This document shows positions 1 to 61,365 of a DNA stretch of 61,365 nucleotides, one piece after another. Each line of letters starts with the position of its first letter. Within the stretch, counting starts at the first letter, position 1. Below the pieces are notes generated by a model, which did not search any database, was not told the DNA's origin, and worked only from the letters and a program-made list of their open reading frames with translations. The DNA is taken from sequence record OQ992557.1, one strand, 5' to 3'. The translations under genes were made by a program, and so were the position numbers. Source of the DNA: Pseudomonas phage Chuck.

Positions 1-976
1 GGCCGGTGTGCTCCACGTAGTAGAACCGGCCCGCCGGGTCCGGGTTGTACAGCACCTTGTTCGGCCCGACCACCACCGGGTCCGAGTCCTCCCCGGACGC
101 CCCCGAGCAGGCGAGGATCGGGAAGCGGGAGACGGTGAGGATGTGGCGTTGGTCGGAAGCGGACTGCCAGTGCGCCACGTTGAGGTGAGCCAGGTCCAGG
201 AGCGGGGGCTTGCCCATCATGAAGCCTTGGCGGTCCGCGTAGAAGGTGACCAGCGGGATGTAGCTCAACCCCGTCGCCCACTCATCCGCCAGCGCCCACT
301 CCTCCTTCTGGGCGTTGGACTTCTTCACCGGCTCCCAGAGCTGGACAAGGCCCGGCTCCAGGACGCGGATGCGGCGCTTGCAGACCTCCGCGAAGCCGTC
401 CTGCTCCATGTAGTGTTCGATGATGCGGACGTGCTGGAGGACTTCGACCCCGTTGATCACCTCCGACCGGGCGAACAGCAGGCACTCCGGCTTGATCATC
501 ACCCAGTACGGGCGCAGGCCCTCCCGGCGGTCATCCGCCAGGGTCCGGGGTTGGCCGTCCTCCCGCGGAGCCGGGCGGGGCATGTCGATGAGGACGTGGC
601 AGAGGGCCTTGGCCATGCCTTCGCGGAACCACTGACGGGCGAACACGTCCAGGTTGTTCCCCTGGAGGTCCACGTCAGTCAGGATCGTCTCCTCAATCGC
701 CTTGGGTACGTCCTCGTTGAGCTTGATCGGCTCGCTGAAGGGCTTGCCGCTCAGGGTGTCCAGCGTCTGTTCGACCATGTTGAGGAGGACGGCGGAGGCC
801 AGGCGCTCCTGATAGCCCTTGTCCGTCTCCTCCTGGTGGCGGGGCAGGTACGTCTCGCCCGCCTCGCGCATTGCTTCGGTCCCGCCCAGCAGCGTCTCGA
901 TGACGTGCCAGCGCGGGAGCATCTGGTCATACGCCCCGCTGGTCGTGGCGGGGCTCTTTGGGTCTTTGTCGGCCAT
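1..976 (-). CDS. portal protein, N-terminal about 325 codons; the ORF runs off the window start and resumes in frame at 61365 (circular junction)
   Basis: ATG at about 976 preceded by GGAGAA RBS. My translation MADKDPKSPATTSGAYDQMLPRWHVIETLLGG... stays open down to position 1. It lies immediately downstream of the terminase large subunit. One dangling nucleotide here plus two at 61365-61364 rebuild a Pro codon. Confidence 0.75.
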   Translation of the reverse strand, partial: MADKDPKSPATTSGAYDQMLPRWHVIETLLGGTEAMREAGETYLPRHQEETDKGYQERLASAVLLNMVEQTLDTLSGKPFSEPIKLNEDVPKAIEETILTDVDLQGNNLDVFARQWFREGMAKALCHVLIDMPRPAPREDGQPRTLADDRREGLRPYWVMIKPECLLFARSEVINGVEVLQHVRIIEHYMEQDGFAEVCKRRIRVLEPGLVQLWEPVKKSNAQKEEWALADEWATGLSYIPLVTFYADRQGFMMGKPPLLDLAHLNVAHWQSASDQRHILTVSRFPILACSGASGEDSDPVVVGPNKVLYNPDPAGRFYYVEHTG

Positions 977-1033
977 GGTCGGTTCTCCTGGTTCGCGGAT
1001 TCTCGCCCGAAGGCGAGGACCCGGCAAGTTGTA

Positions 1034-2581
1034 TTACATGTTGCCCTGCTTGACGCCACGCAGCTTCTTGCGCACGCGGTAGCGGATCGCGTCACCAATG
1101 TGGTCCTCCGCCTCCGTGTTCACGTCATCCAGGTCCTTGTCGTCGCGGGGCAGCACAGGGACCGTCTCGATGGTCTGCTGACACCAGTCGAAGATGAACA
1201 GCCCAGGGACCTCGCGCGGTCCCCCGCCCGCCGGAGGCAACGCCCCCTTGAGCAGCTTGCGGATTTGCTCCCAGCCCTGCTTGCGCGAGCCTGGGCCCTT
1301 GTCCGCGGGCGTCCAGCGCACGCCCTTCTTCTCCATGTCCACGGCGATGCTGTTGCCGTTCTCCACGTCGAAGATGGAGGAGTCAGCGGGGCCGGGCTTG
1401 ACCCGACCTTCCAGCGCCCAGTCCTCCTCCCGGTCCTTCACCCCTTGGGCGACTTCGGAGGCGAGCATGCGGACGCCCTCGTTGCGCGTTCCGTTCCAGC
1501 CGTACCACTCCTGGATCAGGTACAGATCGCCCCGCACCTTCCCGTACACGCGGCCATTCCACTCGAACGGCTCCCCATTCGACTCCGCCCACCACAGGAC
1601 GGCGAAGGGCTTGGAGCTGCCCCAGTCGAAGCTGCGGTCAATCTTCCACCGCTTCGGGATCACCGACAGCGGGACGGAGGGCACCACGTGTACGTCCCCG
1701 CGGTAGATGTCGTCAAACATCCCTCCCGCGATGATGTCCCAGGAGCCGTGGAGCCAGGCGGCGAGTTCGGAGGGGTTCCGGGCCGCGGCTCGAATCTTGC
1801 TGATGTACTCCGGGTCAGCGTGGAGCAGGATTTGGTTCTCATAGATGGACCCGTGGATGGCGACCCGGGGCGGTTCGCGCTCGCCGTCTCGCATCGCGTC
1901 CAGGATCACCCGACCGCGCATGTGGGGGAGGCGGAAGCGGGCCTTGACCCAGTTGTGGCCGGGGCCGTAGGGGTTGGTGGTCGCCCGGTAGCAGCGGGGC
2001 ATCCCCGGCTTCGTGGAGCGGCAGCAGGACATCATGACGGTGTAGCACTTGTCATCGGCCCAGTTGCAGAGTTCTTCCCAGCCAATCCACGGATAGGCGT
2101 GGCCGTGGTAGTTCCAATAATCCTCCGGCGACTTCATGTGACGCAGCAGCAGCTCCTCGCCGTCCGGGAAGGTCCACTTGTGCTCCACCTTGTTGTACTT
2201 GGCCCCCGGGAAGATGCGCTTGAACCACTTGTTGGTCTTGTTGATCACGTCCGACAGCTGGGGGTAGGTCTGACGGAACAGGATGCCCCGCCACTCCGAC
2301 CCGTAGCCCTTCCCCACGTGCTGGAGGAAGTCCATCAGCAGGCAGTCGGTCTTGCCTGGGCCGCGCGTCCCCTCATACAGCACCTCGAAGATCGGGTGCG
2401 CCATGAGGAAGGCGAGCTGCGACCCGTACTGCGGGCACCAGGTCGCCTCCGACTCCTTCCCCGTCTCCGGGTCCACGTAGTAGCCCCGCAGCTCGCCGGG
2501 CTCCGCCTCGCGCCACTCAATCGGGTAGTCCGGGCGGGCGGCGACGGCGACCGCCTTGCTCACTTCGGTCTGGGCGAACAT
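1034..2581 (-). CDS. terminase large subunit
   Basis: 515 aa with Walker A GTRGPGKTD and a C-terminal nuclease-like region. ATG overlaps the upstream stop (TGATG). Canonical TerS-TerL-portal order. Confidence 0.9.
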   Translation of the reverse strand: MFAQTEVSKAVAVAARPDYPIEWREAEPGELRGYYVDPETGKESEATWCPQYGSQLAFLMAHPIFEVLYEGTRGPGKTDCLLMDFLQHVGKGYGSEWRGILFRQTYPQLSDVINKTNKWFKRIFPGAKYNKVEHKWTFPDGEELLLRHMKSPEDYWNYHGHAYPWIGWEELCNWADDKCYTVMMSCCRSTKPGMPRCYRATTNPYGPGHNWVKARFRLPHMRGRVILDAMRDGEREPPRVAIHGSIYENQILLHADPEYISKIRAAARNPSELAAWLHGSWDIIAGGMFDDIYRGDVHVVPSVPLSVIPKRWKIDRSFDWGSSKPFAVLWWAESNGEPFEWNGRVYGKVRGDLYLIQEWYGWNGTRNEGVRMLASEVAQGVKDREEDWALEGRVKPGPADSSIFDVENGNSIAVDMEKKGVRWTPADKGPGSRKQGWEQIRKLLKGALPPAGGGPREVPGLFIFDWCQQTIETVPVLPRDDKDLDDVNTEAEDHIGDAIRYRVRKKLRGVKQGNM

Positions 2582-3108
2582 CAGCTGCCCTCCCCGGTCG
2601 GACGGCCCACGGTCCCGCGGGCGAGGTCCCCAAACTGGTTCTGCCAGTCGTTGATCGTGGCCGGAGCCCCCGGGACGATCAGCACCCCGCCGGTGCCCGA
2701 GGCGGTCATGCTGGCCGCGTCCTTCCCGTCCTTGAACTCCGCACGGTGGGCGCGGAGCATCATGGCCATCAGCGAATCGCTGTACACCCGCTCATAGGTG
2801 ATGATTTCGTCCTTGAACTTCCCGCCGATGATCGGGCGCTCCACGCCGTCCCGCGCCCGCTTCAGGGCCGCGCTGAACAAGTGCTCGTCAATCCACGCTT
2901 GGCGGGCGTCCTCCAGAGCCTGGGCAAACTCCGGGTCATTCTTGACATGATAGTCGATGGTGGAGCCGGAGACGCCCACGGCCTCCGCGCATAGGTACTT
3001 CCGCCCACCCAGGTCGGGATGCGTGCGGAACAACTCCAGGTACTGCTCCTTGCGGTCCGAGGTGAATGGCACCATCGGCTTCGGCTTCAGTTTCTCAATC
3101 GGGTGCAT
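2581..3108 (-). CDS. terminase small subunit (putative)
   Basis: 175 aa from ATG at 3108 (MHPIEKL...) with a GGGGGAG RBS; the track's longer ORF starts at a TTG. Position is immediately upstream of and coupled to the large subunit gene. It is preceded by a sigma70-like promoter. Confidence 0.65.
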   Translation of the reverse strand: MHPIEKLKPKPMVPFTSDRKEQYLELFRTHPDLGGRKYLCAEAVGVSGSTIDYHVKNDPEFAQALEDARQAWIDEHLFSAALKRARDGVERPIIGGKFKDEIITYERVYSDSLMAMMLRAHRAEFKDGKDAASMTASGTGGVLIVPGAPATINDWQNQFGDLARGTVGRPTGEGS

Positions 3109-3198
3109 CACGCTCCCCCTTCGGTGTGTACTGTTCGTCAATCGCGCATCACGCGGCGATCCGTCCCCGGCCTCACGCCCAAGGACATCCTCGCCGCG

Positions 3199-3227
3199 AG
3201 TATAGCGTGAGCTTGTACAATAGCCAA
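3199..3227 (-). promoter_or_regulatory. sigma70-like promoter upstream of terS (minus strand TTGGCT-17-TATACT)
   Basis: Plus-strand agtata at about 3199-3204 and agccaa at about 3222-3227. The -10 is identical to the hexamer of the conserved early promoter family. Confidence 0.5.
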
Positions 3228-3299
3228 GGGTGGGTCGCGCTCGCCCGCGGGGGAGACACGAGGAGCGTGTGGCAGCGGATTGCCCAAGCAGGCACGCGG

Positions 3300-3774
3300 C
3301 GTCCTCCGCTTAGGTTCGAGGGGTCGCGCTTCACTTCCACGTCCGAAAAAGTAAAAAGTCAAGCGGGCAAAAAGTCCATATAAAACAGCCCTTTATATAT
3401 TCTTCTTCTTCTTCTTCTTAACTTACTTAACTTACTTACCTTAGCCCCCTGGGAGCCCTTCGGACAGCCGGAAGCCTCAACAAGGATTCTCTTGGGCCGG
3501 TCCGCCGGGTCGATTTGTCGGGCGAATTTATTTCAGGTAAGAATCCCAAGTAACCTAAGCGCAAGGTGCGGGAACCCCAGACGGGCTTGACTTCCCGCCA
3601 CGCCTTGCTTCATACTTTTTCGGAGCCGAACCCAAGCGCACTCCCGTAACCCAAGCGCACCCGGTCGAAGTGGAGAAGGGGGAGGGTGCCCCGCCGGTTT
3701 TCCCGCAGCCTTGAGCCTCGTGAGGTAAATTCGGCACCATTGCCGCCCGGCGGGGCATTGATCGTGAGGGGTGG
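3300..3774. repeat. AT-rich intergenic island A: (TA)n-(TTC)6-(TTAACTTAC)2 simple repeats at about 3391-3444 plus at least four CCYAAGCGCA iteron-like motifs in both orientations
   Basis: About 665 bp non-coding between terS and the last early gene. Blocks are homologous to island B (38500-38867), for example TGCGCTTAGGTTACTT, TTCGCCCGAYAAATCG and GGGGGCTAAGGTAAGTAAGTTAAGTAAGTTAAGAAG. Confidence 0.8.
3587..3701 (+). ncRNA. candidate small plus-strand transcript (promoter TTGACT-18-CATACT at 3587-3616, CCGG/GGGG-CCCC hairpin plus TTTT at about 3661-3701)
   Basis: The only convincing plus-strand promoter-terminator pair I found. The roughly 75-nt product would carry two CCCAAGCGCAC motifs. It is an inference from sequence only. 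Confidence 0.2.
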
Positions 3775-3993
3775 TCAGGCCCGCTTCCCTCGTTGAAGGA
3801 ACCAGTCCAAGGCGGCGCAGATCGCGGGGTTGTCCCACCACTCGTCAATCATGCGGCGTGCCGCCCGGTCGCGGAAGAAGGTTGGCCCGCAGTAGTTGTG
3901 CCACTCCATGAACACGCAGGAGCCGTCCGCGAGGCGGAGCCGGAAGAAGGGCGACAGGCAGACGATGCCGCCCGGGATGCGCACGCAGGTCAT
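3775..3993 (-). CDS. hypothetical protein (72 aa, Cys-containing)
   Basis: ATG at 3993 with GGAGGA RBS, overlapping the upstream stop (ATGA). High GC at third codon positions. Confidence 0.55.
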   Translation of the reverse strand: MTCVRIPGGIVCLSPFFRLRLADGSCVFMEWHNYCGPTFFRDRAARRMIDEWWDNPAICAALDWFLQRGKRA

Positions 3994-4244
3994 CGCCGGT
4001 CCTCCATGTAGTCGAACACGGCCTGGTCGATGCGTTCGCGCTCCGCCTCCGTCATCTTGCGCTCCAGCCAGGGGGCGGGGCGTCCGCGGCGGTCGCGGAC
4101 TTCCCATTCACCGCATCCGCCTTCCGCCGGGTAGCAGTATTCAGGCGGGCCGCTGACCTTCGCGGGCACGTAGGGTTCCCAGTAGGTGACCACGATGAGG
4201 CAGGGGATGCCCGCCACGCGGTCCTCGAACTCAGCCAGCGACAT
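3990..4244 (-). CDS. hypothetical protein (84 aa)
   Basis: ATG with GGAGGTG RBS; part of a compact operon of small early genes. Confidence 0.55.
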   Translation of the reverse strand: MSLAEFEDRVAGIPCLIVVTYWEPYVPAKVSGPPEYCYPAEGGCGEWEVRDRRGRPAPWLERKMTEAERERIDQAVFDYMEDRR

Positions 4245-4247
4245 AGT

Positions 4248-4436
4248 TCACCTCCCCGGGATCGCCGGGAGCCGGACCCAGTGATCAGTCCCGGCTTCGT
4301 TGTCGCAGAGTCGCCACAGCGTGCCGTCCTCGCACTCGACAACCACTTGGCGGACCAGGTAGCCGTCGCGGGTCGTGCCCACGGAGGAGGTCATGGACCG
4401 CACGCGGCGGTCGGGCGGGGTGTTGGGCGTGTTCAT
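4248..4436 (-). CDS. hypothetical protein (62 aa)
   Basis: ATG with GGAGGAGGA RBS. Confidence 0.5.
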   Translation of the reverse strand: MNTPNTPPDRRVRSMTSSVGTTRDGYLVRQVVVECEDGTLWRLCDNEAGTDHWVRLPAIPGR

Positions 4437-4762
4437 GCGTCCTCCTCCGGCGGGTTCCCGCCTTCCGTCCCGTCGCAGAAGGTACAGCGGTCAGGACCCA
4501 GCGTGCTTTGTTGAAAGCCGGTCGCCTCGCAGGTCGGGCAGGTCCGGTTCTCCTCGAAGTCCTCCGCCGGGAAGGCGTGCCAGCCGTAGCCCAGGGCGTC
4601 CGCGGGCGGGCCTTCGGGCTTCTCCGCCGGGATCGGGTCGCCGCTCCGGGTCAGGCTCCAGTCATCGAACTGCGCCACGACATGATCGTGGGTCGCCTCG
4701 CGCAGCAGCGCGGTCTTGCCGATCAGGTGCGGGATCGGGCCGCGGTAGATTCCCCGCTTCAT
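4433..4762 (-). CDS. hypothetical zinc-ribbon protein (109 aa)
   Basis: C-terminal CPTC...CTFC pairs; AAGGAGAAG RBS. Confidence 0.55.
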   Translation of the reverse strand: MKRGIYRGPIPHLIGKTALLREATHDHVVAQFDDWSLTRSGDPIPAEKPEGPPADALGYGWHAFPAEDFEENRTCPTCEATGFQQSTLGPDRCTFCDGTEGGNPPEEDA

Positions 4763-5061
4763 GCGCGCTTCTCCTTCTTGGGTCTTGGTTTCGACTTCGG
4801 CACCACGCGGGCGGAGCCGTTCTTGTAGGTCGTCACGCGGCAGAGGTCCAACGTGGCGGCGGGCACGTACCGGCGCAGCAGGGCCGCGTCGAAGCGGGAG
4901 GAGTAGCCCCGCCCGGCGACGTACAGGGCCAGGCGGTCGCCTTCCGTCCGTCCGGGAGCGAACTGTTGGGCGATCTTCGCCCGGCGGTCCTTCAGCCGCT
5001 TCATCTGCTCGCCCAGGTCGATGAACTCCTGGATCAGGGCGTCAGCCTTCGCGGGGGTCAT
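4759..5061 (-). CDS. hypothetical protein (100 aa, basic C-terminus)
   Basis: ATG at 5061 (MTPAKADALIQEF...) with AAGGAGGG RBS; the longer track ORF is a GC artefact. Confidence 0.5.
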   Translation of the reverse strand: MTPAKADALIQEFIDLGEQMKRLKDRRAKIAQQFAPGRTEGDRLALYVAGRGYSSRFDAALLRRYVPAATLDLCRVTTYKNGSARVVPKSKPRPKKEKRA

Positions 5062-5456
5062 GCTCCGCCCTCCTTCGCCCAGGGGCAGTTCGGGGCCGTG
5101 TGGCCTTCTCCTCCGCACAGGGCGCAAGCCTTCAGGGCCGCGCGGACTTCGCCCGGGACCTCGTTGAGCAGCTGGATCGCGTTGGCGTCCAGGGCGCTCG
5201 CGCCCCAGTTGAACTTCGGCAGGGCCTCCTCGAATAGGCGAGCGGCCCGGGCGAGGGTCGCCTGGGCGTCCGCCGGTCCGGGAATCTCCAGGAAGTGACG
5301 GAAGATGTCCGCGGCGAGGCGGGCCGCTCCTTCCCGAGTCACTTGGACATAGCCGTGGTCACTCGTTATCTGGAGGCAGTAGCCCCGGGCGTCTCCGCCA
5401 TAGAACCCGGTCAGCTGGTAGCTTTCCCGGGGGCGGTTGATCAGTTCGGTGCTCAT
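5058..5456 (-). CDS. hypothetical protein with C-terminal CCHC zinc knuckle (132 aa)
   Basis: CALCGGEGHTAPNCP motif. Confidence 0.55.
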   Translation of the reverse strand: MSTELINRPRESYQLTGFYGGDARGYCLQITSDHGYVQVTREGAARLAADIFRHFLEIPGPADAQATLARAARLFEEALPKFNWGASALDANAIQLLNEVPGEVRAALKACALCGGEGHTAPNCPWAKEGGA

Positions 5457-5665
5457 CCTTCACCTCCCGGGGCGTTGCTCAAGGCTTCGTCCAGCTCGCG
5501 GCGGTCGATGGTCACCCCGACCTCCTCCAGCATGTCCGCGGCGAGTTCGAGGAGGGACGCCCGGGCGCGGGCTTCCGATCCGCCCAGGGGGTCGTTCACG
5601 TGTTCCGCGCAGTCGCGGAGGTCGTTGAGGGTGTTCTCCCAACGACAGTAGCTCATGTTGGCCAT
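5453..5665 (-). CDS. hypothetical protein (70 aa)
   Basis: ATG at 5665 (MANMSYCRW...) with AAGGAGAA RBS. Confidence 0.5.
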   Translation of the reverse strand: MANMSYCRWENTLNDLRDCAEHVNDPLGGSEARARASLLELAADMLEEVGVTIDRRELDEALSNAPGGEG

Positions 5666-5679
5666 GGTCGGGTTCTCCT

Positions 5680-6009
5680 TCAGAGGACGATCTGCTTGAC
5701 CATCGTCAGCAGGCGGTCGAAGTCGCGGGTGAAGTGGGTGATCTTCAGGCCGGACTTGTTCGGGTGGTAGCACAGGCCCTCCGGGGTCGCCATTTCAGCG
5801 TAGTGGATGGAGTGGACCTGGTTCCAGCTCAGGGTCGCCGGGTTCCAGACTTCCGCCCGGGCGAAGGACTGGAACTTGTAGCTGTCGGACTTGATCGTGA
5901 GGCGCACCTTGAAGTCGCCCAGGGACAGGACGCGGCGGGCGGTCACGTCCTGGCGACCTTGGTTGATGGTCTCCTCCAGGAGGTTGGTCTTGGGGGCGGT
6001 CTTGGTCAT
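5680..6009 (-). CDS. hypothetical protein (109 aa)
   Basis: ATG with AAGGAGCAAAACC RBS. Confidence 0.55.
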   Translation of the reverse strand: MTKTAPKTNLLEETINQGRQDVTARRVLSLGDFKVRLTIKSDSYKFQSFARAEVWNPATLSWNQVHSIHYAEMATPEGLCYHPNKSGLKITHFTRDFDRLLTMVKQIVL

Positions 6010-6066
6010 GGTTTTGCTCCTTTTCTGGGAAGTTCGGGGCGGATCGGCTCCGCCCCGAGGGGTTGG

Positions 6067-6480
6067 TCAGTCGATGGCGGCGATGATTTCCTCAGCCTCC
6101 GGGTGGTCGAAGGCGAAGTCACGCAGCTTGTAGAACAGGTCCACGTAGTCCTGGCGCTGCGGGTACTTCCAGCAGAGGGCGTTGAACACGAACAGGCAGG
6201 TGATCAGGCCCGCGGCGTCTCCGCTGACCTCGCCCGAGTAGCCGTTGGTGTCCACGGTCAGTCGCAGCTTCCGGTCGGTGATCGCGGGGGCCAGGTACAT
6301 CGCACCGTTGGACAGCTGGTACATGAACCAGTACCCGCCGTTGTAGTCCTCCGGGGCCATCTTCTGGAGGTGGTCATACAGGGCCATTTCGACCCGGAGG
6401 AAGTCCGCCCCGAAGTGGGCCGGGAGGACTTGGAGGCGCTGGTCATCGTTGTCGATGCGGGTTGCGGTGATCTTGGTCAT
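6067..6480 (-). CDS. ArdB/KlcA-like anti-restriction protein (putative)
   Basis: 137 aa from ATG 6480 (MTKITATRIDNDD...). The motif EDYNGGYWFMYQLSNGAMYLAP resembles the KlcA/ArdB signature. It is the first gene after conserved promoter P1. Confidence 0.45.
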   Translation of the reverse strand: MTKITATRIDNDDQRLQVLPAHFGADFLRVEMALYDHLQKMAPEDYNGGYWFMYQLSNGAMYLAPAITDRKLRLTVDTNGYSGEVSGDAAGLITCLFVFNALCWKYPQRQDYVDLFYKLRDFAFDHPEAEEIIAAID

Positions 6481-6513
6481 GTTGAGTTCTCCATTTCTGA
6501 TTGAGGTGAAGAA

Positions 6514-6543
6514 AGTATAGTGACGGGACCCGAAGAAGTAAAG
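6514..6543 (-). promoter_or_regulatory. conserved early promoter P1 (minus strand CTTTACTTCTTCGG-N8-CACTATACTTTCTTCAC; -35 TTTACT, 17-nt spacer, -10 TATACT)
   Basis: Plus-strand gtgaagaaagtatagtg...ccgaagaagtaaag. One of eight near-identical copies. Confidence 0.7.
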
Positions 6544-6559
6544 CCCCGCCGGTTGTCGG

Positions 6560-7444
6560 TCAGTCCTCCAGCACCGCGATCCGCTGGACAACGGTTTGGG
6601 CCTGGCCGCGGTACTCCGCGTGCTCCTTCACTGTGGCCTTGATCTTCAGCTCCTCGCCCTCCTCCGCGTAGAAGGCCCCGGACTTCGACACGAGGCAGGC
6701 CCCGGTCGCGCGGTCGATCATCGTGATGATGTGGACCGTCTCGATGCCGTAGCCGTTCCAGGCGTCACGGGCGAAGGTGTAGCGGCGCACCACGGTCACG
6801 TCGAAGGTCATGCGCTTCTTCGGCTCGCCCACGTACAGGTCGGGCTTCGGCTTCGGCAGGGCGAGGTGAGGGACCCGGCGGGCGACCTCCTGGGCGGTCA
6901 GGCGCATCAGGCCCCCTTCCTCGAAGTCCGGGAGGGTGTCGATCAACCAGCTGATGTAGCCCCGCGGGGCCTCGTGGAACTCCTTGCCCGCGTAGGGTCC
7001 GAAGGCGAACTTGCCGCCCAGGATGGTCTGGCGCTTCTCCTCCTCCTCCGCGGCCCGTTCCGCGGCCCAGCGGTCCTCGCGCTCCTTCCGCTCGCGCTCC
7101 CGGCGCTCCAGCTCCGCGGCGTTGGCGCGGTGAATCGCGTTCATTTCCTCGCGCAGGGAGTCGCGGGAGGTCGTGAGCTTCAGGCCCATGCGCTCAGAGG
7201 CTTCCTGGGCCTTCTCGAAGGCTTCGTCAGGGTCCTGGCTCAGGTTCTTCACGTGGTAGCTGCGGACCTCGAAGGAGCCCTGATACACGCCATTCACCAC
7301 GGCGTTGCCCATGGGGCCAGGACCCGGGACGGCCTTCAGCTCCGTCTCGCGGAGGGTGAAGAAGCAGCCCAGCTCCCCGACTCCGATGAACAGGGTGGGG
7401 ACGAAGGTGGAGGGGTTCAGGGTGCGGTTGTGGATGTTGTACAT
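6560..7444 (-). CDS. hypothetical protein (294 aa, central acidic coiled coil)
   Basis: ATG with AAGGAGCC RBS sitting 24 nt downstream of hairpin H1. Confidence 0.6.
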   Translation of the reverse strand: MYNIHNRTLNPSTFVPTLFIGVGELGCFFTLRETELKAVPGPGPMGNAVVNGVYQGSFEVRSYHVKNLSQDPDEAFEKAQEASERMGLKLTTSRDSLREEMNAIHRANAAELERRERERKEREDRWAAERAAEEEEKRQTILGGKFAFGPYAGKEFHEAPRGYISWLIDTLPDFEEGGLMRLTAQEVARRVPHLALPKPKPDLYVGEPKKRMTFDVTVVRRYTFARDAWNGYGIETVHIITMIDRATGACLVSKSGAFYAEEGEELKIKATVKEHAEYRGQAQTVVQRIAVLED

Positions 7445-7467
7445 GACGGGGCTCCTTTTCTTGGGTG

Positions 7468-7487
7468 GGGGAGGGCCTGAGCCCTCC
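7468..7487 (-). terminator. GC hairpin H1 (GGGAGGGC-CTGA-GCCCTCCC), terminator or attenuator-like, no U-tract
   Basis: Perfect 8-bp stem between the stop of 7496-7759 and the start of 6560-7444; a member of a reused hairpin family. Confidence 0.4.
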
Positions 7488-7495
7488 CGTGTCGA

Positions 7496-7759
7496 TCACA
7501 GCTGGCCGAACTTCCAGAGGGTCTGGCGACCTCCGCGAGGTCCGAAGCCGATCAGCTCCAGGGTGCCGTCCGCGCGGAGGACCATCATGTTGATCCGGCG
7601 AATCGCGCGGTCACCGGCGAAGGCCCGTGCGGCGCTGGTCTTGGCCTGCTGGAGGGTCGGCAGCTTCATGCGGTTCTGGACATCGCCCAGCGAGGCGAGC
7701 TGTTCCATGTCGATCAGTTCGCGGGCCGCGTGGGTCTGGGGCGGGAGGATCAGGCTCAT
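7496..7759 (-). CDS. hypothetical protein (87 aa)
   Basis: ATG 7759 preceded by the conserved leader AAATGGAGAAC; first gene after promoter P2. Confidence 0.55.
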   Translation of the reverse strand: MSLILPPQTHAARELIDMEQLASLGDVQNRMKLPTLQQAKTSAARAFAGDRAIRRINMMVLRADGTLELIGFGPRGGRQTLWKFGQL

Positions 7760-7798
7760 TTCAGTTCTCCATTTCTACAAGTTGTTCAACGTGAAGAA

Positions 7799-7828
7799 AG
7801 TATAGTGCCAATCACCCGAAGAAGTAAA
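7799..7828 (-). promoter_or_regulatory. conserved early promoter P2 (TTTACT-18-TATACT)
   Basis: Same 40-bp element as P1; sits directly downstream of hairpin H2. Confidence 0.7.
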
Positions 7829-7862
7829 GCCCCCTCAGACAACTTTTTTCGACCCGCGAGGA

Positions 7863-7882
7863 GGGAGGGCCGGAGCCCTCCC
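7863..7882 (-). terminator. GC hairpin H2 (GGGAGGGC-CGGA-GCCCTCCC)
   Basis: Identical 20-mer to H3 at 51439; placed 3' of gene 7891-8499 and 5' of P2. Confidence 0.4.
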
Positions 7883-7890
7883 GCTTCGTC

Positions 7891-8499
7891 TCACTTGCCT
7901 TCGGCTTCCCGGGCCTTCGCCTCAGCGGCGGCGATGATGATAGACAGCGGGGTCAGGGTGCCGTTCAGGTAGTAGAAGGCCCGGAGGAAGGTGGTGCCGT
8001 GCTGGTTGGTCACGTAGTGGACGTTGGCGTGGACCGGGAGCCCACCGAAGATGTCGTGGAGGCGGAGGGCGTTGTTGTACTGCTCCTGGCGCAGCTCCAT
8101 CAGGTCGCGGATGGACTTGGTCACGGCTTCGATCTTGGCGGTGTCGCTGGCGCGTTCGACCTTCACCACCGGGGCGGCCTTCACGGCGGCGCGGAAGGTC
8201 ACCAGGGCTTCGATCTGGGCGACGGTCGCGGCGGTCTGCGGGAACACGCGGAGGGCGAGGGCGGAGTGCTTGGCCTTCCAGTTGTGGGGGTAGTCGGCCA
8301 GGTTCCAGTACACGTCATCATGATCCGCTGTGCGGGCGTCGCGCTCGATGTCCAGGACCAGGCCGGTGATGTCGCGCTTCAGCAGCTCGAAGGCGCTGTT
8401 GAGGTCGCGGAGGGCTTCTTGTTGAGCGGCCTTGGAGGTGAAACCAGCCTCGAAGCGGGCGGTGGCGCGGTCGATGTAGAAGGAAGCGGTGCGGGCCAT
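7891..8499 (-). CDS. hypothetical protein (202 aa)
   Basis: Probable ATG at 8499 (MARTASFY...) after the GGAGAAC leader; the track's ATG at 8511 overlaps that RBS. Driven by P3. Confidence 0.55.
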   Translation of the reverse strand: MARTASFYIDRATARFEAGFTSKAAQQEALRDLNSAFELLKRDITGLVLDIERDARTADHDDVYWNLADYPHNWKAKHSALALRVFPQTAATVAQIEALVTFRAAVKAAPVVKVERASDTAKIEAVTKSIRDLMELRQEQYNNALRLHDIFGGLPVHANVHYVTNQHGTTFLRAFYYLNGTLTPLSIIIAAAEAKAREAEGK

Positions 8500-8545
8500 G
8501 ATGTTCTCCATTTCTGTGGTTGCCGTTCTTGTTGAACGTGAAGAA

Positions 8546-8574
8546 AGTATAGTGGGGGCTCCCGAAGAAGTAAA
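8546..8574 (-). promoter_or_regulatory. conserved early promoter P3 (TTTACT-17-TATACT)
   Basis: aagaaagtatagtgggggctcccgaagaagtaaag. Confidence 0.7.
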
Positions 8575-8599
8575 GCCCCCTCATACAACTTTCTTCGAT

Positions 8600-8791
8600 T
8601 CACGGCAACTTGTGGCGGTCCCGACAGGGCGCACAGACTCCTCCCACCAGCCTCCCGCTCCATTCGCCACACAGGTCACAGTCGCCCGGCTCCCCGGGCG
8701 GTATCTTCGCCGCGGCCTCCGCGATCCGGGCCACTTCGCGGTCCGTGTCGTGGAGGATGCGGTCATTGCTCAAGTCGATTTCGTCAGCCAA
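8600..8791 (-). CDS. TraR/DksA-family C4 zinc-finger protein (63 aa)
   Basis: CDLCGE...CAPCRDRH motif; probable TTG start 8 nt after an AAGGAGAA RBS. Confidence 0.5.
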   Translation of the reverse strand: MADEIDLSNDRILHDTDREVARIAEAAAKIPPGEPGDCDLCGEWSGRLVGGVCAPCRDRHKLP

Positions 8792-9356
8792 TCTTGGGTT
8801 CTCCTTCGGGGTTGCCCCGGAGGACGTTCAGGGCGCTCATGAGACAGATGATCTGGCGGCGGCAGTCCTCCAGGCTGGTGTGAACGGCTTGCGTCCCCTC
8901 CGGCTTCGACCAGCCCCGCTCCTTCGCCAGGTCATACACGGTGCGGGTGTCCCGGGCCATGGAGTATCCCCAGGGAATCGGGACGCCCGCCCGGCGATAG
9001 TAACCCTCAAGAATGGCGACGTCAAAGGACGGCCCCTGGGCCCAGACCCGCTTCAGGTCCGGGTACTTGCCCAACCAGCGGGCGAGGTCGGTCAGCGCGG
9101 AGCGCATCGCCTTCGGCGGGCGCTTGGGCTGGAGTCCGCCCTGGTCCCGCCAGAACTGGACCGTGGAGGCATCGACCTCGCCGCCCAGCATCAGGGCGCT
9201 GTGGAGGTCCACGTCCACCTCGAACAGGTCCGGCTTCACCAATCCGGTTCGGCTGTTGAACGGGATCGCCCCGACCTGAATGACCCCGGCGTTGGGGCCG
9301 GTCGCCATCGTCTCCAGGTCAATCATCACGCTGTCCATCGTGTTGTCGTCACTCAT
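8784..9356 (-). CDS. DnaQ-like 3'-5' exonuclease (DEDDh)
   Basis: IDLETM (Exo I) ... HTSLEDC (Exo III); AAGGAGAAG RBS. Confidence 0.7.
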   Translation of the reverse strand: MSDDNTMDSVMIDLETMATGPNAGVIQVGAIPFNSRTGLVKPDLFEVDVDLHSALMLGGEVDASTVQFWRDQGGLQPKRPPKAMRSALTDLARWLGKYPDLKRVWAQGPSFDVAILEGYYRRAGVPIPWGYSMARDTRTVYDLAKERGWSKPEGTQAVHTSLEDCRRQIICLMSALNVLRGNPEGEPKIG

Positions 9357-9357
9357 G

Positions 9358-9639
9358 TCACTTCTCCTTCTTCAGTTTGATCTCATTGAATCGTACAAAC
9401 TCTTGCCACACGGGGCATTCCTGGACCGACTCGCCGCCCTCCACCACTTCACAGTAGGGCACGGCCTCCGTCCGGTTGAGGCAGTTACAGTGGCGGCAGT
9501 CGCCGGTCCCATAGTGCGACTCCCACTGCTCCACGGCGATGAAGTAGCCCGAGCAGCGACCGCCTCCGAAGCGGTGCGGGAACCGATAGGCCCCGCAGGT
9601 GCAGACGTACTCCCCGCGGCGGGGTTTCCGGCGTGCCAT
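9358..9639 (-). CDS. hypothetical Cys-rich protein (93 aa)
   Basis: Multiple CxxC and HC pairs. Confidence 0.5.
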   Translation of the reverse strand: MARRKPRRGEYVCTCGAYRFPHRFGGGRCSGYFIAVEQWESHYGTGDCRHCNCLNRTEAVPYCEVVEGGESVQECPVWQEFVRFNEIKLKKEK

Positions 9640-10322
9640 CAGCGGAATTGATAGGGGTCGCGGTGGGGTTCGCCCAGGTCAAGGCGCGGTCCGCGGCGAT
9701 CCGGTCCGCTGATGTAGCTGACCCCGACCTGTCCGACCCGCTCATGAACCTCGTTGCGCACTCCCGGCAGCGGCGGTTCGCCTTCCGTCACGCGGTCGAT
9801 GTACCCTTGGGCACGGGCCAGGTTCAGCTCCGACCGGCGGCGGGCGTCCCGCTCCGCCTCCAGCTCCTTGCGGAACACCTCCCGCTCCTTGTCCAGCGAC
9901 CGGCGGGCCTCGTTGCGCTCGCCTTCGAGGCGTCCGGCGATCCCCTCCAGCTCCGCGATCCGGGCAGCGGCCTTGTCCAGAGCGGCTTGGAGGTTCGAGG
10001 CGACGATGTCCCGGGCCTTGAGCTGGTGATCCAGCCATTCGCGGAAGGTCGCCCCGAGGACGGAGGGCTGACCGTCCGTCCCGTCGCCGCGGTTGTACAG
10101 CATCATGGCGAAGTTGCCGATGTCCACGGGGTCGCCCTTCTCCAGGTGATCCAGCAGCATCACCGCGAGGGTGTCCAGTTGACACTGGTCGGGGTCGTGC
10201 CAACCGCCCCGGCCCTCCGCCCGCTTCTTCTCCAGCTTGCGGCGCATCGCGTCCGCGAAGTCAGCCACGCCTTGGTTGTCGATGAACTCAGCGGTGACGT
10301 CCGTCATGTCGATATGTTCCAT
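9639..10322 (-). CDS. hypothetical protein (227 aa, N-terminal helical domain plus coiled coil)
   Basis: ATG at 10322 (MEHIDMTDV...) with GGAGAA RBS. Confidence 0.5.
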   Translation of the reverse strand: MEHIDMTDVTAEFIDNQGVADFADAMRRKLEKKRAEGRGGWHDPDQCQLDTLAVMLLDHLEKGDPVDIGNFAMMLYNRGDGTDGQPSVLGATFREWLDHQLKARDIVASNLQAALDKAAARIAELEGIAGRLEGERNEARRSLDKEREVFRKELEAERDARRRSELNLARAQGYIDRVTEGEPPLPGVRNEVHERVGQVGVSYISGPDRRGPRLDLGEPHRDPYQFR

Positions 10323-10348
10323 GTCTGTTCTCCGTTTCTGTCGGGTTG

Positions 10349-10966
10349 TCAATCTTCGTCAGGCAGTCGCCATTCGTCCTTCTTCACCTTCTTCATCTTC
10401 GCCTTGCCCAACCAGTTCGAGGAGGCGAGGTGGAGGGCGTAGTCATGACACACCACCTGCCCGTCGATCAGGCCGAAGTTCTCCGGCTTCAGGTCGGTGA
10501 AGAAGTCGGGCAGCTCCTTCGGCAGTTCGCCGTGGGGCAGGGGTCGCGTCCGCTCCTGGATCAGGACGATACCACAGGGGCTGATGCGGCGACACGGGGC
10601 GAACCAGCGCGCCCAGGGGGTGAATTGGACCTCGTGCCACATCTGCCATTCCGCGACATTCTGGAAGGACTGCGCGGTGGTTTCGACCTTAGCCACAAGG
10701 GCGGTTTGTCCGTGGAGGGCATACACCTGGCGGGCGACTCCGAACCCCAGGCGGTCGCCCAAGAAGGTCCTGATGAAGTCGTTTTTCACCACGCTGCCCC
10801 ACTGTTCATGATCAAGTTCCAAGGGGTGTTTCTCCGGTAGGGGTTGTTGGTCGAAGCCCGGGGCCATCATCCCGGGCCAGGTGATCGGTCCCGACTCCGG
10901 CGGCGGGGCGGCGGGCGTCCGCCTGAACAGGCTCCGCAGCCAGCTCAGAACTCGCTCATGATCCAT
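10349..10966 (-). CDS. eukaryotic-like Ser/Thr protein kinase fold protein
   Basis: ATG 10966 (MDHERV...). Motifs: Gly-rich LGDRLGFGVARQVY, ALVAKVE (VAIK-like), catalytic loop TDLKPENFGL, DYA (DFG-like). Confidence 0.55.
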   Translation of the reverse strand: MDHERVLSWLRSLFRRTPAAPPPESGPITWPGMMAPGFDQQPLPEKHPLELDHEQWGSVVKNDFIRTFLGDRLGFGVARQVYALHGQTALVAKVETTAQSFQNVAEWQMWHEVQFTPWARWFAPCRRISPCGIVLIQERTRPLPHGELPKELPDFFTDLKPENFGLIDGQVVCHDYALHLASSNWLGKAKMKKVKKDEWRLPDED

Positions 10967-11108
10967 ATTCTCACTCCTTCGGTCTTGCGCATCTTGAATC
11001 GGAGGTTCCGGGCGTCCTGGCAGGCGCGCGAGTAGCCACCCACCACCTTCTTCGTCTGGAGGGTGCCGCCCGGGACGATCCAGCACAGCTCCCAGCTCCG
11101 GTCCTCCT

Positions 11109-11378
11109 TCAAGTTCCGGCCCTCATCCTGTCCACCGTCTCCTTGCCCAGGACCCGCTCCAGCTCCTCCCAGGAGGTCGCCCGCGAGCCGTCGCCGGTCG
11201 GGATGCCTTGGGCCGTCTCGCGCTGGTCCACGATAGCCTCCACGATAGCCTGGCGGAACAGGGCGAAGGCGAGAAGGCGGAGGCCCCCGTGGATCGCCGC
11301 GTCAAGGTTCACCGGCGGCAACCGCTCCGCCTTGGGCTTGTACGTCCCGTTGGGGCGCTTGTTCGGGTCTTGGTTCAT
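11109..11378 (-). CDS. hypothetical protein (89 aa)
   Basis: GGAGGG RBS. Confidence 0.5.
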   Translation of the reverse strand: MNQDPNKRPNGTYKPKAERLPPVNLDAAIHGGLRLLAFALFRQAIVEAIVDQRETAQGIPTGDGSRATSWEELERVLGKETVDRMRAGT

Positions 11379-11382
11379 GGCG

Positions 11383-11670
11383 TCAGCCCTCCTTCACGCA
11401 GAGGTCGATGATCAGCAGGTTGAAGCGGTCCGGGTCGCGCTCCTCGCGGATCGCCTCCCAGTGCCCGCCTTCGATCCGGCGCAGCTCCAGGCGGTAGTCC
11501 CCCGGCTCGCCCAGGAAGGCGAGCTGGTGTGCTTCCCCGGTCCAGGCGGCGCGCTCCGGGTAGGTGAGCTGGGTGGGCGAGTCCTTCACGATGTTCCCGC
11601 CCAGGCCCCGTCCGTGGAGTTCGCTCAGGAAGTCGCCCACGTAGGCTTCGACTTGGTCAAATGGTATCAT
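11383..11670 (-). CDS. hypothetical protein (95 aa)
   Basis: ATG 11670 (MIPFDQVEAY...) with GAGGA RBS; the longer track ORF is low-complexity GC artefact. Confidence 0.5.
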   Translation of the reverse strand: MIPFDQVEAYVGDFLSELHGRGLGGNIVKDSPTQLTYPERAAWTGEAHQLAFLGEPGDYRLELRRIEGGHWEAIREERDPDRFNLLIIDLCVKEG

Positions 11671-11672
11671 GG

Positions 11673-11969
11673 TCAGTCCTCGAAGGCCCCGCGGGCGGTT
11701 TGGCGTTGAATCTCTGCGAAGTGGCGCACGAGGCGAGCCCGGCGGAACTCCACCTGGCGGGCGACCGGGGTGCCGTTCAGAACTTCGTCCGCGGTGTGGC
11801 GTCCATACACGCTGTCCAGGTAGTTGCGGACCTCCTCCGGCTTCGCGGAGGGGATCGCTGCGGCAATCGCCTCGAAGGCCACGGCCCAAGCCTTGCGCGC
11901 GGCCTCCTCGCCCTTCTTCAGGGCGTAGGTTCCGAAGAAGCCATGGCCCGGGTTGTTCGTCTCGATCAT
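11673..11969 (-). CDS. hypothetical protein (98 aa)
   Basis: ATG 11969 after GGAGACAA. Confidence 0.5.
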   Translation of the reverse strand: MIETNNPGHGFFGTYALKKGEEAARKAWAVAFEAIAAAIPSAKPEEVRNYLDSVYGRHTADEVLNGTPVARQVEFRRARLVRHFAEIQRQTARGAFED

Positions 11970-11987
11970 CAATTGTCTCCGTGTTGA

Positions 11988-12317
11988 TCAGGGTTTGTCG
12001 TCATCCGGCTTCGGGAGGAGGGCGAGCAGCGCCCGGCGTCTCCACCACGGGAGTTCCTTCAGCTGGAGCGGTCGCGGTCCGGGAATCGCCAGGGCGGGCG
12101 ATCCGAAACGATGCGCCAGCGTGTCAAAATGGCGGCGCAGATCGGCTTCCAGGTAGTCCTCCACAAAATACTCCCGGCGCTGGACGCGGCACCGGACCCG
12201 CTCCGAGGCAAGGACGCCCCGGGCGATGACCAGGAACTCCTCCCAGTCCGCGACCGGAAGGCGTTGCCGGTACTCCTCGAACAGAACGGCCAGGGCCGCT
12301 TCGTCCAGGTCTTTCAC
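11988..12317 (-). CDS. hypothetical protein (about 109 aa)
   Basis: GTG start coupled to the upstream stop (GTGA) with GGAGGT RBS; the N-terminal 112 codons of the track ORF are Pro/Arg/Gly low complexity. Confidence 0.45.
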   Translation of the reverse strand: MKDLDEAALAVLFEEYRQRLPVADWEEFLVIARGVLASERVRCRVQRREYFVEDYLEADLRRHFDTLAHRFGSPALAIPGPRPLQLKELPWWRRRALLALLPKPDDDKP

Positions 12318-12790
12318 AGCTGACCTCCGTGGAGTTCCCCGAGGCGCTGATTCAGCCACGCGACCTCCTTGGGCAGGAGCTGTTCCTGGTGGTCCACGAG
12401 GTAGCGCAGGCGGCGCAACTGTTCCTGGTTCTCGTTGGACAGCTTCGCCACGTTGCTTTCGAGGCGCTTCAGCTTCGCGGGTACGTCCTTGGCGAGTTCC
12501 GCCATCAGCCGGCACTCCTCCCCGAAGGCGCGGAGGGCGTCCCGGGACGCGGCCACGGGGTCGATGTTGTCCCCGTAGTTGTTGCCCAGGTACTCCGCGC
12601 AAGCGGCTCCCGCCGTCCCGATCAGCTGGAGGAGGTGCTGCTGGCTCGCGCACTGGCCCGGGTCGATGTCCGTGGAGGACTTCAAGCCGGGGCGCTTCTG
12701 GCTGTACACGAGGACCGTCACTTGGTACTTGCGGGGGTCCTCCGGGTTGCGCCCGAGGCGGGCCTGGACGCCCTGGATGGTAGTGGTCAT
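12314..12790 (-). CDS. hypothetical coiled-coil protein (158 aa)
   Basis: ATG 12790 (MTTTIQGV...) with AAGGAGAA RBS. Confidence 0.5.
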   Translation of the reverse strand: MTTTIQGVQARLGRNPEDPRKYQVTVLVYSQKRPGLKSSTDIDPGQCASQQHLLQLIGTAGAACAEYLGNNYGDNIDPVAASRDALRAFGEECRLMAELAKDVPAKLKRLESNVAKLSNENQEQLRRLRYLVDHQEQLLPKEVAWLNQRLGELHGGQL

Positions 12791-13392
12791 GCCGGTTCTC
12801 CTTCGCACAGGGGGTTGGCTTTCCAGAAGGCGCGCAGCTCGCGGCCCAGGTAGATGTTCACGCCGTCCTGGCCCTCGAAGAAGCCCCCGGCCCGGAAGGT
12901 CGGCACAACGGCGTCCTGCGCCCCGGCGGCGATCCCGTCCGCGGATTGAGCCCAGTTCAGGGCTTGATCGGCGGAGTCGAAACCCTGCGCCGTGAAGAAG
13001 CTGCCGGAGTCGCTGATGATGTAGAACTTGTCCAACTCCATTTCCAGACCGCTTCCGGGGTCCAGGAAGGTTTCCACGTGCTGCATCTTCCCGGTCGGGC
13101 TCCGTCCCCAGGCGCGGTTGCGGTTCACGCTCATCTTGTAGTCCACCACGGTCTGGAGGTCCACGTCCAGCTTCTCCGCGACCTGGGCGAGCATGATGAA
13201 CACGTCCGCGCACTCCTTCTGGAGTTCCTGGACCAACTCCTGGTCCATGTCCGCGACCGGGACGGCGGCGACGGTAGCGAGGCCCGCGACCAGCTCCGCC
13301 ACCTCCACGTTCATCCGCGCGGCGACTTCCGCGGGGTGCTTCGGGCCGAAGGTGTCGTCAGCCCAGCGGGTGATTGATTCTTGGGTTTCCAT
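12787..13392 (-). CDS. MazG-like nucleoside triphosphate pyrophosphohydrolase with C-terminal extension
   Basis: ITRWADDTFG...EVAELV...ELQKECADVFIMLAQVAEKLDVDL...NRNRAW matches the MazG all-alpha NTP-PPase core. Confidence 0.6.
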   Translation of the reverse strand: METQESITRWADDTFGPKHPAEVAARMNVEVAELVAGLATVAAVPVADMDQELVQELQKECADVFIMLAQVAEKLDVDLQTVVDYKMSVNRNRAWGRSPTGKMQHVETFLDPGSGLEMELDKFYIISDSGSFFTAQGFDSADQALNWAQSADGIAAGAQDAVVPTFRAGGFFEGQDGVNIYLGRELRAFWKANPLCEGEPA

Positions 13393-13394
13393 AT

Positions 13395-13664
13395 TCAGTT
13401 GGTTCTCCGAGGTTCGCAAACAATAGTCTTGCCCAGGGGCCGCGACGGGTCTTGGCGGCACTCCAGGCGCTCAAACCGGGACGGGTCCGGCTTTCCTGCC
13501 TCCGCCGGTACGGTGACGCGGACCGGCGGGGCGAGACGGGGCGAGAAGCTGCCGACCTGCGCCCGGCGGACCGTCTCCTGGGCAGAGTACAGGGGGCGAT
13601 CCTCCGCTTGCGCCTGCGTGGCGAGCGGCAGCAGGACGGCCAGGGCGAGGGTCATCAGTCTCAT
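13395..13664 (-). CDS. small secreted protein (89 aa, signal peptide MRLMTLALAVLLPLATQAQA)
   Basis: ATG 13664 with AGGAG RBS; first gene after promoter P4. Confidence 0.5.
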   Translation of the reverse strand: MRLMTLALAVLLPLATQAQAEDRPLYSAQETVRRAQVGSFSPRLAPPVRVTVPAEAGKPDPSRFERLECRQDPSRPLGKTIVCEPRRTN

Positions 13665-13698
13665 GATCGGGCTCCTTCGGTTCGGGGTCGGTGAAGAA

Positions 13699-13727
13699 AG
13701 TATAGTCACGGACCCCGAAGAAGTAAA
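13699..13727 (-). promoter_or_regulatory. conserved early promoter P4
   Basis: gtgaagaaagtatagtcacggaccccgaagaagtaaag. Confidence 0.7.
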
Positions 13728-13731
13728 GTGG

Positions 13732-14073
13732 TCAGTGCTTCGAGGCCGTCATGGACTGGAGGAGGTCGCCCAAGGAGGGGCGGGCGTCCTCCGCCTCGCG
13801 CTTGCTCAGGAAGGCGCAGCCGTGGTCGTCCAGATAGCTCGCGTCCAGCTCCCACTCCCCCAGCTCCTCCATCGGGAGGTCCGCGGCGTTCATGAGCACC
13901 GGCCAGGCCCGGCTCATCTGCTCCTGGGCGTCCCGCCCGAGTTCGTTCAGTCGCTCCTGAAACTCGCGTTCCAGCTCCGCCTTCTGGGCGTGGGCTTGTT
14001 GGTGGATGCCGTGGACGGCCCGGGCGGCGGTCAGGGCGTCTCCGGTGAGACGGATGGTGGTCTTGCGGCTCAT
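13732..14073 (-). CDS. hypothetical protein (113 aa)
   Basis: GGAGAA RBS. Confidence 0.5.
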   Translation of the reverse strand: MSRKTTIRLTGDALTAARAVHGIHQQAHAQKAELEREFQERLNELGRDAQEQMSRAWPVLMNAADLPMEELGEWELDASYLDDHGCAFLSKREAEDARPSLGDLLQSMTASKH

Positions 14074-15248
14074 AGCGGTTCTCCGGTGATCTGTTCGCCC
14101 AAGGACACGATGGTGTCCATCAGGAAGTTCTGCATGGTGCGGGTTTCATCGTACAGCTGGTGGCGGAGGTGGATGAACTCCTCAATCAGCGTCCCGGCCA
14201 GCATCTTGGTCCCCATCATCAAGGTGCGCTTGCTGATGTAGATTTTGCCCTCATGCGCCCGGCCCAGGACTTCCTCGCCCAGGAACTCGCTGACAATGAT
14301 CGGGTAGTCCTGGACGGCGAAGCCCAGCCGCTCGCAGAAGCCCGCGGCCTTCTCCAGCCGGGTCCGTTCCAGCTCGCTCAGGCGCATCGGGGTCGCCTCC
14401 TCGTGGAGCTGGTCCATGATCCAGACCTGCGAAGCCTTCAGCGCGGAGCGGGACAGCGAGGAGTCGAAGCTGCGGGCGAGTTCGGAGACGGTCGCCAGGA
14501 AGGGCTTGGACGGCTCCACGCCCTCGAACTCCAGCGCATGCTCGAAGGTCGCCTTGGGCGCGGTGACGGCTTTCTTGATCAGGGGAGCCTGTTGGGACTC
14601 GCAGAGCCCGCGACGGACGGCGGCGCTGATGTCCCAGGACCACTTGATGGTCCGATCCTCCGTCAGGTCCACCTTCTTCTGGATGTTGTAGGTGAACTGC
14701 GAGGGGTTGTCCAGCCGGTAGGCTCGCACGCCCCGGTAGTACACGAAGTGCGACGGGCCGGGATGGATGTGGACGGCCTCGTGGCGCTCCAGAGGCTCGC
14801 TGGACAGGATGATGTCGGAGCGGGAGGCCCAGACATCCAGGAACTTCTCGCCCCGGACCACAATCACGGTTTCGTCCGCGGCGACTTCCGGGACCTCGCT
14901 GGCCTCGAACACTTCGCCCCGTTCGTCCATCGTGTTGCAGTACAGCTCGCGGAAGGCTTGCCACACTTCCCAGGTCTTGCCGACCTCCGTGGTGAAGCCC
15001 AGACGGCGGTTGTTCATCGTGACCACGTTGAAGTCATCGACCCGGACGCGATCCCGCTTGATGCCGAACTCCAGCTTGCGCTTCCCGGCGTGAATGGTGA
15101 TGTCGCAGCCCTCGCGGAGGAGGATGGCGATGGCGTACTTGAGGCCGGTCCCGAAGAAGCCGATGGCCCCGGGGTTCTCCTTCGAGCTGACCCCGAAGGT
15201 GGTGATGGACTTGGGGTCGATGACGCCCTTGTTGCGGAAGATGATCAC
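14070..15248 (-). CDS. hypothetical protein (about 392 aa) with a GHKL-ATPase-like glycine motif
   Basis: Probable GTG start (VIIFRNKG...) 8 nt after AAAGGAG. The motif GFFGTGLKYAIAILL is the only recognisable feature. Confidence 0.45.
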   Translation of the reverse strand: MIIFRNKGVIDPKSITTFGVSSKENPGAIGFFGTGLKYAIAILLREGCDITIHAGKRKLEFGIKRDRVRVDDFNVVTMNNRRLGFTTEVGKTWEVWQAFRELYCNTMDERGEVFEASEVPEVAADETVIVVRGEKFLDVWASRSDIILSSEPLERHEAVHIHPGPSHFVYYRGVRAYRLDNPSQFTYNIQKKVDLTEDRTIKWSWDISAAVRRGLCESQQAPLIKKAVTAPKATFEHALEFEGVEPSKPFLATVSELARSFDSSLSRSALKASQVWIMDQLHEEATPMRLSELERTRLEKAAGFCERLGFAVQDYPIIVSEFLGEEVLGRAHEGKIYISKRTLMMGTKMLAGTLIEEFIHLRHQLYDETRTMQNFLMDTIVSLGEQITGEPL

Positions 15249-15286
15249 GTTGTGACTCCTTTTCTCAGGGTTGTTGAAACAGAATC

Positions 15287-15652
15287 TTACTCCACCCACA
15301 CTCGCTCATAGCGGTCCGGGAGGGCTCCACACGATCCGGGGGAGCCGTCCGCGTTCACCACGCGCACACACTCCCGGGTCAGGTAGCTGATATGAACCTC
15401 CGGGCGGTCCAGATAGTCCGCAAAGGCCCCAGCCAGGCCCCAGAGCAGCAGGACGGCGAAGGCAAGCGGAGCAGCCCAGCGGGCGTGGTCACAAAACCTC
15501 GTCAGCGTCCCACGCATAGCCCCGAAGGCGATTGACTTCAAACTCGAATCGCAACGGGCTTCGCGCAGCAAGTCCTCGTGCGACTTCTTGTGGTTTTGCG
15601 CCGCGCGGGATCGGGTGCCCGTGTATGCGGCGGAAGGCTTCTTGTAGTTCAT
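15287..15652 (-). CDS. hypothetical membrane protein (121 aa)
   Basis: High GC3, AAGGAG RBS, one TM segment. Preferred over the overlapping ORF 15489-15710, which has low GC3. Confidence 0.5.
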   Translation of the reverse strand: MNYKKPSAAYTGTRSRAAQNHKKSHEDLLREARCDSSLKSIAFGAMRGTLTRFCDHARWAAPLAFAVLLLWGLAGAFADYLDRPEVHISYLTRECVRVVNADGSPGSCGALPDRYERVWVE

Positions 15653-15729
15653 GATGGGTCAGCTCCTTTCCAATCTCGAATCGCGGTGTCAGTATCTGGG
15701 GTTGGTTCATTTCTCAACTCGTGTGAAGA

Positions 15730-15758
15730 AGTATAGTGGGTCAATCCGAAGAAGTAAA
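15730..15758 (-). promoter_or_regulatory. conserved early promoter P5
   Basis: gtgaagaagtatagtgggtcaatccgaagaagtaaag. Confidence 0.7.
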
Positions 15759-15763
15759 GCGGT

Positions 15764-15979
15764 TCAGGTCAATTCCAGCGCGCGGCGGATTTCCCGCCGG
15801 ACCTGAAGGCGGGCGTTGAGGGCCGCGCGGTGGTCGGAGGAAGTCCGCGAGCACGTCACCATCAGGGGCTTCCCCCTCACGGTGAAGCGGACCTTGTAGT
15901 GTCTCCGGCCCAGCTCCACCGTGTAGGCGATCCCCGCCCCCTCCAGCTCCCGCTTCGTTGCTTCCAGCGTGTCGCTCAT
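15764..15979 (-). CDS. hypothetical protein (71 aa)
   Basis: Compact ORF coupled to the primase gene. Confidence 0.5.
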   Translation of the reverse strand: MSDTLEATKRELEGAGIAYTVELGRRHYKVRFTVRGKPLMVTCSRTSSDHRAALNARLQVRREIRRALELT

Positions 15980-15989
15980 GGGGGCGTCC

Positions 15990-18401
15990 TCAGAATGGCG
16001 GCTTGTCCGACTTCGGGCCGTCCTTCAGAGGCTCCTGGGTCGGTTCGACCTTGGGCCAATCGAACGGGCCGCCAAAGTTCTTGTCCCAGTGCGCCCGGAC
16101 CTGCTCCAGCGGCGGGAGGTGGTACATGTACACGCGCTTCTTGATCATCACCTCGAAGCCGTGTTCATTGGTCCATGGAATCTCCGCCATTTCCTGCTTC
16201 GACTGCGGCCAGCCGTCCGGGAAGGCCCGGGCAAGCCACTTGCCGAAGCCGGTGCGACTCATGCGGAAGTTTCGGCCCTGGTCGCGGAGGTCGTTCACGT
16301 AGTCGTCATACAAGCTGTCCTTCACCACCTTGTTCCGCCATTCCTGGTCGGTCTTGAGCAACCGACCTTCCCACAGCTTCTCATACATCCACTGGGTTTC
16401 CGGCGACATGCTCATGATCTTCTGGTCCTGGAGGGCGCGGGTCTGGGGAACCTGGCGGACCTCATAGTTGGACAAGTCATAGGTGAGGAGGAAGTGGAGG
16501 AGGTGTTCCAGGCCACCGTTGTCCAGATCGTCCTTGATGCGCTTGAAATAGGCGTGGTCCTGCTTGTGGCCCTCGCCCACCTCCATGACGAAGAACCGGC
16601 GCTCATCCAGACCCGCGGGCACCACCCAATCTTCGTTCGAGGCGAGGACCAGGTGGACATAGTTCGGGGCCGCTTCCGCGTCCACGCCCTTGCCCTCGAT
16701 CACCAGGTGTTCTTCGGTCACGAGGGTCTTGAGCACGCTTTCGTGCTTCTTGTCCCCGGCGAAGAAAGCCTCATCACCGAACAGCAGGACGGTATCGCGG
16801 AGGTGGGCGTTGAAGGAGCCCACCAGGTGCTTCGAGTCGCTGACTTGGAGGTAGTGACGCCCGAACATCGCGCCCAGGACCTTGGCGAAGAAGGACTTGC
16901 CGGTGCCGCGGCGACCGCGGAGGACCACGGCCACTTCGCCCGGGCCGTCCGGGTGCTGGACCATCCGCGCCATCCACCCGACCAGGTAGTGGTAGTGCTC
17001 CGGGTTCCCTGAGCAGACGTTGTCGCGGATGTGGTTCAGGAAGGGCATGTGCTTCTCGCCCGGGAGGGAGTCGCACGCGAACCCGCGCCAGAGGTTGTAG
17101 GCTTCTTCGACCTCCTGGCCGGGGGCAAACACGATGGTCTCATATTGGCGGCGCTGAGGGTGATCAATCCAGAAGGCTCCCGCGGCCTTCTCGATGGGCT
17201 TGCCCTCCTCCGAGTGCCCAACCACCACCTTGATGTGACGGTAGCGGTTGCGGAAGTCCTCGAAGGACTGCTTGCTGATTTTGGTCCGCTTCATCGCCGG
17301 GTCCCAGACCTCGCTGATGATGCGGCACTTCCCGCCGATGTCTGCGATGACGGCGTGCTTCTCGTTGAGCTTGCGCAGCCAAGGGTCCACCGCCTCCTCG
17401 TGGGCGCGTTCGATCTGCCGCAGGGCGTAGCCTTCCCAGTTCGGCTTGTCTCTGACGCTCGCGGCGATTTCGTTGGAGCCCGTGATCACCGCGAAGATCA
17501 TTTCATCAGGGACCTCCGCCCGCACGAGGTCGCAGCAGACCTTGAACAGGGCTTCCGACCGGGAGGGGTACTTGGTCGGGTCCAGCGGGTCCTGCCCAGT
17601 AGCAATCAGCGCCAGCACGTGGTCGCTGATAGCCTTCCCGTGCTCATGGGCCCACTCCCGCAACTCCTCCGTTCCGATGTCCGGGACGTTGCCCGTGATC
17701 TTCACCTTCGGACGGCCCCCGGCAAGGCCCTGCTCCGCCATCTGGACTCGAACCGCGGGGGTGAATTGTTCGATGGGATAGCTGGCGTCATTCCACTCCA
17801 CGAGACGGGCGAGGGTCGGCTGGCGACCCTTCTTGACCTTCTTCGCGGTGGGCATGTTGATCGTGCCCGGGAGGCGCATGATGCGGTCCACGTTGTGGCA
17901 GTGGTCCGCCTGAAACACCTTCTCCAGCTGGATGTTGTACGCTTCCAGCTCCTGAGCCTTCGCCACCGATCCGGCGATGTCCAGCTTGTCGGACGGGCTC
18001 AGACGCCAAAAGCCCTGATAACCCCCGCCCGAGTCGATGATGACCGTGGGCTTGGGCGTGTAGGACTGGAGCAGCTTCAGCGCCCGCGCCCGCTCCTCCT
18101 CGAAGTCCTCCCCGGCTCGCGGGTCGATGTCCACGTGAAGCCACGCGAGGCGGGCCATGTCCTCCTTCGAGGCTTTCACGTCCATCGCCCGGCGGACCGG
18201 GTTCACGTGGAAGTACAGGTTGCGCTTGCCCTGATGCCCTTCGATCCACTCCGCGGCTTTCTGCCAGCGGTCGGGCATGAATGTGACCGTCTCCGTTTTC
18301 CCGTCCGGGATGATGGCCGTCAGGACCCACGGCCCCTCCGGGCACCACTTCTTCAGGAAGTCGATTGCGTCCTTGGTCTTGTGTTTCGGCAGTTCCGCCA
18401 T
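15990..18401 (-). CDS. bifunctional primase-polymerase / SF3 (D5-like) helicase
   Basis: N-terminal prim-pol region (WLHVDIDP), central D5_N-like region, P-loop VLRGRRGTGKSFFAKVLG. Confidence 0.85.
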   Translation of the reverse strand: MAELPKHKTKDAIDFLKKWCPEGPWVLTAIIPDGKTETVTFMPDRWQKAAEWIEGHQGKRNLYFHVNPVRRAMDVKASKEDMARLAWLHVDIDPRAGEDFEEERARALKLLQSYTPKPTVIIDSGGGYQGFWRLSPSDKLDIAGSVAKAQELEAYNIQLEKVFQADHCHNVDRIMRLPGTINMPTAKKVKKGRQPTLARLVEWNDASYPIEQFTPAVRVQMAEQGLAGGRPKVKITGNVPDIGTEELREWAHEHGKAISDHVLALIATGQDPLDPTKYPSRSEALFKVCCDLVRAEVPDEMIFAVITGSNEIAASVRDKPNWEGYALRQIERAHEEAVDPWLRKLNEKHAVIADIGGKCRIISEVWDPAMKRTKISKQSFEDFRNRYRHIKVVVGHSEEGKPIEKAAGAFWIDHPQRRQYETIVFAPGQEVEEAYNLWRGFACDSLPGEKHMPFLNHIRDNVCSGNPEHYHYLVGWMARMVQHPDGPGEVAVVLRGRRGTGKSFFAKVLGAMFGRHYLQVSDSKHLVGSFNAHLRDTVLLFGDEAFFAGDKKHESVLKTLVTEEHLVIEGKGVDAEAAPNYVHLVLASNEDWVVPAGLDERRFFVMEVGEGHKQDHAYFKRIKDDLDNGGLEHLLHFLLTYDLSNYEVRQVPQTRALQDQKIMSMSPETQWMYEKLWEGRLLKTDQEWRNKVVKDSLYDDYVNDLRDQGRNFRMSRTGFGKWLARAFPDGWPQSKQEMAEIPWTNEHGFEVMIKKRVYMYHLPPLEQVRAHWDKNFGGPFDWPKVEPTQEPLKDGPKSDKPPF

Positions 18402-18413
18402 TTCCGATCCCCC

Positions 18414-18740
18414 TCAAAAGCCCCAATATTCACGAAGGCGCTCAACCGGCGCTTTCCCGTCCTCCATCTGGATGACCCAGAGGCGAGTGCAGCCCAGAGC
18501 GGCGGCGATTTCGCGCTGGGTCTTACCCGAGCGGCGGCGGAACAGCAAGCAGACCTCGTGGGGCTTCAGTTGTCCGAGGTGCTGGCGCGGTTGATCGTCC
18601 AGGCGGCGGTCCGCTTCCCATTCACGGTAGCGGTCCGGGTGCACCCCGTACTCCTTCGCGGCCTCAATCTGATTGAGACCCTTGCGGCGGCGGTGTAGCA
18701 GTAGGCTTTCGCCTTTGGTTGGTGTCACTGTAGCAGACAT
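18414..18740 (-). CDS. helix-turn-helix DNA-binding protein (108 aa, two HTH-like segments)
   Basis: ATG 18740; LNQIEAAKEYGV and KTQREIAAALGCTRLWV. Confidence 0.5.
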   Translation of the reverse strand: MSATVTPTKGESLLLHRRRKGLNQIEAAKEYGVHPDRYREWEADRRLDDQPRQHLGQLKPHEVCLLFRRRSGKTQREIAAALGCTRLWVIQMEDGKAPVERLREYWGF

Positions 18741-19123
18741 GTACAAATCTCCTTGGTTCTTGGAAGGCGTGTCCAACGTGCGACACAGACCTCATACAGG
18801 CGTTCTCGCGGAACCCGGCCCAGCATAGCAGCGGCCACCGCTCCATCGAATAGCAACCACTCCGTCTCCCCGACCTTCAGCAGAAGGAAGGCCCGGCCCC
18901 CGGCCTTGCGGCGACGGGTCAGCCAGGTCCTCTGCTGGCGGGTGAAGTGGTCCACTCGAAGCGGTCCGCCCCTGGGCGGCCAGCGTTCAGCGAACTTCAA
19001 TTCAATCCAGCCCTGGTTGTAGTTCACGTCCGGGGTCCCGGGCACAATGGGGTTCTCCACGCGCACCGGGTCCAGCGACCGGATGACGGGGCGGAGGGAG
19101 TCCCACATTGCGGCTTCAGACAT
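18725..19123 (-). CDS. PD-(D/E)xK family nuclease (VRR-NUC-like)
   Basis: GTPDVNY...GWIELK motif. Confidence 0.5.
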   Translation of the reverse strand: MSEAAMWDSLRPVIRSLDPVRVENPIVPGTPDVNYNQGWIELKFAERWPPRGGPLRVDHFTRQQRTWLTRRRKAGGRAFLLLKVGETEWLLFDGAVAAAMLGRVPRERLYEVCVARWTRLPRTKEICTCLLQ

Positions 19124-19577
19124 CTACCCACCTCACTTCGATGTTGTAACGGCGGGCGACTTCCAAAGCCTCATCAATGCGTTGATTCCACTCAGCAACC
19201 CACCCCGGATCGCGGCCCGAGTAGTCGATGCCCGGGAAGGCGACCCGCTTCACGCCCGCCTTCCCCGCGGCCTCCATACAGTTCGGACAGCAGGGGAAAG
19301 AAGTATAGAGCGTGAAGCCAGTCGCAGGCGAGCCCAGAAAGTTGAGTGCATTGACCTCTGCGTGAACAACGTGCTGGTACTTGTACCCGCGGTCAGCGTA
19401 CAGCTCCGGCGAGTCATCGTGCCCGGGCGGGAAGCCGTTGAACCCGGTCGAAGCCACGCTGTTGTTGGGCCGAACCAGGACGGCTCCGACCTTCGTGGAA
19501 GGGTCCTTGCTCCAGCCCGCGACGTGTTGGGCCAGCCCAACATAGCGGCGGTCCCAGCGGTCTTGACGTTCGCTCAT
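19116..19577 (-). CDS. dCMP deaminase
   Basis: HAEVNAL and PCCPNC zinc-binding motifs; GGAGGAGGTG RBS. Confidence 0.85.
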   Translation of the reverse strand: MSERQDRWDRRYVGLAQHVAGWSKDPSTKVGAVLVRPNNSVASTGFNGFPPGHDDSPELYADRGYKYQHVVHAEVNALNFLGSPATGFTLYTSFPCCPNCMEAAGKAGVKRVAFPGIDYSGRDPGWVAEWNQRIDEALEVARRYNIEVRWVDV

Positions 19578-19771
19578 TTCACCTCCTCCCCCTTCAGCAA
19601 AACCTTCTGGGCGACGTTCCCGAGGAAGTAACCGCCCAGCAGGAGCCAGGTCAAGGACTCGAAGGCGTCCACCGGCAACTTGCCCATATACAGGAGCCAG
19701 ACCAGGACCGCCTCCCAGATCATCGCCGCCCAGAACTTCCGGGAGGTCCAGCGCACGGCGATGTCGTTCAT
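19574..19771 (-). CDS. small two-TM membrane protein (65 aa)
   Basis: ATG 19771; WAAMIWEAVLVWLLY and LTWLLLGGYFLG hydrophobic spans. Confidence 0.45.
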   Translation of the reverse strand: MNDIAVRWTSRKFWAAMIWEAVLVWLLYMGKLPVDAFESLTWLLLGGYFLGNVAQKVLLKGEEVK

Positions 19772-20082
19772 ATCAGCCCCTTCTCGTTGGCGATCCATTC
19801 GGTGACGGTCAGGGTCGCTGTGCGGCCCTTCTTCTCGACCGCACGGACCTGTGACTTGGGCATCCAGACTTCCTCCTCACCGCCGTGGTCGATGAGGTAT
19901 GCCTTGTCTGTCTCGCGCTTGATGACCACTTCGAGGTCCACGGTGTTGTCGTTGCTGCGGCGCATATCGTTCTCCAGGGGTTCGCCCCGGACTTCCTCCG
20001 GGGTCAAGCGGGTACACTTTGCGCAGCGTGCGTCCGCAAACAAGTAAGTGACCTGCGCGTCACATTGATAGCAGAACTTCAT
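19768..20082 (-). CDS. hypothetical zinc-ribbon protein (104 aa)
   Basis: ATG 20082 (MKFCYQCDA...CAKC), coupled to the DNA polymerase stop. Confidence 0.5.
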   Translation of the reverse strand: MKFCYQCDAQVTYLFADARCAKCTRLTPEEVRGEPLENDMRRSNDNTVDLEVVIKRETDKAYLIDHGGEEEVWMPKSQVRAVEKKGRTATLTVTEWIANEKGLI

Positions 20083-22073
20083 GATGGCGGGTTCCCGTCC
20101 CAGCCCATGGAATGACCCCAGCTCTGCCCAATCTCCACGTCCACCTTTGACGGGAGTTCGAGCGGCGTACACGTCCGCATGATGTGGGCGGCTTCCGCGG
20201 CCTCCTTCATGTCGTGTACGCTGAAGGCGATCTCATCGTGGACCTGGATGATGATGTCCAGTCCGGCTTCCGCGCAGGCCACCATCGCCATCTTGGTCTG
20301 GTCCGCGGAGGAGCCCTGAATCAGCCGGTTCAGTCCCTTGTGGGTCCAGTCATAGTTCCCGTCCTTGTCCTTCGGGAAGCGGCAACGGCGACCGCTCAGG
20401 GTCGTGATGTAGCCCACGGCCTTCGCCCGGGCTTCGCAAGCCTTCGCCAGCTTCTTGATGAACGGCACCTTGTGGTCGAAGGTGTCCAGGAGGGCCTGAC
20501 CCTCCGGCCCCGCGGCCTCGAACCTCCGCGCCCCTTCCGCGACCAGGCGCTGACCCTCCGGGCTGTTCACGTCGAACAGCTGGAAGCGGGGGCCGCGCAC
20601 GGCCATCATAGTCGGGAGCCCGAGCTTGCGGCACATCTTCGCCCCGCCCATCCCGTAGGACAGGCCCAGGTAGATTTCCTTGGCGTCCTTGCGCTTGATC
20701 CCCGCCATGTCCGCCATCATCTGGTGGTTGTCGGTGTTCGGGTCGTTGCGGTACTTGTCCCGGGCTTCGATTGCGGACAGCCAGGCTTGGTGCCCAATCA
20801 GGTCCTTCGCCAAGCAGGCGTAGTGGACCGCCATGCGCGGCTCCTGCTGGCTGTAGTCGTTGGACGCCCAGTGTTGGCCTTCCTCCGGGAGGTAGATGGC
20901 CCGCCACATCATGGCGAACTCATCCCGAGCCGGTTGCTGCTGGAGGTTCGGGTGTTCGCTGGACAGTCGCCCGTAGGCAGCGCCCGCGGTCCCGTCGCTT
21001 TCGTCATCCTTCTGGCGGCGGAGCTGGTTGAACGTCCCGTGGAGGCGACCGTTCACCATGTGGTCCTTGACGGACTGGGCGAAGGTGGTGCGCAGCTTGT
21101 TCACCTTCCGGGCACGTTCGAGGAGGTCCGCCACGGGGTGGTCGATTGAGCCCAGCAGCTCCTTGTCGATGTTGGGCTTGCCCTGGGAGGTCTTGTTCAG
21201 CTTGATCCCGATATGTTCGAGGGCCGGGGCGATCACCTCCGGCTTCCAGACATCGCCCACGGCGATCCGGTGGCCGGTGATCGACCGGACTTGGGCCAGG
21301 GCCTCCGTCTCCTTCTCCAGCGCCCAACGCTCAATCATGTCCAGGCGGTCGCAGTCGATTCGGACGCCCCGGCGGCGAAGGCCCGTGAGGATCGGGAGCA
21401 GCTTGGACTCCAGATTGTACACGCCCCAGAGGTCCTGATCATCAATCTCCCGCTCCTGACGGCGGAGGATGTTCAGAGGCAGGCGCGTGTCCTCCTCCGC
21501 GTACTTCCCGACAAACTTGGCCGGGAGCATCCACATGTCCTTCTTCGGGTCAATCCCATAATCGACCGCGGCGGCGCGCAGCAGGGCTTCGTCCTTGCCG
21601 TGGAAGCCCCACCGCTCCGCGATAGCTTGCATGCTGTAGCTGTCATGGAGTTCGCAGATCAGCGGGTCAGCGATCTGGATGTCACGGAAGTAGCGGACCC
21701 GCTCGAACTCGATGCCGTCCCCGGCGAGGAAGTCCAGGTCATACGGGAGGTTGGCCCCCACGAGGTCGCCGGTGAACACCTTTGCCTGGGCGCGGAGGTA
21801 GGCCAGCACGCCCTCCAGCGGGAGGTTGCCCCCGCCTTCGTGTCTGATGGGCAAGTACCCGCCCGGGCCGTCCTCGATTGCGAAGCTGATGCCGGTGATG
21901 TAGCTGTTCGGGCGACGGCCCGCCCCCGGCCCCAGCTTCTTGAGGTCCGGGTCCCGCGTCTCGCAGTCGATGGCGACCCGCTTGGCCCCCTCCCACGAGG
22001 GGAGGGTGTTGAGGTCCGGGGCCACCCAGTCGCTGGAGACGGTCGTGAACAGGGGTGGTTGGAGGTATGACAT
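20079..22073 (-). CDS. family A DNA polymerase with N-terminal 3'-5' exonuclease
   Basis: Exo motif VAIDCET; polymerase motif A NDYSQQEPRM; motif B RKDAKEIYLGLSYGMG; motif C QVHDEI. Confidence 0.9.
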   Translation of the reverse strand: MSYLQPPLFTTVSSDWVAPDLNTLPSWEGAKRVAIDCETRDPDLKKLGPGAGRRPNSYITGISFAIEDGPGGYLPIRHEGGGNLPLEGVLAYLRAQAKVFTGDLVGANLPYDLDFLAGDGIEFERVRYFRDIQIADPLICELHDSYSMQAIAERWGFHGKDEALLRAAAVDYGIDPKKDMWMLPAKFVGKYAEEDTRLPLNILRRQEREIDDQDLWGVYNLESKLLPILTGLRRRGVRIDCDRLDMIERWALEKETEALAQVRSITGHRIAVGDVWKPEVIAPALEHIGIKLNKTSQGKPNIDKELLGSIDHPVADLLERARKVNKLRTTFAQSVKDHMVNGRLHGTFNQLRRQKDDESDGTAGAAYGRLSSEHPNLQQQPARDEFAMMWRAIYLPEEGQHWASNDYSQQEPRMAVHYACLAKDLIGHQAWLSAIEARDKYRNDPNTDNHQMMADMAGIKRKDAKEIYLGLSYGMGGAKMCRKLGLPTMMAVRGPRFQLFDVNSPEGQRLVAEGARRFEAAGPEGQALLDTFDHKVPFIKKLAKACEARAKAVGYITTLSGRRCRFPKDKDGNYDWTHKGLNRLIQGSSADQTKMAMVACAEAGLDIIIQVHDEIAFSVHDMKEAAEAAHIMRTCTPLELPSKVDVEIGQSWGHSMGWDGNPPS

Positions 22074-22459
22074 CAGGCTCCGACCTCCGCAATCATCTTG
22101 CGCAGGAGGTTCAGGGCCGCGGTCAGCTCCGGGTCGGACTCCCAGAAGGTGAGGATGCGGACCACTTCGGCTTCGTCCTCCGTCAGCCCGTTCGCGGCGG
22201 CGAAGGCGTCCGGGGTAATGACCACGGGGGCGGAGCGGGGCAGCAGGACCCCGTTGCGGTACAGGTCCTGGACCTTCTCCACGTAGTGGATCGCCTTCTC
22301 AAGGTCCTGGCGCGGGTCCTCGTGCTTCTTGCGGTTGCGGGTCGCGTACTTGGTCGCGCAGCCTTCGGTGTAGCGGAGGCCGTTCAGCTCCACGTAGTCC
22401 CAGTGTTGAACGGGCGAGCGGTAGTGCTCACCGCCCACTTGCTTTTCGTTCACGCTCAT
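22073..22459 (-). CDS. DUF3310-like phage protein (128 aa)
   Basis: GGEHY...HWDY...YTEGCATKY signature. Confidence 0.45.
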   Translation of the reverse strand: MSVNEKQVGGEHYRSPVQHWDYVELNGLRYTEGCATKYATRNRKKHEDPRQDLEKAIHYVEKVQDLYRNGVLLPRSAPVVITPDAFAAANGLTEDEAEVVRILTFWESDPELTAALNLLRKMIAEVGA

Positions 22460-22655
22460 CTTGTAACTCCTTCGTCAGTTCCCGGAGCCGGAGTGTCTGC
22501 TGGCGGTACAAGTACCCAAAACACCCGTGCTCCCCGTTCATCATATCTGTATGGACCTTGCGGAGGTGCGCAGCGAGTTCTTCCACCGTGTCGAAGGCGT
22601 AGAACTTCAGCTGCGGGTCCTCCGCCCAATCACGTCGCAGCTTCTCCAAGTCCAT
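22428..22655 (-). CDS. hypothetical protein (75 aa)
   Basis: Compact ORF in the operon. Confidence 0.4.
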   Translation of the reverse strand: MDLEKLRRDWAEDPQLKFYAFDTVEELAAHLRKVHTDMMNGEHGCFGYLYRQQTLRLRELTKELQDERERKASGR

Positions 22656-23265
22656 CGCGCACCACCTCCTCGAAGAAGTCCGAGAGACGGCGATGCGGCT
22701 GGTGCTTCGCTGCCACGTAGAAGGCGCGGACGGGTTCGGGCAGGCTACCCTCCAGGCCCCGCTTCTCCGTCACCGCCTCGCATGCCCTCCGCATGGCCGT
22801 GACCGCTTCGTTGCCCAGGGCTTCTTCCTCCCGGCACCACAGCCACAGTTCGAGGGTGTCCACGGCCTTCAACCAGTCCTCCTCGTCAGGGAGAAGGCCC
22901 GGGAGCAGGCCCAGGGTCGCCAGCACGCGGCGTTCCGCCTCCTCATACACCTTCCCGAGTTCGGAGTGGGTCCACTTCGCCGGGGCCGGGATGTCGCCCA
23001 ACCAACGCTCCGCGCAGTCGTGCCACTGGACCGCCTTGATCAGGTTCAGCGACGGGTGCGGGTGGAGCAGCAGCAGGAGGCTCACGGCCCCGTAGCTGTG
23101 CTGGGCGATGTTGTACTGACCGTGGTGCGGGACGATGTGGCACCGGCGGACCGTCCCGGCCTCCCGGGTCGCGGCGATCCGGGTCAGGAGCGGGCGGGCG
23201 GCGCGGCGGTTCAGCTCCTCCGCCTCGCGCTCCTCGTCATGAATCTTGCTCATCAGGCTTCCCAT
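22630..23265 (-). CDS. HD-domain phosphohydrolase (YfbR-like 5'-deoxynucleotidase; candidate dTMP/dNMP phosphatase)
   Basis: H...HD...D motif: AQHSYGAVSLLLLLHP...AVQWHDCAERWLGD. Confidence 0.6.
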   Translation of the reverse strand: MGSLMSKIHDEEREAEELNRRAARPLLTRIAATREAGTVRRCHIVPHHGQYNIAQHSYGAVSLLLLLHPHPSLNLIKAVQWHDCAERWLGDIPAPAKWTHSELGKVYEEAERRVLATLGLLPGLLPDEEDWLKAVDTLELWLWCREEEALGNEAVTAMRRACEAVTEKRGLEGSLPEPVRAFYVAAKHQPHRRLSDFFEEVVRDGLGEAAT

Positions 23266-23277
23266 TGTTGCGTCTCC

Positions 23278-24423
23278 TCACTCATATGCCACGCCATCGT
23301 CCATCGCCCGGGCCTTGCGGGCCTCGAAGGCGGCGCGGCGGCGTTCGATCCATTCCACCCCGGCCAGCTTCCAGTCGGTGGCGGCGACGTTGTCCAGCTC
23401 CGCCAAGGCGGCGTCAAAGCGGGAGGGGTTGGAGGTCTGCTTGAAAGCCTTGTGGGCCTTCAGCATCGGGATCGCCACGCGACGGAAGAACGGGTCACGG
23501 AAGCCCACGGCGTCCGGCTCGCTCAGGAACATCATCAGCTCCTGGTTCCACTCCTCCGGGTCCGTGGACATCAGCGGGTACGGCTCCGCGATCCCGGCGG
23601 CGTAGGGGTCGGGCGTCTCCTTCCCGGTCATCGGGTTGGCGGCGAGGTCCGCGAGCGGGGCGACCTTGTCCAGCACCTCCTCATAGGCGTGGAAGTTGGC
23701 GCTGACTTGGCGGTAGATGCCTTGTTCAACCCCGACACTCCGGGCGACGTACTCATGGAGGTAGCTGAAATGGACCGCGTTGGCCCCGTAGGCTCCCCAG
23801 ATCAGGTCGTTGGAGCGGTTGGTCACGGTCATGTCCAGGCGACCGTCGCAGGCGATCTGGAAGATGGCCTGAAGGTTGCAGGGGAGGTCCTTGCCTTGGC
23901 GGCCCAGGTCCGCGTCCGCGTCCCACATCGACAGAACCTGGCGGCGGTCATCGCGGTTCGCCTTCAGGGCGGCGATGATCTTGGGCAGCTGGTCCTCGAA
24001 GAAGTGCTGGCGCCAGCGGAAGCCGTAGGCCCCGTGGAATGTCAGGCCGTCATCCGAGTAGCTGTGCATGCGATCCACGAAGCGGGCGACGTACTCCACG
24101 TCATTGCGTCCGCCCAGCATCCAGAGGCTTTCCATCAGGTGGAAGAAGGGGTTGGCGTCCCGTTCCACCCAGAACAGCACGCGCTCCGCCGGGCGGAGGT
24201 ACACGGTGGTGACGGGTTCCGGGAACATGAACACGGGGCCGTTGCGCGAGTCGCGGCGGACGCCCTCGAAGGACAGTTGATACAGGGCCTCCGGGAGGGC
24301 CTGTTGTACGTTGCGGGTCTTGATGACTTTCATTTCTTGTTGAACTCCACGAAGATGACGTTGCCGGTCCGGCGAAGGACGCGGGGGCGAGGGAGCCAGA
24401 CCAACCACCAGCTCCAGTACCAC
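23278..24423 (-). CDS. thymidylate synthase (ThyA) family enzyme with diverged active site and about 100-aa C-terminal extension; predicted dUMP hydroxymethyltransferase or divergent TS
   Basis: Alignable to E. coli ThyA across the fold (ESLWML vs ELLWFL, RRQVLSMWD vs RRIIVSAWN). The catalytic PCH is PCN, QRSCD is NRSND, and GLPFNIASY is GAYGANAVHFSY. Confidence 0.75.
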   Translation of the reverse strand: MVLELVVGLAPSPPRPSPDRQRHLRGVQQEMKVIKTRNVQQALPEALYQLSFEGVRRDSRNGPVFMFPEPVTTVYLRPAERVLFWVERDANPFFHLMESLWMLGGRNDVEYVARFVDRMHSYSDDGLTFHGAYGFRWRQHFFEDQLPKIIAALKANRDDRRQVLSMWDADADLGRQGKDLPCNLQAIFQIACDGRLDMTVTNRSNDLIWGAYGANAVHFSYLHEYVARSVGVEQGIYRQVSANFHAYEEVLDKVAPLADLAANPMTGKETPDPYAAGIAEPYPLMSTDPEEWNQELMMFLSEPDAVGFRDPFFRRVAIPMLKAHKAFKQTSNPSRFDAALAELDNVAATDWKLAGVEWIERRRAAFEARKARAMDDGVAYE

Positions 24424-24455
24424 CAGAACGGCGAGAAGATCATGGCCCCCTCCTG

Positions 24456-25016
24456 TTAAGCCGAAGCGGTCTGAGGAGGAAGGCCCAGGCGGGCGTTCAG
24501 GTCCTTGATCGGCAGCGCGATAGCCCGGGACGGCGATTCAACCGCGAAGGGGCGGGCGAACTGCTCCACCTCCGGCCAGACCTGAATCAGCTTGTTGACC
24601 GTGGTCACGCTTTCGAGGACGGCCCAGGCTCCGGTCTTGGCCTCCTCCCGCTCGCGCTTGAACTGGGCGCGGTCCTTCAGGTAGGTGCGCAGCTTCTCGC
24701 CCAGCGGGTGGTCCGCGTTATAGACCTTGCCGGGGTTCGAGGCCCAGCAATCGGCCACGCGCTTCTTCTCCGGGAGGTCCAGCGAGTGGTAGGACTCCCC
24801 AACCACCTGGACGCGGATGTTGCTGCGGACTTCGAGGAAGCCGTTGGGCAGGGCGTACATGTGGGCGCGGACCGCTTCCGGGTACAGGTCGTTGTAGAAC
24901 TCCAGCGCCAGCTCCTTCTCGCGGGCGTCCAGGGCCTTCTCGCGGTCGGAGAAGGAGTGGGCGAGGATCGCGTCACGGACCTGCTCGCGGATGTAATTGG
25001 ACAGACGTACAGCCAT
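24456..25016 (-). CDS. hypothetical protein (186 aa) inside the modification cluster
   Basis: ATG 25016 with GGAGAA RBS. Confidence 0.5.
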   Translation of the reverse strand: MAVRLSNYIREQVRDAILAHSFSDREKALDAREKELALEFYNDLYPEAVRAHMYALPNGFLEVRSNIRVQVVGESYHSLDLPEKKRVADCWASNPGKVYNADHPLGEKLRTYLKDRAQFKREREEAKTGAWAVLESVTTVNKLIQVWPEVEQFARPFAVESPSRAIALPIKDLNARLGLPPQTASA

Positions 25017-25071
25017 GATGGTTTCTCCATTTCGTTGGTGCCGCCGGAATGGTCCGGCGGCGGGGTTTCGA

Positions 25072-26043
25072 TCATGCGAGGGTGGTTGCCTTGCGCCAGT
25101 CATACTTCGAGCGCATCTTGCCTTCGTTCAGGCGCACGCGCTCATACTTGTCGAACTCGCACAGCGTGTGTTCGATGTCCCGGGCCTCGAACCGCGGCCC
25201 CACGTGCGGGCTCCCGAGCTGCGGCGGTCCGAAGGTTTCGTTGAAGCCCCGGGCGTCCAGGGCGTTCAGCTCCTGCATCAGCTCGATCATTTCCGCGTTC
25301 GTCTGCTCCGGGCGGGGCTTCGCGGCGAGGTCGCGCCCGTACAGGCGGTTGAGCCCGCGGATCGCCCCGGGACCGGCGTTGGCCCAAGCCCAGATGTCCG
25401 GGGCGTTGCGCAGGTAGCGGGTGTGGCGGAGGTCGGTCACCACCTCATAGGCCATGAACGGACCCCAGCCGACGTAGCGGTGCTGCTGGAACTTCTCCCA
25501 GACGGTTTCGAGCCGGTTGAAGGACCGGAGGACGCCCGGAGTGGTTTCCAGCATCCGCTGCCATTCCTCGCGGTCCTCCCAGAGACGGCCCAGGACAATC
25601 TCCGCGATGTAGCGGTGCTTGGTCCAGCTGTACCACTCCTTGGAGGGGTCGGACTCCGCGCGGATCATGTAGGCTCCGGTGTACACCTTATCGCCGCGGA
25701 CGGCGCGGTGCTCCAGAGCGGTCGTGAGCCAGGAAGGCTCGAAGTCAGGGTTGTCGGGCCACTGCTTGGTCTGGATCAGCTCCGCGAGGGTATCCGGCCA
25801 GTTGATGTAGCGGGCGATGGCGAGCATGAACCAGAGGTGCGGGTGGTCCGCGTAGGGCTGACGGATATGCTTGTCAATCCAGATCGTCACGGTGTCCAGC
25901 TCGCGGAAGATGTTGCAGAACCGCCCATCACGCAGAACCGGGTCCGCGGTCCAGGGTCCGGGCTTCCCGGCCTTGCGGTCCAGGTAGATGTCGTGACGGG
26001 CCTTCATGAAGGCGGCGATGTCGTTGATGCGCGGGGTGGTCAT
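25072..26043 (-). CDS. aGPT-pyrophosphorylase-like protein (putative amino acid / polyamine:5-phosphomethyl-dU transferase), paralog 1
   Basis: 324 aa from ATG 26043 (MTTPRINDIAAF...). The motif FCNIFRELDTVTIW is the kind I associate with this family. Family assignment rests mainly on size and context. Confidence 0.45.
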   Translation of the reverse strand: MTTPRINDIAAFMKARHDIYLDRKAGKPGPWTADPVLRDGRFCNIFRELDTVTIWIDKHIRQPYADHPHLWFMLAIARYINWPDTLAELIQTKQWPDNPDFEPSWLTTALEHRAVRGDKVYTGAYMIRAESDPSKEWYSWTKHRYIAEIVLGRLWEDREEWQRMLETTPGVLRSFNRLETVWEKFQQHRYVGWGPFMAYEVVTDLRHTRYLRNAPDIWAWANAGPGAIRGLNRLYGRDLAAKPRPEQTNAEMIELMQELNALDARGFNETFGPPQLGSPHVGPRFEARDIEHTLCEFDKYERVRLNEGKMRSKYDWRKATTLA

Positions 26044-26054
26044 AGTCGGGGTCC

Positions 26055-26618
26055 TCAGCCCAAGTTCTCGATGACGGCCTTGATGTCCTTCAGGGCCGTC
26101 TCCCAGTGGATGTCGCGGACCGTCTCGCCGTCCGCCAGGGCCTTCTCGCGGACCCGGGCGATGGTGCGGTGCTTGTCGGCCACCTGGTCCTCCTTGATGG
26201 GCTTCCCGCCGTTGCGCTCCTGGATGCGCTTCAGGCAGACTTCGAGCGGCGTGTCCAGGAAGGCCCAGATCATTCCGCCGTTCGCCTTCGACCACTCCTG
26301 CCACGGACCGTAGATGGTGCTGACCACCACGCCCTCGAACAGGACCGCCTTCACGTCCGGGTCCCGCCCAACCAGCTCCGCGACGGCCTTGGCGGCGGCT
26401 TGGGTCTTGATCCGGTCCAGACCGGCGGTGGTCGCTCCGGCGGCGGCGGGGGTGTAGTCCCCGATGATGGCGATGCCGTCCGGGGCATACGTCACCGGGA
26501 TCGGCTTGTGGTCCGGGACGATGACGTTGATGACGCGGCAAAGCGGATCGCGGGCCAGGCAGCGCAGCAGGGTGGTCTTGCCGGAGCCGTTACAGCCCCG
26601 CACGTTGATGTACTTCAT
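26055..26618 (-). CDS. small P-loop nucleotide kinase (candidate 5-hmdU DNA kinase)
   Basis: Walker A GCNGSGKTT at the N-terminus; 187 aa; placed between the two paralogs. Confidence 0.55.
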   Translation of the reverse strand: MKYINVRGCNGSGKTTLLRCLARDPLCRVINVIVPDHKPIPVTYAPDGIAIIGDYTPAAAGATTAGLDRIKTQAAAKAVAELVGRDPDVKAVLFEGVVVSTIYGPWQEWSKANGGMIWAFLDTPLEVCLKRIQERNGGKPIKEDQVADKHRTIARVREKALADGETVRDIHWETALKDIKAVIENLG

Positions 26619-26672
26619 CTGGGTTCTCCATTTCAGTTGAAAACGGCGGAGCCGGAGCCCCGCCTGGGTTGC

Positions 26673-28115
26673 TCAGTCAATCTGCGTGATCGGGATGATC
26701 TTGCGCTCGCCGCCGTCCTCCTCCGGCGGGGTCGGTTCCACGATCTTCTTGAAGTCGGGCGAGCGCAGAGCCTTCGCCGCCCCGAACAGTTCCGAACCGC
26801 AGCGGGGCTTGCCCTCGTTGTCGTCCGCGCAGTGGAGACAGCCGGTGGGGGCGCACTCCTTGACCTCCTGGAAGGGCTGGCCCAGATCGGTCCGGGTGAA
26901 CATCGGGACGCGCTGGCCGTGGCACTGGTCCGCGGTGATCATTTCACGGCCCATCGAAAGCCAGGCCGGTTCGCCGGTTCCGGGCTTCCCGCGGCGGTAC
27001 TCATAGCACGTCGCGTAGGTCATGCCCAGCTCCGTCGCCCACTTCCGGTACAGCTGGTGGGCTTCGACCCGGTACGGCTCCGCGATGGTCTTTTGGGCTC
27101 CGGCCTGGTTCTCCGTGAACAGGTCCATGAAGGCTTTGGTGCGCTCCGGGCCGAACCGCTTGTGGAGACGTTCGATCATCGCCGGAGCCCAGCTGTAGCC
27201 CGCTTCCACAAACTTCACGATCACGTGGTTGTTGCCGACCGCGGCCAGGCGCTCGAACAGGTGGCGGATGTCGTCATGGGTGACGATCCCCGGGACCACC
27301 GGATTGACCTGAATGGACGTGTAGATGCCCTGACGGCGCAGCTCCGCGATTTCGTCAATGTGGTCCTGGAGGGAAATGGCCCCGGGGGACAACTTGTGCC
27401 AATCGCGGTCGTTGCCGGTGTTCAGCGACTTCTGGGCGTAGCTGTAGGGGTTCCGCTTCAGGAGGTCGATGGCCCAGGACGGGTAGCTGAGACGGCTCAG
27501 GAAGAAGATGGGCAGGCCCAACTCCACGAAGGCTTCCGCCCCCTGCTGGGTGTTGTGGTACACGTCCTCAATCGGCAGGAAGGGGTCCGTGAAGCTGGAG
27601 AAGTAGCCCGCGGCGGAGGTCCGGGACTTCGAGAGCATGTTGCGGACCTGCTCGCCGTAGTTCACCGGGACGCTGATGAGGCCGGTGCCGCGGTAGCCCC
27701 GGAACCCGCTGTTGACGTAGCAGAAGGCGCAACCCACGGTGCAGTAGCCCCCATAAGGCTCCGTCAGGATCGCCTCGCTGAAGCAGGGGCGGGCGCGGGA
27801 GCCTCGCTTGTCGTTGTGCTTGTCCTGGTACCAGCCCTGAAGTGGCTTGGCGTTCGGGATGCGGATGTGCGGGAGGTAGGTGACGTCATTGAAGCCAAGA
27901 TACACCTTGACCTCCTTCTTGTCGTCATCCTTCGCGTTGCGGACCATCCCCACCTTGGCCATGCGGAACTTCGCGCGCATGCCGGTCAGCGGGTCATCCT
28001 CCTCCTCGATTGGGCCCAGGAACTCCCGTTGGTTCGGGTCCGGGCGCATGAAATACTTGTAAGCCTCCTGAGCGGCTTCGCCGGTTTCTTCATTCAGCCA
28101 TGCTGCGTGGTCCAT
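26673..28115 (-). CDS. radical SAM enzyme (480 aa)
   Basis: CTVGCAFC = CxxxCxxC cluster; GAGGAG RBS; first gene after promoter P6. Confidence 0.75.
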   Translation of the reverse strand: MDHAAWLNEETGEAAQEAYKYFMRPDPNQREFLGPIEEEDDPLTGMRAKFRMAKVGMVRNAKDDDKKEVKVYLGFNDVTYLPHIRIPNAKPLQGWYQDKHNDKRGSRARPCFSEAILTEPYGGYCTVGCAFCYVNSGFRGYRGTGLISVPVNYGEQVRNMLSKSRTSAAGYFSSFTDPFLPIEDVYHNTQQGAEAFVELGLPIFFLSRLSYPSWAIDLLKRNPYSYAQKSLNTGNDRDWHKLSPGAISLQDHIDEIAELRRQGIYTSIQVNPVVPGIVTHDDIRHLFERLAAVGNNHVIVKFVEAGYSWAPAMIERLHKRFGPERTKAFMDLFTENQAGAQKTIAEPYRVEAHQLYRKWATELGMTYATCYEYRRGKPGTGEPAWLSMGREMITADQCHGQRVPMFTRTDLGQPFQEVKECAPTGCLHCADDNEGKPRCGSELFGAAKALRSPDFKKIVEPTPPEEDGGERKIIPITQID

Positions 28116-28142
28116 AGTTCAACTCCTCATCTATTGCGAAAA

Positions 28143-28171
28143 AGTCTAGTGCCTTACCCGGAAGAAGTAAA
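28143..28171 (-). promoter_or_regulatory. conserved-family promoter P6 with variant -10 (minus TAGACT), internal to the modification cluster
   Basis: ttgcgaaaaagtctagtgccttacccggaagaagtaaag; 17-nt spacing preserved. Confidence 0.55.
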
Positions 28172-28186
28172 GCACTATGAATTGGG

Positions 28187-29023
28187 TCACTCCCCGATGT
28201 TCCAGAACACGATGGGGCGTGGATGGACGGAAGCCAGGTTGAGCGGGTCACTCAGCCACTTCCAAGCCTTCAGATCATAGAACGGGTTGCAGGGGAACGG
28301 GGCGGAGGCGTCCCGGGCCGCGTCCGCGTACCCGTAGCCCTCGTCAATGAACTTGATCCGGTCGCCCAGGGTCAGTCCCGCGGCCTTCTCGATGTACTCC
28401 CGGGTGGCGTCCTGGCTCCGCGAGTAACCCATGTGAAGGATGACGTTGTAGCTGCGGAGCAGGCCCGCCTCCTCGAAGCCCTTGAGCACCCCGGCGGCGA
28501 CCGTCCCCGAGCTGATACTGATGACCAGGGTCCCGGAGTCCGGGAGGTGCGGGGCGGTGCGGACGGCCTCCGCGGCGTTCTCCGTGATCGACTCCGGGAG
28601 CTTCAGGGCGTTCGGCATCAGGTAGCTGTCGTGGTAGTTCTCCCGCAGGTGCTTCTTGGCCGTATGGTACAGGATCGCGGAGCGGCCCGCCGGGATGTCC
28701 ACGAGGTCCGCCCCGAGCTGGCGAGCGTGCTGCTGTTGGACGCGCGGGGCGTCCGCGGCCCCGTCGCGCTTGAAGCGGGGCCAGTAGTCCACGGCCTGTT
28801 TCCCGAGCTGCTGGCAGACGTAGGCAACCGCCCAGCCCGCCTTCGAGTGGTACGTGTCCAAACAGCCGATGGTGGTCTCAGGCCGGTTCTTGATATGGGC
28901 GACAACTCCGCGAATCTTGCTGAAGGACGGACCCGGGAGCGGGGCGCACAGGTCCTCCCGCTTCACGAGGATCGGGACCCCGTTGAGCTCATAGGTTTCG
29001 ACCGGGGTGTTGTTGACGATCAT
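28187..29023 (-). CDS. PLP-dependent enzyme, fold type II (ACC deaminase / D-cysteine desulfhydrase / TrpB superfamily)
   Basis: ATG 29023 with AGGAG RBS. VKREDLCAPLPGPSFSKIRG matches the family's vKRdDL...gNKlRk PLP-lysine region. Confidence 0.6.
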   Translation of the reverse strand: MIVNNTPVETYELNGVPILVKREDLCAPLPGPSFSKIRGVVAHIKNRPETTIGCLDTYHSKAGWAVAYVCQQLGKQAVDYWPRFKRDGAADAPRVQQQHARQLGADLVDIPAGRSAILYHTAKKHLRENYHDSYLMPNALKLPESITENAAEAVRTAPHLPDSGTLVISISSGTVAAGVLKGFEEAGLLRSYNVILHMGYSRSQDATREYIEKAAGLTLGDRIKFIDEGYGYADAARDASAPFPCNPFYDLKAWKWLSDPLNLASVHPRPIVFWNIGE

Positions 29024-29024
29024 C

Positions 29025-29909
<885 letters not shown>

Positions 29910-30173
29910 TCACAAGTATGCGTGACTGATTTTCCCGCTCAGGTCCTTCAGGATGTCCCAATCAGAGAATTGGCGACTGAAGGAAGGCTCCATGCGGACT
30001 TCTTTGTTGACGTGAATACGGGAATGGACCGTCAGCCACTTGCTGTCGCCGTCCTCCGTGATCACAACGTGAATCCACGGAGGTAGCTTGAAGGGCTCCA
30101 TTCTGTATCCCCGCTCCGCCGGGTACTCCACCCGGCGGAGCAGGTAGTCATAGGTGCGCTCCGAGGCTCCCAT
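29910..30173 (-). CDS. hypothetical protein (87 aa)
   Basis: Compact ORF at the head of the cluster. Confidence 0.45.
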   Translation of the reverse strand: MGASERTYDYLLRRVEYPAERGYRMEPFKLPPWIHVVITEDGDSKWLTVHSRIHVNKEVRMEPSFSRQFSDWDILKDLSGKISHAYL

Positions 30174-30183
30174 GACCCCGGCC

Positions 30184-30867
30184 TCAGTCGGCCAGGCGGG
30201 TCTGGCGGGCGTCAGCCTTCGGGGCGGACTTCAGCGGCTTGTGGGCCGGGATCGCGTGGCCTTCCGGGACCACGATGTGGAACCGCTCAGTGCCGTCCGC
30301 GGCGAAGGCGGAGCGGACCCCGTAGCCCTTCAGCTTCATGTCCCAGCCGAAGCCGGAGCGCACGGTGGCTTCGGTCCAGGGCTTGTTGCCGCCACTCAGG
30401 GCTTCGATCAGTTCAGCCATGGTCGCACCGTTCGGGCGGGACAGCATGTCCAGGAGCATGGCCTGCTTCGAGCCCTCGCGGCAGGGGATCGGGGCGTGGC
30501 CCGGGGCGGCCAGGTTGGTGCCGCGCGGGGCGCGGGCCTTCTTCTCCTCCGCGGACTTCGGAGCCTTCTGGGCCTTCGGAGCAGCGACGGGGGCGGGGGT
30601 TGCGGTTTCGTTCACGGTTTCGACCTTCTGGGGTTCGGCCTGCTCGTCAGCCTCAACTTCCGGGTGCGCTTCGGCATAACGCTGAAGCATCTTCCAGGTG
30701 CGGGCAATGGCGGTGGTCTTGTCGGCAAAGCGGCGGACGTTCGGGACGGACTCGCCGTTGCGGAAGGTGCCGATGACTTCGTTGTACAGCTCGACCAGGG
30801 CCGGGCCGGACAGCTCGCTCAGGGAGGCTTCGGTGTAGGCGACGTTGTTGAAGTTGATGGCGTTCAT
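30184..30867 (-). CDS. hypothetical protein (227 aa, central low-complexity linker, conserved C-terminal domain)
   Basis: AAGGAG RBS; first gene after P7. Confidence 0.55.
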   Translation of the reverse strand: MNAINFNNVAYTEASLSELSGPALVELYNEVIGTFRNGESVPNVRRFADKTTAIARTWKMLQRYAEAHPEVEADEQAEPQKVETVNETATPAPVAAPKAQKAPKSAEEKKARAPRGTNLAAPGHAPIPCREGSKQAMLLDMLSRPNGATMAELIEALSGGNKPWTEATVRSGFGWDMKLKGYGVRSAFAADGTERFHIVVPEGHAIPAHKPLKSAPKADARQTRLAD

Positions 30868-30918
30868 GGTAGGCTCCTTTTCTGGGGTTGAGGTGCGATC
30901 TTGTTCGACCGTGAGAGA

Positions 30919-30947
30919 ATCTTAACCCCAGCCCCCGAAGAAGTAAA
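30919..30947 (-). promoter_or_regulatory. conserved-family promoter P7 with variant -10 (minus TAAGAT)
   Basis: gtgagagaatcttaaccccagcccccgaagaagtaaag. Confidence 0.5.
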
Positions 30948-30966
30948 GTGGTTTGACTAAACTTTT

Positions 30967-31473
30967 TCAGGTCCCCGTCCGAAGGCCAACAACCGTTGGA
31001 CGGCGGAGGGCGAACCGTTGTACAACTTCTTCCCAGAAGGCCCGGGCGGTGTCCTCGTGCCCAGGCTTCCTGTACCAATGGTTGCGCCCCGAGGTGTGCG
31101 GAACCACAGCGACCTCGAAGCCCCAGCGATCATCCGCAAACCACTGGTGGAAGTCCAGGTGCTGGGCCGGATAGCCGAAAGCCTCTGCGACGTTCCGCCC
31201 AACGAGGATGACGTGCCGACCGCCCAACAAGGGCTTCATCGCGGCTGCAGCAATCCCCGCGTCCCGGGCGGGCCACTTGTCGTCCCGCTTCCAGCGCCCC
31301 GGGAAGGTGTGGAGCAGGTTGGTGCGGTCGAAGGTCTTGAGGTAGTCCTTGGGCGATAGGCCCGCCAGCTCCGCCAGACGCCCTCCCGCGGAGGACCGCG
31401 GGAGGGGAGCCAGGGGCCGGTCGGGGTCCGTGTTAGGTCCGGGCGCTTGGCCGATGAGTAGGGGCTTGTTCAT
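30967..31473 (-). CDS. uracil-DNA glycosylase superfamily protein (family 4/5-like)
   Basis: Motif A GQAPG and motif B VPHTSGRN; AAATGGAGGAAC leader. Confidence 0.6.
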   Translation of the reverse strand: MNKPLLIGQAPGPNTDPDRPLAPLPRSSAGGRLAELAGLSPKDYLKTFDRTNLLHTFPGRWKRDDKWPARDAGIAAAAMKPLLGGRHVILVGRNVAEAFGYPAQHLDFHQWFADDRWGFEVAVVPHTSGRNHWYRKPGHEDTARAFWEEVVQRFALRRPTVVGLRTGT

Positions 31474-31621
31474 TCTGGGGTTCCTCCATTTCTTCTTGCG
31501 TGACGTTCAGGTTGATGGTCCGCTCCGGGACCGGGATGGCCCATTCAGCAAGGCGCATCCCGGTCATGAGGAGGAACCCGGCGGCGATCAGCAAGACCGC
31601 CTTCAGGCTCAGTTCTTTCAC
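31433..31621 (-). CDS. possible small membrane protein (about 62 aa) between RNR and UDG-like genes
   Basis: GTG overlapping the RNR stop (GTGA); high GC3 over KELSLKAVLLIAAGFLLMTGMRLAEW; the 3' end overlaps the UDG start. Confidence 0.3.
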   Translation of the reverse strand: MKELSLKAVLLIAAGFLLMTGMRLAEWAIPVPERTINLNVTQEEMEEPQNEQAPTHRPSART

Positions 31622-33480
31622 TCGCACTCCCTCCGTCCGGTGGCCGGGTCGATGCGGCACTGGCTTGCCGGCTCCTCCGCCGGGGCGTCCGCTTCGGGCT
31701 CGCCGCCGTCATCCTTCACCACGAGGATGCCCGACCGCTTCCCGCCCAAGCGGAAGGTGGTGCAGCCCTTCGCCCCGCCTTCCCAGGCGCTCACGTACAC
31801 GTTCTTGAAGTCCTCCCAGCTGATGTCGGAAGGCACGTTGCAGGTCTTGCTCACCGCGGAATCGACCCGCTGGGCGGCGACGGTCAGGGCGGCGACGTGT
31901 TCCTGTACGGTGACGCGGGAGCAAGCCTTGCCGCGGACCCCGAACACGCGGGCACCGTAGTCCTCCACCGTCTCCACCCGCGGGCCGCTGAACTCGATCA
32001 CGGTGCGGTCGAAGCTGTAGGCGAACACCGGCTCAATCCCGGAGCTGACGTTGTCGGCGCACAGGCTGATGGTCCCGGTCGGGGCGATGGAAGTGAGGTG
32101 GGAGTTGCGGATGCCGTATTTGGCGATGGCGTCCCGCACGTCCTCGCGGAGGGTCTTGATGAACTGGCCCTGCAGGTACTTGTCCTTGTCGAACTTCGGG
32201 AAGGAGCCCTTGACCTTGGCGATGTGGGCGCTGGCCAGGTAGGACTCATCACGCAGCGTGTCCAGCACCTCCGCCTCGAAGGCGAGGAAGGCGGGCGAAC
32301 CGTACTCATGGCCCAGGGCTTCGGCGGCGTTGGCCAGGCCGGTGATCCCGAGGCCCATGCGGCGCTTGTCCTTGGCTTCCTGCTTCTGCTGCGGCAGCGG
32401 GTAGATCGCGCGATCAACCACGTTGTCCATCGCGCGGACCACCTGCGGGATGTCCTCGCGGTACTGGTCCCAGTCGAAGGCGTAGCGGCCCGCCCCGTCC
32501 TTGAAGATGTACTTGACCAAGTTGAAGGAGCCCAGGAGGCAGGCACCGTAGGGCGGGAGCGGTTGCTCACCGCAGGGGTTCGTGGCGGCGATGGTCTCGC
32601 AGTACCAGAGGTTGTTCATGCGGTTGATCGCGTCGATGAACAGCACCCCGGGCTCCGCCCAGTCCCAGGTCCCGCGCATGATCGCGTCCCACAGCGCCCG
32701 GGCGTCCACTTCGCGGTAGGTCCGGCCCTCGAAGGTGAGGGGGAACGGCTCGCCGGAGGCGACGCACTCCATGAACTTGTCGGTGATGGCGACGGAGACG
32801 TTGAAGCCGGTCAGCTTCAGGGTCTGCTGAAGGGACATGACCAACTGCTGCTTCTGGGCTCCTTCCGGGAGTTCGGCCACGAGGTCCCAGAGCGGCTGAA
32901 CGTCCTTCCCGGGTTGCTTGGCGTGAATGAACTCCTCAATGTCGGGATGATCCACGCGCATCACCCCCATCTGGGCTCCGCGGCGATGACCGGAGGAGGC
33001 GACGCACTTGCAGATCGCGTCGAAGATGTGCATGAAGCTGATGGGGCCGGAGGAGTGGGACTGGAGCTTGCGGATCAGGTCGCCGCGAGGACGGAGGGTG
33101 CTGAAGTCATAGCCGATCCCGCCGCCCATCCGCATCGTGGCTGCGGCTTCCGCGGCCCGGACCATGATGGAGCCTTCGCCGTCCACGAAGCTGTCGTTGA
33201 TCGTCCCGGAGACGTAGCAGTTGTATGGCGTGACCTGGCGAGTGGAGCCCATCGCGGACTGGATGCGGCCCGCCGGGAGGAAGCGCATGCCCAGGAGGGC
33301 GTCCCGGAAGTCCGCGAAGTGCTGGTCATCGTCCTTCAGGGCCGCGGCGATCCGGTTCATGGCCTCGCGGAAGGACTCGCCGCTGCCGCGGTACTTCTGG
33401 GCGTGTAGTTCTTGTGAGTAGGGTACTTGAGGACCGTGCATTTTGCGAGTCTCCTTGAAGGGTTGAGGGCTTTCTATCAT
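31618..33480 (-). CDS. nrdJ: ribonucleotide reductase, probably class II (B12-dependent), 620 aa
   Basis: Active-site NPCGEQ motif and C-terminal CxxC. No beta-subunit gene is present in the genome. Confidence 0.7.
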   Translation of the reverse strand: MIESPQPFKETRKMHGPQVPYSQELHAQKYRGSGESFREAMNRIAAALKDDDQHFADFRDALLGMRFLPAGRIQSAMGSTRQVTPYNCYVSGTINDSFVDGEGSIMVRAAEAAATMRMGGGIGYDFSTLRPRGDLIRKLQSHSSGPISFMHIFDAICKCVASSGHRRGAQMGVMRVDHPDIEEFIHAKQPGKDVQPLWDLVAELPEGAQKQQLVMSLQQTLKLTGFNVSVAITDKFMECVASGEPFPLTFEGRTYREVDARALWDAIMRGTWDWAEPGVLFIDAINRMNNLWYCETIAATNPCGEQPLPPYGACLLGSFNLVKYIFKDGAGRYAFDWDQYREDIPQVVRAMDNVVDRAIYPLPQQKQEAKDKRRMGLGITGLANAAEALGHEYGSPAFLAFEAEVLDTLRDESYLASAHIAKVKGSFPKFDKDKYLQGQFIKTLREDVRDAIAKYGIRNSHLTSIAPTGTISLCADNVSSGIEPVFAYSFDRTVIEFSGPRVETVEDYGARVFGVRGKACSRVTVQEHVAALTVAAQRVDSAVSKTCNVPSDISWEDFKNVYVSAWEGGAKGCTTFRLGGKRSGILVVKDDGGEPEADAPAEEPASQCRIDPATGRRECE

Positions 33481-33501
33481 ATCGTTGCTCCTGTTCTTGG
33501 G

Positions 33502-34695
33502 CTACATCATAACGAGGTCGATGCGTTCCGCGGCCCGGGTAATGGCGGTGTACAACCATTCCTTCCGGTCCTTCCCGTACCACTCGTCAAACAGCAGGAC
33601 GTTGTTCCACTGGGAGCCCTGCGACTTGTGGACGGTGAGCGCATAGCCATAGTCGAACTCCTCCGCGTCCTTCCGCTCCCAATACTCCGGCTTGTTTCCG
33701 TGGAAGTAGTGGGGGTGGGCGCTGACTTCGACCTTCGCACCGTCCTCGCCTTCGATGTCCATGATGACATAGTCGCCGTCGAAGATCGTGTCACGGCGGA
33801 CCTTCCAGAGCTGGCCGTTGAGCAGGCCCACCTCGTGGTTGTTGCGAAGGCACACCAGCTTGTCGCCTTCCTGGGGCAGGGCGTTCGTCCGCCCGAGGAG
33901 TTCCCGGGCACGTCCGTTGCTCGTGATTCTCGTGGCGTTCCTGCCAACGAGGAGCTGGTCAGTGGACAGTACCATGTCCCGGAGTTCTTCGCGTGGCAGG
34001 CGGCCATAGGGAATCACGCGGCTGGCACCGTAGTCGCCGGGGCGGAGCACGCGGCCCTCGCGGACCTCCTTGGACATCCAGATGATCGGGTTGTCCTGGG
34101 CCTGGCGGTGAATCTCCGTGAGCAGGATGTCGGGCTTGTTCTTGAAGAAGGGGGTGCCGCCCACGGGCGGGAGCTGTCCGGGATCGCCCAGGGCGAGGAT
34201 CGGGCAACCGAAGCTGAGCAAGTCCTCCCCCATCTGCTCGTCAATCATGGAATACTCATCCACCACGAGCAGCGCGGCCTCGAACAGGGGCGACTCCGTG
34301 TTGAGCTGGAACATCGGGCGGGCGAGGTTGATCTGCTCCGCCTTGATCGCCGCATCGACCTTCTCCACGAGGGTTTCCGGGACGGGCTTGTGAGTGAGGA
34401 GCCGCGCCCGCTCCGCTTGGAGTTCCTTCAGGCGCTGCTGCGACTTGTCCTTGGGCGTGTAGATGAGCTTGTGAATGGTACTCACGTTGGTCGCCCCGGA
34501 CTTCGTGAGGACGTGAGCGGCCTTGCCGGTGTAGGCGGCGAAGTACACGGGACCATTGACGGTCGCGGCGAGGTGTTTGGCCAGGGTGGTCTTGCCGGTT
34601 CCGGCGTACCCGGCGAGCTGGAACACGGGCTTGTCCCGGGTCTTGAGCCAACGCCCAACCCGGTCCAGCGCGGTCTGCTGTTGCGGACTCCACAT
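33502..34695 (-). CDS. SF1 DNA helicase, Dda/RecD-like
   Basis: Walker A GYAGTGKTT, DEYSM, C-terminal helicase domain. Confidence 0.8.
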   Translation of the reverse strand: MWSPQQQTALDRVGRWLKTRDKPVFQLAGYAGTGKTTLAKHLAATVNGPVYFAAYTGKAAHVLTKSGATNVSTIHKLIYTPKDKSQQRLKELQAERARLLTHKPVPETLVEKVDAAIKAEQINLARPMFQLNTESPLFEAALLVVDEYSMIDEQMGEDLLSFGCPILALGDPGQLPPVGGTPFFKNKPDILLTEIHRQAQDNPIIWMSKEVREGRVLRPGDYGASRVIPYGRLPREELRDMVLSTDQLLVGRNATRITSNGRARELLGRTNALPQEGDKLVCLRNNHEVGLLNGQLWKVRRDTIFDGDYVIMDIEGEDGAKVEVSAHPHYFHGNKPEYWERKDAEEFDYGYALTVHKSQGSQWNNVLLFDEWYGKDRKEWLYTAITRAAERIDLVMM

Positions 34696-34717
34696 GATGA
34701 TCGTTCTCCGTTTCTGA

Positions 34718-34752
34718 TGAAAAGAAGGGGGCCACGAAGGCCCCCTGAAGGT
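34718..34752 (-). terminator. intrinsic terminator/attenuator between SSB-like gene and helicase (minus CAGGGGGCC-TTCGT-GGCCCCC-TTCTTTTC)
   Basis: 7-bp GC stem plus U-rich tract directly upstream of the helicase RBS. Confidence 0.55.
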
Positions 34753-34796
34753 ACGGCCCGAGGGGGCGGGCCGTCCGGGTCGGTCCTCCCGGTAGA

Positions 34797-35636
34797 TCAG
34801 AACACCGGCTTGCCGCCGCCTGCGCCCTGGGCTTCTTCGTCCGCGGAGCCCGGAGCCTGCGACTCATAGGCAGCGCGGGCCTTGCCCTGCTCGATCATCG
34901 ACTTGATGTTCACGGCGGACTGGAACAGCGGGTCATCGGGCAGGAGGCGAGCCTGTTGGGCGTTCTCGCCGTCGAAGGCGATGGCGTCCCAGTTGAAGAA
35001 CTGGCCCTTGTTGTTCTTCTCGCTCACGGTCTTGAGGCGGTAGCGGTGGGCGAACAGCGGAGCCGGAATGCGGCGACCGTCCGGCAGCGGAATCTGGATG
35101 GTCTTGGCCTTGGTCATCCAGCCCTTGTACTTCTTGATCTTCGTGGAGCTGAAGGCCAGGACCGCTTCCGAGGCGTTGCCGTCATCATCCAGCGCGATGC
35201 CGTACACATAGAAGGTTTCGATCAGCTCGTTGCCGTCCGGGGTGCTGTACTTGCCATACTCCGCGGACGCTGCCTTGGCGTGGTTCACCAGATCGCTGTT
35301 GACTTCGTGGATGCCCACGAAACCGCCGCCCGCATCGCGGGGCTTCCACTCCACGTACACGTGCTGGGTGGTCGCCGGGACGAAGGCGATGCCCTTCTTG
35401 CCGTCCCAGACTTCGCCGGTCACGGTGTTCAGGATCATGCCCTGGCGCAGGCTGTCGTTCTCCTGGAGCTGCGGGCTGAGGGCCTGAAGAATCTGGAGGA
35501 ACGGGATGCTGTAGTCATCGCTGGTCTGGTTCTCGAAACCCGCGCCCGCGTAGTCGGCATATGCGCCATACTCCGCCATTGCGGTGTTCTGTTCCTTCAC
35601 TGCGACATCGGTGGTCTTGCTATCGGTCTTGGCCAT
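34797..35636 (-). CDS. ssDNA-binding protein, T7 gp2.5-like (putative)
   Basis: ATG 35636 (MAKTDSK...). Acidic Gly-rich tail ending in Phe. Located beside the helicases. Confidence 0.4.
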   Translation of the reverse strand: MAKTDSKTTDVAVKEQNTAMAEYGAYADYAGAGFENQTSDDYSIPFLQILQALSPQLQENDSLRQGMILNTVTGEVWDGKKGIAFVPATTQHVYVEWKPRDAGGGFVGIHEVNSDLVNHAKAASAEYGKYSTPDGNELIETFYVYGIALDDDGNASEAVLAFSSTKIKKYKGWMTKAKTIQIPLPDGRRIPAPLFAHRYRLKTVSEKNNKGQFFNWDAIAFDGENAQQARLLPDDPLFQSAVNIKSMIEQGKARAAYESQAPGSADEEAQGAGGGKPVF

Positions 35637-35778
35637 GGTGTGGCTCCTTCGGTTCAATGTGAGCGGGTCGATTGGGCCCCCGGTCGAATAGCCCTGCCGT
35701 CTCACCGGCTGTACCCGCTGTCACCCGCGGGGCGGTTCGGTCGGGAGGAAGGCCCGGGGCCGTCCTCCGGCATTCTGG

Positions 35779-36324
35779 TCACACTTCGATCTTGGACACG
35801 CGCTGACGATGGACCCCGAACAGGTCCAGGGGGACTTCCTCGCCTTCACGCAGCTTCTCGCGGACGAAAGCGGCAAGGGTCGAAGGATGGACGCTGGCGT
35901 TGTCGTCCACCTCGAACTCGTCCGCGAGACGCTGGCGCAGTTCGTCAGCCTTCTCGTCCTCGCCCTTGCCGAATGCGACGGCGACCACGCGCTTGATCAT
36001 CGCGGCGTGGCCGTTCTGCTTGAGCCAGGCGAAGGCGAGCGGGGCCTTGGCCTTCGGGATGCTGGCGCGGATCGTCTCGTCAATCTTGATCTTCAGGCCG
36101 GTGGTGGTCTTGAACTCGCCAATGCCGATCTGGTCCATGAGTTCGGGCACCTGGCGCTCTGCGATGTCGCGGAGTTCTTCGCGGGCCTTGTTGAGCTGGG
36201 CTTCGAGGTCTGCGACCTTCGACTGGGCAGCGGCCTGTTGTTCGGCCAGCTGAGTGAGTTGGCTCAGTTCGCCACCGGCGGTCTGAGGTTGGACATAGTC
36301 CAGGTATGCGTTTTCACTTGACAT
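35779..36324 (-). CDS. hypothetical protein (181 aa, coiled coil)
   Basis: ATG 36324 with GGAGAA RBS; first gene after P8. Confidence 0.5.
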   Translation of the reverse strand: MSSENAYLDYVQPQTAGGELSQLTQLAEQQAAAQSKVADLEAQLNKAREELRDIAERQVPELMDQIGIGEFKTTTGLKIKIDETIRASIPKAKAPLAFAWLKQNGHAAMIKRVVAVAFGKGEDEKADELRQRLADEFEVDDNASVHPSTLAAFVREKLREGEEVPLDLFGVHRQRVSKIEV

Positions 36325-36372
36325 GTGATTCTCCGTTTCTTCGGTGAGGGGGTATCCCAATCACGCTGAAGA

Positions 36373-36401
36373 AGTATAGTCGGTCAATCGGAAGAAGTAA
36401 A
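36373..36401 (-). promoter_or_regulatory. conserved early promoter P8
   Basis: gctgaagaagtatagtcggtcaatcggaagaagtaaag. Confidence 0.7.
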
Positions 36402-36737
36402 GAGGCCCGAGGCGTCCACCGCGATGTAGCGTTGGTCCTTTCCGCTCCACTGGAGCAGGGACACATCCCCATCATTGGCGTCCGCGGCGATGGCGACGGC
36501 GAACCCGATCAGGACCGGATTGCCCACGAGCAGGAGGTGGTCCCCCGGTCCGAAGTCGGCCAGCTTCTCCTTCAGCTCATCAATGATCGGCTCCGGGCGG
36601 AAGGGGGCCGCGGTCGGGCTGAGCAAGTACACCAGCTCACCGAACTCCTCCGCCGGGGCGAGGTTGAATTTGGGCTCGAACCGCTGCTTGTCGCGGTCCC
36701 AGCGGTGTTGGTTCTGTACAACAAATACACGGCTCAT
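36384..36737 (-). CDS. hypothetical protein (117 aa)
   Basis: Coupled downstream of the SNF2 gene. Confidence 0.5.
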   Translation of the reverse strand: MSRVFVVQNQHRWDRDKQRFEPKFNLAPAEEFGELVYLLSPTAAPFRPEPIIDELKEKLADFGPGDHLLLVGNPVLIGFAVAIAADANDGDVSLLQWSGKDQRYIAVDASGLFTSSD

Positions 36738-36744
36738 AGTAGTC

Positions 36745-38439
36745 TCACAACCAGTCTTTGAGGCGGTCGCCGGTGATCTGGCTCGCCACGTTGAATTTGT
36801 TCCTCAACGCTTCCACCACCTTCTCATCCACGGAGTCCTCAGCCACGAGGTCGATGTACAGCACGTTGTTGGTCTGTCCGATCCGGTGGGCGCGGTCCTC
36901 CGACTGAAGGCGGTCGATCAGCTTGAAGCTGTTGGAATAATAGATGACAGTCTTGGCTGCCGTCAAGGTCAGACCCGTCGCCCCCGCCGCGGGATTGCCC
37001 ACGAACACGCGGGCCTGCTCCTCCGGCGGGACGGCCTCGCGCCCGACCACCTGCCCGTTATGGTACAGGGGGCGCTCGCCCTGGAACCGGGCCTTGGCGT
37101 CCGCCCGCTCATCATCGTTCACCAGCCCGTCATAGCGGACCGCGCTGATGCCGCGCTCGCGGAGGGCGTCCATGATCAGGGTGATGTCCATCTGGAACCG
37201 GGCCCAGACGATCACCTTGTGCTGGGACTCCTCGATCAGCTCACAGAGCAGGTCCAGGCGACGGTTCGGCCCCGGGATTGTGTACACGGGTTCCGCTTCA
37301 TCGTCGGTCGGGAGGTAGCCGCAGGTGATCTGCTGGAGGCGGAGGAGCCGGGTGATGGCGAGGGCGGCGATGACCGGGGTGGTGCCCTCCGCGCCCAGGT
37401 CAGGGGCGTCTCCGCAGTCGGGGCAGGGGTAGATGAAGCCGTCAAACTCCACCTCACGTTTGCCCAAGCAGGTCGGGCAGGCGTCCGGCGACGGCTCCGC
37501 GGCGACCGCTTCCGCGTCCCGCTCAATCCCGCCCGTCTCCAGCCACACGATGTACTCGTCACGCAACTGGCGATACAGCTTGCCCTGCTCCGGGGTCATC
37601 GGGAAGAACCGCTTGCTGTACAGCTTCGGCGGGAGGTCCAGCACGTCATCCTTCGTCACGCGGGAGGAGACGGGCTGAAGGAGGCTGTTCAGGGCGTCCA
37701 GGCGGCGATAGCCCACCAGCACGTCATACTCGTTGCCATCGTTCTTCTTGGTCTTGGGGTTGAAGGCGGTCGGGTTCCAGCCCTTCTTCCAGATGCCGAA
37801 GTGTTGCTTGAACTCCGTGAAGGTCCCCAGCTGGTTCTTGTTCCAGTAGTCGTCAATCAAGAACTTGATCTGGCTGTAGGCGTCGAAGGGTCCCTGAGCA
37901 ATCGGAGTCCCGGTCAGGACCCGCCTGAATGGCGCGTACTTCGCGGAGCGGAGGATGGACTTGGTGCGCTCCGCGGTCGGGGTCTTGATGTAGTGCGCCT
38001 CATCCAGGACGTACAGGAGGCGGCGCTTGTCGAAGAAGTCAATCAGCGCCCGCTTCCCGGAGGCGGTCATGAAGGCTTCATAGCTGATGGTGAGCCAGGC
38101 GAAGCCCTTGTGCTCGATGACGGCCTTGACCGCCTGCTTGTGCCACTTGGTGTCGGCCTTCGGGCTCTGGTAGTGGAAGGCCCGGACGTGCTTGATCACC
38201 TCATCGGGTACGTGGTCCGGGATTTCCTTCTCAACCCAGTTGCGGTGCACGCCGTTCGGGGCGACCACCAGCACGCCGTCGATGAGCCCGCGGAGCCAGA
38301 GCCAGCAGGCGGTGTCGATGGTCAGCTTGGACTTGCCGGTGCCCTGTTCCCAGAAGATCGCGCGGGCTTCTTCTTCGCGGGAGCGCAACCACTCCTCGCG
38401 CTGGTGGTTGAAGGGTTCGGTCTTGAAGGGGTATTCCAT
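36745..38439 (-). CDS. SNF2/Rad54-family helicase (564 aa)
   Basis: GTGKSKLTIDTACW (motif I), LDEAHYIKT (DEAH box), C-terminal helicase domain; AAATGGAGCC leader. Confidence 0.85.
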   Translation of the reverse strand: MEYPFKTEPFNHQREEWLRSREEEARAIFWEQGTGKSKLTIDTACWLWLRGLIDGVLVVAPNGVHRNWVEKEIPDHVPDEVIKHVRAFHYQSPKADTKWHKQAVKAVIEHKGFAWLTISYEAFMTASGKRALIDFFDKRRLLYVLDEAHYIKTPTAERTKSILRSAKYAPFRRVLTGTPIAQGPFDAYSQIKFLIDDYWNKNQLGTFTEFKQHFGIWKKGWNPTAFNPKTKKNDGNEYDVLVGYRRLDALNSLLQPVSSRVTKDDVLDLPPKLYSKRFFPMTPEQGKLYRQLRDEYIVWLETGGIERDAEAVAAEPSPDACPTCLGKREVEFDGFIYPCPDCGDAPDLGAEGTTPVIAALAITRLLRLQQITCGYLPTDDEAEPVYTIPGPNRRLDLLCELIEESQHKVIVWARFQMDITLIMDALRERGISAVRYDGLVNDDERADAKARFQGERPLYHNGQVVGREAVPPEEQARVFVGNPAAGATGLTLTAAKTVIYYSNSFKLIDRLQSEDRAHRIGQTNNVLYIDLVAEDSVDEKVVEALRNKFNVASQITGDRLKDWL

Positions 38440-38475
38440 AGGGTGGCTCCATTTCTCATAGTGATGCCCGGAAGT

Positions 38476-38481
38476 ATAGCC
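38476..38481 (-). promoter_or_regulatory. -10-only promoter candidate upstream of the SNF2 gene (minus GCTATACT), next to palindrome GCCCAGCTGGGC
   Basis: Shares the ACTATACT...CAC half-element of the conserved promoters but has no TTTACT -35. Confidence 0.35.
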
Positions 38482-38499
38482 CAGCTGGGCGACGAAGGC

Positions 38500-38867
38500 G
38501 AGCGGAGAATCATGTGCGCTTGGGACGGGGGCCCAACGCTCGACTTCGTGTGCTGAAGAAGTATGAAGTGGAGTAGGCAGGGAAGCCCAGCGGGGCTGGG
38601 GGTTTATATATATATTCTTCTTCTTCTTCTTAACTTACTTAACTTACTTACCTTAAACCCCCGGACGGCCTCCGAACAGCAGGAACGGTCGCCGGTCGCC
38701 TCCCTGGGCAGGGGGTCCCGGCGATTTATCGGGCGAAGTAGAACTGAACTGGAGAAAGTGAAGTAACCTAAGCGCAGGAGGGTCTGAGCTGTTACGGCGC
38801 TGGGCTTTCGATGGCGCTTGGGGTCTATACTTCTTCAGATGTGAAGGTAAGTACCCCAAGCGCATCC
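38500..38867. repeat. AT-rich intergenic island B: (TA)5-(TTC)5-(TTAACTTAC)2 at about 38603-38652 plus at least four CCYAAGCGCA motifs in both orientations
   Basis: Diverged duplicate of island A in the same orientation. Located between the last late gene and the first early gene. Confidence 0.8.
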
Positions 38868-39212
38868 TCATTTCTGGGCCCACTCCTTCAGCCCGAGGAT
38901 TAGCAGGCTGGCGAGGCCCGAGAAGAAGATGCCCAGGAGGGCGAGGGTGCCCTTGCGCTTCAAGTCCTCCCCGGACTCGCGCCATTGACGGAGGTGTTGG
39001 AAGTCCCGCTGCATAGCAAACGGGTCGGACGTGTCCACCCCGAGCTGCATCAATGTCTGCTTGACCGCTTCGGCCACCACATCGTTCAGCTCCGAGTGAG
39101 ACATGGCGACCGTCTCCGCGGCCCTCCGGGCCGCGTCCTCCACGGATAGTTTCGCCGCCCGGGTCGCAGCCGCAACGGCGATGTCTTCGACTTGCTCCGG
39201 GGTCAGGGGCAT
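38868..39212 (-). CDS. tail-anchored membrane protein (114 aa)
   Basis: ATG 39212 with GAGGA RBS; C-terminal TM LALLGIFFSGLASLLILGL; last gene of the late block. Confidence 0.5.
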   Translation of the reverse strand: MPLTPEQVEDIAVAAATRAAKLSVEDAARRAAETVAMSHSELNDVVAEAVKQTLMQLGVDTSDPFAMQRDFQHLRQWRESGEDLKRKGTLALLGIFFSGLASLLILGLKEWAQK

Positions 39213-39279
39213 ATCGGGGTCCTCGCACCAAGATGATCTTGGGCCGTATTTTACGGAACCCAAGACAACTTGGCAAATT

Positions 39280-39765
39280 TTAGACGGCCAACCCAGTCGC
39301 GTCCACCCAGGCGGAGCCCGTGGACCAGATCGGCTTGCCCAGGGTGGTGTCGAAGTATTGGCCCCCGATCAAGGCGGCGCTCGCCGCCGGGCGGTTCGCG
39401 GTCGTGCCGTAGCCGCGGAGGAACTTCCACGCGCTGCCGTCATACCAGTAGGTGCTGTTGGTATCCTCCACGGAAATGGTCCACCCCTTCTTCGGCACGA
39501 AGAACTCCCAGGCCGTCGCCGCGCTCGAATAACGCGCGATCCGTTGGCCCTGACCAGACCAGTTCGTGCCGGTCGGGCTCGCCGGGAGCACGTACACGTC
39601 CCCGTCCGCGGGCGAAGCCGGTTGGGCGGTCGTGGTCGCGGACTTCGCGTGGCCCATGAGAAGGCCGTCCACCGCACGGAGGAAAGACATGAATTGGTTG
39701 TAGTGCTGGTCCCCCAGCAAACCGTTCACCATGATGCCCAAGTTCGGGCCGTTACTGATAGCCAT
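39280..39765 (-). CDS. DUF2793-like tail fibre protein (gene-transfer-agent-associated family)
   Basis: ATG 39765 coupled to the upstream stop; NGPNLGIMVNG...YWYDGSAWKF pattern. Confidence 0.5.
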   Translation of the reverse strand: MAISNGPNLGIMVNGLLGDQHYNQFMSFLRAVDGLLMGHAKSATTTAQPASPADGDVYVLPASPTGTNWSGQGQRIARYSSAATAWEFFVPKKGWTISVEDTNSTYWYDGSAWKFLRGYGTTANRPAASAALIGGQYFDTTLGKPIWSTGSAWVDATGLAV

Positions 39766-41936
39766 CACAAACCTCCAAGATAGTTTCCAAGATTGTTCCC
39801 GAGTCCGGCCCGATCCACATACCAATCGTGGGATTGGTAGCTGTCCAGGCCGTCGCGGACCGCCGTGACCTTGATCCGGTTCCGGCCCGCGGTGTTCCCC
39901 GTCGCCTCGTTGGTCCAGGTCCAGCTAGTGCCAGTCAGTCCCGGCTCCGACTTCAAGAGCGTGCTGCCGTTGGCCGCGTAGATGTCCACGCGGTAGGTCA
40001 CCCCCGGCTCCGGGCCGATGTTCGCCGCGGTGTGGTCGATGATCGGACGGACCACCTGCTGGGTCCGGTCGCGGTGCGCCCAAGATAGGCTCAGACCTCC
40101 GAGGATAGCCGAAGGATACTGGAGACTGTTCACCCGGAAGTTCCCGGGAGCGTAGGGGCGTGCGAAACGGCCCACCAGCGCCTTCGAGTCCTCCGGCGCA
40201 ACGGACAGGTCCAGAATGCCGACCCCGGACCGGCCCAGGCCCTTCGCGGCGATGGTCTCGCCGCTGTTATACTCCAGACGGTCGCGCACGCGGGCGTCCT
40301 CCGCGAACCAAAACCGCGCCCCGGCTGCGTGTTCCGCGCAGACGGTATCCAAGCACCCCCGACCCACCGTCACGATCCCGTTCACCAGGTCGATAGTGTC
40401 CACGCGCACGATTTCGTTGTCAATCAGCGCATAGGTCCCCGTCCGCGCAAATTCGGTGCGGGAGGACAGGTTGGACAGCTGGATGGAGGTCTGTATGGGC
40501 GTGATCGCGTTCGTCAGCGTAGCGTGCGCCGCGGGGTCGCCGGTGGCCGCGTATGCGTAGGACCCGCCCGTGGGCTTCGTCCACAGCTCATAGTTCTGGA
40601 GGTACTGGGCAGGCTCGCCCATCAGGCCGATCAGGAAGGCGGAGGTGTTGTCCAGCGCCTGGAAGTCGCCCGAGGGCAGACCGTTCGCCAAGTCCCAATA
40701 GTTCGCCTCCTCCAGACGGCGGAGGGCGAACGGGTTGGGCGCTTGAACCGGGTCCACCCATCCCGAGCCCTGGTTGCCCATGTAGGTGGAGGACGGAAGG
40801 CCGAACATGTCCTCAACCGCATCCACCACGATTTCACCGCTGGTCAGCTCCCCGTAGTTCACCCCGAGGACGCGGAACACGATGTCCACGAGGCTGTGCT
40901 CATCCCAGGAGAAGCGGAACACGTCCCCCAGGGTCAGGTTCCATGCGTTCCGGTTCACCCGGATGCGGATGCGCGCGAAGGGGGTGGACTTCTGGCGGAG
41001 GTCGCGCATGGCCAGTTTCGCCGCGTTCGCCGCGGTGTCGATCCCGGGATAGTTCACCGTCTGGCTCACCACGCCCTGCTGGGCCTGGATCGCGGCGAGG
41101 TCCTGGACGGTCACGGAGTCATCCTCAGTGGAGCCCTGCGGACGGTAGGTGACCACGATTTCGTTGACAATTTCCGCGTAGCCCGGGCGCTCGAAGGACT
41201 CCAGCCGGACGGTGTTGGACTCGTTGAACAGCGGGAGGTTCGCCACCACGTAGTCCTCGCGGATCAGCTTCACCACGAATTGACCGTTGTCGGGTCGCGT
41301 GTACAACATTCCGTTACAGTGGCCCAGCACCGTGTATATGAAGGACTCGATGGAGTCCTGCTTGGTCATGATCATCGACACGCCCAAGCCTTCCGCGTGA
41401 AGGGTGTCCGCCGCAGCGCGAAAGGCGGCGTCATCCAGGGCGTTGATCGGGTATCCCATCCCCCAGTCCGGGTTCGTCAGCGTCTCATAGATGACGTGGG
41501 CCGGGTTCGCGGAGCCGTTGATGTCCGCCTTCCCCGGGTACCAAGCCTTGCCCGGGAGGCGCTTCACCTTCAGCGCCCAGGCCTTCGGGTAGGGCGACAT
41601 GGCGCACATATACACCTTCCGCAGGACCAGCGAAAGGACGCCCCGGAAGGCCGGGATCACGGTGCCGAGTTTTGATTGGAGGTAACTGTTGCGGCCCTGA
41701 TTCGATTCCCCCATCATGATGTCCACGTAACCCTGGACACCCCCCTCCTTCTTCTCGCCGCCGAACAGCTCCGGGCTGTTGACATAGATTTGCTGCGAGG
41801 CCGTCACGTTCCCGCTCCAGGCGGTTCGGTCGCCCACGACAATTTCCTGGACGGAATCGACCGGCCCGTGACAGATCACGAGGTGGGCGCCAAGATAATA
41901 CTTGTACCCGATTGTTACACTAGATTTGCTGCCCAC
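39765..41936 (-). CDS. host-specificity / central tail fibre protein (GTA g15-like, 723 aa)
   Basis: N-terminal VTIGYKYYLGAHLVICHGPVD region; its size and position after the hub-like gene. Confidence 0.6.
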   Translation of the reverse strand: MGSKSSVTIGYKYYLGAHLVICHGPVDSVQEIVVGDRTAWSGNVTASQQIYVNSPELFGGEKKEGGVQGYVDIMMGESNQGRNSYLQSKLGTVIPAFRGVLSLVLRKVYMCAMSPYPKAWALKVKRLPGKAWYPGKADINGSANPAHVIYETLTNPDWGMGYPINALDDAAFRAAADTLHAEGLGVSMIMTKQDSIESFIYTVLGHCNGMLYTRPDNGQFVVKLIREDYVVANLPLFNESNTVRLESFERPGYAEIVNEIVVTYRPQGSTEDDSVTVQDLAAIQAQQGVVSQTVNYPGIDTAANAAKLAMRDLRQKSTPFARIRIRVNRNAWNLTLGDVFRFSWDEHSLVDIVFRVLGVNYGELTSGEIVVDAVEDMFGLPSSTYMGNQGSGWVDPVQAPNPFALRRLEEANYWDLANGLPSGDFQALDNTSAFLIGLMGEPAQYLQNYELWTKPTGGSYAYAATGDPAAHATLTNAITPIQTSIQLSNLSSRTEFARTGTYALIDNEIVRVDTIDLVNGIVTVGRGCLDTVCAEHAAGARFWFAEDARVRDRLEYNSGETIAAKGLGRSGVGILDLSVAPEDSKALVGRFARPYAPGNFRVNSLQYPSAILGGLSLSWAHRDRTQQVVRPIIDHTAANIGPEPGVTYRVDIYAANGSTLLKSEPGLTGTSWTWTNEATGNTAGRNRIKVTAVRDGLDSYQSHDWYVDRAGLGNNLGNYLGGL

Positions 41937-42123
41937 GGGCCTTCTCCACTACTTGTAGCGCCATGTGGTCGCCGGTCGCCTCCAGCTCCTCCGCCGGGAT
42001 GCCCTCGTGGACGAAGCGGCCCCAATCCAGCCCGTGTCGGGCGGCGAAGGCGCGCATGCCGCGGGAGCAGTAGCCCAAGGCGCGGGCGTGTTCGACCCGG
42101 ACCATCAATGGCTCGTTGTTCAT
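41920..42123 (-). CDS. hypothetical protein (67 aa)
   Basis: ATG 42123 (MNNEPLMVRVEHARALG...) coupled to the upstream stop. Confidence 0.4.
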   Translation of the reverse strand: MNNEPLMVRVEHARALGYCSRGMRAFAARHGLDWGRFVHEGIPAEELEATGDHMALQVVEKARGQQI

Positions 42124-42356
42124 CACTTGCCGCCGTCCGTCTTGACGGGACTGCTGGACAAGTCCCCGTACCATACCACGTTCGGGCTCTTCACGGTAAC
42201 GGTCCCGAACACAACCGGGATCGGTCGCCCAGGCTCCGCGGTTGGAAATTGGAAGTCCTCCAACGAAGCGGGTTTGGGGGTGGCCTGCTTCGGGGCGAGG
42301 GCCACCGCCGCGTATGCCGCGACGATGAAGATGATCAGATATACAGCCCACTCCAT
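42123..42356 (-). CDS. small membrane-anchored protein (77 aa)
   Basis: Strong GGAGGA RBS; N-terminal TM WAVYLIIFIVAAYAAVALA. Confidence 0.5.
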   Translation of the reverse strand: MEWAVYLIIFIVAAYAAVALAPKQATPKPASLEDFQFPTAEPGRPIPVVFGTVTVKSPNVVWYGDLSSSPVKTDGGK

Positions 42357-42369
42357 GATGGGGTCCTCC

Positions 42370-43209
42370 TCAAAAGATCGGGGTGCCGTTCATCGGGTTT
42401 TTCTTCGGGTAGAACGGCTGACCCCCGTAGTTGTCCACGTTGTTGAACTTGTTGTGACACGTATTCAAGGTGTGATCGCACCCGGGATAGGCCCGGACCG
42501 TTGCGTTGGCGGGTATTCCGGCCAACGGAAGATTGAGGGTGATCGCCTGCCCCACGTGCGCGACGATGAACCGCCGTTCCAGGACCCCCGCCACTTCCCA
42601 ATCCACGTAGCCCCCGGCGAAGTAGCCGTCAGCGAAGGAGGAGAAGGCCGGTGACAGAAGGTCCCGCCCCGAGACGCCCGTGAGGGTCGCGTCCACCCGG
42701 AAGTCCGCGGAGGACTTCCCGCAAGCGGCCCCATACAGGACGTGGGGGCAGGTGGTCTGGTACATTCGGCGGAGGGTCGGGCGGCGCAGCGACGTGAACA
42801 CCGGCTCCAGCCGCACTTCGGCCTCGCGCTCCAGGAACTTCACATTGACCACTCGCCCGACCCACGGGACGGCGAGCTGTCCGTCACCCTCGTGGTAACG
42901 CTGGATGGTGAGCTGGACGATGTCGGTGGGCGGCGATCCGCGGAACTGGTCCAGAAAGCTGATGCCCTTATCCATCGTCAGCGTCAGGTTGCTCCGGGAC
43001 ATTTCCTGGTTCTGCTCGAAGGCCCCGCGCTTGATCTGGACGGAGTTGTAAGTCACTCCCTCCACCACCTTGTCTTCATCCGCTGAGGTGTAGCGCCAGT
43101 ATTGCGCGCCCCGGGCGAACAGGTACAACTCGACCGGGTAGGCTTCAAACAGGCTTCGCTCGCGTGCGTCATACGTCATGGTTGAATCTCCATCATGCGG
43201 ACCGTACAT
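42370..43209 (-). CDS. tail hub protein, DUF2163/phage_BR0599-like (GTA g13-like)
   Basis: YPVELYLFARGAQYWRYTS signature; probable ATG at about 43179. Confidence 0.55.
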   Translation of the reverse strand: MYGPHDGDSTMTYDARERSLFEAYPVELYLFARGAQYWRYTSADEDKVVEGVTYNSVQIKRGAFEQNQEMSRSNLTLTMDKGISFLDQFRGSPPTDIVQLTIQRYHEGDGQLAVPWVGRVVNVKFLEREAEVRLEPVFTSLRRPTLRRMYQTTCPHVLYGAACGKSSADFRVDATLTGVSGRDLLSPAFSSFADGYFAGGYVDWEVAGVLERRFIVAHVGQAITLNLPLAGIPANATVRAYPGCDHTLNTCHNKFNNVDNYGGQPFYPKKNPMNGTPIF

Positions 43210-44846
43210 TCAAGGACCCGGTTGGAGTTCCACTGAAGTTCTACACGATCCGCGTCCAGGCGCTTCAGGCCCAGGAAGCTGATTTGGCGGATGCGGCTGG
43301 CGTTGATGTTGATCGGGGCGTCCAGACCGATGACCGCCGTGTCCGCCCCGGAGGCCGTCGCCGCATTGATCGTCCGCAGCAGCCACGTTCCGTCATCCAG
43401 GAGGATGCCGATGTGGGTGCGCTCCGGCGCAAATTCGCGGTAGTCGTCAGCATACACCTCGATGCTCTGGGTCAGCTCGCCGGTCTGGGCGACCCGCATG
43501 TTGTTCTCGAAGGTCGGAACCCAGAACGGGCGCAAGCGCCCCGCACGCCGGTGAAGGAACTTGCGGAAGTTCCAGATGTCCTGGAGCCCCTGTAGCAAGA
43601 ACTTGTAGGGGCGTCCAATTCGCGTGTAGGTCCAGGGCGAATAGAAGCTGGCCCCCGCCGCGGTCCCGTAGTCCACGACATCAACCCGGGCTTGAAGGCT
43701 GTCCGTCAGCGCCTCGCCGTTCTTCAGCGCCTCGTCAAAATACACGTCATACCCGAGGAACTGCGTGGGGGCCGCGGGCGGGTCCAGGTCGATGTTGTCG
43801 CTGAACTCATAGGTCATTTCCAGTGAACCGTTGTAGCCCGAGGTTGCCCGCGAGACGTTGCCGACGATCCGCCCAAGGCGCACGGGCACGATCCAGGGGT
43901 TGGTGAAGGTTTCGGCCAGCGGTCGGTTCAGCGTCAAAGTCCCGGCGGAAACGATACCCACGTCAGCGGTCGCGCTCTTGCGGTTGGACTCCCAGATCAT
44001 GATCAGCGCGCCGTCCCGGTAGTCGGAGGCGGTCGTGTCGATGTTGATCACGGTCGTGCCCGCCAGCAGGGTTCCGACCTGTTGGGCCTCAGACCAAAGG
44101 GCGACGGCCCAACGGCGAGTCAACCAACCATACACCAGGTTCTCCGCCCGGGCCATTTCCCGGTACGGGATCGGATAGGTGACGTTGAAGGACTGGCGTG
44201 GCTTCTTGCGCAGCCGCACCCGCTGCTCCGACCCGTCATTGGTCGTGAGCACGTCCGTTTTCCACTCCAGGACCTCCTTGGCGGGAGCCTCGAAGATGTA
44301 CGGCAGTGCGACGATACGCGAGCCCAGCACGCGGAGGTCGCCGTCATCCGCCGTCCCGTCCCAGTCGAAGTGGAAGATGGCGTTGATGTCCGGCGGGCCG
44401 TCCGTGGTGACGGTCAGCTGATAGGTCTTGGTCTCCAGAGCGGCCCAGGTCGCGGGCGGGACGGCCCCCACAAGGGAAATACCGCCGCCGTTCTGAACTT
44501 GGATATTCTGGAGTTGTCGGCTGTTGAAAAAGCCGTTCCAAACCTCGATTGCGAACTGCTGTTCACTCACGAGGTTGCCCACGTTGATGTTCGAGGGCCG
44601 TATGTGGATGCGGTTGTAGTAGTCGTCCAGGAAGGTCGGCATGCGCCAGCCCGTCGAAACCTCCCCGGCTTCGCTGATGGGGAGGTTGTTCTGGACGGAG
44701 CCGAAGCCGTCCGCGGTTCGCTCCCACGGCGTTCCGGGCGGGCTTTGATCGTCCCACGCATAGGAATCCAGCCCGACCGCCCAATCAGGGGTCGGGGCTC
44801 GCAGGGTATCCAGCCCCACGAAGGCTTGCGTGGTGATCACGGCCAT
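43176..44846 (-). CDS. minor/distal tail protein (556 aa)
   Basis: Position between the fibre paralogs and the hub; no enzymatic motif recognised. Confidence 0.5.
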   Translation of the reverse strand: MAVITTQAFVGLDTLRAPTPDWAVGLDSYAWDDQSPPGTPWERTADGFGSVQNNLPISEAGEVSTGWRMPTFLDDYYNRIHIRPSNINVGNLVSEQQFAIEVWNGFFNSRQLQNIQVQNGGGISLVGAVPPATWAALETKTYQLTVTTDGPPDINAIFHFDWDGTADDGDLRVLGSRIVALPYIFEAPAKEVLEWKTDVLTTNDGSEQRVRLRKKPRQSFNVTYPIPYREMARAENLVYGWLTRRWAVALWSEAQQVGTLLAGTTVINIDTTASDYRDGALIMIWESNRKSATADVGIVSAGTLTLNRPLAETFTNPWIVPVRLGRIVGNVSRATSGYNGSLEMTYEFSDNIDLDPPAAPTQFLGYDVYFDEALKNGEALTDSLQARVDVVDYGTAAGASFYSPWTYTRIGRPYKFLLQGLQDIWNFRKFLHRRAGRLRPFWVPTFENNMRVAQTGELTQSIEVYADDYREFAPERTHIGILLDDGTWLLRTINAATASGADTAVIGLDAPININASRIRQISFLGLKRLDADRVELQWNSNRVLECTVRMMEIQP

Positions 44847-44847
44847 A

Positions 44848-45849
44848 TCAAGTAACCTTCTTGTATGCTATTCCCCGTTGGACGGACCGCCCGCCCTTCT
44901 GGTACCAAGGAAACACTTTCCACGTCTCCGACCCCAGCGTGAACTCCTCCCCCGGCTGATACCGGGTCATGTCCATGTAGCGCAGGCCCGGCATGACTCC
45001 GACCGGGTTCAGGTACTCCTCGTTGCGATTGACCGACACGATCTGGGGCAGGAGAATCCCGACCCCGTTCATGGGGTTCGGAGACATCGACATCAATACT
45101 TTATCGTGAACCGCCCCACCTTGGCAAGCCTGCCCGGTCTGGGTATAGGTCGGGCGGCGCGAGGATTGGCACCAGTTGTTGAAGGAGTCGAACTGCGCCC
45201 GGAGGAAGGACCCGGATTTGGTTGAGGCGGAGGAGTCCATATATCCTGCCGCCCTGAAGGGGACCTCCTCCAGAACATAGCTTGCGTTTTCCACGTCGGA
45301 ACCCAACCAAGTGCCGTTTCCGGTAGTAGTTGCCGGGTGCTCGCCCCCGGTGGCGTAGAAGAACCGCCCCCCGCCCGGGGCCGCGGAGTTAAACAAGTCC
45401 AGGGCTCCGAAGCCCAGGCGCTGGAAGATAGTGGATGCCACCTCCAGCTCAAGGTAGATGGTCTTGCTGTCCGGCGCAAACAAGTGGTAGGACGGGAACG
45501 GCCCAAAGTAGATGGGCAGCGGAAGATTGGCGTGCGCCTGGTCCCCGCCCGAGGTCGAAGTGCGCAGCGGATAGCCGGGCTGGCGGTCCCAAGTCGCCCC
45601 GGCGCTGTAGCCGTCCGAACCGTTGATGGCAATCCCGTATCGCCCGGTGGAGCCGGACCCGTTTATGGTGATGTTCTCGTTTTGGTAGCTGCGCAGGTTC
45701 ACGTAGGACGCCCCCTTGCTCAGACATAGCTCGCGCCCGGAGCCCGCCGCCGCATCGCGGTTCACGGTCCAACCCTGGGCCACGGCGAAGTCCCGCAGCT
45801 TGATCAACATGTCGTTCGGTCCGGTCGCGGACCCGGTTTCATAAGCCAT
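44848..45849 (-). CDS. tail fibre-like protein (333 aa), paralog of 45864-47393
   Basis: N-termini MAYETGSATGPNDMLIKLRDFAVAQG versus MANEIGTATNFEDFFSKIVAFLTTN. Confidence 0.5.
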   Translation of the reverse strand: MAYETGSATGPNDMLIKLRDFAVAQGWTVNRDAAAGSGRELCLSKGASYVNLRSYQNENITINGSGSTGRYGIAINGSDGYSAGATWDRQPGYPLRTSTSGGDQAHANLPLPIYFGPFPSYHLFAPDSKTIYLELEVASTIFQRLGFGALDLFNSAAPGGGRFFYATGGEHPATTTGNGTWLGSDVENASYVLEEVPFRAAGYMDSSASTKSGSFLRAQFDSFNNWCQSSRRPTYTQTGQACQGGAVHDKVLMSMSPNPMNGVGILLPQIVSVNRNEEYLNPVGVMPGLRYMDMTRYQPGEEFTLGSETWKVFPWYQKGGRSVQRGIAYKKVT

Positions 45850-45863
45850 GATTCAGTTCTCCC

Positions 45864-47393
45864 TCAATCCATCGACAACGCCCAGTGCTCGTGGATCGTG
45901 TTGCGGTAAGCATTCTGGAATACCACGTGAGTCTTGCCGTTGAACACGGTCGTGTTCTCCGCGCTGTTTTGGTACCCGCTGATTGCAAACGTCCCCTCCA
46001 GCTCCCCGAGGACTTGGGCAGGCGACCGCTGAATCAGCACGCAAGGCTGGAGAATATACCCGCCGCCCAAGCACTCGCGGTAGGGGCGCAGGCCCGAGGA
46101 CCACTGGCCGTTCATGCAGTGAGGCCAGACGTTGCGCAAACCGGCGTTGGTGGTGTGGAGGTTGTATGGAGGCGAGCTGCTGACGGTCGGACCACCTATG
46201 CCTTCGGAGTTGGACGAACCGTAGGACGAACGGTTGCCGTGGTAGTTCCACGCTCCTTCCGGGCTGCGCAGGTAAAGGGTTGCCCACAGGTTCTCGCTTT
46301 CCGGGTAGTTCTGAGTGCCCGGCCCTGGGTACACGCCGTGGGTGTAGCTCACGTATGAATAACGCCACTCCGCGGACCGGGAGGTGTCGTTGATGGGGCA
46401 GAGCGAACCCCCGACTGCGAGCGGGTACGGGTATTGATTGGGCGTAGCATACGGGAGGATGAAACCAAGATAGCCTCCCTCATAGTTCGTGCCGACCTTG
46501 ACACAGAACCGGAAGGAGCGGCCAGAAGCCACCATCCAGTACGGCATGGTGGTGTTCCACAGCGGGACCATCGGGGTTGCCCGAGTGTATTGCGCCCCGT
46601 AGCCCGGGAGGGCTCCCGGTTGGTTGAACCAGGAAGGCTCGTTGGCGTCATAGCCCGTGTATCCGTTCATGAACAGGTTGTACCAACCCGCTGCGCTGTC
46701 GTACTCCGCCCGGATGCCGGTGTAGATTTCGTCCAGACCCGAGTTGCCCAGGGCCTTTAGGATGACCTCCGACCCAAAGTGGTTGGCCACCGTCCCGTCC
46801 GCTTCGAGCAGGAGGAGTTCCTGCCACCCGATGTAGCTCACCGCCTGAGTCGCGTCCCAGATGATCTTCCAATACAGGTGCGAACCGGGGGTGCCGGGCA
46901 CGGCGAAGTCCCGGCGCTCCCCGGCGGACCAGTTCGGCGCGTTCGAGACGGTCAGGGCCGTAGTCCAGGCGGTTCCGTCATCCGAGTATTGGAGCCGGAA
47001 GGACTTGGGGGCATAGCTCGCGTAGCTGGTCCCAATAGGGGCCTTGATGCGCACGGTCTTGACTTCGCGCGCCTGTCGCAGTTTCCATTGACCATAGCTG
47101 CTCCCGGCGGAGAAGCCTGAGTTGGTGTACCAGAAGGACTCCTGACTGTTCGAGGCGGGATTGTTCGTGTTCAGCGACCGCGGATCATAGCGGAATGTGT
47201 GAATTTGTTTCCGACCGTTACCCGTGAAGGAGTCCGGGAGGCTGGTGGTGTACGTGTCAAGATTATCCCGGCGGACGCGCAGCGCCTGCCAAGCCTGACC
47301 ATCCGCCACCAGGGTCGCGTTCGTGGTAAGAAAGGCGACGATCTTGCTGAAGAAGTCCTCAAAGTTCGTCGCGGTTCCGATTTCGTTTGCCAT
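45864..47393 (-). CDS. tail protein with discoidin (F5/8 type C)-like carbohydrate-binding domain (509 aa)
   Basis: SFRLQYSDDGTAWTTAL...YWKIIWDA pattern. Confidence 0.5.
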   Translation of the reverse strand: MANEIGTATNFEDFFSKIVAFLTTNATLVADGQAWQALRVRRDNLDTYTTSLPDSFTGNGRKQIHTFRYDPRSLNTNNPASNSQESFWYTNSGFSAGSSYGQWKLRQAREVKTVRIKAPIGTSYASYAPKSFRLQYSDDGTAWTTALTVSNAPNWSAGERRDFAVPGTPGSHLYWKIIWDATQAVSYIGWQELLLLEADGTVANHFGSEVILKALGNSGLDEIYTGIRAEYDSAAGWYNLFMNGYTGYDANEPSWFNQPGALPGYGAQYTRATPMVPLWNTTMPYWMVASGRSFRFCVKVGTNYEGGYLGFILPYATPNQYPYPLAVGGSLCPINDTSRSAEWRYSYVSYTHGVYPGPGTQNYPESENLWATLYLRSPEGAWNYHGNRSSYGSSNSEGIGGPTVSSSPPYNLHTTNAGLRNVWPHCMNGQWSSGLRPYRECLGGGYILQPCVLIQRSPAQVLGELEGTFAISGYQNSAENTTVFNGKTHVVFQNAYRNTIHEHWALSMD

Positions 47394-47402
47394 ATCTCAT
47401 CC

Positions 47403-50228
47403 TCAGCCGTTGTTCACAACCTGGCGGACCGCGCCAGCGTTGCGTTGGATCACGTTCAGCAGGACCCGCTCGCCCGAGGAGCTGGTCAGGTAGTCCTGCA
47501 TCAGGTTCGGGTCGATCACGTTCACAACCCGGATCGCGGACCCACCGCCCTGCTGCCCCTCGCCACCGCCCTGACGCGCTTCGTCCCGCTCCTGGGTCGG
47601 AGTACGGACAGACACCTGTTCGCCAGGCGTAGCACGGAAGGCGACCAGCTGCGAGTCCGTCCCGCCCGTCCCGCCCACGGTGAAGTCACCGCCGAAGGCA
47701 AAGCCCGGCGTTTGGGCGATGATCTGGGCGACGTTCGCAGCAGCCACCGCGCCGGTCGCCGCCGCGAGGGCGTAGTTGGCCGGGGGCGGAGCGGAGGCCA
47801 GGGCCTTCTGAACCGCCAGCACGCCGTCGATGGTCGCCGTGGTGATCGCCGCCGCCTTGCCGATTGCCGCCAGCTTCTTGTTCTCCGACCGGGACAGCCC
47901 GGACAGGGTGGAGAAGAAGTTGCGCTGGGTGGACAGGTTCTGCTCAGTGATCTGGGCCTGGACCCGGGCCTTCAATTGCTGGGCGGTCTGCTCGCTGATG
48001 AGGTCGGCTTGCCGCATCTCATCAATCCGCGCGTACATCTGCTCATACTGCGACAACATCGCCTGCTGGGCTTCGACCGTACCCGCGAGAAGGTCCGCGT
48101 TGGACTCCACCAGGAACTGGTTTGCCTGGGCCTGCGTGATCGCCCCCGCGGCCAGCAGCTCGTTGATCGCCGTGAGCTGGGCGGTGAACTCCTGCTGGGG
48201 TCCGAGGATAGCTTGGAGGACCTGGTTGCGGGTTTCCGCCGCCCGGGTTTCCGCCTGAATGAGGGTCAGCTTCTCGCGGAGCTGCTTCAGCTCCTGGTCC
48301 CCGAGGATGATGCCTTGATAGCGCAGGTCCTGTTCGATGTAGCGCAACTGCTGTTCGACCTCGCGCTGCTCCGAGGTGAGGCGCAGCAGCTCGCGCTCCT
48401 CCTCCAGCTGGCGGTTGATCGCGCCCATCGGGTCCAGGGCGTCCTTCAGCTGCTCCTCGATCAGCGCCAGGACCTGGGCCTTGCGCTCCGCGGTGATCAG
48501 GCCCGCGCGCTCCGCTTTGTCGAGCAAGGCGAGGGCGTTGGCGTACTCCTGCTGAGCCGCCCAGACACGGTCATAGGACCCGACCAGCTGGTTGAGTTCA
48601 TCCTGAAGTTTCTTGAGGGCCTTGGCCGCCTCCTCATCGCCTTTCCCGGAGGTCCGGCGACCGCCTCCGCCACCACCCAGGTTCGGCGTCTCGACTTGAG
48701 CCGCGGCGACCCGCTCCTTGGAAATGTCGCGGGCGCGTTCGATCCAGCTGTCCAGCATCGCCTCCAGCCCGCTTTCGGATTGGGCGAGGACTTCCTGGCG
48801 GAAGCCTTCCTCAAAGTTCGTGCCGATGTTGGCACCAACGGCCTTCCAGCCCTCGATGTTGCTGGTCACCGCGGCCTTCAGTCCGTCCACATCAAGGTCC
48901 ACCGCGGCCTTCAGGGCGTTCCCGAGCTGGCGGAAGTTGTTCATGAGGGCGTCGATGACGGAGCCCACGACATTGAGGACCCCGCGCATCACGCCCCGGA
49001 TCGTCCCGCCGATCATGTCGAACACCTGGAGGACGGTGCGGACCAGCTTCAACCACCAGGCTTCCTGGTTCTGTACGCTGGCCCCGGCCTGGTCGGTCAT
49101 GTTCTCATAGGCCGTCGCCGCGGAGCCGGTCAGCCAGTTGAAGAACTCCCCGACCGTATTGGCGAGGCCGGTGATGATCGGGCCGATGTCCTCCCAGGCG
49201 GCGCGCATCAGATCGCCCAGAGTGGTCGTGTCGTCAATCCCCAGCTTGATTTCGTCCCGGAACAGGGTCAGGGCGGTGATCACGGAGGTGAGGACGATCA
49301 GGAATGCGCCCAAGGGGTTCGCGGCGATGGCCGCGTTGAGGGCGATCACCGCGGTGCGGACCGCGTTGAACGCAGCCGCGCCCCCGGCGACGATAGCGAA
49401 GCCCGCGCCCACCGACAGGAGGACCTTGGCGATGGTGTCCAGGTTGTTGCTGATGAACATGATCGCCTTGGACAGCAGCTCGCTCGCGCCGGTCGCCTCA
49501 TCGAACTTGCCAACCAGGTCCACCACGTTGTTCTGAAGGACTTGGAAGGACTGGCCGATGGTGGGGACGGACTTGGCAAACCGTTCCTCCAGCTCCGTCC
49601 GGGCGTTCTTGAAGGCGTCGAAGATGATGTCAGCGCTGATTTTGCCATCCTGGCCCATCTGACGGAGTTCGCCGCGGGTCACGTTCAGCTGCTTGGCGAT
49701 CACGTCTGCGACGGTCGGCAGCTGTTCCAGGACGGAGTTCAGTTCATCGCCGCGGAGGACGCCCGAGGCGAGGCCCTGGGCCAGCTGGATCATACCAGCT
49801 TGAGCCTCGCCCGCGCTCGCGCCGGACAGGGCGATGGCTTGGTTCAGCGACTTCGTGAAGTCGATCAGCTCCTGCTGGGACAGGCCCAGGTCCTTCGCGC
49901 TGTTGGCCAGTCGGCTGTACGTCTCCACCGTACCCTCCAGGGACTGGCGGGTGGAGTTCGAGACGTCAAGCAGCGACCGATACACCGCCCCGAGGTTCTG
50001 GGCCTCAAGGCCCGTCGCCCGGAGTCGGTTCTGGAGGTTGGTGTAGGTGTCCAGCAGGCGCACGAGTTCGCGCGCAGACAGGTACGCGCCCAGGGAGGCC
50101 AGGGCGTTCTTGAGGAAGTCCACCCCGCCCGCGGCTCCTCGCCCGGACTTGCCGATGTCCTCCAGGTTTCGCTGAACGACACGCGAGCCTCGTTCAGTGA
50201 TGACTATGTCAATGCGTTCTTCGGCCAC
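47403..50228 (-). CDS. tail tape measure protein (941 aa)
   Basis: Long helical Ala/Gln/Leu-rich protein directly after the G/GT chaperones; GTG start with GGGGAG RBS. Confidence 0.85.
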   Translation of the reverse strand: MAEERIDIVITERGSRVVQRNLEDIGKSGRGAAGGVDFLKNALASLGAYLSARELVRLLDTYTNLQNRLRATGLEAQNLGAVYRSLLDVSNSTRQSLEGTVETYSRLANSAKDLGLSQQELIDFTKSLNQAIALSGASAGEAQAGMIQLAQGLASGVLRGDELNSVLEQLPTVADVIAKQLNVTRGELRQMGQDGKISADIIFDAFKNARTELEERFAKSVPTIGQSFQVLQNNVVDLVGKFDEATGASELLSKAIMFISNNLDTIAKVLLSVGAGFAIVAGGAAAFNAVRTAVIALNAAIAANPLGAFLIVLTSVITALTLFRDEIKLGIDDTTTLGDLMRAAWEDIGPIITGLANTVGEFFNWLTGSAATAYENMTDQAGASVQNQEAWWLKLVRTVLQVFDMIGGTIRGVMRGVLNVVGSVIDALMNNFRQLGNALKAAVDLDVDGLKAAVTSNIEGWKAVGANIGTNFEEGFRQEVLAQSESGLEAMLDSWIERARDISKERVAAAQVETPNLGGGGGGRRTSGKGDEEAAKALKKLQDELNQLVGSYDRVWAAQQEYANALALLDKAERAGLITAERKAQVLALIEEQLKDALDPMGAINRQLEEERELLRLTSEQREVEQQLRYIEQDLRYQGIILGDQELKQLREKLTLIQAETRAAETRNQVLQAILGPQQEFTAQLTAINELLAAGAITQAQANQFLVESNADLLAGTVEAQQAMLSQYEQMYARIDEMRQADLISEQTAQQLKARVQAQITEQNLSTQRNFFSTLSGLSRSENKKLAAIGKAAAITTATIDGVLAVQKALASAPPPANYALAAATGAVAAANVAQIIAQTPGFAFGGDFTVGGTGGTDSQLVAFRATPGEQVSVRTPTQERDEARQGGGEGQQGGGSAIRVVNVIDPNLMQDYLTSSSGERVLLNVIQRNAGAVRQVVNNG

Positions 50229-50230
50229 CG

Positions 50231-50677
50231 TCAGCTCCCCGGGTCCCCGTCAACAACCCTTCCGAACTGTACAACCTGGGCGGCTTCGAGCACCGCCTGT
50301 TCCACGAAGTTCGCCGGGGCTTGGGCGGAATACCCGTCATTCAGTCGTTGGATGTACGGGAGGTTGTTGGTGATGTGAATCTCCTCCCCGTAATTGTACC
50401 CGCGAATGACCGATTCAGCTTGGTCAATTGCGGCCTGAGTGTTGGCAGCTTCAGTGCTGCCCGCCTCGCCGGGCGAGTAGGCGTCAATCACGGAGGAGGG
50501 GGCGGAGCCAATCGCGGCGATCCAGTTGGATCGGGCGCGGCCCGTGTCCACGGGCGTCCCGGACACCACGGCTTGATCCGCGGCGAGGGCGACCTTGCGA
50601 GTGAGAGCGTCAGCGCCCTCCGCGACCTTTCGGCCCCGGAGGGTAATGCGTCGGCTGAACTCACTTAGACTTGGCAC
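50231..50677 (-). CDS. putative tail component (about 148 aa)
   Basis: Probable GTG start after GGAG, overlapping the end of the T-extension. Confidence 0.4.
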   Translation of the reverse strand: MPSLSEFSRRITLRGRKVAEGADALTRKVALAADQAVVSGTPVDTGRARSNWIAAIGSAPSSVIDAYSPGEAGSTEAANTQAAIDQAESVIRGYNYGEEIHITNNLPYIQRLNDGYSAQAPANFVEQAVLEAAQVVQFGRVVDGDPGS

Positions 50678-51017
50678 GGGCTGCGCTCCACTGTAGATAC
50701 TTCTGGTCAAGTCGCTGGATGAACCAAACAAAGTCCTCCTGCTGCTCGCCCTCGATCCCGTTGATCATACAATACTCCAGTATGGACAACAACGGGATAG
50801 GTCCCAGGCCCGTGCCGATTTGCCTACATGACGTCAGGTCCAAAAATCCGATGTAGTACAGCTCCGAACCAAGGGTCAACTCCGGGGCGTTCTGTATGCG
50901 GTCGGGCAAGGGCATCCCGAACCGCATACACTGCTCGATGATCTTCTGCTCTACTGGGCCTTGCTCGAAGCCGTAGCAGAGGACTTCCCAGAGTTTCCCA
51001 GGTCCGTCTCCCGTACC
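50661..51017 (-). CDS. tail assembly chaperone T-extension (GT), -1 frame, no RBS of its own
   Basis: The -1 frame is open from about 51017 through 50661 and overlaps the last 22 codons of G. Slippery GGGAAAC lies at about 50993-50999. Confidence 0.55.
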   Translation of the reverse strand, partial: GTGDGPGKLWEVLCYGFEQGPVEQKIIEQCMRFGMPLPDRIQNAPELTLGSELYYIGFLDLTSCRQIGTGLGPIPLLSILEYCMINGIEGEQQEDFVWFIQRLDQKYLQWSAARAKSK

Positions 51018-51409
51018 TCATCGCGGAACAGCGCCACGTTGGCGGATTGCTCGCGGAGGTCCACGAACAGGTCCGGCAGGTCCTCGAACAGCTTCAGGAC
51101 GTTCTCCTTGTTGAAGTCCATCGGCTGGCCGTCCGGGCCTTCCACGTTGATCCAATCCAGCACCACCGTCTCCGCGAACACTTCCTTGTACAGGCGGTCC
51201 GCGGTCTTGTTGTCCAGCATCCCGGTCTGGATGGCCTTCTTGTACGGGCGGGTGGCCTTCTCCAGCGCCTTCGAGAAGGCGACGTTGTGGCCCCCGGCAC
51301 GCGCGATCTTGATGCGAATCGGCTTGCCGTCCGCCGTTTGGCCGTACTCCAGCCAAATGCCGTCCGTTTCCAGGTTCTCGTTGGTCTTGAACAGTTTGTA
51401 CAGGCTCAT
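50951..51409 (-). CDS. tail assembly chaperone G (152 aa, acidic)
   Basis: ATG 51409 (MSLYKLFKTNE...) after GGAGAA; sits between the major tail protein and TMP. Confidence 0.6.
   Translation of the reverse strand: MSLYKLFKTNENLETDGIWLEYGQTADGKPIRIKIARAGGHNVAFSKALEKATRPYKKAIQTGMLDNKTADRLYKEVFAETVVLDWINVEGPDGQPMDFNKENVLKLFEDLPDLFVDLREQSANVALFRDEVRETDLGNSGKSSATASSKAQ
50993..50999 (-). other. programmed -1 ribosomal frameshift site G GGA AAC in the tail assembly chaperone
   Basis: XXXYYYZ heptamer in the G reading frame 14 codons before its stop; the -1 frame is open on both sides. Confidence 0.5.
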
Positions 51410-51438
51410 TCTCTGTTTCTCCACGTAGGGTGAGGGAA

Positions 51439-51458
51439 GGGAGGGCCGGAGCCCTCCC
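51439..51458 (-). terminator. GC hairpin H3 (GGGAGGGC-CGGA-GCCCTCCC) between major tail protein and chaperone genes
   Basis: Identical to H2; plausible attenuator setting major tail to chaperone stoichiometry. Confidence 0.4.
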
Positions 51459-51471
51459 CAGGCTCCGTTGA

Positions 51472-53004
51472 TTATACGTCAGCCGCGTTCGGAAGGTAAG
51501 GGAATTCATTGAGCAGCAGGGTGTAACCCGCCGCGCTTTCCGCCGCGTCCACCGACAGGGGCAGGGTGATCGGCTGGTCCTGCTCCACGTTCAGGCGTCC
51601 ATCGCCCAGGGCGAGCAGCGGGATGTCCCACACCAGACCGGCGTTGTTCTTCACCAAGGCGAAGTCCAGCGTCACGTCCGAGTTGTTGCGCACCGCCTGG
51701 ACCGCCGCGATGTCCGCGAAGTAGGCCGTGACGTTGCCCGACACCTGGAAGGTGCCCGCGGAAACGTCGAAGGCCCCCAGGACAGCGACCGCCTTGTTGG
51801 GCGAGACGTTGTTGTTGATCGTCAGCGTCAGCTCCGTCAGGAAGGCGAACAGCGCAGTGGGGTTCGAGTTGCCTGCGGTCAGCAGGTGCATCTTGATCCG
51901 GCTGAAGTCCGAGGAGGTGTTGAAGGCCGGTGCGTCCACGAGGTCGGGACGGGTGCCCGACTTCACGCCCACGGAGCCGTCGCGCTGTTCGTTGTCGGTC
52001 GCCACGAAGCTCAGATCAACCGTGACCTTGTCGGCCTGGCGAATCTGGAGGCTCAGTTCATTCGGGACCGCGCCCACCAGGTACTCCGACATGGTGCCGT
52101 TGGCGTCCTGGCCCAGGGTACGTTCGAGCTGGTAGGTGCGGCGCTTGATCAGGTTGGCGTCCCGCTCGTTCTTGATCACGTTGCCGTAGAACAGCTGGAT
52201 GGTCTTGGCCGTGCCCGTCTCCGCCACCATGGTGCCGGCGGTCTTGTCAAACTCGATGTAGGTGGCCGCGACCGCCCGGACGCGGGCGAAGCCGTTGTTG
52301 GCGGCGTTGGTGAACTTGGTCGCCGCCGCGTCCCCGCCGATGAACACCCACTCGCCCACTACAAGGCCCAGGGTCGTCAGGTCCTTCGTGCCCGAGCCGC
52401 GGACCAGGCGCGGATAGCTGCCCGACACGTCGATGTTCATTTCAGCGGAGCCGAACTGGAAACCGACCTTGATCAGCTTCGCGGTCGCCGGGGGCGTCTC
52501 GTCCACTGCGGTTTGAGTCACCACCACGGTCAAGGCGGTGGAGCTGGCGACGTTCTTCAGGCCGTTGTTCGAGGCCTGACCGAAGCCGGAGGCGAGGGCC
52601 AGATCACCGGCGAGGAACTGCGACCCCACCGTGCCCGAGCCCAGGGTGTAGGTCTTGCTGGTGCCCGTCACGCCGGAGAAGGGCACGGCGGTTCCGTTGG
52701 TCGGGATGTTGCTGGCCTTCTCGCGGATGTCCGCGAAGAAGAAGCCCTGAAGCAGGCGGGTCAGGTTGTTCTGGGTCAGGTCCTGACCGAAACCGCCCGA
52801 GGCGTCCAGGTCCGTGGTCACGCCCTTCTTGCGCTGGCGGGACGGGTTGATGGGGTTCCGGGCGACCGTGGTCAGCTGACCACCAAAGTCATTGTAGCCG
52901 TTGGGCTCCAGCGGATACCACACCGGCGACACGGGCAGGTTCTTGATCGTGTCCTCCTCCGCGTAGCGGAGGCCGGTGACGTTCGAGTCAATCTTGTTAG
53001 CCAT
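51472..53004 (-). CDS. major tail protein (510 aa)
   Basis: Thr/Gly/Ala/Asn-rich protein directly upstream of the chaperones; GAGGAG RBS. Confidence 0.65.
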   Translation of the reverse strand: MANKIDSNVTGLRYAEEDTIKNLPVSPVWYPLEPNGYNDFGGQLTTVARNPINPSRQRKKGVTTDLDASGGFGQDLTQNNLTRLLQGFFFADIREKASNIPTNGTAVPFSGVTGTSKTYTLGSGTVGSQFLAGDLALASGFGQASNNGLKNVASSTALTVVVTQTAVDETPPATAKLIKVGFQFGSAEMNIDVSGSYPRLVRGSGTKDLTTLGLVVGEWVFIGGDAAATKFTNAANNGFARVRAVAATYIEFDKTAGTMVAETGTAKTIQLFYGNVIKNERDANLIKRRTYQLERTLGQDANGTMSEYLVGAVPNELSLQIRQADKVTVDLSFVATDNEQRDGSVGVKSGTRPDLVDAPAFNTSSDFSRIKMHLLTAGNSNPTALFAFLTELTLTINNNVSPNKAVAVLGAFDVSAGTFQVSGNVTAYFADIAAVQAVRNNSDVTLDFALVKNNAGLVWDIPLLALGDGRLNVEQDQPITLPLSVDAAESAAGYTLLLNEFPYLPNAADV

Positions 53005-53037
53005 GGTTGTAACTCCTCAATTCAAGTGGCAAGGGGT

Positions 53038-53490
53038 TCATCGCAGTTCGTCATACTCGAACTCCACCACCACGTTCATCTGATACCACGCGCCGTCCGG
53101 GCCAATCTCCTGGATGCGTGCGTTGCGGAACCAAATGCCGCTCGCGGTGCCTCGCCCCTCGAAGGCGTCCCGGGCGATTATCGCGCATTTTTCAGCAAGA
53201 GACAAGCCTTGCCCCCCGGACAGCGGTGTGAAAACTTGTACCGTGATCAGTCCGGGACGGGTAAAGCGGCGACCGCCGGTGGGTCCGAAGGTCGCCTGCC
53301 GCGAAGTCGCGTGGCGCAACGTGATTCGGGCATAGGGCTTGTCCGCGGGCGGAGGGTCGCCCGCGTCCACCCCGGGCCACTCCACGCGGATCGGAGCCCC
53401 GCCGTTGAGGGCCGGGGTGTCCGTGGTCCATTTGGTGTTGAACAGCCCAAGGATTTCGTCGCGGGCGCTGTCAAAGGTCGGGAGGGTCAT
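53038..53490 (-). CDS. tail terminator / neck protein (putative, 150 aa)
   Basis: Position between head-tail joining genes and the major tail protein. Confidence 0.4.
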   Translation of the reverse strand: MTLPTFDSARDEILGLFNTKWTTDTPALNGGAPIRVEWPGVDAGDPPPADKPYARITLRHATSRQATFGPTGGRRFTRPGLITVQVFTPLSGGQGLSLAEKCAIIARDAFEGRGTASGIWFRNARIQEIGPDGAWYQMNVVVEFEYDELR

Positions 53491-53855
53491 TGGCGCACCT
53501 GCAATTCATACATGATCGCTTGCCCGTTCGGGTTCAGCGGTTTCACGGCGATGACCTTCCAGACCTCCAGGCCCCGCAGCACCAAGCCTTCGACCTCCGG
53601 CGGAGCCGTCAGGCCCTCCGCGGGCATGAACACGCGCTGGTCGCCCATGCGGATCGTCTGGCCGTCGATGTAGCGTTGCTCATAGTCCAGGAACACCGCC
53701 TCAATGGGCTGGTCCGCCGCGACGTTGCCGCCCGGCTTCCACGGCTTCGCCGGATCGGGAGCGGCCCCGGCGGTGAAGCCCCGGAGGGTCACGGCCTGGC
53801 CGTTCTTCTTGATCAGCTTCTTGGCCAGCGCGATAGCGGAGTCAAACCGTGCCAT
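53487..53855 (-). CDS. head-tail joining / head completion protein (122 aa)
   Basis: Position and size; coupled starts. Confidence 0.45.
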   Translation of the reverse strand: MARFDSAIALAKKLIKKNGQAVTLRGFTAGAAPDPAKPWKPGGNVAADQPIEAVFLDYEQRYIDGQTIRMGDQRVFMPAEGLTAPPEVEGLVLRGLEVWKVIAVKPLNPNGQAIMYELQVRQ

Positions 53856-53858
53856 GGA

Positions 53859-54377
53859 TCACCCCCGCAGCAACGTGCCGCCGGAGCGGACAAGGCCCGC
53901 GCGGACCAGCTTCTGGTCCGCCGCCGGGTATTTGGGCATCTGGAACACGGCCCCGCCCACGAAGGTGACGGACTCGCTGATGGGTCCGACCGCCTCCGAC
54001 TTCGACAGGACCGCCACGCCCGAGGCGTTCCGCTCCGGGTCGGGGTTCAGCTCCGCGGCGAGGGCGCGCAGGGCGTACTCCGCGCAGGCTTCCTTCACCT
54101 CCGGCGGGATGCCGTTGATGTAGTAGCTGTCACGGTCCCGGGCGTCCGAACGGGGCCACTCCGTGGTCTGGTCGCGGCCCAGCCGCTTCTTGCCCACGAA
54201 GTTGAACCGCTGGTCCAGGTAGTCGGTCGCGCGGATGACCGCGGCCTCAATCTGAGGGTCCGTGGAGCCCGCGAAGGAGTTGCCCCGGTCCGTGTGGTAG
54301 GTCTTGAACTCCTCCACGCTGATGTAGGCGTTCGCCCCGGCGACGGCTCCCGTGTTGTCTTGGACGATCAAGGCCAT
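53859..54377 (-). CDS. head-tail connector (gp6-like adaptor, 172 aa)
   Basis: N-terminal pattern typical of phage head-tail adaptors; ATG overlaps the endolysin stop (ATGA). Confidence 0.5.
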   Translation of the reverse strand: MALIVQDNTGAVAGANAYISVEEFKTYHTDRGNSFAGSTDPQIEAAVIRATDYLDQRFNFVGKKRLGRDQTTEWPRSDARDRDSYYINGIPPEVKEACAEYALRALAAELNPDPERNASGVAVLSKSEAVGPISESVTFVGGAVFQMPKYPAADQKLVRAGLVRSGGTLLRG

Positions 54378-55102
54378 CACGTCCTCCAGAAGGCTTGATA
54401 TTTGGCCCGGCGGATCGTCAGGACGTTCCGCACGTGGCTCCGGTTGATCTCATACCAGCTCCGGTTCCCGTACCCGGGCTGAGGGACGCGGGACTTGAGG
54501 CTGGTGCGTTCTACGTGCCCAAACCAACGGGCCGGGTCGCATCCGCGGGTGTTCGAGCACAGGCGGCGATCCTGGAGGACGCCCGCCGCCCCGCCGTTGT
54601 AGCTGGACAGGACGAAGGCCCACTGGTCCGTGACCGTCGCGCCCGGGTTCGCGGCGATCCTCCGCCACAGGCCCCGGTTCATTTCCACGATGGCCGTGAG
54701 CTGGAAGCCCGGGTCATAGCGGTTCTCCCAGGTCCAGTCCCGGAGGGAGGCGTGGGTGCTGCGCAGCTCGTTGAACACGTTCATGCGTTCGGAGCCGTCC
54801 GGGCGATAGGCGACCGTGACCTGACCGAAGCCGAAACCGTATTCACGATGGGTGCGCAGCTCCGCCCGCGGGTTCCAGCAGCGGGAGTGCGTCAAGCTGA
54901 TACAGCTTTCCTGCTCCACCAGACCGGCGAGGGTCCAGGGCTCCGGGGCTTGCGGCCAGACCGCCTCCTGCTTCTCGACCAGCACGGGCGCATACACCTT
55001 CGCCCCCGAAGGGACGAAGGTGCGGGCGTCCTGGGCGAGGGCGACGGAGCCGAAGGCCCAGCAGAGGACCGCGAAGGCGAAGTGAATCAGGCTTTTGCCC
55101 AT
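54377..55102 (-). CDS. endolysin, lytic transglycosylase (SLT domain) with N-terminal signal or SAR sequence
   Basis: ATG 55102 (MGKSLIHFAFAVLCWAFGSVALAQDA); catalytic E-S motif LVEQESCISLT and GFGQVTVAY. Confidence 0.7.
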   Translation of the reverse strand: MGKSLIHFAFAVLCWAFGSVALAQDARTFVPSGAKVYAPVLVEKQEAVWPQAPEPWTLAGLVEQESCISLTHSRCWNPRAELRTHREYGFGFGQVTVAYRPDGSERMNVFNELRSTHASLRDWTWENRYDPGFQLTAIVEMNRGLWRRIAANPGATVTDQWAFVLSSYNGGAAGVLQDRRLCSNTRGCDPARWFGHVERTSLKSRVPQPGYGNRSWYEINRSHVRNVLTIRRAKYQAFWRT

Positions 55103-55422
55103 AGTACCAATCCCAGGAAGGTGAAGCAGACGGTCAGGGCGACGGCGAGGACCACGAGGCCCCCAGCCACCGAGCCCTCCCGGGCATGCGCGAGCCATTC
55201 CGATAGGTCCACCTGGGGTAGTACCACACGGGTGATCACAACGGTGATTCCCGCCAGCGCGAGGGCAAACGCTGTCCACTGCGCGAGCGTAACCACCATG
55301 GCCGGGTCGATCAGCAGCAACGGGACGATGCTGGCGATGAGCAGAACCCAAGCCGTCATGTCGAAGAAGGGCGCGAGGCGCTTGCGCAGTCGGGCAAAGA
55401 AGCGGGTGACGGCGATGTTCAT
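55087..55422 (-). CDS. holin-like membrane protein (112 aa, 2-3 TM)
   Basis: ATG 55422 with GGAGA RBS; position between spanin and endolysin genes. Confidence 0.45.
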   Translation of the reverse strand: MNIAVTRFFARLRKRLAPFFDMTAWVLLIASIVPLLLIDPAMVVTLAQWTAFALALAGITVVITRVVLPQVDLSEWLAHAREGSVAGGLVVLAVALTVCFTFLGLVLWAKA

Positions 55423-55988
55423 TGTTGGTTCTCCGGTTGCGGTAGGGTACAAAGCTGGACGGCGGACCGCGCCCAAGCCTGAAGGGCGGTCAGTTTCCTG
55501 ATGGCCCGGTCGCCGTCTGCGGCGATTCCCCAGAGAGCTGCTGAAGTCTCTGGCGCAAGTTCGGCTGTTCCGGCTCCATCAGCTCCGCCGGGGGCGGACT
55601 CAGCCGCACCGGATCGGGCCGCACCACAAGAGGAGACTTGGAGGCGCAGCCGCTGATTGCCAGACCGCAAATCAGCAATAGTGCGCTCATCCCGCGCCCG
55701 GGCGTCCGCTTGCTGTTGGGCGAACTCCGCCCGGAGGTCTGCGACACGCTGTTCATGGGCTTTCTCCTGTTCACGGTTCTTGTCGTTGGCCTCAGCCAGG
55801 AGGCGTTCCTGCTCCCGTTCCCGGGCGCGGACCTCCTCCTTGTATTTGTCCATGGCCTCCGCCGCCTCCGCGGTCGCGTCCGCCTTCCCGGAACCATAGC
55901 CGAAGCCGTAGCCCGCGAGGGCGATCAAGGCGACGGCGAGCAGGACGCCCGCCGCGGCCCAGACCTTGGAGGAGGGGAAGCCGAACAC
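55419..55988 (-). CDS. i-spanin (Rz-like)
   Basis: N-terminal TM, long coiled coil, GNQRLRLQVSSCGA resembling lambda Rz GRRRLHIKAVCQS; GTG start coupled to the upstream ORF. Confidence 0.7.
   Translation of the reverse strand: MFGFPSSKVWAAAGVLLAVALIALAGYGFGYGSGKADATAEAAEAMDKYKEEVRAREREQERLLAEANDKNREQEKAHEQRVADLRAEFAQQQADARARDERTIADLRSGNQRLRLQVSSCGAARSGAAESAPGGADGAGTAELAPETSAALWGIAADGDRAIRKLTALQAWARSAVQLCTLPQPENQQ
55493..55690 (-). CDS. o-spanin (Rz1-like lipoprotein) embedded in the +1 frame of Rz
   Basis: MSALLLICGLAISGC lipobox followed by a Pro-rich mature region, entirely inside the Rz gene. Confidence 0.6.
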
Positions 55989-55990
55989 GG

Positions 55991-56161
55991 GTCAGACCCC
56001 GCCCTTGTCCATCCCCTTGATCGGGGCGGTGGGGCCGGACGGAGCCGGAGCGGACTTGCCGCCCATGACCACGTTCTTCGAGTTCTGGCCGTGACGCACG
56101 CCAGACTTCGAGGCATTGACCATCTTCGAGGCGGTTGCCTTGGTGGTGCCGGATTTCGCCA
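55991..56161 (-). CDS. small basic protein (56 aa)
   Basis: ATG with AGGAGA RBS; ends 3 nt before the Rz GTG. Confidence 0.35.
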
Positions 56162-56189
56162 TGATGCTTCTCCTTCGGAGTTGGTTGGG

Positions 56190-56795
56190 TTACTGAGCGG
56201 CCTTCGCCTTCTCGCGGGTGTGGCCCGGGGCGACGGCTTCCACGTCAGCGCGGGTGATGCCGGCGGAGCCATACAGCTTCTCCACGGCGGTCATCGCGGG
56301 CTTTCCGTCCTTGGTCCAGTGGGCGTCGTCCGCCGGGTCCAGGCCCAGGACCGCCTTCTGGAGCTTGGTGTTCAGCTCCACGGTCGGCTCCTTCGCCGGA
56401 TCGGTCAGGACCTCCGGCTGTCCGTCCCCATCGGATACACCCCCGGCTTGCCCGGCTTCGGCCTCGACACCTCCGCCGCTGACAGGTGCCGGGTCACTGG
56501 CTTCAGTCCCGCCCCCGTTGGGCTGAACGTCGCTGTGTACCGGCTGTTGGCCGTCCGGCTGGGAGCCTTCTTGAAGATCACGCTGGCCATCGGGCACCTC
56601 CTTCAGGGCGGGGTGTCCTTCCGGGTAAGCCTGCCAGTTGCGTTCGAGGAAGCGGGCGTGCAGGGCGACCTCCTCCGCCGGAGCGGTGATGGTCAAGCGG
56701 CCCTTGTCGAACGGGTAGGGCTGACTGCCCAAGCGGATCGTGCGGCCCGCCAGGGGTCCGGTCAGGACGAAGGTTGTTTGGACGATAGTGGACAT
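56190..56795 (-). CDS. hypothetical protein (201 aa, acidic Gly/Pro-rich central region)
   Basis: GGAGAA RBS. Confidence 0.55.
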   Translation of the reverse strand: MSTIVQTTFVLTGPLAGRTIRLGSQPYPFDKGRLTITAPAEEVALHARFLERNWQAYPEGHPALKEVPDGQRDLQEGSQPDGQQPVHSDVQPNGGGTEASDPAPVSGGGVEAEAGQAGGVSDGDGQPEVLTDPAKEPTVELNTKLQKAVLGLDPADDAHWTKDGKPAMTAVEKLYGSAGITRADVEAVAPGHTREKAKAAQ

Positions 56796-56819
56796 GTGGA
56801 CGGTTCTCCGGGGTTGGTG

Positions 56820-57398
56820 TTAGACCTGGGCAACGGGGGCCAGGACGTTCGGGATCACGGCGTTGTCCGCCGGGAGCACCACGGTCAGGTCGGCAGCGGC
56901 AACTCCGCCGTCCGTGATCGTGCCCACGAGGGAGGCGATGGAGGCCGAACCGCCCGGGGGGATGATCGACACTTCCAGCTTCTGGTCGCCCAGGGCGTCC
57001 GCAGCCGCGGCGACGGTCAGCGTGTTCGTGGTCGCGTTGTAGGCGGCGTTGGCGATCCCGTCCAGGGCGTTCAGCGCCACCACGAGGGCCGCGGCGATTT
57101 CGTCCACGGTGTTGTCGGTCGCATCGCCCACGACAGCGACGGTGCGCGGTTCGTCTCCGCCGGTGCCGAAGCCTCCGAGGATCGCCACGCGGAAGGTCCA
57201 GCCCTGCCAGTCGGTGCCGGCAACGATTTCGGTGGCGGTTGAGTCGTTCAGCCAGGCCAGGCCGTCGCCCTCGAACTTGGCGGCAGCGGCTTGCTTGGCC
57301 GCGGTCGCGGAGGCGGCGAAGATGACCATGGCGTCAGCGCCTTGGACGATGGTGTGGCCAGATTTCGTCCGGTCCAGGGTCACGAGGTAAGCGGGCAT
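56820..57398 (-). CDS. hypothetical head-associated protein (192 aa, Ala-rich)
   Basis: First gene after the capsid terminator; GGAGAA RBS. Confidence 0.5.
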   Translation of the reverse strand: MPAYLVTLDRTKSGHTIVQGADAMVIFAASATAAKQAAAAKFEGDGLAWLNDSTATEIVAGTDWQGWTFRVAILGGFGTGGDEPRTVAVVGDATDNTVDEIAAALVVALNALDGIANAAYNATTNTLTVAAAADALGDQKLEVSIIPPGGSASIASLVGTITDGGVAAADLTVVLPADNAVIPNVLAPVAQV

Positions 57399-57423
57399 GA
57401 TAAGTTCTCCAATGTGGATTCAA

Positions 57424-57462
57424 ACAAAAGGGCGGACCAGTCTCAGACCGGCCCGCCCTTCG
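57424..57462 (-). terminator. rho-independent terminator after the major capsid gene
   Basis: Minus strand GGGCGGGCCGGTCTGAGACTGGTCCGCCC followed by TTTTGTTTG. A second hairpin GCCCTCC-GG-GGAGGGC lies just upstream. Confidence 0.65.
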
Positions 57463-57503
57463 GGTACTACGGGGCAGAGCCCTCCCCGGAGGGCGGGACT
57501 GCC

Positions 57504-58436
57504 TTAGTTGGTGATGCCGTCAGCGCAGGCCAGGCCCTTCTCGCTGAACAGCGCCAAGCCGCAGTACCACTTGACGCGCCAGATGTGCTCATCGGAGTCC
57601 TCCGACTCGCCCACGTCCACAACCTGGATGCCCGCGGCCTGGGTCGCGGTCAGACCGGCGATGCCGTGGGTGCGCGAACCATCATCCAGCGTACCCGCGA
57701 AGATGGTGGTGCAACCCGTGGTGCCGCCCTTGGTCTGGTTGGTCGGGATGTAGTCGTTGCGGAAGATCGGGGTGCCCGAGTAGGCCGGGACCTCCGCGCC
57801 GCTGGGCAGCTCGACAACCTCGTTGATGGACGCCCCACCCAGGGCGCGGAGCAGCGCCTTGTAGCTGCGCAGGGTACGCGCATGCATGGTGATGTAGTCC
57901 ACCTGACCGTCCTTGTCGGTCACCAGGTCCATCAGTTCGTCCAGGATGGCGAAGCTGATGGCGGAGCCGGTCGCGCCGGTGGTCGCCTTCTGGCCGGAGG
58001 CGCAGAGCTGGATCAGGCCCGCGAACTCGTTGCCCGCGCCGTTGCCGTTGACCAGCTGGTCCTGGTACTTGCGGCCAGCGGACTTCGCCTTGGAGGCGAT
58101 CTGGACAGCGGTCTGGTCGTTGCCGTCGCCGGAGCGGGTAGCCTGGATCAGGCCGTTCACTTCGGCGTCACCCATGATGGTGGTGAGGTTGGAGTTGACC
58201 TTGGTGAAGGTCGCAGCGGCCTTACCAGCGCCAGCGCCGGAGAAGGTCGTGCCGACACCGGCCATGATGACGTCACCAAGGACGTTCTCGCGGTTGTACG
58301 CGAGGCTGTTGCCTTCGATGGAGTCGAAGGGCAGCACGTCGAACATGCGGTTGACGGTGATGATGTTTTCGATCACGCCAGCAACCAGTTCGTCCTGGGC
58401 CAGCTTGGCGCTTTCGGCAAGGGTAACAGAAGCCAT
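57504..58436 (-). CDS. major capsid protein (310 aa)
   Basis: Follows the scaffold gene; AAGGAGGG RBS; size and composition typical of an HK97-fold coat protein. Confidence 0.75.
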   Translation of the reverse strand: MASVTLAESAKLAQDELVAGVIENIITVNRMFDVLPFDSIEGNSLAYNRENVLGDVIMAGVGTTFSGAGAGKAAATFTKVNSNLTTIMGDAEVNGLIQATRSGDGNDQTAVQIASKAKSAGRKYQDQLVNGNGAGNEFAGLIQLCASGQKATTGATGSAISFAILDELMDLVTDKDGQVDYITMHARTLRSYKALLRALGGASINEVVELPSGAEVPAYSGTPIFRNDYIPTNQTKGGTTGCTTIFAGTLDDGSRTHGIAGLTATQAAGIQVVDVGESEDSDEHIWRVKWYCGLALFSEKGLACADGITN

Positions 58437-58567
58437 GATTGGCCCTCCTTCAGAAGTTGATGACTCAAGCGGTTTTCAGCCGTGCCGGATCACCCGGTGT
58501 TCCGTCGCGGCCCGCGGAATCACTCCTGTGGGCCTTCGCCTCTGGCTATACAACCAAAAGTGACGTC

Positions 58568-58573
58568 AGTATA
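58568..58573 (-). promoter_or_regulatory. -10-only promoter candidate for the capsid gene (minus GTACTATACTGACGTCAC)
   Basis: Same ACTATACT...CAC half-element as the conserved promoters, directly downstream of the scaffold terminator. Confidence 0.35.
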
Positions 58574-58574
58574 G

Positions 58575-58615
58575 TACCAAGTTGCGAAAAAGGGAAGCCC
58601 CCTGGCCAAACTTGG
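58575..58615 (-). terminator. rho-independent terminator after the scaffold gene
   Basis: Minus GGGAGGCCCCC-AAGTTTGGCCA-GGGGGCTTCCC followed by TTTTTCGC. Confidence 0.6.
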
Positions 58616-58631
58616 GGGCCTCCCCGATCCG

Positions 58632-59414
58632 TCACGCCCGACCGCGGCCCGCCTTGAACTGACCCTTGGCGAGGCCCTGGGCGATCTTCTCGTTGGCCGT
58701 CAGGACCTTGCCCTGCTGGCGCGGAGGCGTCTGACCACCACGCGGAGGCATGCCGCCGCCCGCCGGGGCTTCCGACTCGAACAAGCGGCCATACTTCTCG
58801 TTGGCCTTCATTTCGCTGACCAGCTCGCGGATGGTCATGGGCTGGCCGGTCACGCCCGAGTAACGCTGGTCACCCTGGGCATCGACCACGAACACCTTGA
58901 ATTCGCCGTCCTGCTCGACCACCTTGACCTGGTTCTTGATGAACGGCAGCAGGAGTTCCGGGACGCCCTTCAGCTCCGCAACGGCGGCAGTGGCGGCGTT
59001 CTCGACCAGGAGCCCATACAGCTGGTTCTGGAGGGCTTCGGCGCGGGCTCCGGCCTTCTTCAGGTCCTTCGCGTGCGCATCGGCCAGCTCCTGGCGAACC
59101 TTGTCCAGGTTCAGCTTGGCTTCGCCGCCCTTGGCCAGTTCATTCTGGAGTTCGGTCAGCTTCGCGCTGATGTTGGCCTTGATTTCCTCCGGCGTCGCAC
59201 CGAAGTCAGCCAGCGGGGTCAGGTCCACGGAGGTCTTGGCCTTCGCCTCCGCACGAGCAGCCTTGAGGGAACGGTTCAGGCCAGTCACGGCCTCCACGAT
59301 CCCCTTGTGGGCTTCGTCCGGGACGAACTTGCCATCATCGCCCTGCTTGTAGATTCCCCGGAACTGTTCCGGGACCTTGTCGATGGAATCGACCGGAGTG
59401 AATTCAAAGTCCAT
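58632..59414 (-). CDS. scaffolding protein (260 aa)
   Basis: Helical, Ala/Lys/Glu-rich, between the morphogenesis and capsid genes. Confidence 0.65.
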   Translation of the reverse strand: MDFEFTPVDSIDKVPEQFRGIYKQGDDGKFVPDEAHKGIVEAVTGLNRSLKAARAEAKAKTSVDLTPLADFGATPEEIKANISAKLTELQNELAKGGEAKLNLDKVRQELADAHAKDLKKAGARAEALQNQLYGLLVENAATAAVAELKGVPELLLPFIKNQVKVVEQDGEFKVFVVDAQGDQRYSGVTGQPMTIRELVSEMKANEKYGRLFESEAPAGGGMPPRGGQTPPRQQGKVLTANEKIAQGLAKGQFKAGRGRA

Positions 59415-59482
59415 AATTGTATCCTCATTGTCGGCGGATCACCCGCCAGTGTTGTGCCTCACGCACGGTTCATATTGTAGCC

Positions 59483-60691
59483 TCAGAACTTTTCAGGGTC
59501 AAGGCCAGCCTTGCGGAAGGCGTCCGGCTTGCGCTCCGCGAGTTGGGACAGGGTCAGCTCGTTGCCGGCCCGATCCACGAATTGGTCCACGTTCAGCCCG
59601 CCTTCCCGGAACAGCTTGGCCTTGGTCTTGCCCAGGACCTCATCCTGGAAGGAGGCGGGCTGGCGCTTCAAGAAGTCCTGATATGTGGTCGCCGCCGGAA
59701 CCCGGCCCACGTTCTCCGCGGCCCAAGCCTTCCTGATGTCCTGGATCGGCTTGCCCTGCTCCTTCGCCATCCGGCGGAAGTCGATTTCACGCTTGGCGCG
59801 GGTCCGGGTGTCCGTCACGGTCGGGCGATTGCCCAGGAGGCCCACGCCGTCGATGTAGGCGACCATCACCGACCGGCAGTTGAAGTGGGCCGGGGGCTTC
59901 GCGTCCTTGGGCTGGAGCAGGGGGATGTCCGCGGGCAGCTCATTGTCGCCCACGGGGCTCCCGTGGCCGTCCCGGGCGCGACAAACAGCCGTGGTCCGAC
60001 CGTCCAACGTGCTCACCCAGACCTTCGCCGTGATGATGTCGCTGTTGGCGTCCCAGACGTAGCCCCGCGCGGTATTGGACACGTGGTTCACCGCGGTTCG
60101 GACGATCCCCTGGGCGTCCCGCCGGGTCATCGACAGGATGCCGTCCGCATAGGCGTTCTTGCGCGTCCCGACCACCCGCCGCACGATGTCGTCAATGGGC
60201 TCCCCGTTCGTCATCCCGAGCTGAAGGGCCGTGGTCAGTCGCTGCTGGTCCACCGCCTCCAGAGTGCTGAACCAGTCCCGGAGGAACCGGCCCTGGAACG
60301 GGCGGGAGGTGGCGATGGCCCGGAGCTGGTCCGCGTTCACCGCCATGAAGCCCACCTCAATCGTGATGGAGGACTGTAGCAGGTCGATTTCGGCCTGGCC
60401 TTCGAGGACGGCGAGCTGCCCGAGTTCGTCCCGCACCAGGGCCTTGTACTCCGCGAGGGCCGCGGCCCGGGCTCCGCGGATGTCCGTGAGCAGGGCCTTC
60501 CAGCGTTCGCCGGTGAAGTCCAGGTCACGGCCCTCGAAGCGGGCGAGCCGGGTGCGCAGGCGTTCGGTCAGGTCGCGGTCCGCCTCCTCCAGGAGCCGGG
60601 CGACCCGCTTGGTGACGCCCGCGGTGTAGCGGCGCAGGTCGATTTGGTGACGCAGCGCGGCGTCCCGGTACTCCTCATTGAATGTGGGCAT
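59483..60691 (-). CDS. head morphogenesis protein (Mu gpF / SPP1 gp7 family)
   Basis: GYVWDANSDIITAKVWVSTLDGRTTAVCRARDG region; follows the portal gene. Confidence 0.8.
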   Translation of the reverse strand: MPTFNEEYRDAALRHQIDLRRYTAGVTKRVARLLEEADRDLTERLRTRLARFEGRDLDFTGERWKALLTDIRGARAAALAEYKALVRDELGQLAVLEGQAEIDLLQSSITIEVGFMAVNADQLRAIATSRPFQGRFLRDWFSTLEAVDQQRLTTALQLGMTNGEPIDDIVRRVVGTRKNAYADGILSMTRRDAQGIVRTAVNHVSNTARGYVWDANSDIITAKVWVSTLDGRTTAVCRARDGHGSPVGDNELPADIPLLQPKDAKPPAHFNCRSVMVAYIDGVGLLGNRPTVTDTRTRAKREIDFRRMAKEQGKPIQDIRKAWAAENVGRVPAATTYQDFLKRQPASFQDEVLGKTKAKLFREGGLNVDQFVDRAGNELTLSQLAERKPDAFRKAGLDPEKF

Positions 60692-60806
60692 CCCGCTTCT
60701 CCATTTCTTTGGGTCCGTTCATGCCGAAGTGGATACAACGCCCGATCAACGGGGCGAGGACGATGCTCAGAAGGAGCCAAAGCCCCAAGAAGTGCCAGAC
60801 GTTCAT
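60689..60806 (-). CDS. possible small hydrophobic protein (about 39-43 aa)
   Basis: ATG overlapping the portal stop (ATGA); stop overlaps the next ATG; MNVWHFLGLWLLLSIVLAPLIG. Confidence 0.25.
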
Positions 60807-61365
60807 GACTCGCCTCCAGGATTTCCACCACCTTCTCCGCCTTCGCCGCCCTCGCCTTTGCCTTCGCCCTCATCCTCCCCACCTTCGGGCGGGTTCTTCT
60901 GGGCCGGGTCCAGGTCCAAGCCAGCGCGGCCCATCGCCTCGCTGATTTCCTCCATCAGCTCCTCCCAGTCCTCATCCTCATCGAAGTCCTCCGGGAGGAC
61001 CCCGCGCAGGCGGAGGCCATTCAGGTAGGTCTTGCGGCTGATGTCGCGCTTCTCGCGTGCGACTTGGAGGGCCTGAAGGCCCGGGGCGTCCATTTCCTCC
61101 AGGTCATAGTCCTTCACCAGCTCCACGGTGCCGCCGTTCGGCCCGAGGCGGAGCCAGTCCGCGGTGATGTCCAGGGCCTGGGCCAGGGCGTCCTCGAACA
61201 GCCCAGTCATCGCGCTCAGATCGCTGGTCGCCTCCGCGCTGTCCAGCGCCCGGGCGGTCGCCGTCTGCCCGCCGGTCTTGCGCTTCAGGAACTCCGCGCC
61301 ATAGCCCGCCATCTGCTCCTCAAGGTCCTTGAGGTCCGTGCGGCCCGCGGCGATGGCTTGGCCGG
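60803..61365 (-). CDS. portal protein, C-terminal about 187 codons (continues from position 1 across the circular junction)
   Basis: Frame open to the window end (...GQAIAAGRTDLKDLEEQMAGYGAEF...) with an acidic Gly/Glu-rich tail. Two leading nucleotides complete the codon begun at position 1. Confidence 0.7.
   Translation of the reverse strand, partial: GQAIAAGRTDLKDLEEQMAGYGAEFLKRKTGGQTATARALDSAEATSDLSAMTGLFEDALAQALDITADWLRLGPNGGTVELVKDYDLEEMDAPGLQALQVAREKRDISRKTYLNGLRLRGVLPEDFDEDEDWEELMEEISEAMGRAGLDLDPAQKNPPEGGEDEGEGKGEGGEGGEGGGNPGGES

Follow-up and report, generated by a model that had tools for sequence, protein, structure and literature searches.

Phage YuA carries a conserved repeat whose annotation as a putative cofactor-requiring sigma70 promoter is said to stem from Ceyssens et al. 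in 2008 (J Bacteriol 190:1429). In the YuA RefSeq record (NC_010116), five of the repeats bear the note "putative sigma70 promoter requiring phage-encoded cofactor". An ONT-cappable-seq study named the motif 'phage promoter' and mapped the YuA starts P006, P008, P010, P012 and P013 to positions 7-8 nt after its TATACT (Putzeys et al. 2024, microLife, PMC10914365). For four YuA copies the same paper gives 'no activity detected' as the outcome of a promoter assay in uninfected cells, and its authors take it that the phage has to supply further factors.

The window analysed here, the whole stretch of 61,365 nucleotides from Pseudomonas phage Chuck (OQ992557.1), is that of a Yuavirus, with 96-99% identity to PaTs-2, PAE1, M6 and LKO4 by sequence comparison. 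Judged by sequence, its eight repeats belong to the conserved family of promoters described for YuA/M6-like Pseudomonas phages; the element itself was already known and is not a new find, and what is said below on the function of the Chuck elements is carried over from YuA. Chuck and YuA share motif, orientation and genus, and six of the eight Chuck copies also share their positions (YuA 2878, 7723, 10501, 22640, 29059 and 31099), whereas two are additional in Chuck, each on a discrete insertion. We propose that the elements as a whole are best explained as promoters of the host RNA polymerase with a sigma70-type -10 and an upstream box that is read by an infection-specific determinant, an explanation that we consider probable.

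In the motif, a variable stretch separates C-TTTACTTCTTC-(G/C)G from (cac)TATACTT. All eight copies are co-oriented on the minus strand, and their TTTACT hexamers start at 6542, 7828, 8574, 13727, 15758, 28171, 30947 and 36401, the positions by which we refer to them. The earlier note had listed the same eight by the low-coordinate end of the -10 hexamer. Six copies have TATACT as this hexamer, and the other two have TAGACT (28148-28143) and TAAGAT (30924-30919); a TAnnnT hexamer stands at the correct distance in 8/8. A spacer of 17-18 nt had been given earlier, and we find 18 nt in one copy (7828) and 17 nt in the other seven; the literal consensus with N8 proposed alongside it matches copy 7828 alone. 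With n=8, TTTACTTCTTC is the commonest 11-mer in the entire 61-kb window. A relaxed pattern search (TTTACTTCTTC-N14-TANNNT, <=2 mismatches) gave seven matches against 0.05 expected, a number reached by 0/100 shuffles; the eighth copy (30947) was picked up in a separate search. All 9 occurrences of TTTACT in the window are on the coding strand and none on the opposite one, and TATACT is found 10 times on the former and 2 times on the latter. Promoter-like sites between 3000 and 16500 number 8 against 1.1 expected, a scan that took in five of the eight copies; two of the three copies outside it have variant -10 hexamers.

Every copy directly precedes a gene. Copy 6542 (6507..6543, minus strand, as are the other copies and their first genes) comprises a C followed by TTTACT (6542-6537), a 17-nt spacer and TATACT (6519-6514), with a predicted start at A 6507 and a hairpin around the -35 box; it is the orthologue of YuA P013 (TSS 31134), and the first gene after it encodes a 137-aa ArdA-type antirestriction protein (6067..6480; Pfam PF03230, E 3.7e-28), followed by further genes. 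Copy 7828 (7792..7829; TATACT 7804-7799; predicted start 7792) is one of the two additional copies and heads an inserted cassette of ~460 bp (7830-7371), in which an 87-aa protein with no assigned function (7496..7759; 93% identity to a protein of Bordetella phage MW2) comes first and a 294-aa gene second. Copy 8574 (8539..8575; TATACT 8551-8546; predicted start A 8539), the orthologue of YuA P012 (TSS 29094), has a GGGGGC/GCCCCC stem around its -35 box and lies upstream of the gene for a 202-aa YuA gp42 homologue with no assigned function (7891..8499). The suggestion that these three copies each drive a single small gene thus holds for 8574 and fails for 7828 and 6542. Copy 13727 (13692..13728; TATACT 13704-13699; predicted start 13692), the second additional copy, corresponds to a clean insertion of 44 bp when compared with YuA and MW2; it is found in about 30 Yuavirus records, with a promoter annotation at the site in that of LKO4, and its first gene encodes an 89-aa YuA gp31 homologue with a hydrophobic N-terminus (13395..13664). 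Copy 15758 (15722..15759; TATACT 15735-15730; predicted start A 15722) is the orthologue of YuA P010 (TSS 22676) and precedes the gene for a 121-aa YuA gp28 homologue with no assigned function (15287..15652); every relative examined keeps this site, which separates the primase/gp27-like genes from the gp28-like gene.

The remaining three copies include both variants. The TAGACT copy (28171; 28136..28172) lies upstream of a gene for a 480-aa radical-SAM protein (26673..28115), which heads the 5-hmdU kinase and thymidine-hypermodification genes. It is possibly weak or conditional: its orthologue, the YuA repeat at 10500-10527, has no TSS in the ONT-cappable-seq table (PMC10914365). The TAAGAT copy (30947; 30912..30948) has an A-tract, AAAAAG, upstream and corresponds to YuA P008 (TSS 7758), where YuA has TATACT; it is followed by the gene for a 227-aa DUF3489 protein homologous to YuA gp08 (30184..30867) and then by amino acid:DNA transferase and PLP-enzyme genes. 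Copy 36401 (36365..36402; TATACT 36378-36373; predicted start near 36365), the orthologue of YuA P006 (TSS 2914), precedes the gene for a 181-aa DUF7307 / Pam3 gp33-like protein, a YuA gp04 homologue (35779..36324). Its -35 box overlaps the last codons at the 3' end of ORF 36384-36737, and the description of the copies as always intergenic is therefore right for seven of the eight. The AAATGGAGAAC leader that had been assigned to every copy follows three of them (6542, 7828 and 8574). Because GAAATGGAGAA also stands before three genes that have no element (starts 60691, 26618 and 25016), it is the general Shine-Dalgarno context of the phage, and the association between element and leader is incidental.

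Support for a promoter comes from transcription in YuA, where starts at the orthologues of five Chuck copies fall 7-8 nt past TATACT, within the distance that had been predicted; host RNA polymerase would, by orthology, start likewise in Chuck. These are cap-tag-enriched primary 5' ends at a fixed distance from the motif, and they largely refute the view that the elements are regulator or operator sites, terminators or recombination hotspots whose resemblance to promoters is accidental. This view does find some footing in the sequence. Copies 8574 and 6542 form stable hairpins (-18.5 kcal/mol, z -2.8, and -14.8 kcal/mol, z -2.2) with 9-nt loops, followed by an interrupted U-rich tail, and the YuA termination site T013 (29082), a mapped 3' end, falls inside the orthologue of copy 8574. 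In addition, the two halves of the element form a direct repeat 23 bp apart, and copies border insertions and cassettes. The internal repeat TACTT(T)CTTC had been noted before, and we find it exact in both halves in 2 copies and with 1 nt inserted in 4, whereas the two variants have a degenerate form. Most copies, however, have no hairpin: three others tested did not differ from shuffles, and a permutation test over 27 copies was borderline (p about 0.05). Every copy is moreover co-oriented on the coding strand, with 21-70 nt from predicted start site to start codon. We regard a non-promoter origin of the family as very improbable. As promoters, the two hairpin-bearing copies, with the -35 box in the loop of a terminator-like hairpin, could act as compact stop-and-restart modules, and the family may split the half of the genome that serves replication, DNA modification and host takeover into short transcription units, with copies also at the borders of exchangeable gene cassettes.

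This arrangement recalls the PeSL (promoter-early stem-loop) elements, which Arbiol et al. in 2010 (Genome Biol Evol) reportedly described as mobile regulatory cassettes of T4-type phages. In both, a repeated promoter, sometimes with a hairpin, flanks small accessory genes in a plastic region, and the Chuck copies stand at insertion and cassette borders. PeSL promoters, however, are early promoters recognised by the host, whereas four YuA copies are reported inactive without phage. A role of the Chuck copies in recombination may be inferred from two indels.

How the promoters are recognised may be considered first from the side of the host. They could be ordinary strong early sigma70 promoters that need nothing phage-made, the negative assay being a plasmid artefact and the extended conservation the outcome of common descent and strength tuning. 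Indeed, a negative plasmid promoter assay can arise from trivial causes. The earlier reading of the elements as consensus-like sigma70 promoters stands as far as hexamers and spacing are concerned, since TTTACT matches the consensus at 4/6 positions and TATACT at 5/6 (9/12 for TTTACT-17/18-TATACT), with a spacer of 17-18 nt and a start at the canonical distance. Three copies have an UP-element-like A-tract at about -56 to -51, and ardA and the DNA-modification genes downstream are typical early functions. Furthermore, YuA P014 (TTGGCT-17-TATACT), whose hexamer score equals that of the Chuck elements, is classed as sigma70 and recorded as validated in a 2008 assay (PMC10914365).

The same reading does not account for the conservation, which runs far past the hexamers. 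The conserved blocks are not 6 bp long: the upstream block, C-TTTACTT(C/T)TTC-(G)G at the place of the -35 hexamer, spans 14 bp and the one at -10 about 10-12 bp, with conserved bases reaching 8 bp past the -35 hexamer and 4-5 bp past the -10 hexamer. Among 27 copies, the base before TTTACT is C in 26, the GG that follows the block has G as its second base in 26, the base right after the -10 hexamer is T in 26 and position 5 of this hexamer is C in 24, while the sequence between the blocks varies. At position 3 of the -35-like hexamer, 37/37 copies have T and none has G, though a single T-to-G change would improve the sigma70 match. These copies come from phages of various hosts and of 48-65% GC, and the box never drifts towards TTGACA; a housekeeping sigma70 promoter would be expected to show constraint concentrated in the hexamers and -35 variants around TTGACA. 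Bordetella phage MW2 has 6 copies of the motif and Stenotrophomonas phage Sonora 7, and four metagenomic relatives (48-65% GC) keep it as well, the copy in the primase/gp28 gap always among them. In contrast, the Ab18-type phages (Bradleyvirinae), which have a syntenic genome and the same host as Chuck, carry a different promoter-like family at orthologous intergenic gaps, CTTGCCTTTTGCC...cAGAAT in Ab18. Its layout is like that of Chuck, with a 13-bp upstream box, a variable filler, a -10-like hexamer and sometimes the same upstream AAAAAGTTTG tract, but its box, CTTGCCTT(T/G)TG(C/T)C, and its -10, cAGAAT, are unlike those of Chuck. The four YuA copies recorded as inactive without phage also speak against the host promoter account and, with it, against the assumption that host holoenzyme alone is enough. 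We consider ordinary sigma70 promoters an unlikely explanation.

Another possibility is that the DNA itself carries the signal. In virion DNA and in replicated phage DNA, the T-rich boxes would contain 5-(2-aminoethyl)uracil-type bases, and host RNA polymerase, by itself or together with a factor, would be efficient only on modified DNA; promoters usable only when modified would leave unmodified plasmid copies silent. The window encodes the full set of enzymes, namely a thymidylate-synthase-like enzyme, a 5-hmdU DNA kinase, an amino acid:DNA transferase, a PLP enzyme, a radical-SAM protein and Nmad5. In M6, up to half of the thymidines are modified (PMC8989533), and those sites of its DNA that resist restriction show an enrichment in TG/TC dinucleotides (PMC6449724); the latter paper calls the effect of the modification on promoters unstudied. 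No conserved words of this 65% GC genome are richer in T than the conserved blocks, which contain repeated TC steps. Subfamilies of differing modification chemistry would have differing boxes, if the chemistry of the Ab18 subfamily is different, as we assume from PaMx11-type phages. Such a mechanism would also square immediate-early functions with inactivity on a plasmid. Modified bases in the non-template strand of the -10, however, could equally impair sigma70 recognition, and we view modification-dependent promoters as improbable. We are just as doubtful of a bolder form of our own proposal, in which box and -10 flank are read by a lineage-specific determinant instead of sigma70 region 4 and, in its furthest version, this determinant is the hypermodified thymidine itself.

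We return to the preferred reading, host polymerase with an infection-specific determinant. The 14-bp upstream block may be a lineage-specific box rather than a plain site for sigma70 region 4, most likely read by or with this determinant, which is probably a phage-encoded protein. The side remark of the earlier note, that a phage regulator may bind the element, agrees with the cofactor comment in the YuA RefSeq record. When essentially all uncharacterised proteins of the early region (about 50) were scanned with Pfam, none gave a sigma, MotA or AsiA match. Since ardA and the DNA-modification genes are expected to be expressed very early, before new phage proteins build up, their position behind these promoters counts against a newly made factor. 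The architecture would resemble activator- or appropriator-dependent phage middle promoters. In T4, middle promoters work by sigma appropriation through AsiA and MotA, with a MotA box, TTTGCTTTA, centred near -30 and a sigma70 -10. Like the Chuck elements, they combine a TAnnnT -10 with a conserved T-rich box that replaces the -35 and is not TTGACA, and they are silent without phage factors, just as four YuA copies are reported inactive without phage. TTTACTTCT agrees with the MotA box at 6/9 positions, but it begins at -35, inside the longer 14-bp block; the -10-proximal flank is conserved too, and no MotA or AsiA homologue appeared among the proteins scanned. The resemblance to T4 middle promoters is functional only and does not mean membership. 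A further parallel comes from Pseudomonas phage 14-1, whose alternative promoter motif may depend on gp12, a protein that binds RNAP (Putzeys et al. 2024, PMC10914365). This motif is likewise phage-specific, found at mapped start sites and inactive in reporter assays without phage, but its sequence is unrelated, with a CTGGG core near the start site and no sigma70-like hexamers.

For annotation, the eight sites can confidently be entered as promoters, together with their predicted starts, in Chuck and in about 60 related Pseudomonas phages that are therapeutic candidates. The biological interest lies in what licenses these promoters during infection. The comparative data sharpen the cofactor remark of 2008 in three respects: the TTTAC core does not vary between hosts or with GC content, a sister subfamily that infects the same host has another box, and genes for antirestriction and DNA hypermodification stand behind the promoters. 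Should the determinant prove to be a new factor of the sigma-appropriation type, or else the DNA modification, the control of phage transcription in general would gain from it, and it could supply infection-specific promoters for Pseudomonas synthetic biology. If the hypermodified thymidine is what is read, DNA hypermodification would be a positive transcription signal that tells phage DNA from host DNA.

The window carries eight copies of the element on the minus strand, each pointing into a gene, as the earlier note had described. The copies are named here by the start of TTTACT (6542, 7828, 8574, 13727, 15758, 28171, 30947 and 36401); the positions first reported (6514, 7799, 8546, 13699, 15730, 28143, 30919 and 36373) each mark the low-coordinate end of a -10 hexamer. 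The pattern TTTACTTCTTC-N14-TANNNT with up to two mismatches gives seven minus-strand matches against 0.05 expected, a number reached by none of 100 shuffles, and the eighth copy, 30947, comes from a listing of TTTACTTCTTC-like words. The consensus as originally written, with an N8 filler, finds a single site (7791-7829) at up to three mismatches, since every other copy has a filler shorter by one base. The hexamers and their spacing (17 nt in seven copies, 18 nt in copy 7828) do match the sigma70 pattern, and TACTT(T)CTTC does recur within the element as a direct repeat. TTTACTTCTTC is the commonest 11-mer across the entire window; TTTACT occurs nine times, exclusively on the coding strand, and for TATACT the counts are ten on that strand and two on the opposite one, with all called genes of the window on the minus strand.

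Other parts of the first description need correction. Seven of the eight copies are intergenic, but in copy 36401 the -35 box runs into the end of ORF 36384-36737. The leader AAATGGAGAAC, thought to lie downstream of every copy, follows only three; it also stands before genes that have no element, and is therefore the usual ribosome-binding context of the phage. The idea that each of the three copies at 6.5-8.6 kb drives a single small gene applies to copy 8574 only, where one gene precedes the next copy. At about -56 to -47, an A-tract (AAAAAAGTTG) resembling a distal UP element is found in copies 8574, 7828 and 30947.

The window is from a Pseudomonas aeruginosa siphophage of the YuA/M6-like type, a Yuavirus, with 96-99% identity over kilobases to PaTs-2, PAE1, LKO4, M6 and about 50 others, and its orientation is reversed relative to the record of the type phage YuA. 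In that record (RefSeq NC_010116), five copies of the motif (7722-7749, 10500-10527, 22639-22666, 29058-29085 and 31098-31125) are annotated as 'putative sigma70 promoter requiring phage-encoded cofactor'. ONT-cappable-seq on YuA found nine promoters with a common conserved motif, which "do not resemble bacterial promoters" (Putzeys et al. 2024, PMC10914365); the results of the 2008 YuA paper are taken here as relayed by that study and by the RefSeq notes. Table S3 of the study (bioRxiv supplement) lists the start sites P006 (2914), P008 (7758), P010 (22676), P012 (29094) and P013 (31134), and our element is the upstream sequence of all five, with 7-8 nt from TATACT to the start. Copies 36401, 30947, 15758, 8574 and 6542 correspond to P006, P008, P010, P012 and P013, respectively, and copy 28171 to a YuA repeat at 10501 with no listed start site; the orthologue of copy 13727 is annotated as a promoter in the LKO4 record. 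Given this prior annotation and the mapped start sites, the promoter family is already known in the type phage of the genus, and our finding is a rediscovery.

TATACT is also found without an upstream TTTACTTCTTC box at three minus-strand positions: 38478, orthologous to YuA P003 (helicase gene); 58573, orthologous to P016, which lies in the major capsid 5'UTR, the site of a reported candidate for a conserved non-coding RNA; and 3204, orthologous to P014, which is classed as sigma70. Nearly all coding-strand TATACT words in this genome of 65% GC are mapped promoter -10 hexamers or likely ones. An isolated -35-like box without a -10 partner, CTTGACTTTTTACTTTTTCGG (3355-3331, minus strand), lies in the non-coding region at 3.1-3.8 kb; its YuA orthologue is at 33252, where no start site is listed, suggesting that more than the upstream box is needed.

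In copies 8574 and 6542 the -35 box is enclosed by a GC-rich stem, with a U-rich tract after it and hairpin energies of -18.5 kcal/mol (z -2.8) and -14.8 kcal/mol (z -2.2), respectively, and in YuA the termination site T013 (29082) falls within the 8574 orthologue, 12 nt upstream of P012. Both copies thus combine a putative terminator and a promoter in one compact module. A hairpin over the -35 box was rejected as a family-wide feature, as it is confined to two orthologue groups and a permutation test was borderline (p about 0.05). Copies also fall at the boundaries of exchangeable cassettes, because copy 13727 forms a clean insertion of 44 bp when set against YuA and the Bordetella phage MW2, and copy 7828 heads a 460-bp insertion (7830-7371) with an 87-aa gene. 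The former is shared by about 30 Yuavirus records and missing in YuA and four others; the latter is 88% identical to MW2, against 73-79% for its flanks.

Another repeat family, roughly 190 bp long and with 80% identity, is represented once in each large non-coding region, at 3109-3774 and at 38440-38867. Its two copies (3392-3565 and 38606-38782, plus strand) run opposite to all genes and share a 52-bp identical core consisting of TTTATATAT, (TTC)5-6 and TTAACTTACTTAACTTACTTACCTTA. YuA start P002 (612, minus strand), also labelled 'phage promoter', is orthologous to the 38.6-kb copy, which would produce a short RNA, antisense or non-coding, that ends at a long hairpin near 38806-38866. This hairpin (GCGCTTGGGGT...ACCCCAAGCGC) encloses a plus-strand half-element, CTATACTTCTTCAG. 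Its YuA orthologues are the termination sites T003/T004, which lie on opposite strands, so that it probably terminates transcription in both directions. The word CCAAGCGCA, often TAACCTAAGCGCA, recurs on both strands at 3553-3568, 3630-3665, 38515-38526, 38766-38780 and 38855-38866; it may serve as a binding site, whether of a regulator or in replication or packaging. An analogous word, AACCTAAGTCGC, is found in the non-coding regions of the syntenic phage Ab18.

Beyond the genus, there are six copies of the element in MW2 and seven in Stenotrophomonas phage Sonora, co-oriented with the genes throughout. Four metagenomic relatives (48-65% GC), with a marker protein 50-66% identical, also have the element, and in each of them the gap between the primase and gp28-like genes holds one copy. 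Among 27 copies, a C directly 5' of TTTACT, the second G of the upstream block extended as TTCTTC-(G)G, and a T directly after the -10 hexamer are each found in 26, and the filler separating the two conserved blocks is variable. All 37 copies compared have T as the third base of the -35-like hexamer and none has G, although the search patterns tolerated G. In Sonora, the word ACCGTTCGTCGG occurs seven times, in several cases some 20-30 nt before the TTTACTTCTTC box, which suggests an extra upstream element specific to this phage. An IMG/VR scan with TTTACTTCTTC-N12-13-TANNNT was set aside as too loose, its 120 matches being mostly single, chance-like and in unrelated contigs; the full element was among them only in the M6 contig.

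Ab18, which belongs to a sister subfamily (Bradleyvirinae) and also infects P. aeruginosa, was scanned and the element motif is absent. At orthologous gaps it has a different family, CTTGCCTT(T/G)TG(C/T)C, 9-10 nt and cAGAAT, some of whose boxes are also preceded by the A-tract AAAAAAGTTG. Its promoter-like sites are intergenic (8162, 8273, 20975, 23889, 25938 and 37497), two of them orthologous in position to copies 30947 and 15758; to our knowledge, this family has no published account. A different conserved box on the same host argues that the extended box is set by something of the phage lineage and not by host sigma70.

The sigma70 reading of the earlier note is thus partly supported: the YuA start sites make the elements promoters, but probably not host-only ones, as Table S3 carries the remark "no activity detected" for P008, P010, P012 and P013. 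The published start sites show that YuA primary transcripts begin at a fixed, canonical distance from the TAnnnT hexamer. We propose that host core polymerase with sigma70 would use the -10, and that the 14-bp upstream block would be read by, or need, an infection-specific determinant, an arrangement comparable to phage middle promoters. A Pfam scan of the early-region proteins detected no RNA polymerase and no sigma-like gene.

One copy drives an ArdA-type antirestriction gene (PF03230), and two head thymidine-hypermodification genes. Antirestriction and DNA-hypermodification functions are expected immediately after DNA entry, and these early-type functions therefore lead us to retain two rivals, both of which they favor. 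First, the elements may be plain early sigma70 promoters, the negative activity result being an assay artefact, which we consider unlikely. Second, promoter activity may require the hypermodified thymidines that phage DNA contains. The window encodes the modification genes in full; in M6 DNA, modification reaches up to half of the thymidines (PMC8989533); and TG/TC dinucleotides are enriched at restriction-resistant sites of M6 DNA (PMC6449724), in a paper whose authors describe the effect on promoters as unstudied. Even so, this seems to us a long shot. Time-resolved per-gene expression data for YuA were not found in our literature search.

For the infection-specific determinant that we favor, there are two nominal cofactor candidates. 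One is a gp25-like protein of 120 aa (18414-18776, minus strand) with two HTH motifs (HTH_31/HTH_3) and weak similarity to sigma70 region 4; its gene is directly upstream of the primase gene, a position kept in every relative examined, including the four metagenomic contigs and Ab18, a phage without the motif. The other is a 63-aa DksA-like zinc-finger protein (8600-8791), just upstream of copy 8574. PDB sequence searches for both were uninformative. A phyletic-pattern search also returned a 392-aa protein (14070-15248, minus strand) common only to motif-bearing phages. Phage-like contigs contain 3065 homologues, and at 90% identity to its MW2 counterpart the protein ranks among the best conserved of the genome. 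A Pfam search gave no family match. Its confident AlphaFold model (pLDDT 88.7) has weak whole-chain matches to GHKL proteins (Hsp90/GyrB/MutL) and minigluzincin (selecase) matches over about 100 residues, which suggest a GHKL-like domain fused to a small minigluzincin/selecase-type metallopeptidase domain; it is not plausible as a transcription factor, and we rejected it as the cofactor. The remaining interest of this promoter family lies in the determinant behind its activity.

Follow-up and report, generated by a model that had tools for sequence, protein, structure and literature searches.

A thymidylate synthase homologue in a Yuavirus genome is very probably the dUMP hydroxymethylase of M6-type thymidine hypermodification

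In T4 dCMP hydroxymethylase, an aspartate three residues before the catalytic cysteine activates water for its attack on the exocyclic methylene (PMC6400193). The equivalent residue of thymidylate synthase (TS) is Leu143, and TS also depends on its C-terminal tail to close off the active site so that hydride can be transferred (PMC6400193). The residues of E. coli ThyA found within 6 Å of C5 of dUMP are given in a 2026 study (PMC13326640), and several ThyA positions have been tied to substrate and product. N177 sets uracil versus cytosine, with Asn indicating dUMP (PMC13326640; PMC5175136); L143 correlates with a methyl versus a hydroxymethyl product, with Asp or Glu indicating hydroxymethyl (PMC13326640; PMC6400193); and the replacement D169N marks the 5-hydroxy-dCMP synthases, a retained Asp indicating one-carbon transfer (PMC13326640).

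Phage SPO1 gp29 is annotated in its record as a dUMP hydroxymethylase and is cited as such (Wilhelm and Ruger, 1992) in PMC8989533. In SP8, a phage with a gp29 homologue in its record, 5-hmdU fully replaces T (PMC5889632), whereas in the phage studied here 5-hmdU would be an intermediate. The enzymes that act on 5-hmdU in DNA are described for phage M6, in which the kinase gp54, the transferase gp51, the radical SAM isomerase gp53, and the PLP decarboxylase gp52 turn it into 5-(2-aminoethyl)uridine in vitro (PMC8989533). 5-NedU is found in M6 virion DNA and is predicted for YuA, LKO4, and AN14 (PMC5889632), and M6 virions have only about 30–50% of their thymine replaced (PMC11946847; PMC9476957). 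In the maps of their Figure 2, which include M6-like phages, Lee et al. (2018) mark the TS homologue beside 5-HMUDK as ‘dU hmt’ (PMC5889632), and the SN1 genome note lists a ‘pyrimidine hydroxymethylase’ in the cassette (PMC9476957).

The window, that is, the whole stretch of 61,365 nucleotides analyzed here, is a Yuavirus genome, and its length and its G+C content of about 65% fit that genus. Its TS homologue is 98–99% identical at the DNA level to the genes of about 50 Pseudomonas aeruginosa Yuavirus siphophages, including BL8, Lydia, LKO4, AN14, YuA (98.2%), and M6 (98.1%). In M6, YuA, LKO4, AN14, MP1412, and Lydia (Yuavirus, Mesyanzhinovviridae), the orthologue has the same length of 351 aa, occupies the same position in the hypermodification cluster, and shows a few point differences only. 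Most GenBank records and the PHROG family call the gene ‘thymidylate synthase’, which is an automatic family name and not evidence; the records of Lydia, S218, MP1412, and Bordetella phages carry the dUMP hydroxymethyltransferase name, and a 2025 paper names the 99%-identical Lydia orthologue DUHMT (gp4) and analyzes its phylogeny (PMC11946847). The assignment of the gene as a dUMP hydroxymethylase has thus been published before and is not new. The literature searched yielded no enzyme assay of a Yuavirus or PaMx11-type orthologue, and the Lydia paper words the function as ‘putative’. The features of the gene are as follows.

23278..24333, minus strand: CDS of the probable dUMP hydroxymethylase (deoxyuridylate hydroxymethyltransferase), 351 aa plus stop; orthologue of the M6/YuA/Lydia gp4 TS homologue (PF00303, PHROG 5131, 98–99% nucleotide identity)
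23683..24333, minus strand: TS-fold catalytic core, residues 1–217, from the secondary structure of the model and residue mapping to E. coli ThyA, SPO1 gp29, MilA, and T4 gp42
23278..23682, minus strand: C-terminal five-helix domain, residues 218–351 (helices 218–230, 259–271, 281–297, 305–313, and 319–345), in place of the TS C-terminal tail
24334..24423, minus strand: 30 in-frame codons starting with a GTG, probably not part of the protein; homologues begin MKV..., and a small ORF in another frame covers the region
24330..24443, minus strand: small Trp-rich ORF of 37 aa with its TGA overlapping the start codon of the hydroxymethylase (ATGA); annotated in Lydia as a hypothetical protein

The preliminary description had given the gene the full extent of the open reading frame, 23278–24423. 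That frame exists on the minus strand and encodes 381 aa if read from the GTG, but translation almost certainly begins at the ATG at 24333 and gives a protein of 351 aa, and codons 24334–24423 are very probably left untranslated. All of the PHROG 5131 profile (positions 1–357 of 357) aligns with residues 31–381 of the GTG-started frame, the Lydia CDS is 351 aa and is annotated ‘deoxyuridylate hydroxymethyltransferase’, and PaMx11 gp51 begins MKVIKTRN, as does the window protein when read from the ATG. Moreover, a GGAG lies upstream of the ATG at 24333, and there is no Shine-Dalgarno sequence before the GTG at 24423. On these grounds we rejected the GTG start, and residue numbers below refer to the 351-aa protein. 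The 37-aa ORF has no Pfam match.

The protein has the TS alpha/beta fold of the PF00303 superfamily. It matches PF00303 (thymidylate synthase, E-value 4.7e-18) and PHROG 5131 (‘thymidylate synthase’, E-value 1.9e-171), and an AlphaFold model built on 49 homologues (pLDDT 95.2) shows the TS core to about residue 217. We aligned it with MAFFT to E. coli ThyA (the sequence used is identical to that of PDB 1aob), T4 gp42, MilA, SPO1 gp29, SP10 gp188, and PaMx11 gp51; the alignment places T4 gp42 Asp179 one column off, showing Y180 instead, so T4 numbering there follows the literature. The key residues of the core are Arg30, Glu68, Tyr103, Arg130/131, Asp149, Cys152, Asn153, Asn172-Arg-Ser-Asn-Asp176, Asn185, His215, and Tyr217. 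To judge conservation, we compared the window protein with 120 homologues, the most distant at 56% identity (n = 121); in this set, each key residue is either invariant or replaced in no more than two sequences. The catalytic cysteine and the phosphate-binding arginines of E. coli ThyA (C146, R21, R126', R127', and R166) are present as C152, R30, R130, R131, and R173, conserved in 120–121 of the 121 sequences.

The first reading had also pointed to a PCN in place of PCH, to an NRSND in place of QRSCD, and to changes at several invariant TS positions, and the alignment bears this out exactly: P151-C152-N153 stands opposite P145-C146-H147 of E. coli ThyA, and N172-R173-S174-N175-D176 opposite Q165-R166-S167-C168-D169. 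The differences amount to L143D, H147N, Q165N, C168N, and A142K, with Trp80 and Trp83 lost and the tail replaced by a helical domain, and the expected products differ; the fold, the catalytic Cys, the phosphate-binding arginines, Asn177, Asp169, His207, and Tyr209 are shared. D149, P151, N153, R173, S174, N175, D176, and N185 are invariant in the conservation set, while C152 and N172 each have one or two exceptions (Asn172 is kept in 119). Such near-invariance across 121 sequences shows that the PCN and NRSND residues are not due to chance; as judged from sequence, they are a family signature of dUMP hydroxymethylases rather than oddities.

At the positions that have been tied to substrate and product, the protein has D149 for L143 (the hydroxymethyl state), N185 for N177 (the uracil state), and D176 for D169 (the state of one-carbon transfer), each in all 121 sequences. 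It departs from the first shell of a classical TS at D149, N153, N172, and N175, has no Trp at the Trp80 and Trp83 positions, and lacks the tail. It departs from T4-type dCMP hydroxymethylases as well, with N185 where those have Asp and G101-A102-Y103 where those have S/T-x-Y, although T4 gp42 is alike in its class of chemistry (water on the exocyclic methylene, THF released), in its Asp145 three residues before Cys148, and in its R-S-N-D. The Ser/Thr-x-Tyr of the T4 signature is also absent from SPO1 gp29, which has Asn-Ala-Pro-Tyr against the Gly101-Ala102-Tyr103 of the window protein, and on account of this absence the geometry of water activation in the dUMP branch may differ from that of the T4 enzyme.

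Among the characterized or annotated relatives, SPO1 gp29 has the same TS-fold core, and the window protein is identical to it at Y103, K148, D149, C152, N153, N172, S174, N175, D176, G180, and N185. The motifs DxPCN, NRSND, and G-A-N are common to SPO1 gp29, SP10 gp188, and the window protein. Alignment of the family profile with SPO1 gp29 by hhalign gives a probability of 100% (E-value 3.8e-40) over 272 columns at 34% identity, covering residues 6–287. Overall identity to the SPO1 type is only about 30%; in that type, 10 inserted residues follow the Tyr loop, and the C-terminal part is longer, at 157 residues after H-x-Y versus 134. The closest solved structure to the model is likewise a hydroxymethylase and not a TS, namely MilA, the CMP 5-hydroxymethylase of Streptomyces rimofaciens (PDB 5b6d, 5jnh, and 5jp9), to which the hhalign alignment reaches residue 305. 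MilA is a bacterial enzyme of an antibiotic pathway, about 22% identical to the window protein, and differs in its CMP substrate, in an Asp at the N177 position, in an Ala for Ser167, and in a Thr after the Cys (PMC5175136).

The C-terminal part had been described as an extension of about 100 aa that might mediate complex formation or a second activity. The addition is real, but the net gain over E. coli ThyA is about 80 aa (351 versus 264 aa in total), and the added part stands in for the TS C-terminal segment instead of simply lengthening it: after the conserved H-x-Y (H215 and Y217) there are 134 residues, versus 55 in E. coli ThyA, 28 in T4 gp42, and 157 in SPO1 gp29, and these form five helices that have no counterpart in E. 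coli ThyA, while the TS tail that closes the folate site is absent. A C-terminal addition is a family feature common to SPO1 gp29 and MilA. SPO1 gp29 and SP10 gp188 also have a long one (383 and 382 aa in total), although homology of the distal helices to the SPO1 type is weak and the hhalign alignment ends at residue 287. In MilA, the addition lies away from the active site, and truncations are insoluble (PMC5175136); by analogy, the most likely role of the five helices in this hydroxymethylase clade is structural or in keeping the protein soluble. A Pfam search of residues 218–351 with E-values up to 10 returned no match, and the domain modelled alone (pLDDT 89) found nothing usable in a viral structure library (best E-value 0.58). 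The possibility of a second catalytic domain was discarded on this basis.

The gene lies in the complete M6-type cluster, a long row of genes on the minus strand, given here in the direction of transcription; the 37-aa ORF and the hydroxymethylase stand between the Nmad5 and the HD-domain genes.

31618-33480, minus strand: ribonucleotide reductase
29025..29900, minus strand: amino acid:DNA transferase (aGPT-Pplase2; M6 gp51 counterpart), PF18724, E-value 1.3e-46 (PMC8989533)
28187..29023, minus strand: PLP-dependent enzyme (M6 gp52 decarboxylase counterpart), PF00291 (PMC8989533)
26673..28115, minus strand: radical SAM enzyme (M6 gp53 glycinyl-thymine isomerase counterpart), PF04055 (PMC8989533)
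26055..26618, minus strand: 5-hmdU DNA kinase, P-loop (M6 gp54 counterpart), PF18748, E-value 7.4e-18 (M6 gp54 function in PMC8989533)
25072..26043, minus strand: HMUDK_hel protein, 323 aa, PF18723, E-value 1.8e-55
24456..25016, minus strand: Nmad5 (nucleotide modification associated domain 5) protein, 186 aa, PF18757, E-value 2.4e-32, start as in the Lydia CDS
22630..23265, minus strand: HD-domain YfbR-like 5'-deoxynucleotidase, immediately downstream of the hydroxymethylase, PF12917 and PF13023
22073..22459, minus strand: DUF3310 protein, weak match to PF11753 (E-value 1.9e-4, below the curated cutoff), ‘nucleotide kinase gp1.7 T7-like’ in Lydia
20079..22073, minus strand: family A DNA polymerase (PolA), from the ORF, the Lydia annotation, and a syntenic PF00476 gene in L008
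19116..19577, minus strand: dCMP deaminase, supplier of dUMP, PF00383, E-value 1.8e-16

Six families of this cluster (PF18748, PF18723, PF18757, PF04055, PF00291, and PF18724) are all found at 24456–29900, directly upstream of the hydroxymethylase, on the same strand and in the M6 gene order. The HMUDK_hel gene is apparently the aGPT-Pplase1 gene listed for the cassette in the SN1 announcement (PMC9476957). On the downstream side, the adjacency of the hydroxymethylase and the HD nucleotidase is also seen in PaMx11 and in Bordetella phages, and the nucleotidase is a candidate for depleting pools of dTMP or other dNMPs. The DUF3310/gp1.7-like protein is a candidate 5-hmdUMP kinase, and PolA would have to accept 5-hmdUTP. 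The dCMP deaminase noted in the preliminary description is confirmed by its match to PF00383. A fusion of Nmad5 and TS (P0098) occurs on a contig syntenic with the window, a single contig from one run and a hint only.

A second thymidylate synthase was also sought. In tblastn searches of the window, neither E. coli ThyA nor the protein itself matched anything beyond this locus, the ThyX motif RHRx7S occurs only in two short spurious ORFs, and the Lydia annotation lists neither ThyA nor ThyX. Since the enzymes of the cluster need 5-hmdU in DNA and no other ThyA or ThyX was found, the window protein is the only candidate source. The fold, the active-site residues, the synteny, and the orthology of the protein can be read directly, and from these we infer its catalytic outcome: the gene product is very probably a member of the TS superfamily that acts as a folate-dependent dUMP hydroxymethylase (5-hmdUMP synthase) and would catalyze the first, pre-replicative step of M6-type thymidine hypermodification. 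The diagnostic residues, MilA as the nearest structure, the gene context, and the annotation of the orthologues all speak for the original suggestion that the enzyme is a dUMP hydroxymethyltransferase and not a canonical TS. A point on the other side is that, with only about 30–50% of thymine replaced in M6, the phage must still obtain thymine by some further route.

Three other readings have to be weighed. The protein might make another C5 product or a mixture, either as a flavin-dependent 5-hydroxylase like the TS homologues of RB69 and DLP3 or by partitioning its output between dTMP and 5-hmdUMP. Partitioning between hydride transfer and hydration would explain the partial replacement of T; however, every active-site position compared matches SPO1 gp29, and since T is fully replaced in SP8, which has a gp29 homologue, these residues do not stand in the way of complete replacement (PMC5889632). 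In PhiW-14 and SP10, moreover, thymine arises after replication from 5-hmdU (PMC5889632). As for the hydroxylase, the diagnostic D169N is absent, Asp176 being invariant, and the RB69/DLP3-type clade uses dCMP, with Asp at the N177 position; with both Asp176 and Asn185 retained, we rejected the flavin-dependent 5-hydroxy-dCMP synthase. Overall, we consider this family of outcomes very unlikely, if slightly less so than the next.

A canonical TS, converting dUMP to dTMP and DHF, with its divergent residues the result of neutral drift, is less likely still and in our view highly improbable. It could draw on the membership in PF00303, on the label in most records, on the retained equivalents of the catalytic Cys, Arg166, Ser167, Asp169, Asn177, His207, and Tyr209, and on the ordinary thymine still present in phage virions. 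Drift is nevertheless hard to reconcile with replacements of Leu143 by Asp, His147 by Asn, and Cys168 by Asn that are fixed in 121 of 121 sequences, of Gln165 by Asn in 119, and with the loss of Trp80 and Trp83. There is no tail to close the folate site, as TS requires for hydride transfer (PMC6400193), the same residue set occurs in the dUMP hydroxymethylase SPO1 gp29, and the downstream enzymes of the cluster require 5-hmdU in DNA. The least likely of the three is that the enzyme hydroxymethylates dCMP or CMP, as T4 gp42 and MilA do and as the ‘thymidylate synthase/dCMP hydroxymethylase’ of the AN14 and LKO4 records implies: MilA is the closest solved structure and Asp at the Leu143 position is common to dCMP and CMP hydroxymethylases, but the N177 position holds the invariant Asn185 where MilA has Asp in the alignment and T4 gp42 has Asp179 (PMC5175136; PMC13326640), Ser174 favors deoxyribose where the ribose-preferring MilA has Ala176 (PMC5175136), the dCMP deaminase of the phage feeds dUMP, and the known M6 modification is on thymine, not cytosine (PMC5889632).

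For the dUMP hydroxymethylase, a mechanism can be proposed from the conserved residues and the established chemistry of TS and T4 dCMP hydroxymethylase. A homodimer would bind dUMP through Arg30, Arg130'/Arg131', Arg173, Ser174, His215, and Tyr217, and Asn185 would read the O4/N3 face of the uracil. The Cys152 thiolate would attack C6 of dUMP, and C5 would then attack the N5-iminium of 5,10-methylene-THF; loss of the C5 proton, through a Tyr103/Glu68 network, and elimination of THF would leave the exocyclic methylene. Asp149, Met89, and the remote helical domain are predicted to stand in place of the hydrophobic Leu143/Trp80 shield and the closing TS tail, and because shield and tail are replaced, water activated by Asp149, rather than hydride from THF, would add to the methylene, so that the products would be 5-hmdUMP and THF, not dTMP and DHF.

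In the pathway as a whole, the dCMP deaminase would supply dUMP, the gp1.7-like kinase together with the NDP kinase of the host would make 5-hmdUTP, and the phage PolA would incorporate it. The 5-hmdU DNA kinase, the glycine:DNA transferase, the radical SAM isomerase, and the PLP decarboxylase would finally turn some of the 5-hmdU residues of the DNA into 5-(2-aminoethyl)uridine.

The gene thus corresponds to the known entry enzyme of M6-type thymidine hypermodification, and our reading re-derives an annotation that has already been published. Beyond this genome, D149, N153, N172, N175, and N185, together with the helical C-terminal domain, provide a clean set of features for re-annotating ‘thymidylate synthase’ genes as dUMP hydroxymethylases.

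The predicted dUMP hydroxymethylase gene is flanked on both sides by genes on the same strand, which together with a more distant ORF of the window are as follows:

22630-23265, minus strand, HD-domain, YfbR-like 5'-deoxynucleotidase
24330-24443, minus strand, Trp-rich small ORF of 37 aa, MIFSPFWWYWSWWLVWLPRPRVLRRTGNVIFVEFNKK
24456-25016, minus strand, Nmad5 gene (PF18757)
25072-26043, minus strand, HMUDK_hel protein
30967-31473, minus strand, ORF of 168 aa, uracil-DNA-glycosylase-like protein according to the annotation of relatives

The stop of the Trp-rich ORF shares an ATGA overlap with the hydroxymethylase start codon; relatives' annotation labels it a hypothetical protein, and a Pfam search returned no family match for it. 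The Nmad5 gene lies directly upstream of the hydroxymethylase gene, and in one metagenomic relative a single polypeptide of 543 aa (P0098, positions 8001-9632 of locus L008) comprises both Nmad5 and the TS-fold enzyme, on a contig otherwise syntenic with the window. Because this joined protein is known from a single contig only, it could be either a true fusion or an artefact of assembly.

In the record of the Yuavirus relative Lydia, '5-hmdU DNA kinase domain protein' is the label of both the HMUDK_hel and the Nmad5 protein (PaL_00001/00002). The true P-loop kinase (window 26055-26618) stands at the opposite end of that record under the name 'putative kinase'. The first CDS of Lydia appears to be truncated by the choice of genome start. 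A MazG-like pyrophosphatase gene is also annotated in Lydia (record positions 12345-12956). It and the uracil-DNA-glycosylase-like protein, for which a Pfam search gave no match, could both play a part in managing dUTP, dTTP or 5-hmdUTP pools and in how well DNA containing modified uracil is tolerated.

Unexpectedly, given host and genome type, the 175-kb coliphage record of Escherichia phage ERS-1 (PP337211.1, 114127-115127) carries a copy of the hydroxymethylase gene (84.5% nucleotide identity) of the 65%-G+C Pseudomonas-phage type; horizontal transfer or a mixed assembly could be responsible.

The YfbR-like gene lies immediately downstream of the hydroxymethylase gene in the window, in phage PaMx11 (gp52) and in Bordetella phages, and its product may deplete dTMP or another dNMP. 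The conversion of 5-hmdU to ordinary thymine after replication is a step termed unknown by Lee et al. (2018; PMC5889632). If the HD-domain protein removes dTMP, the ordinary thymine of virions would need to originate from 5-hmdU, post-replication.
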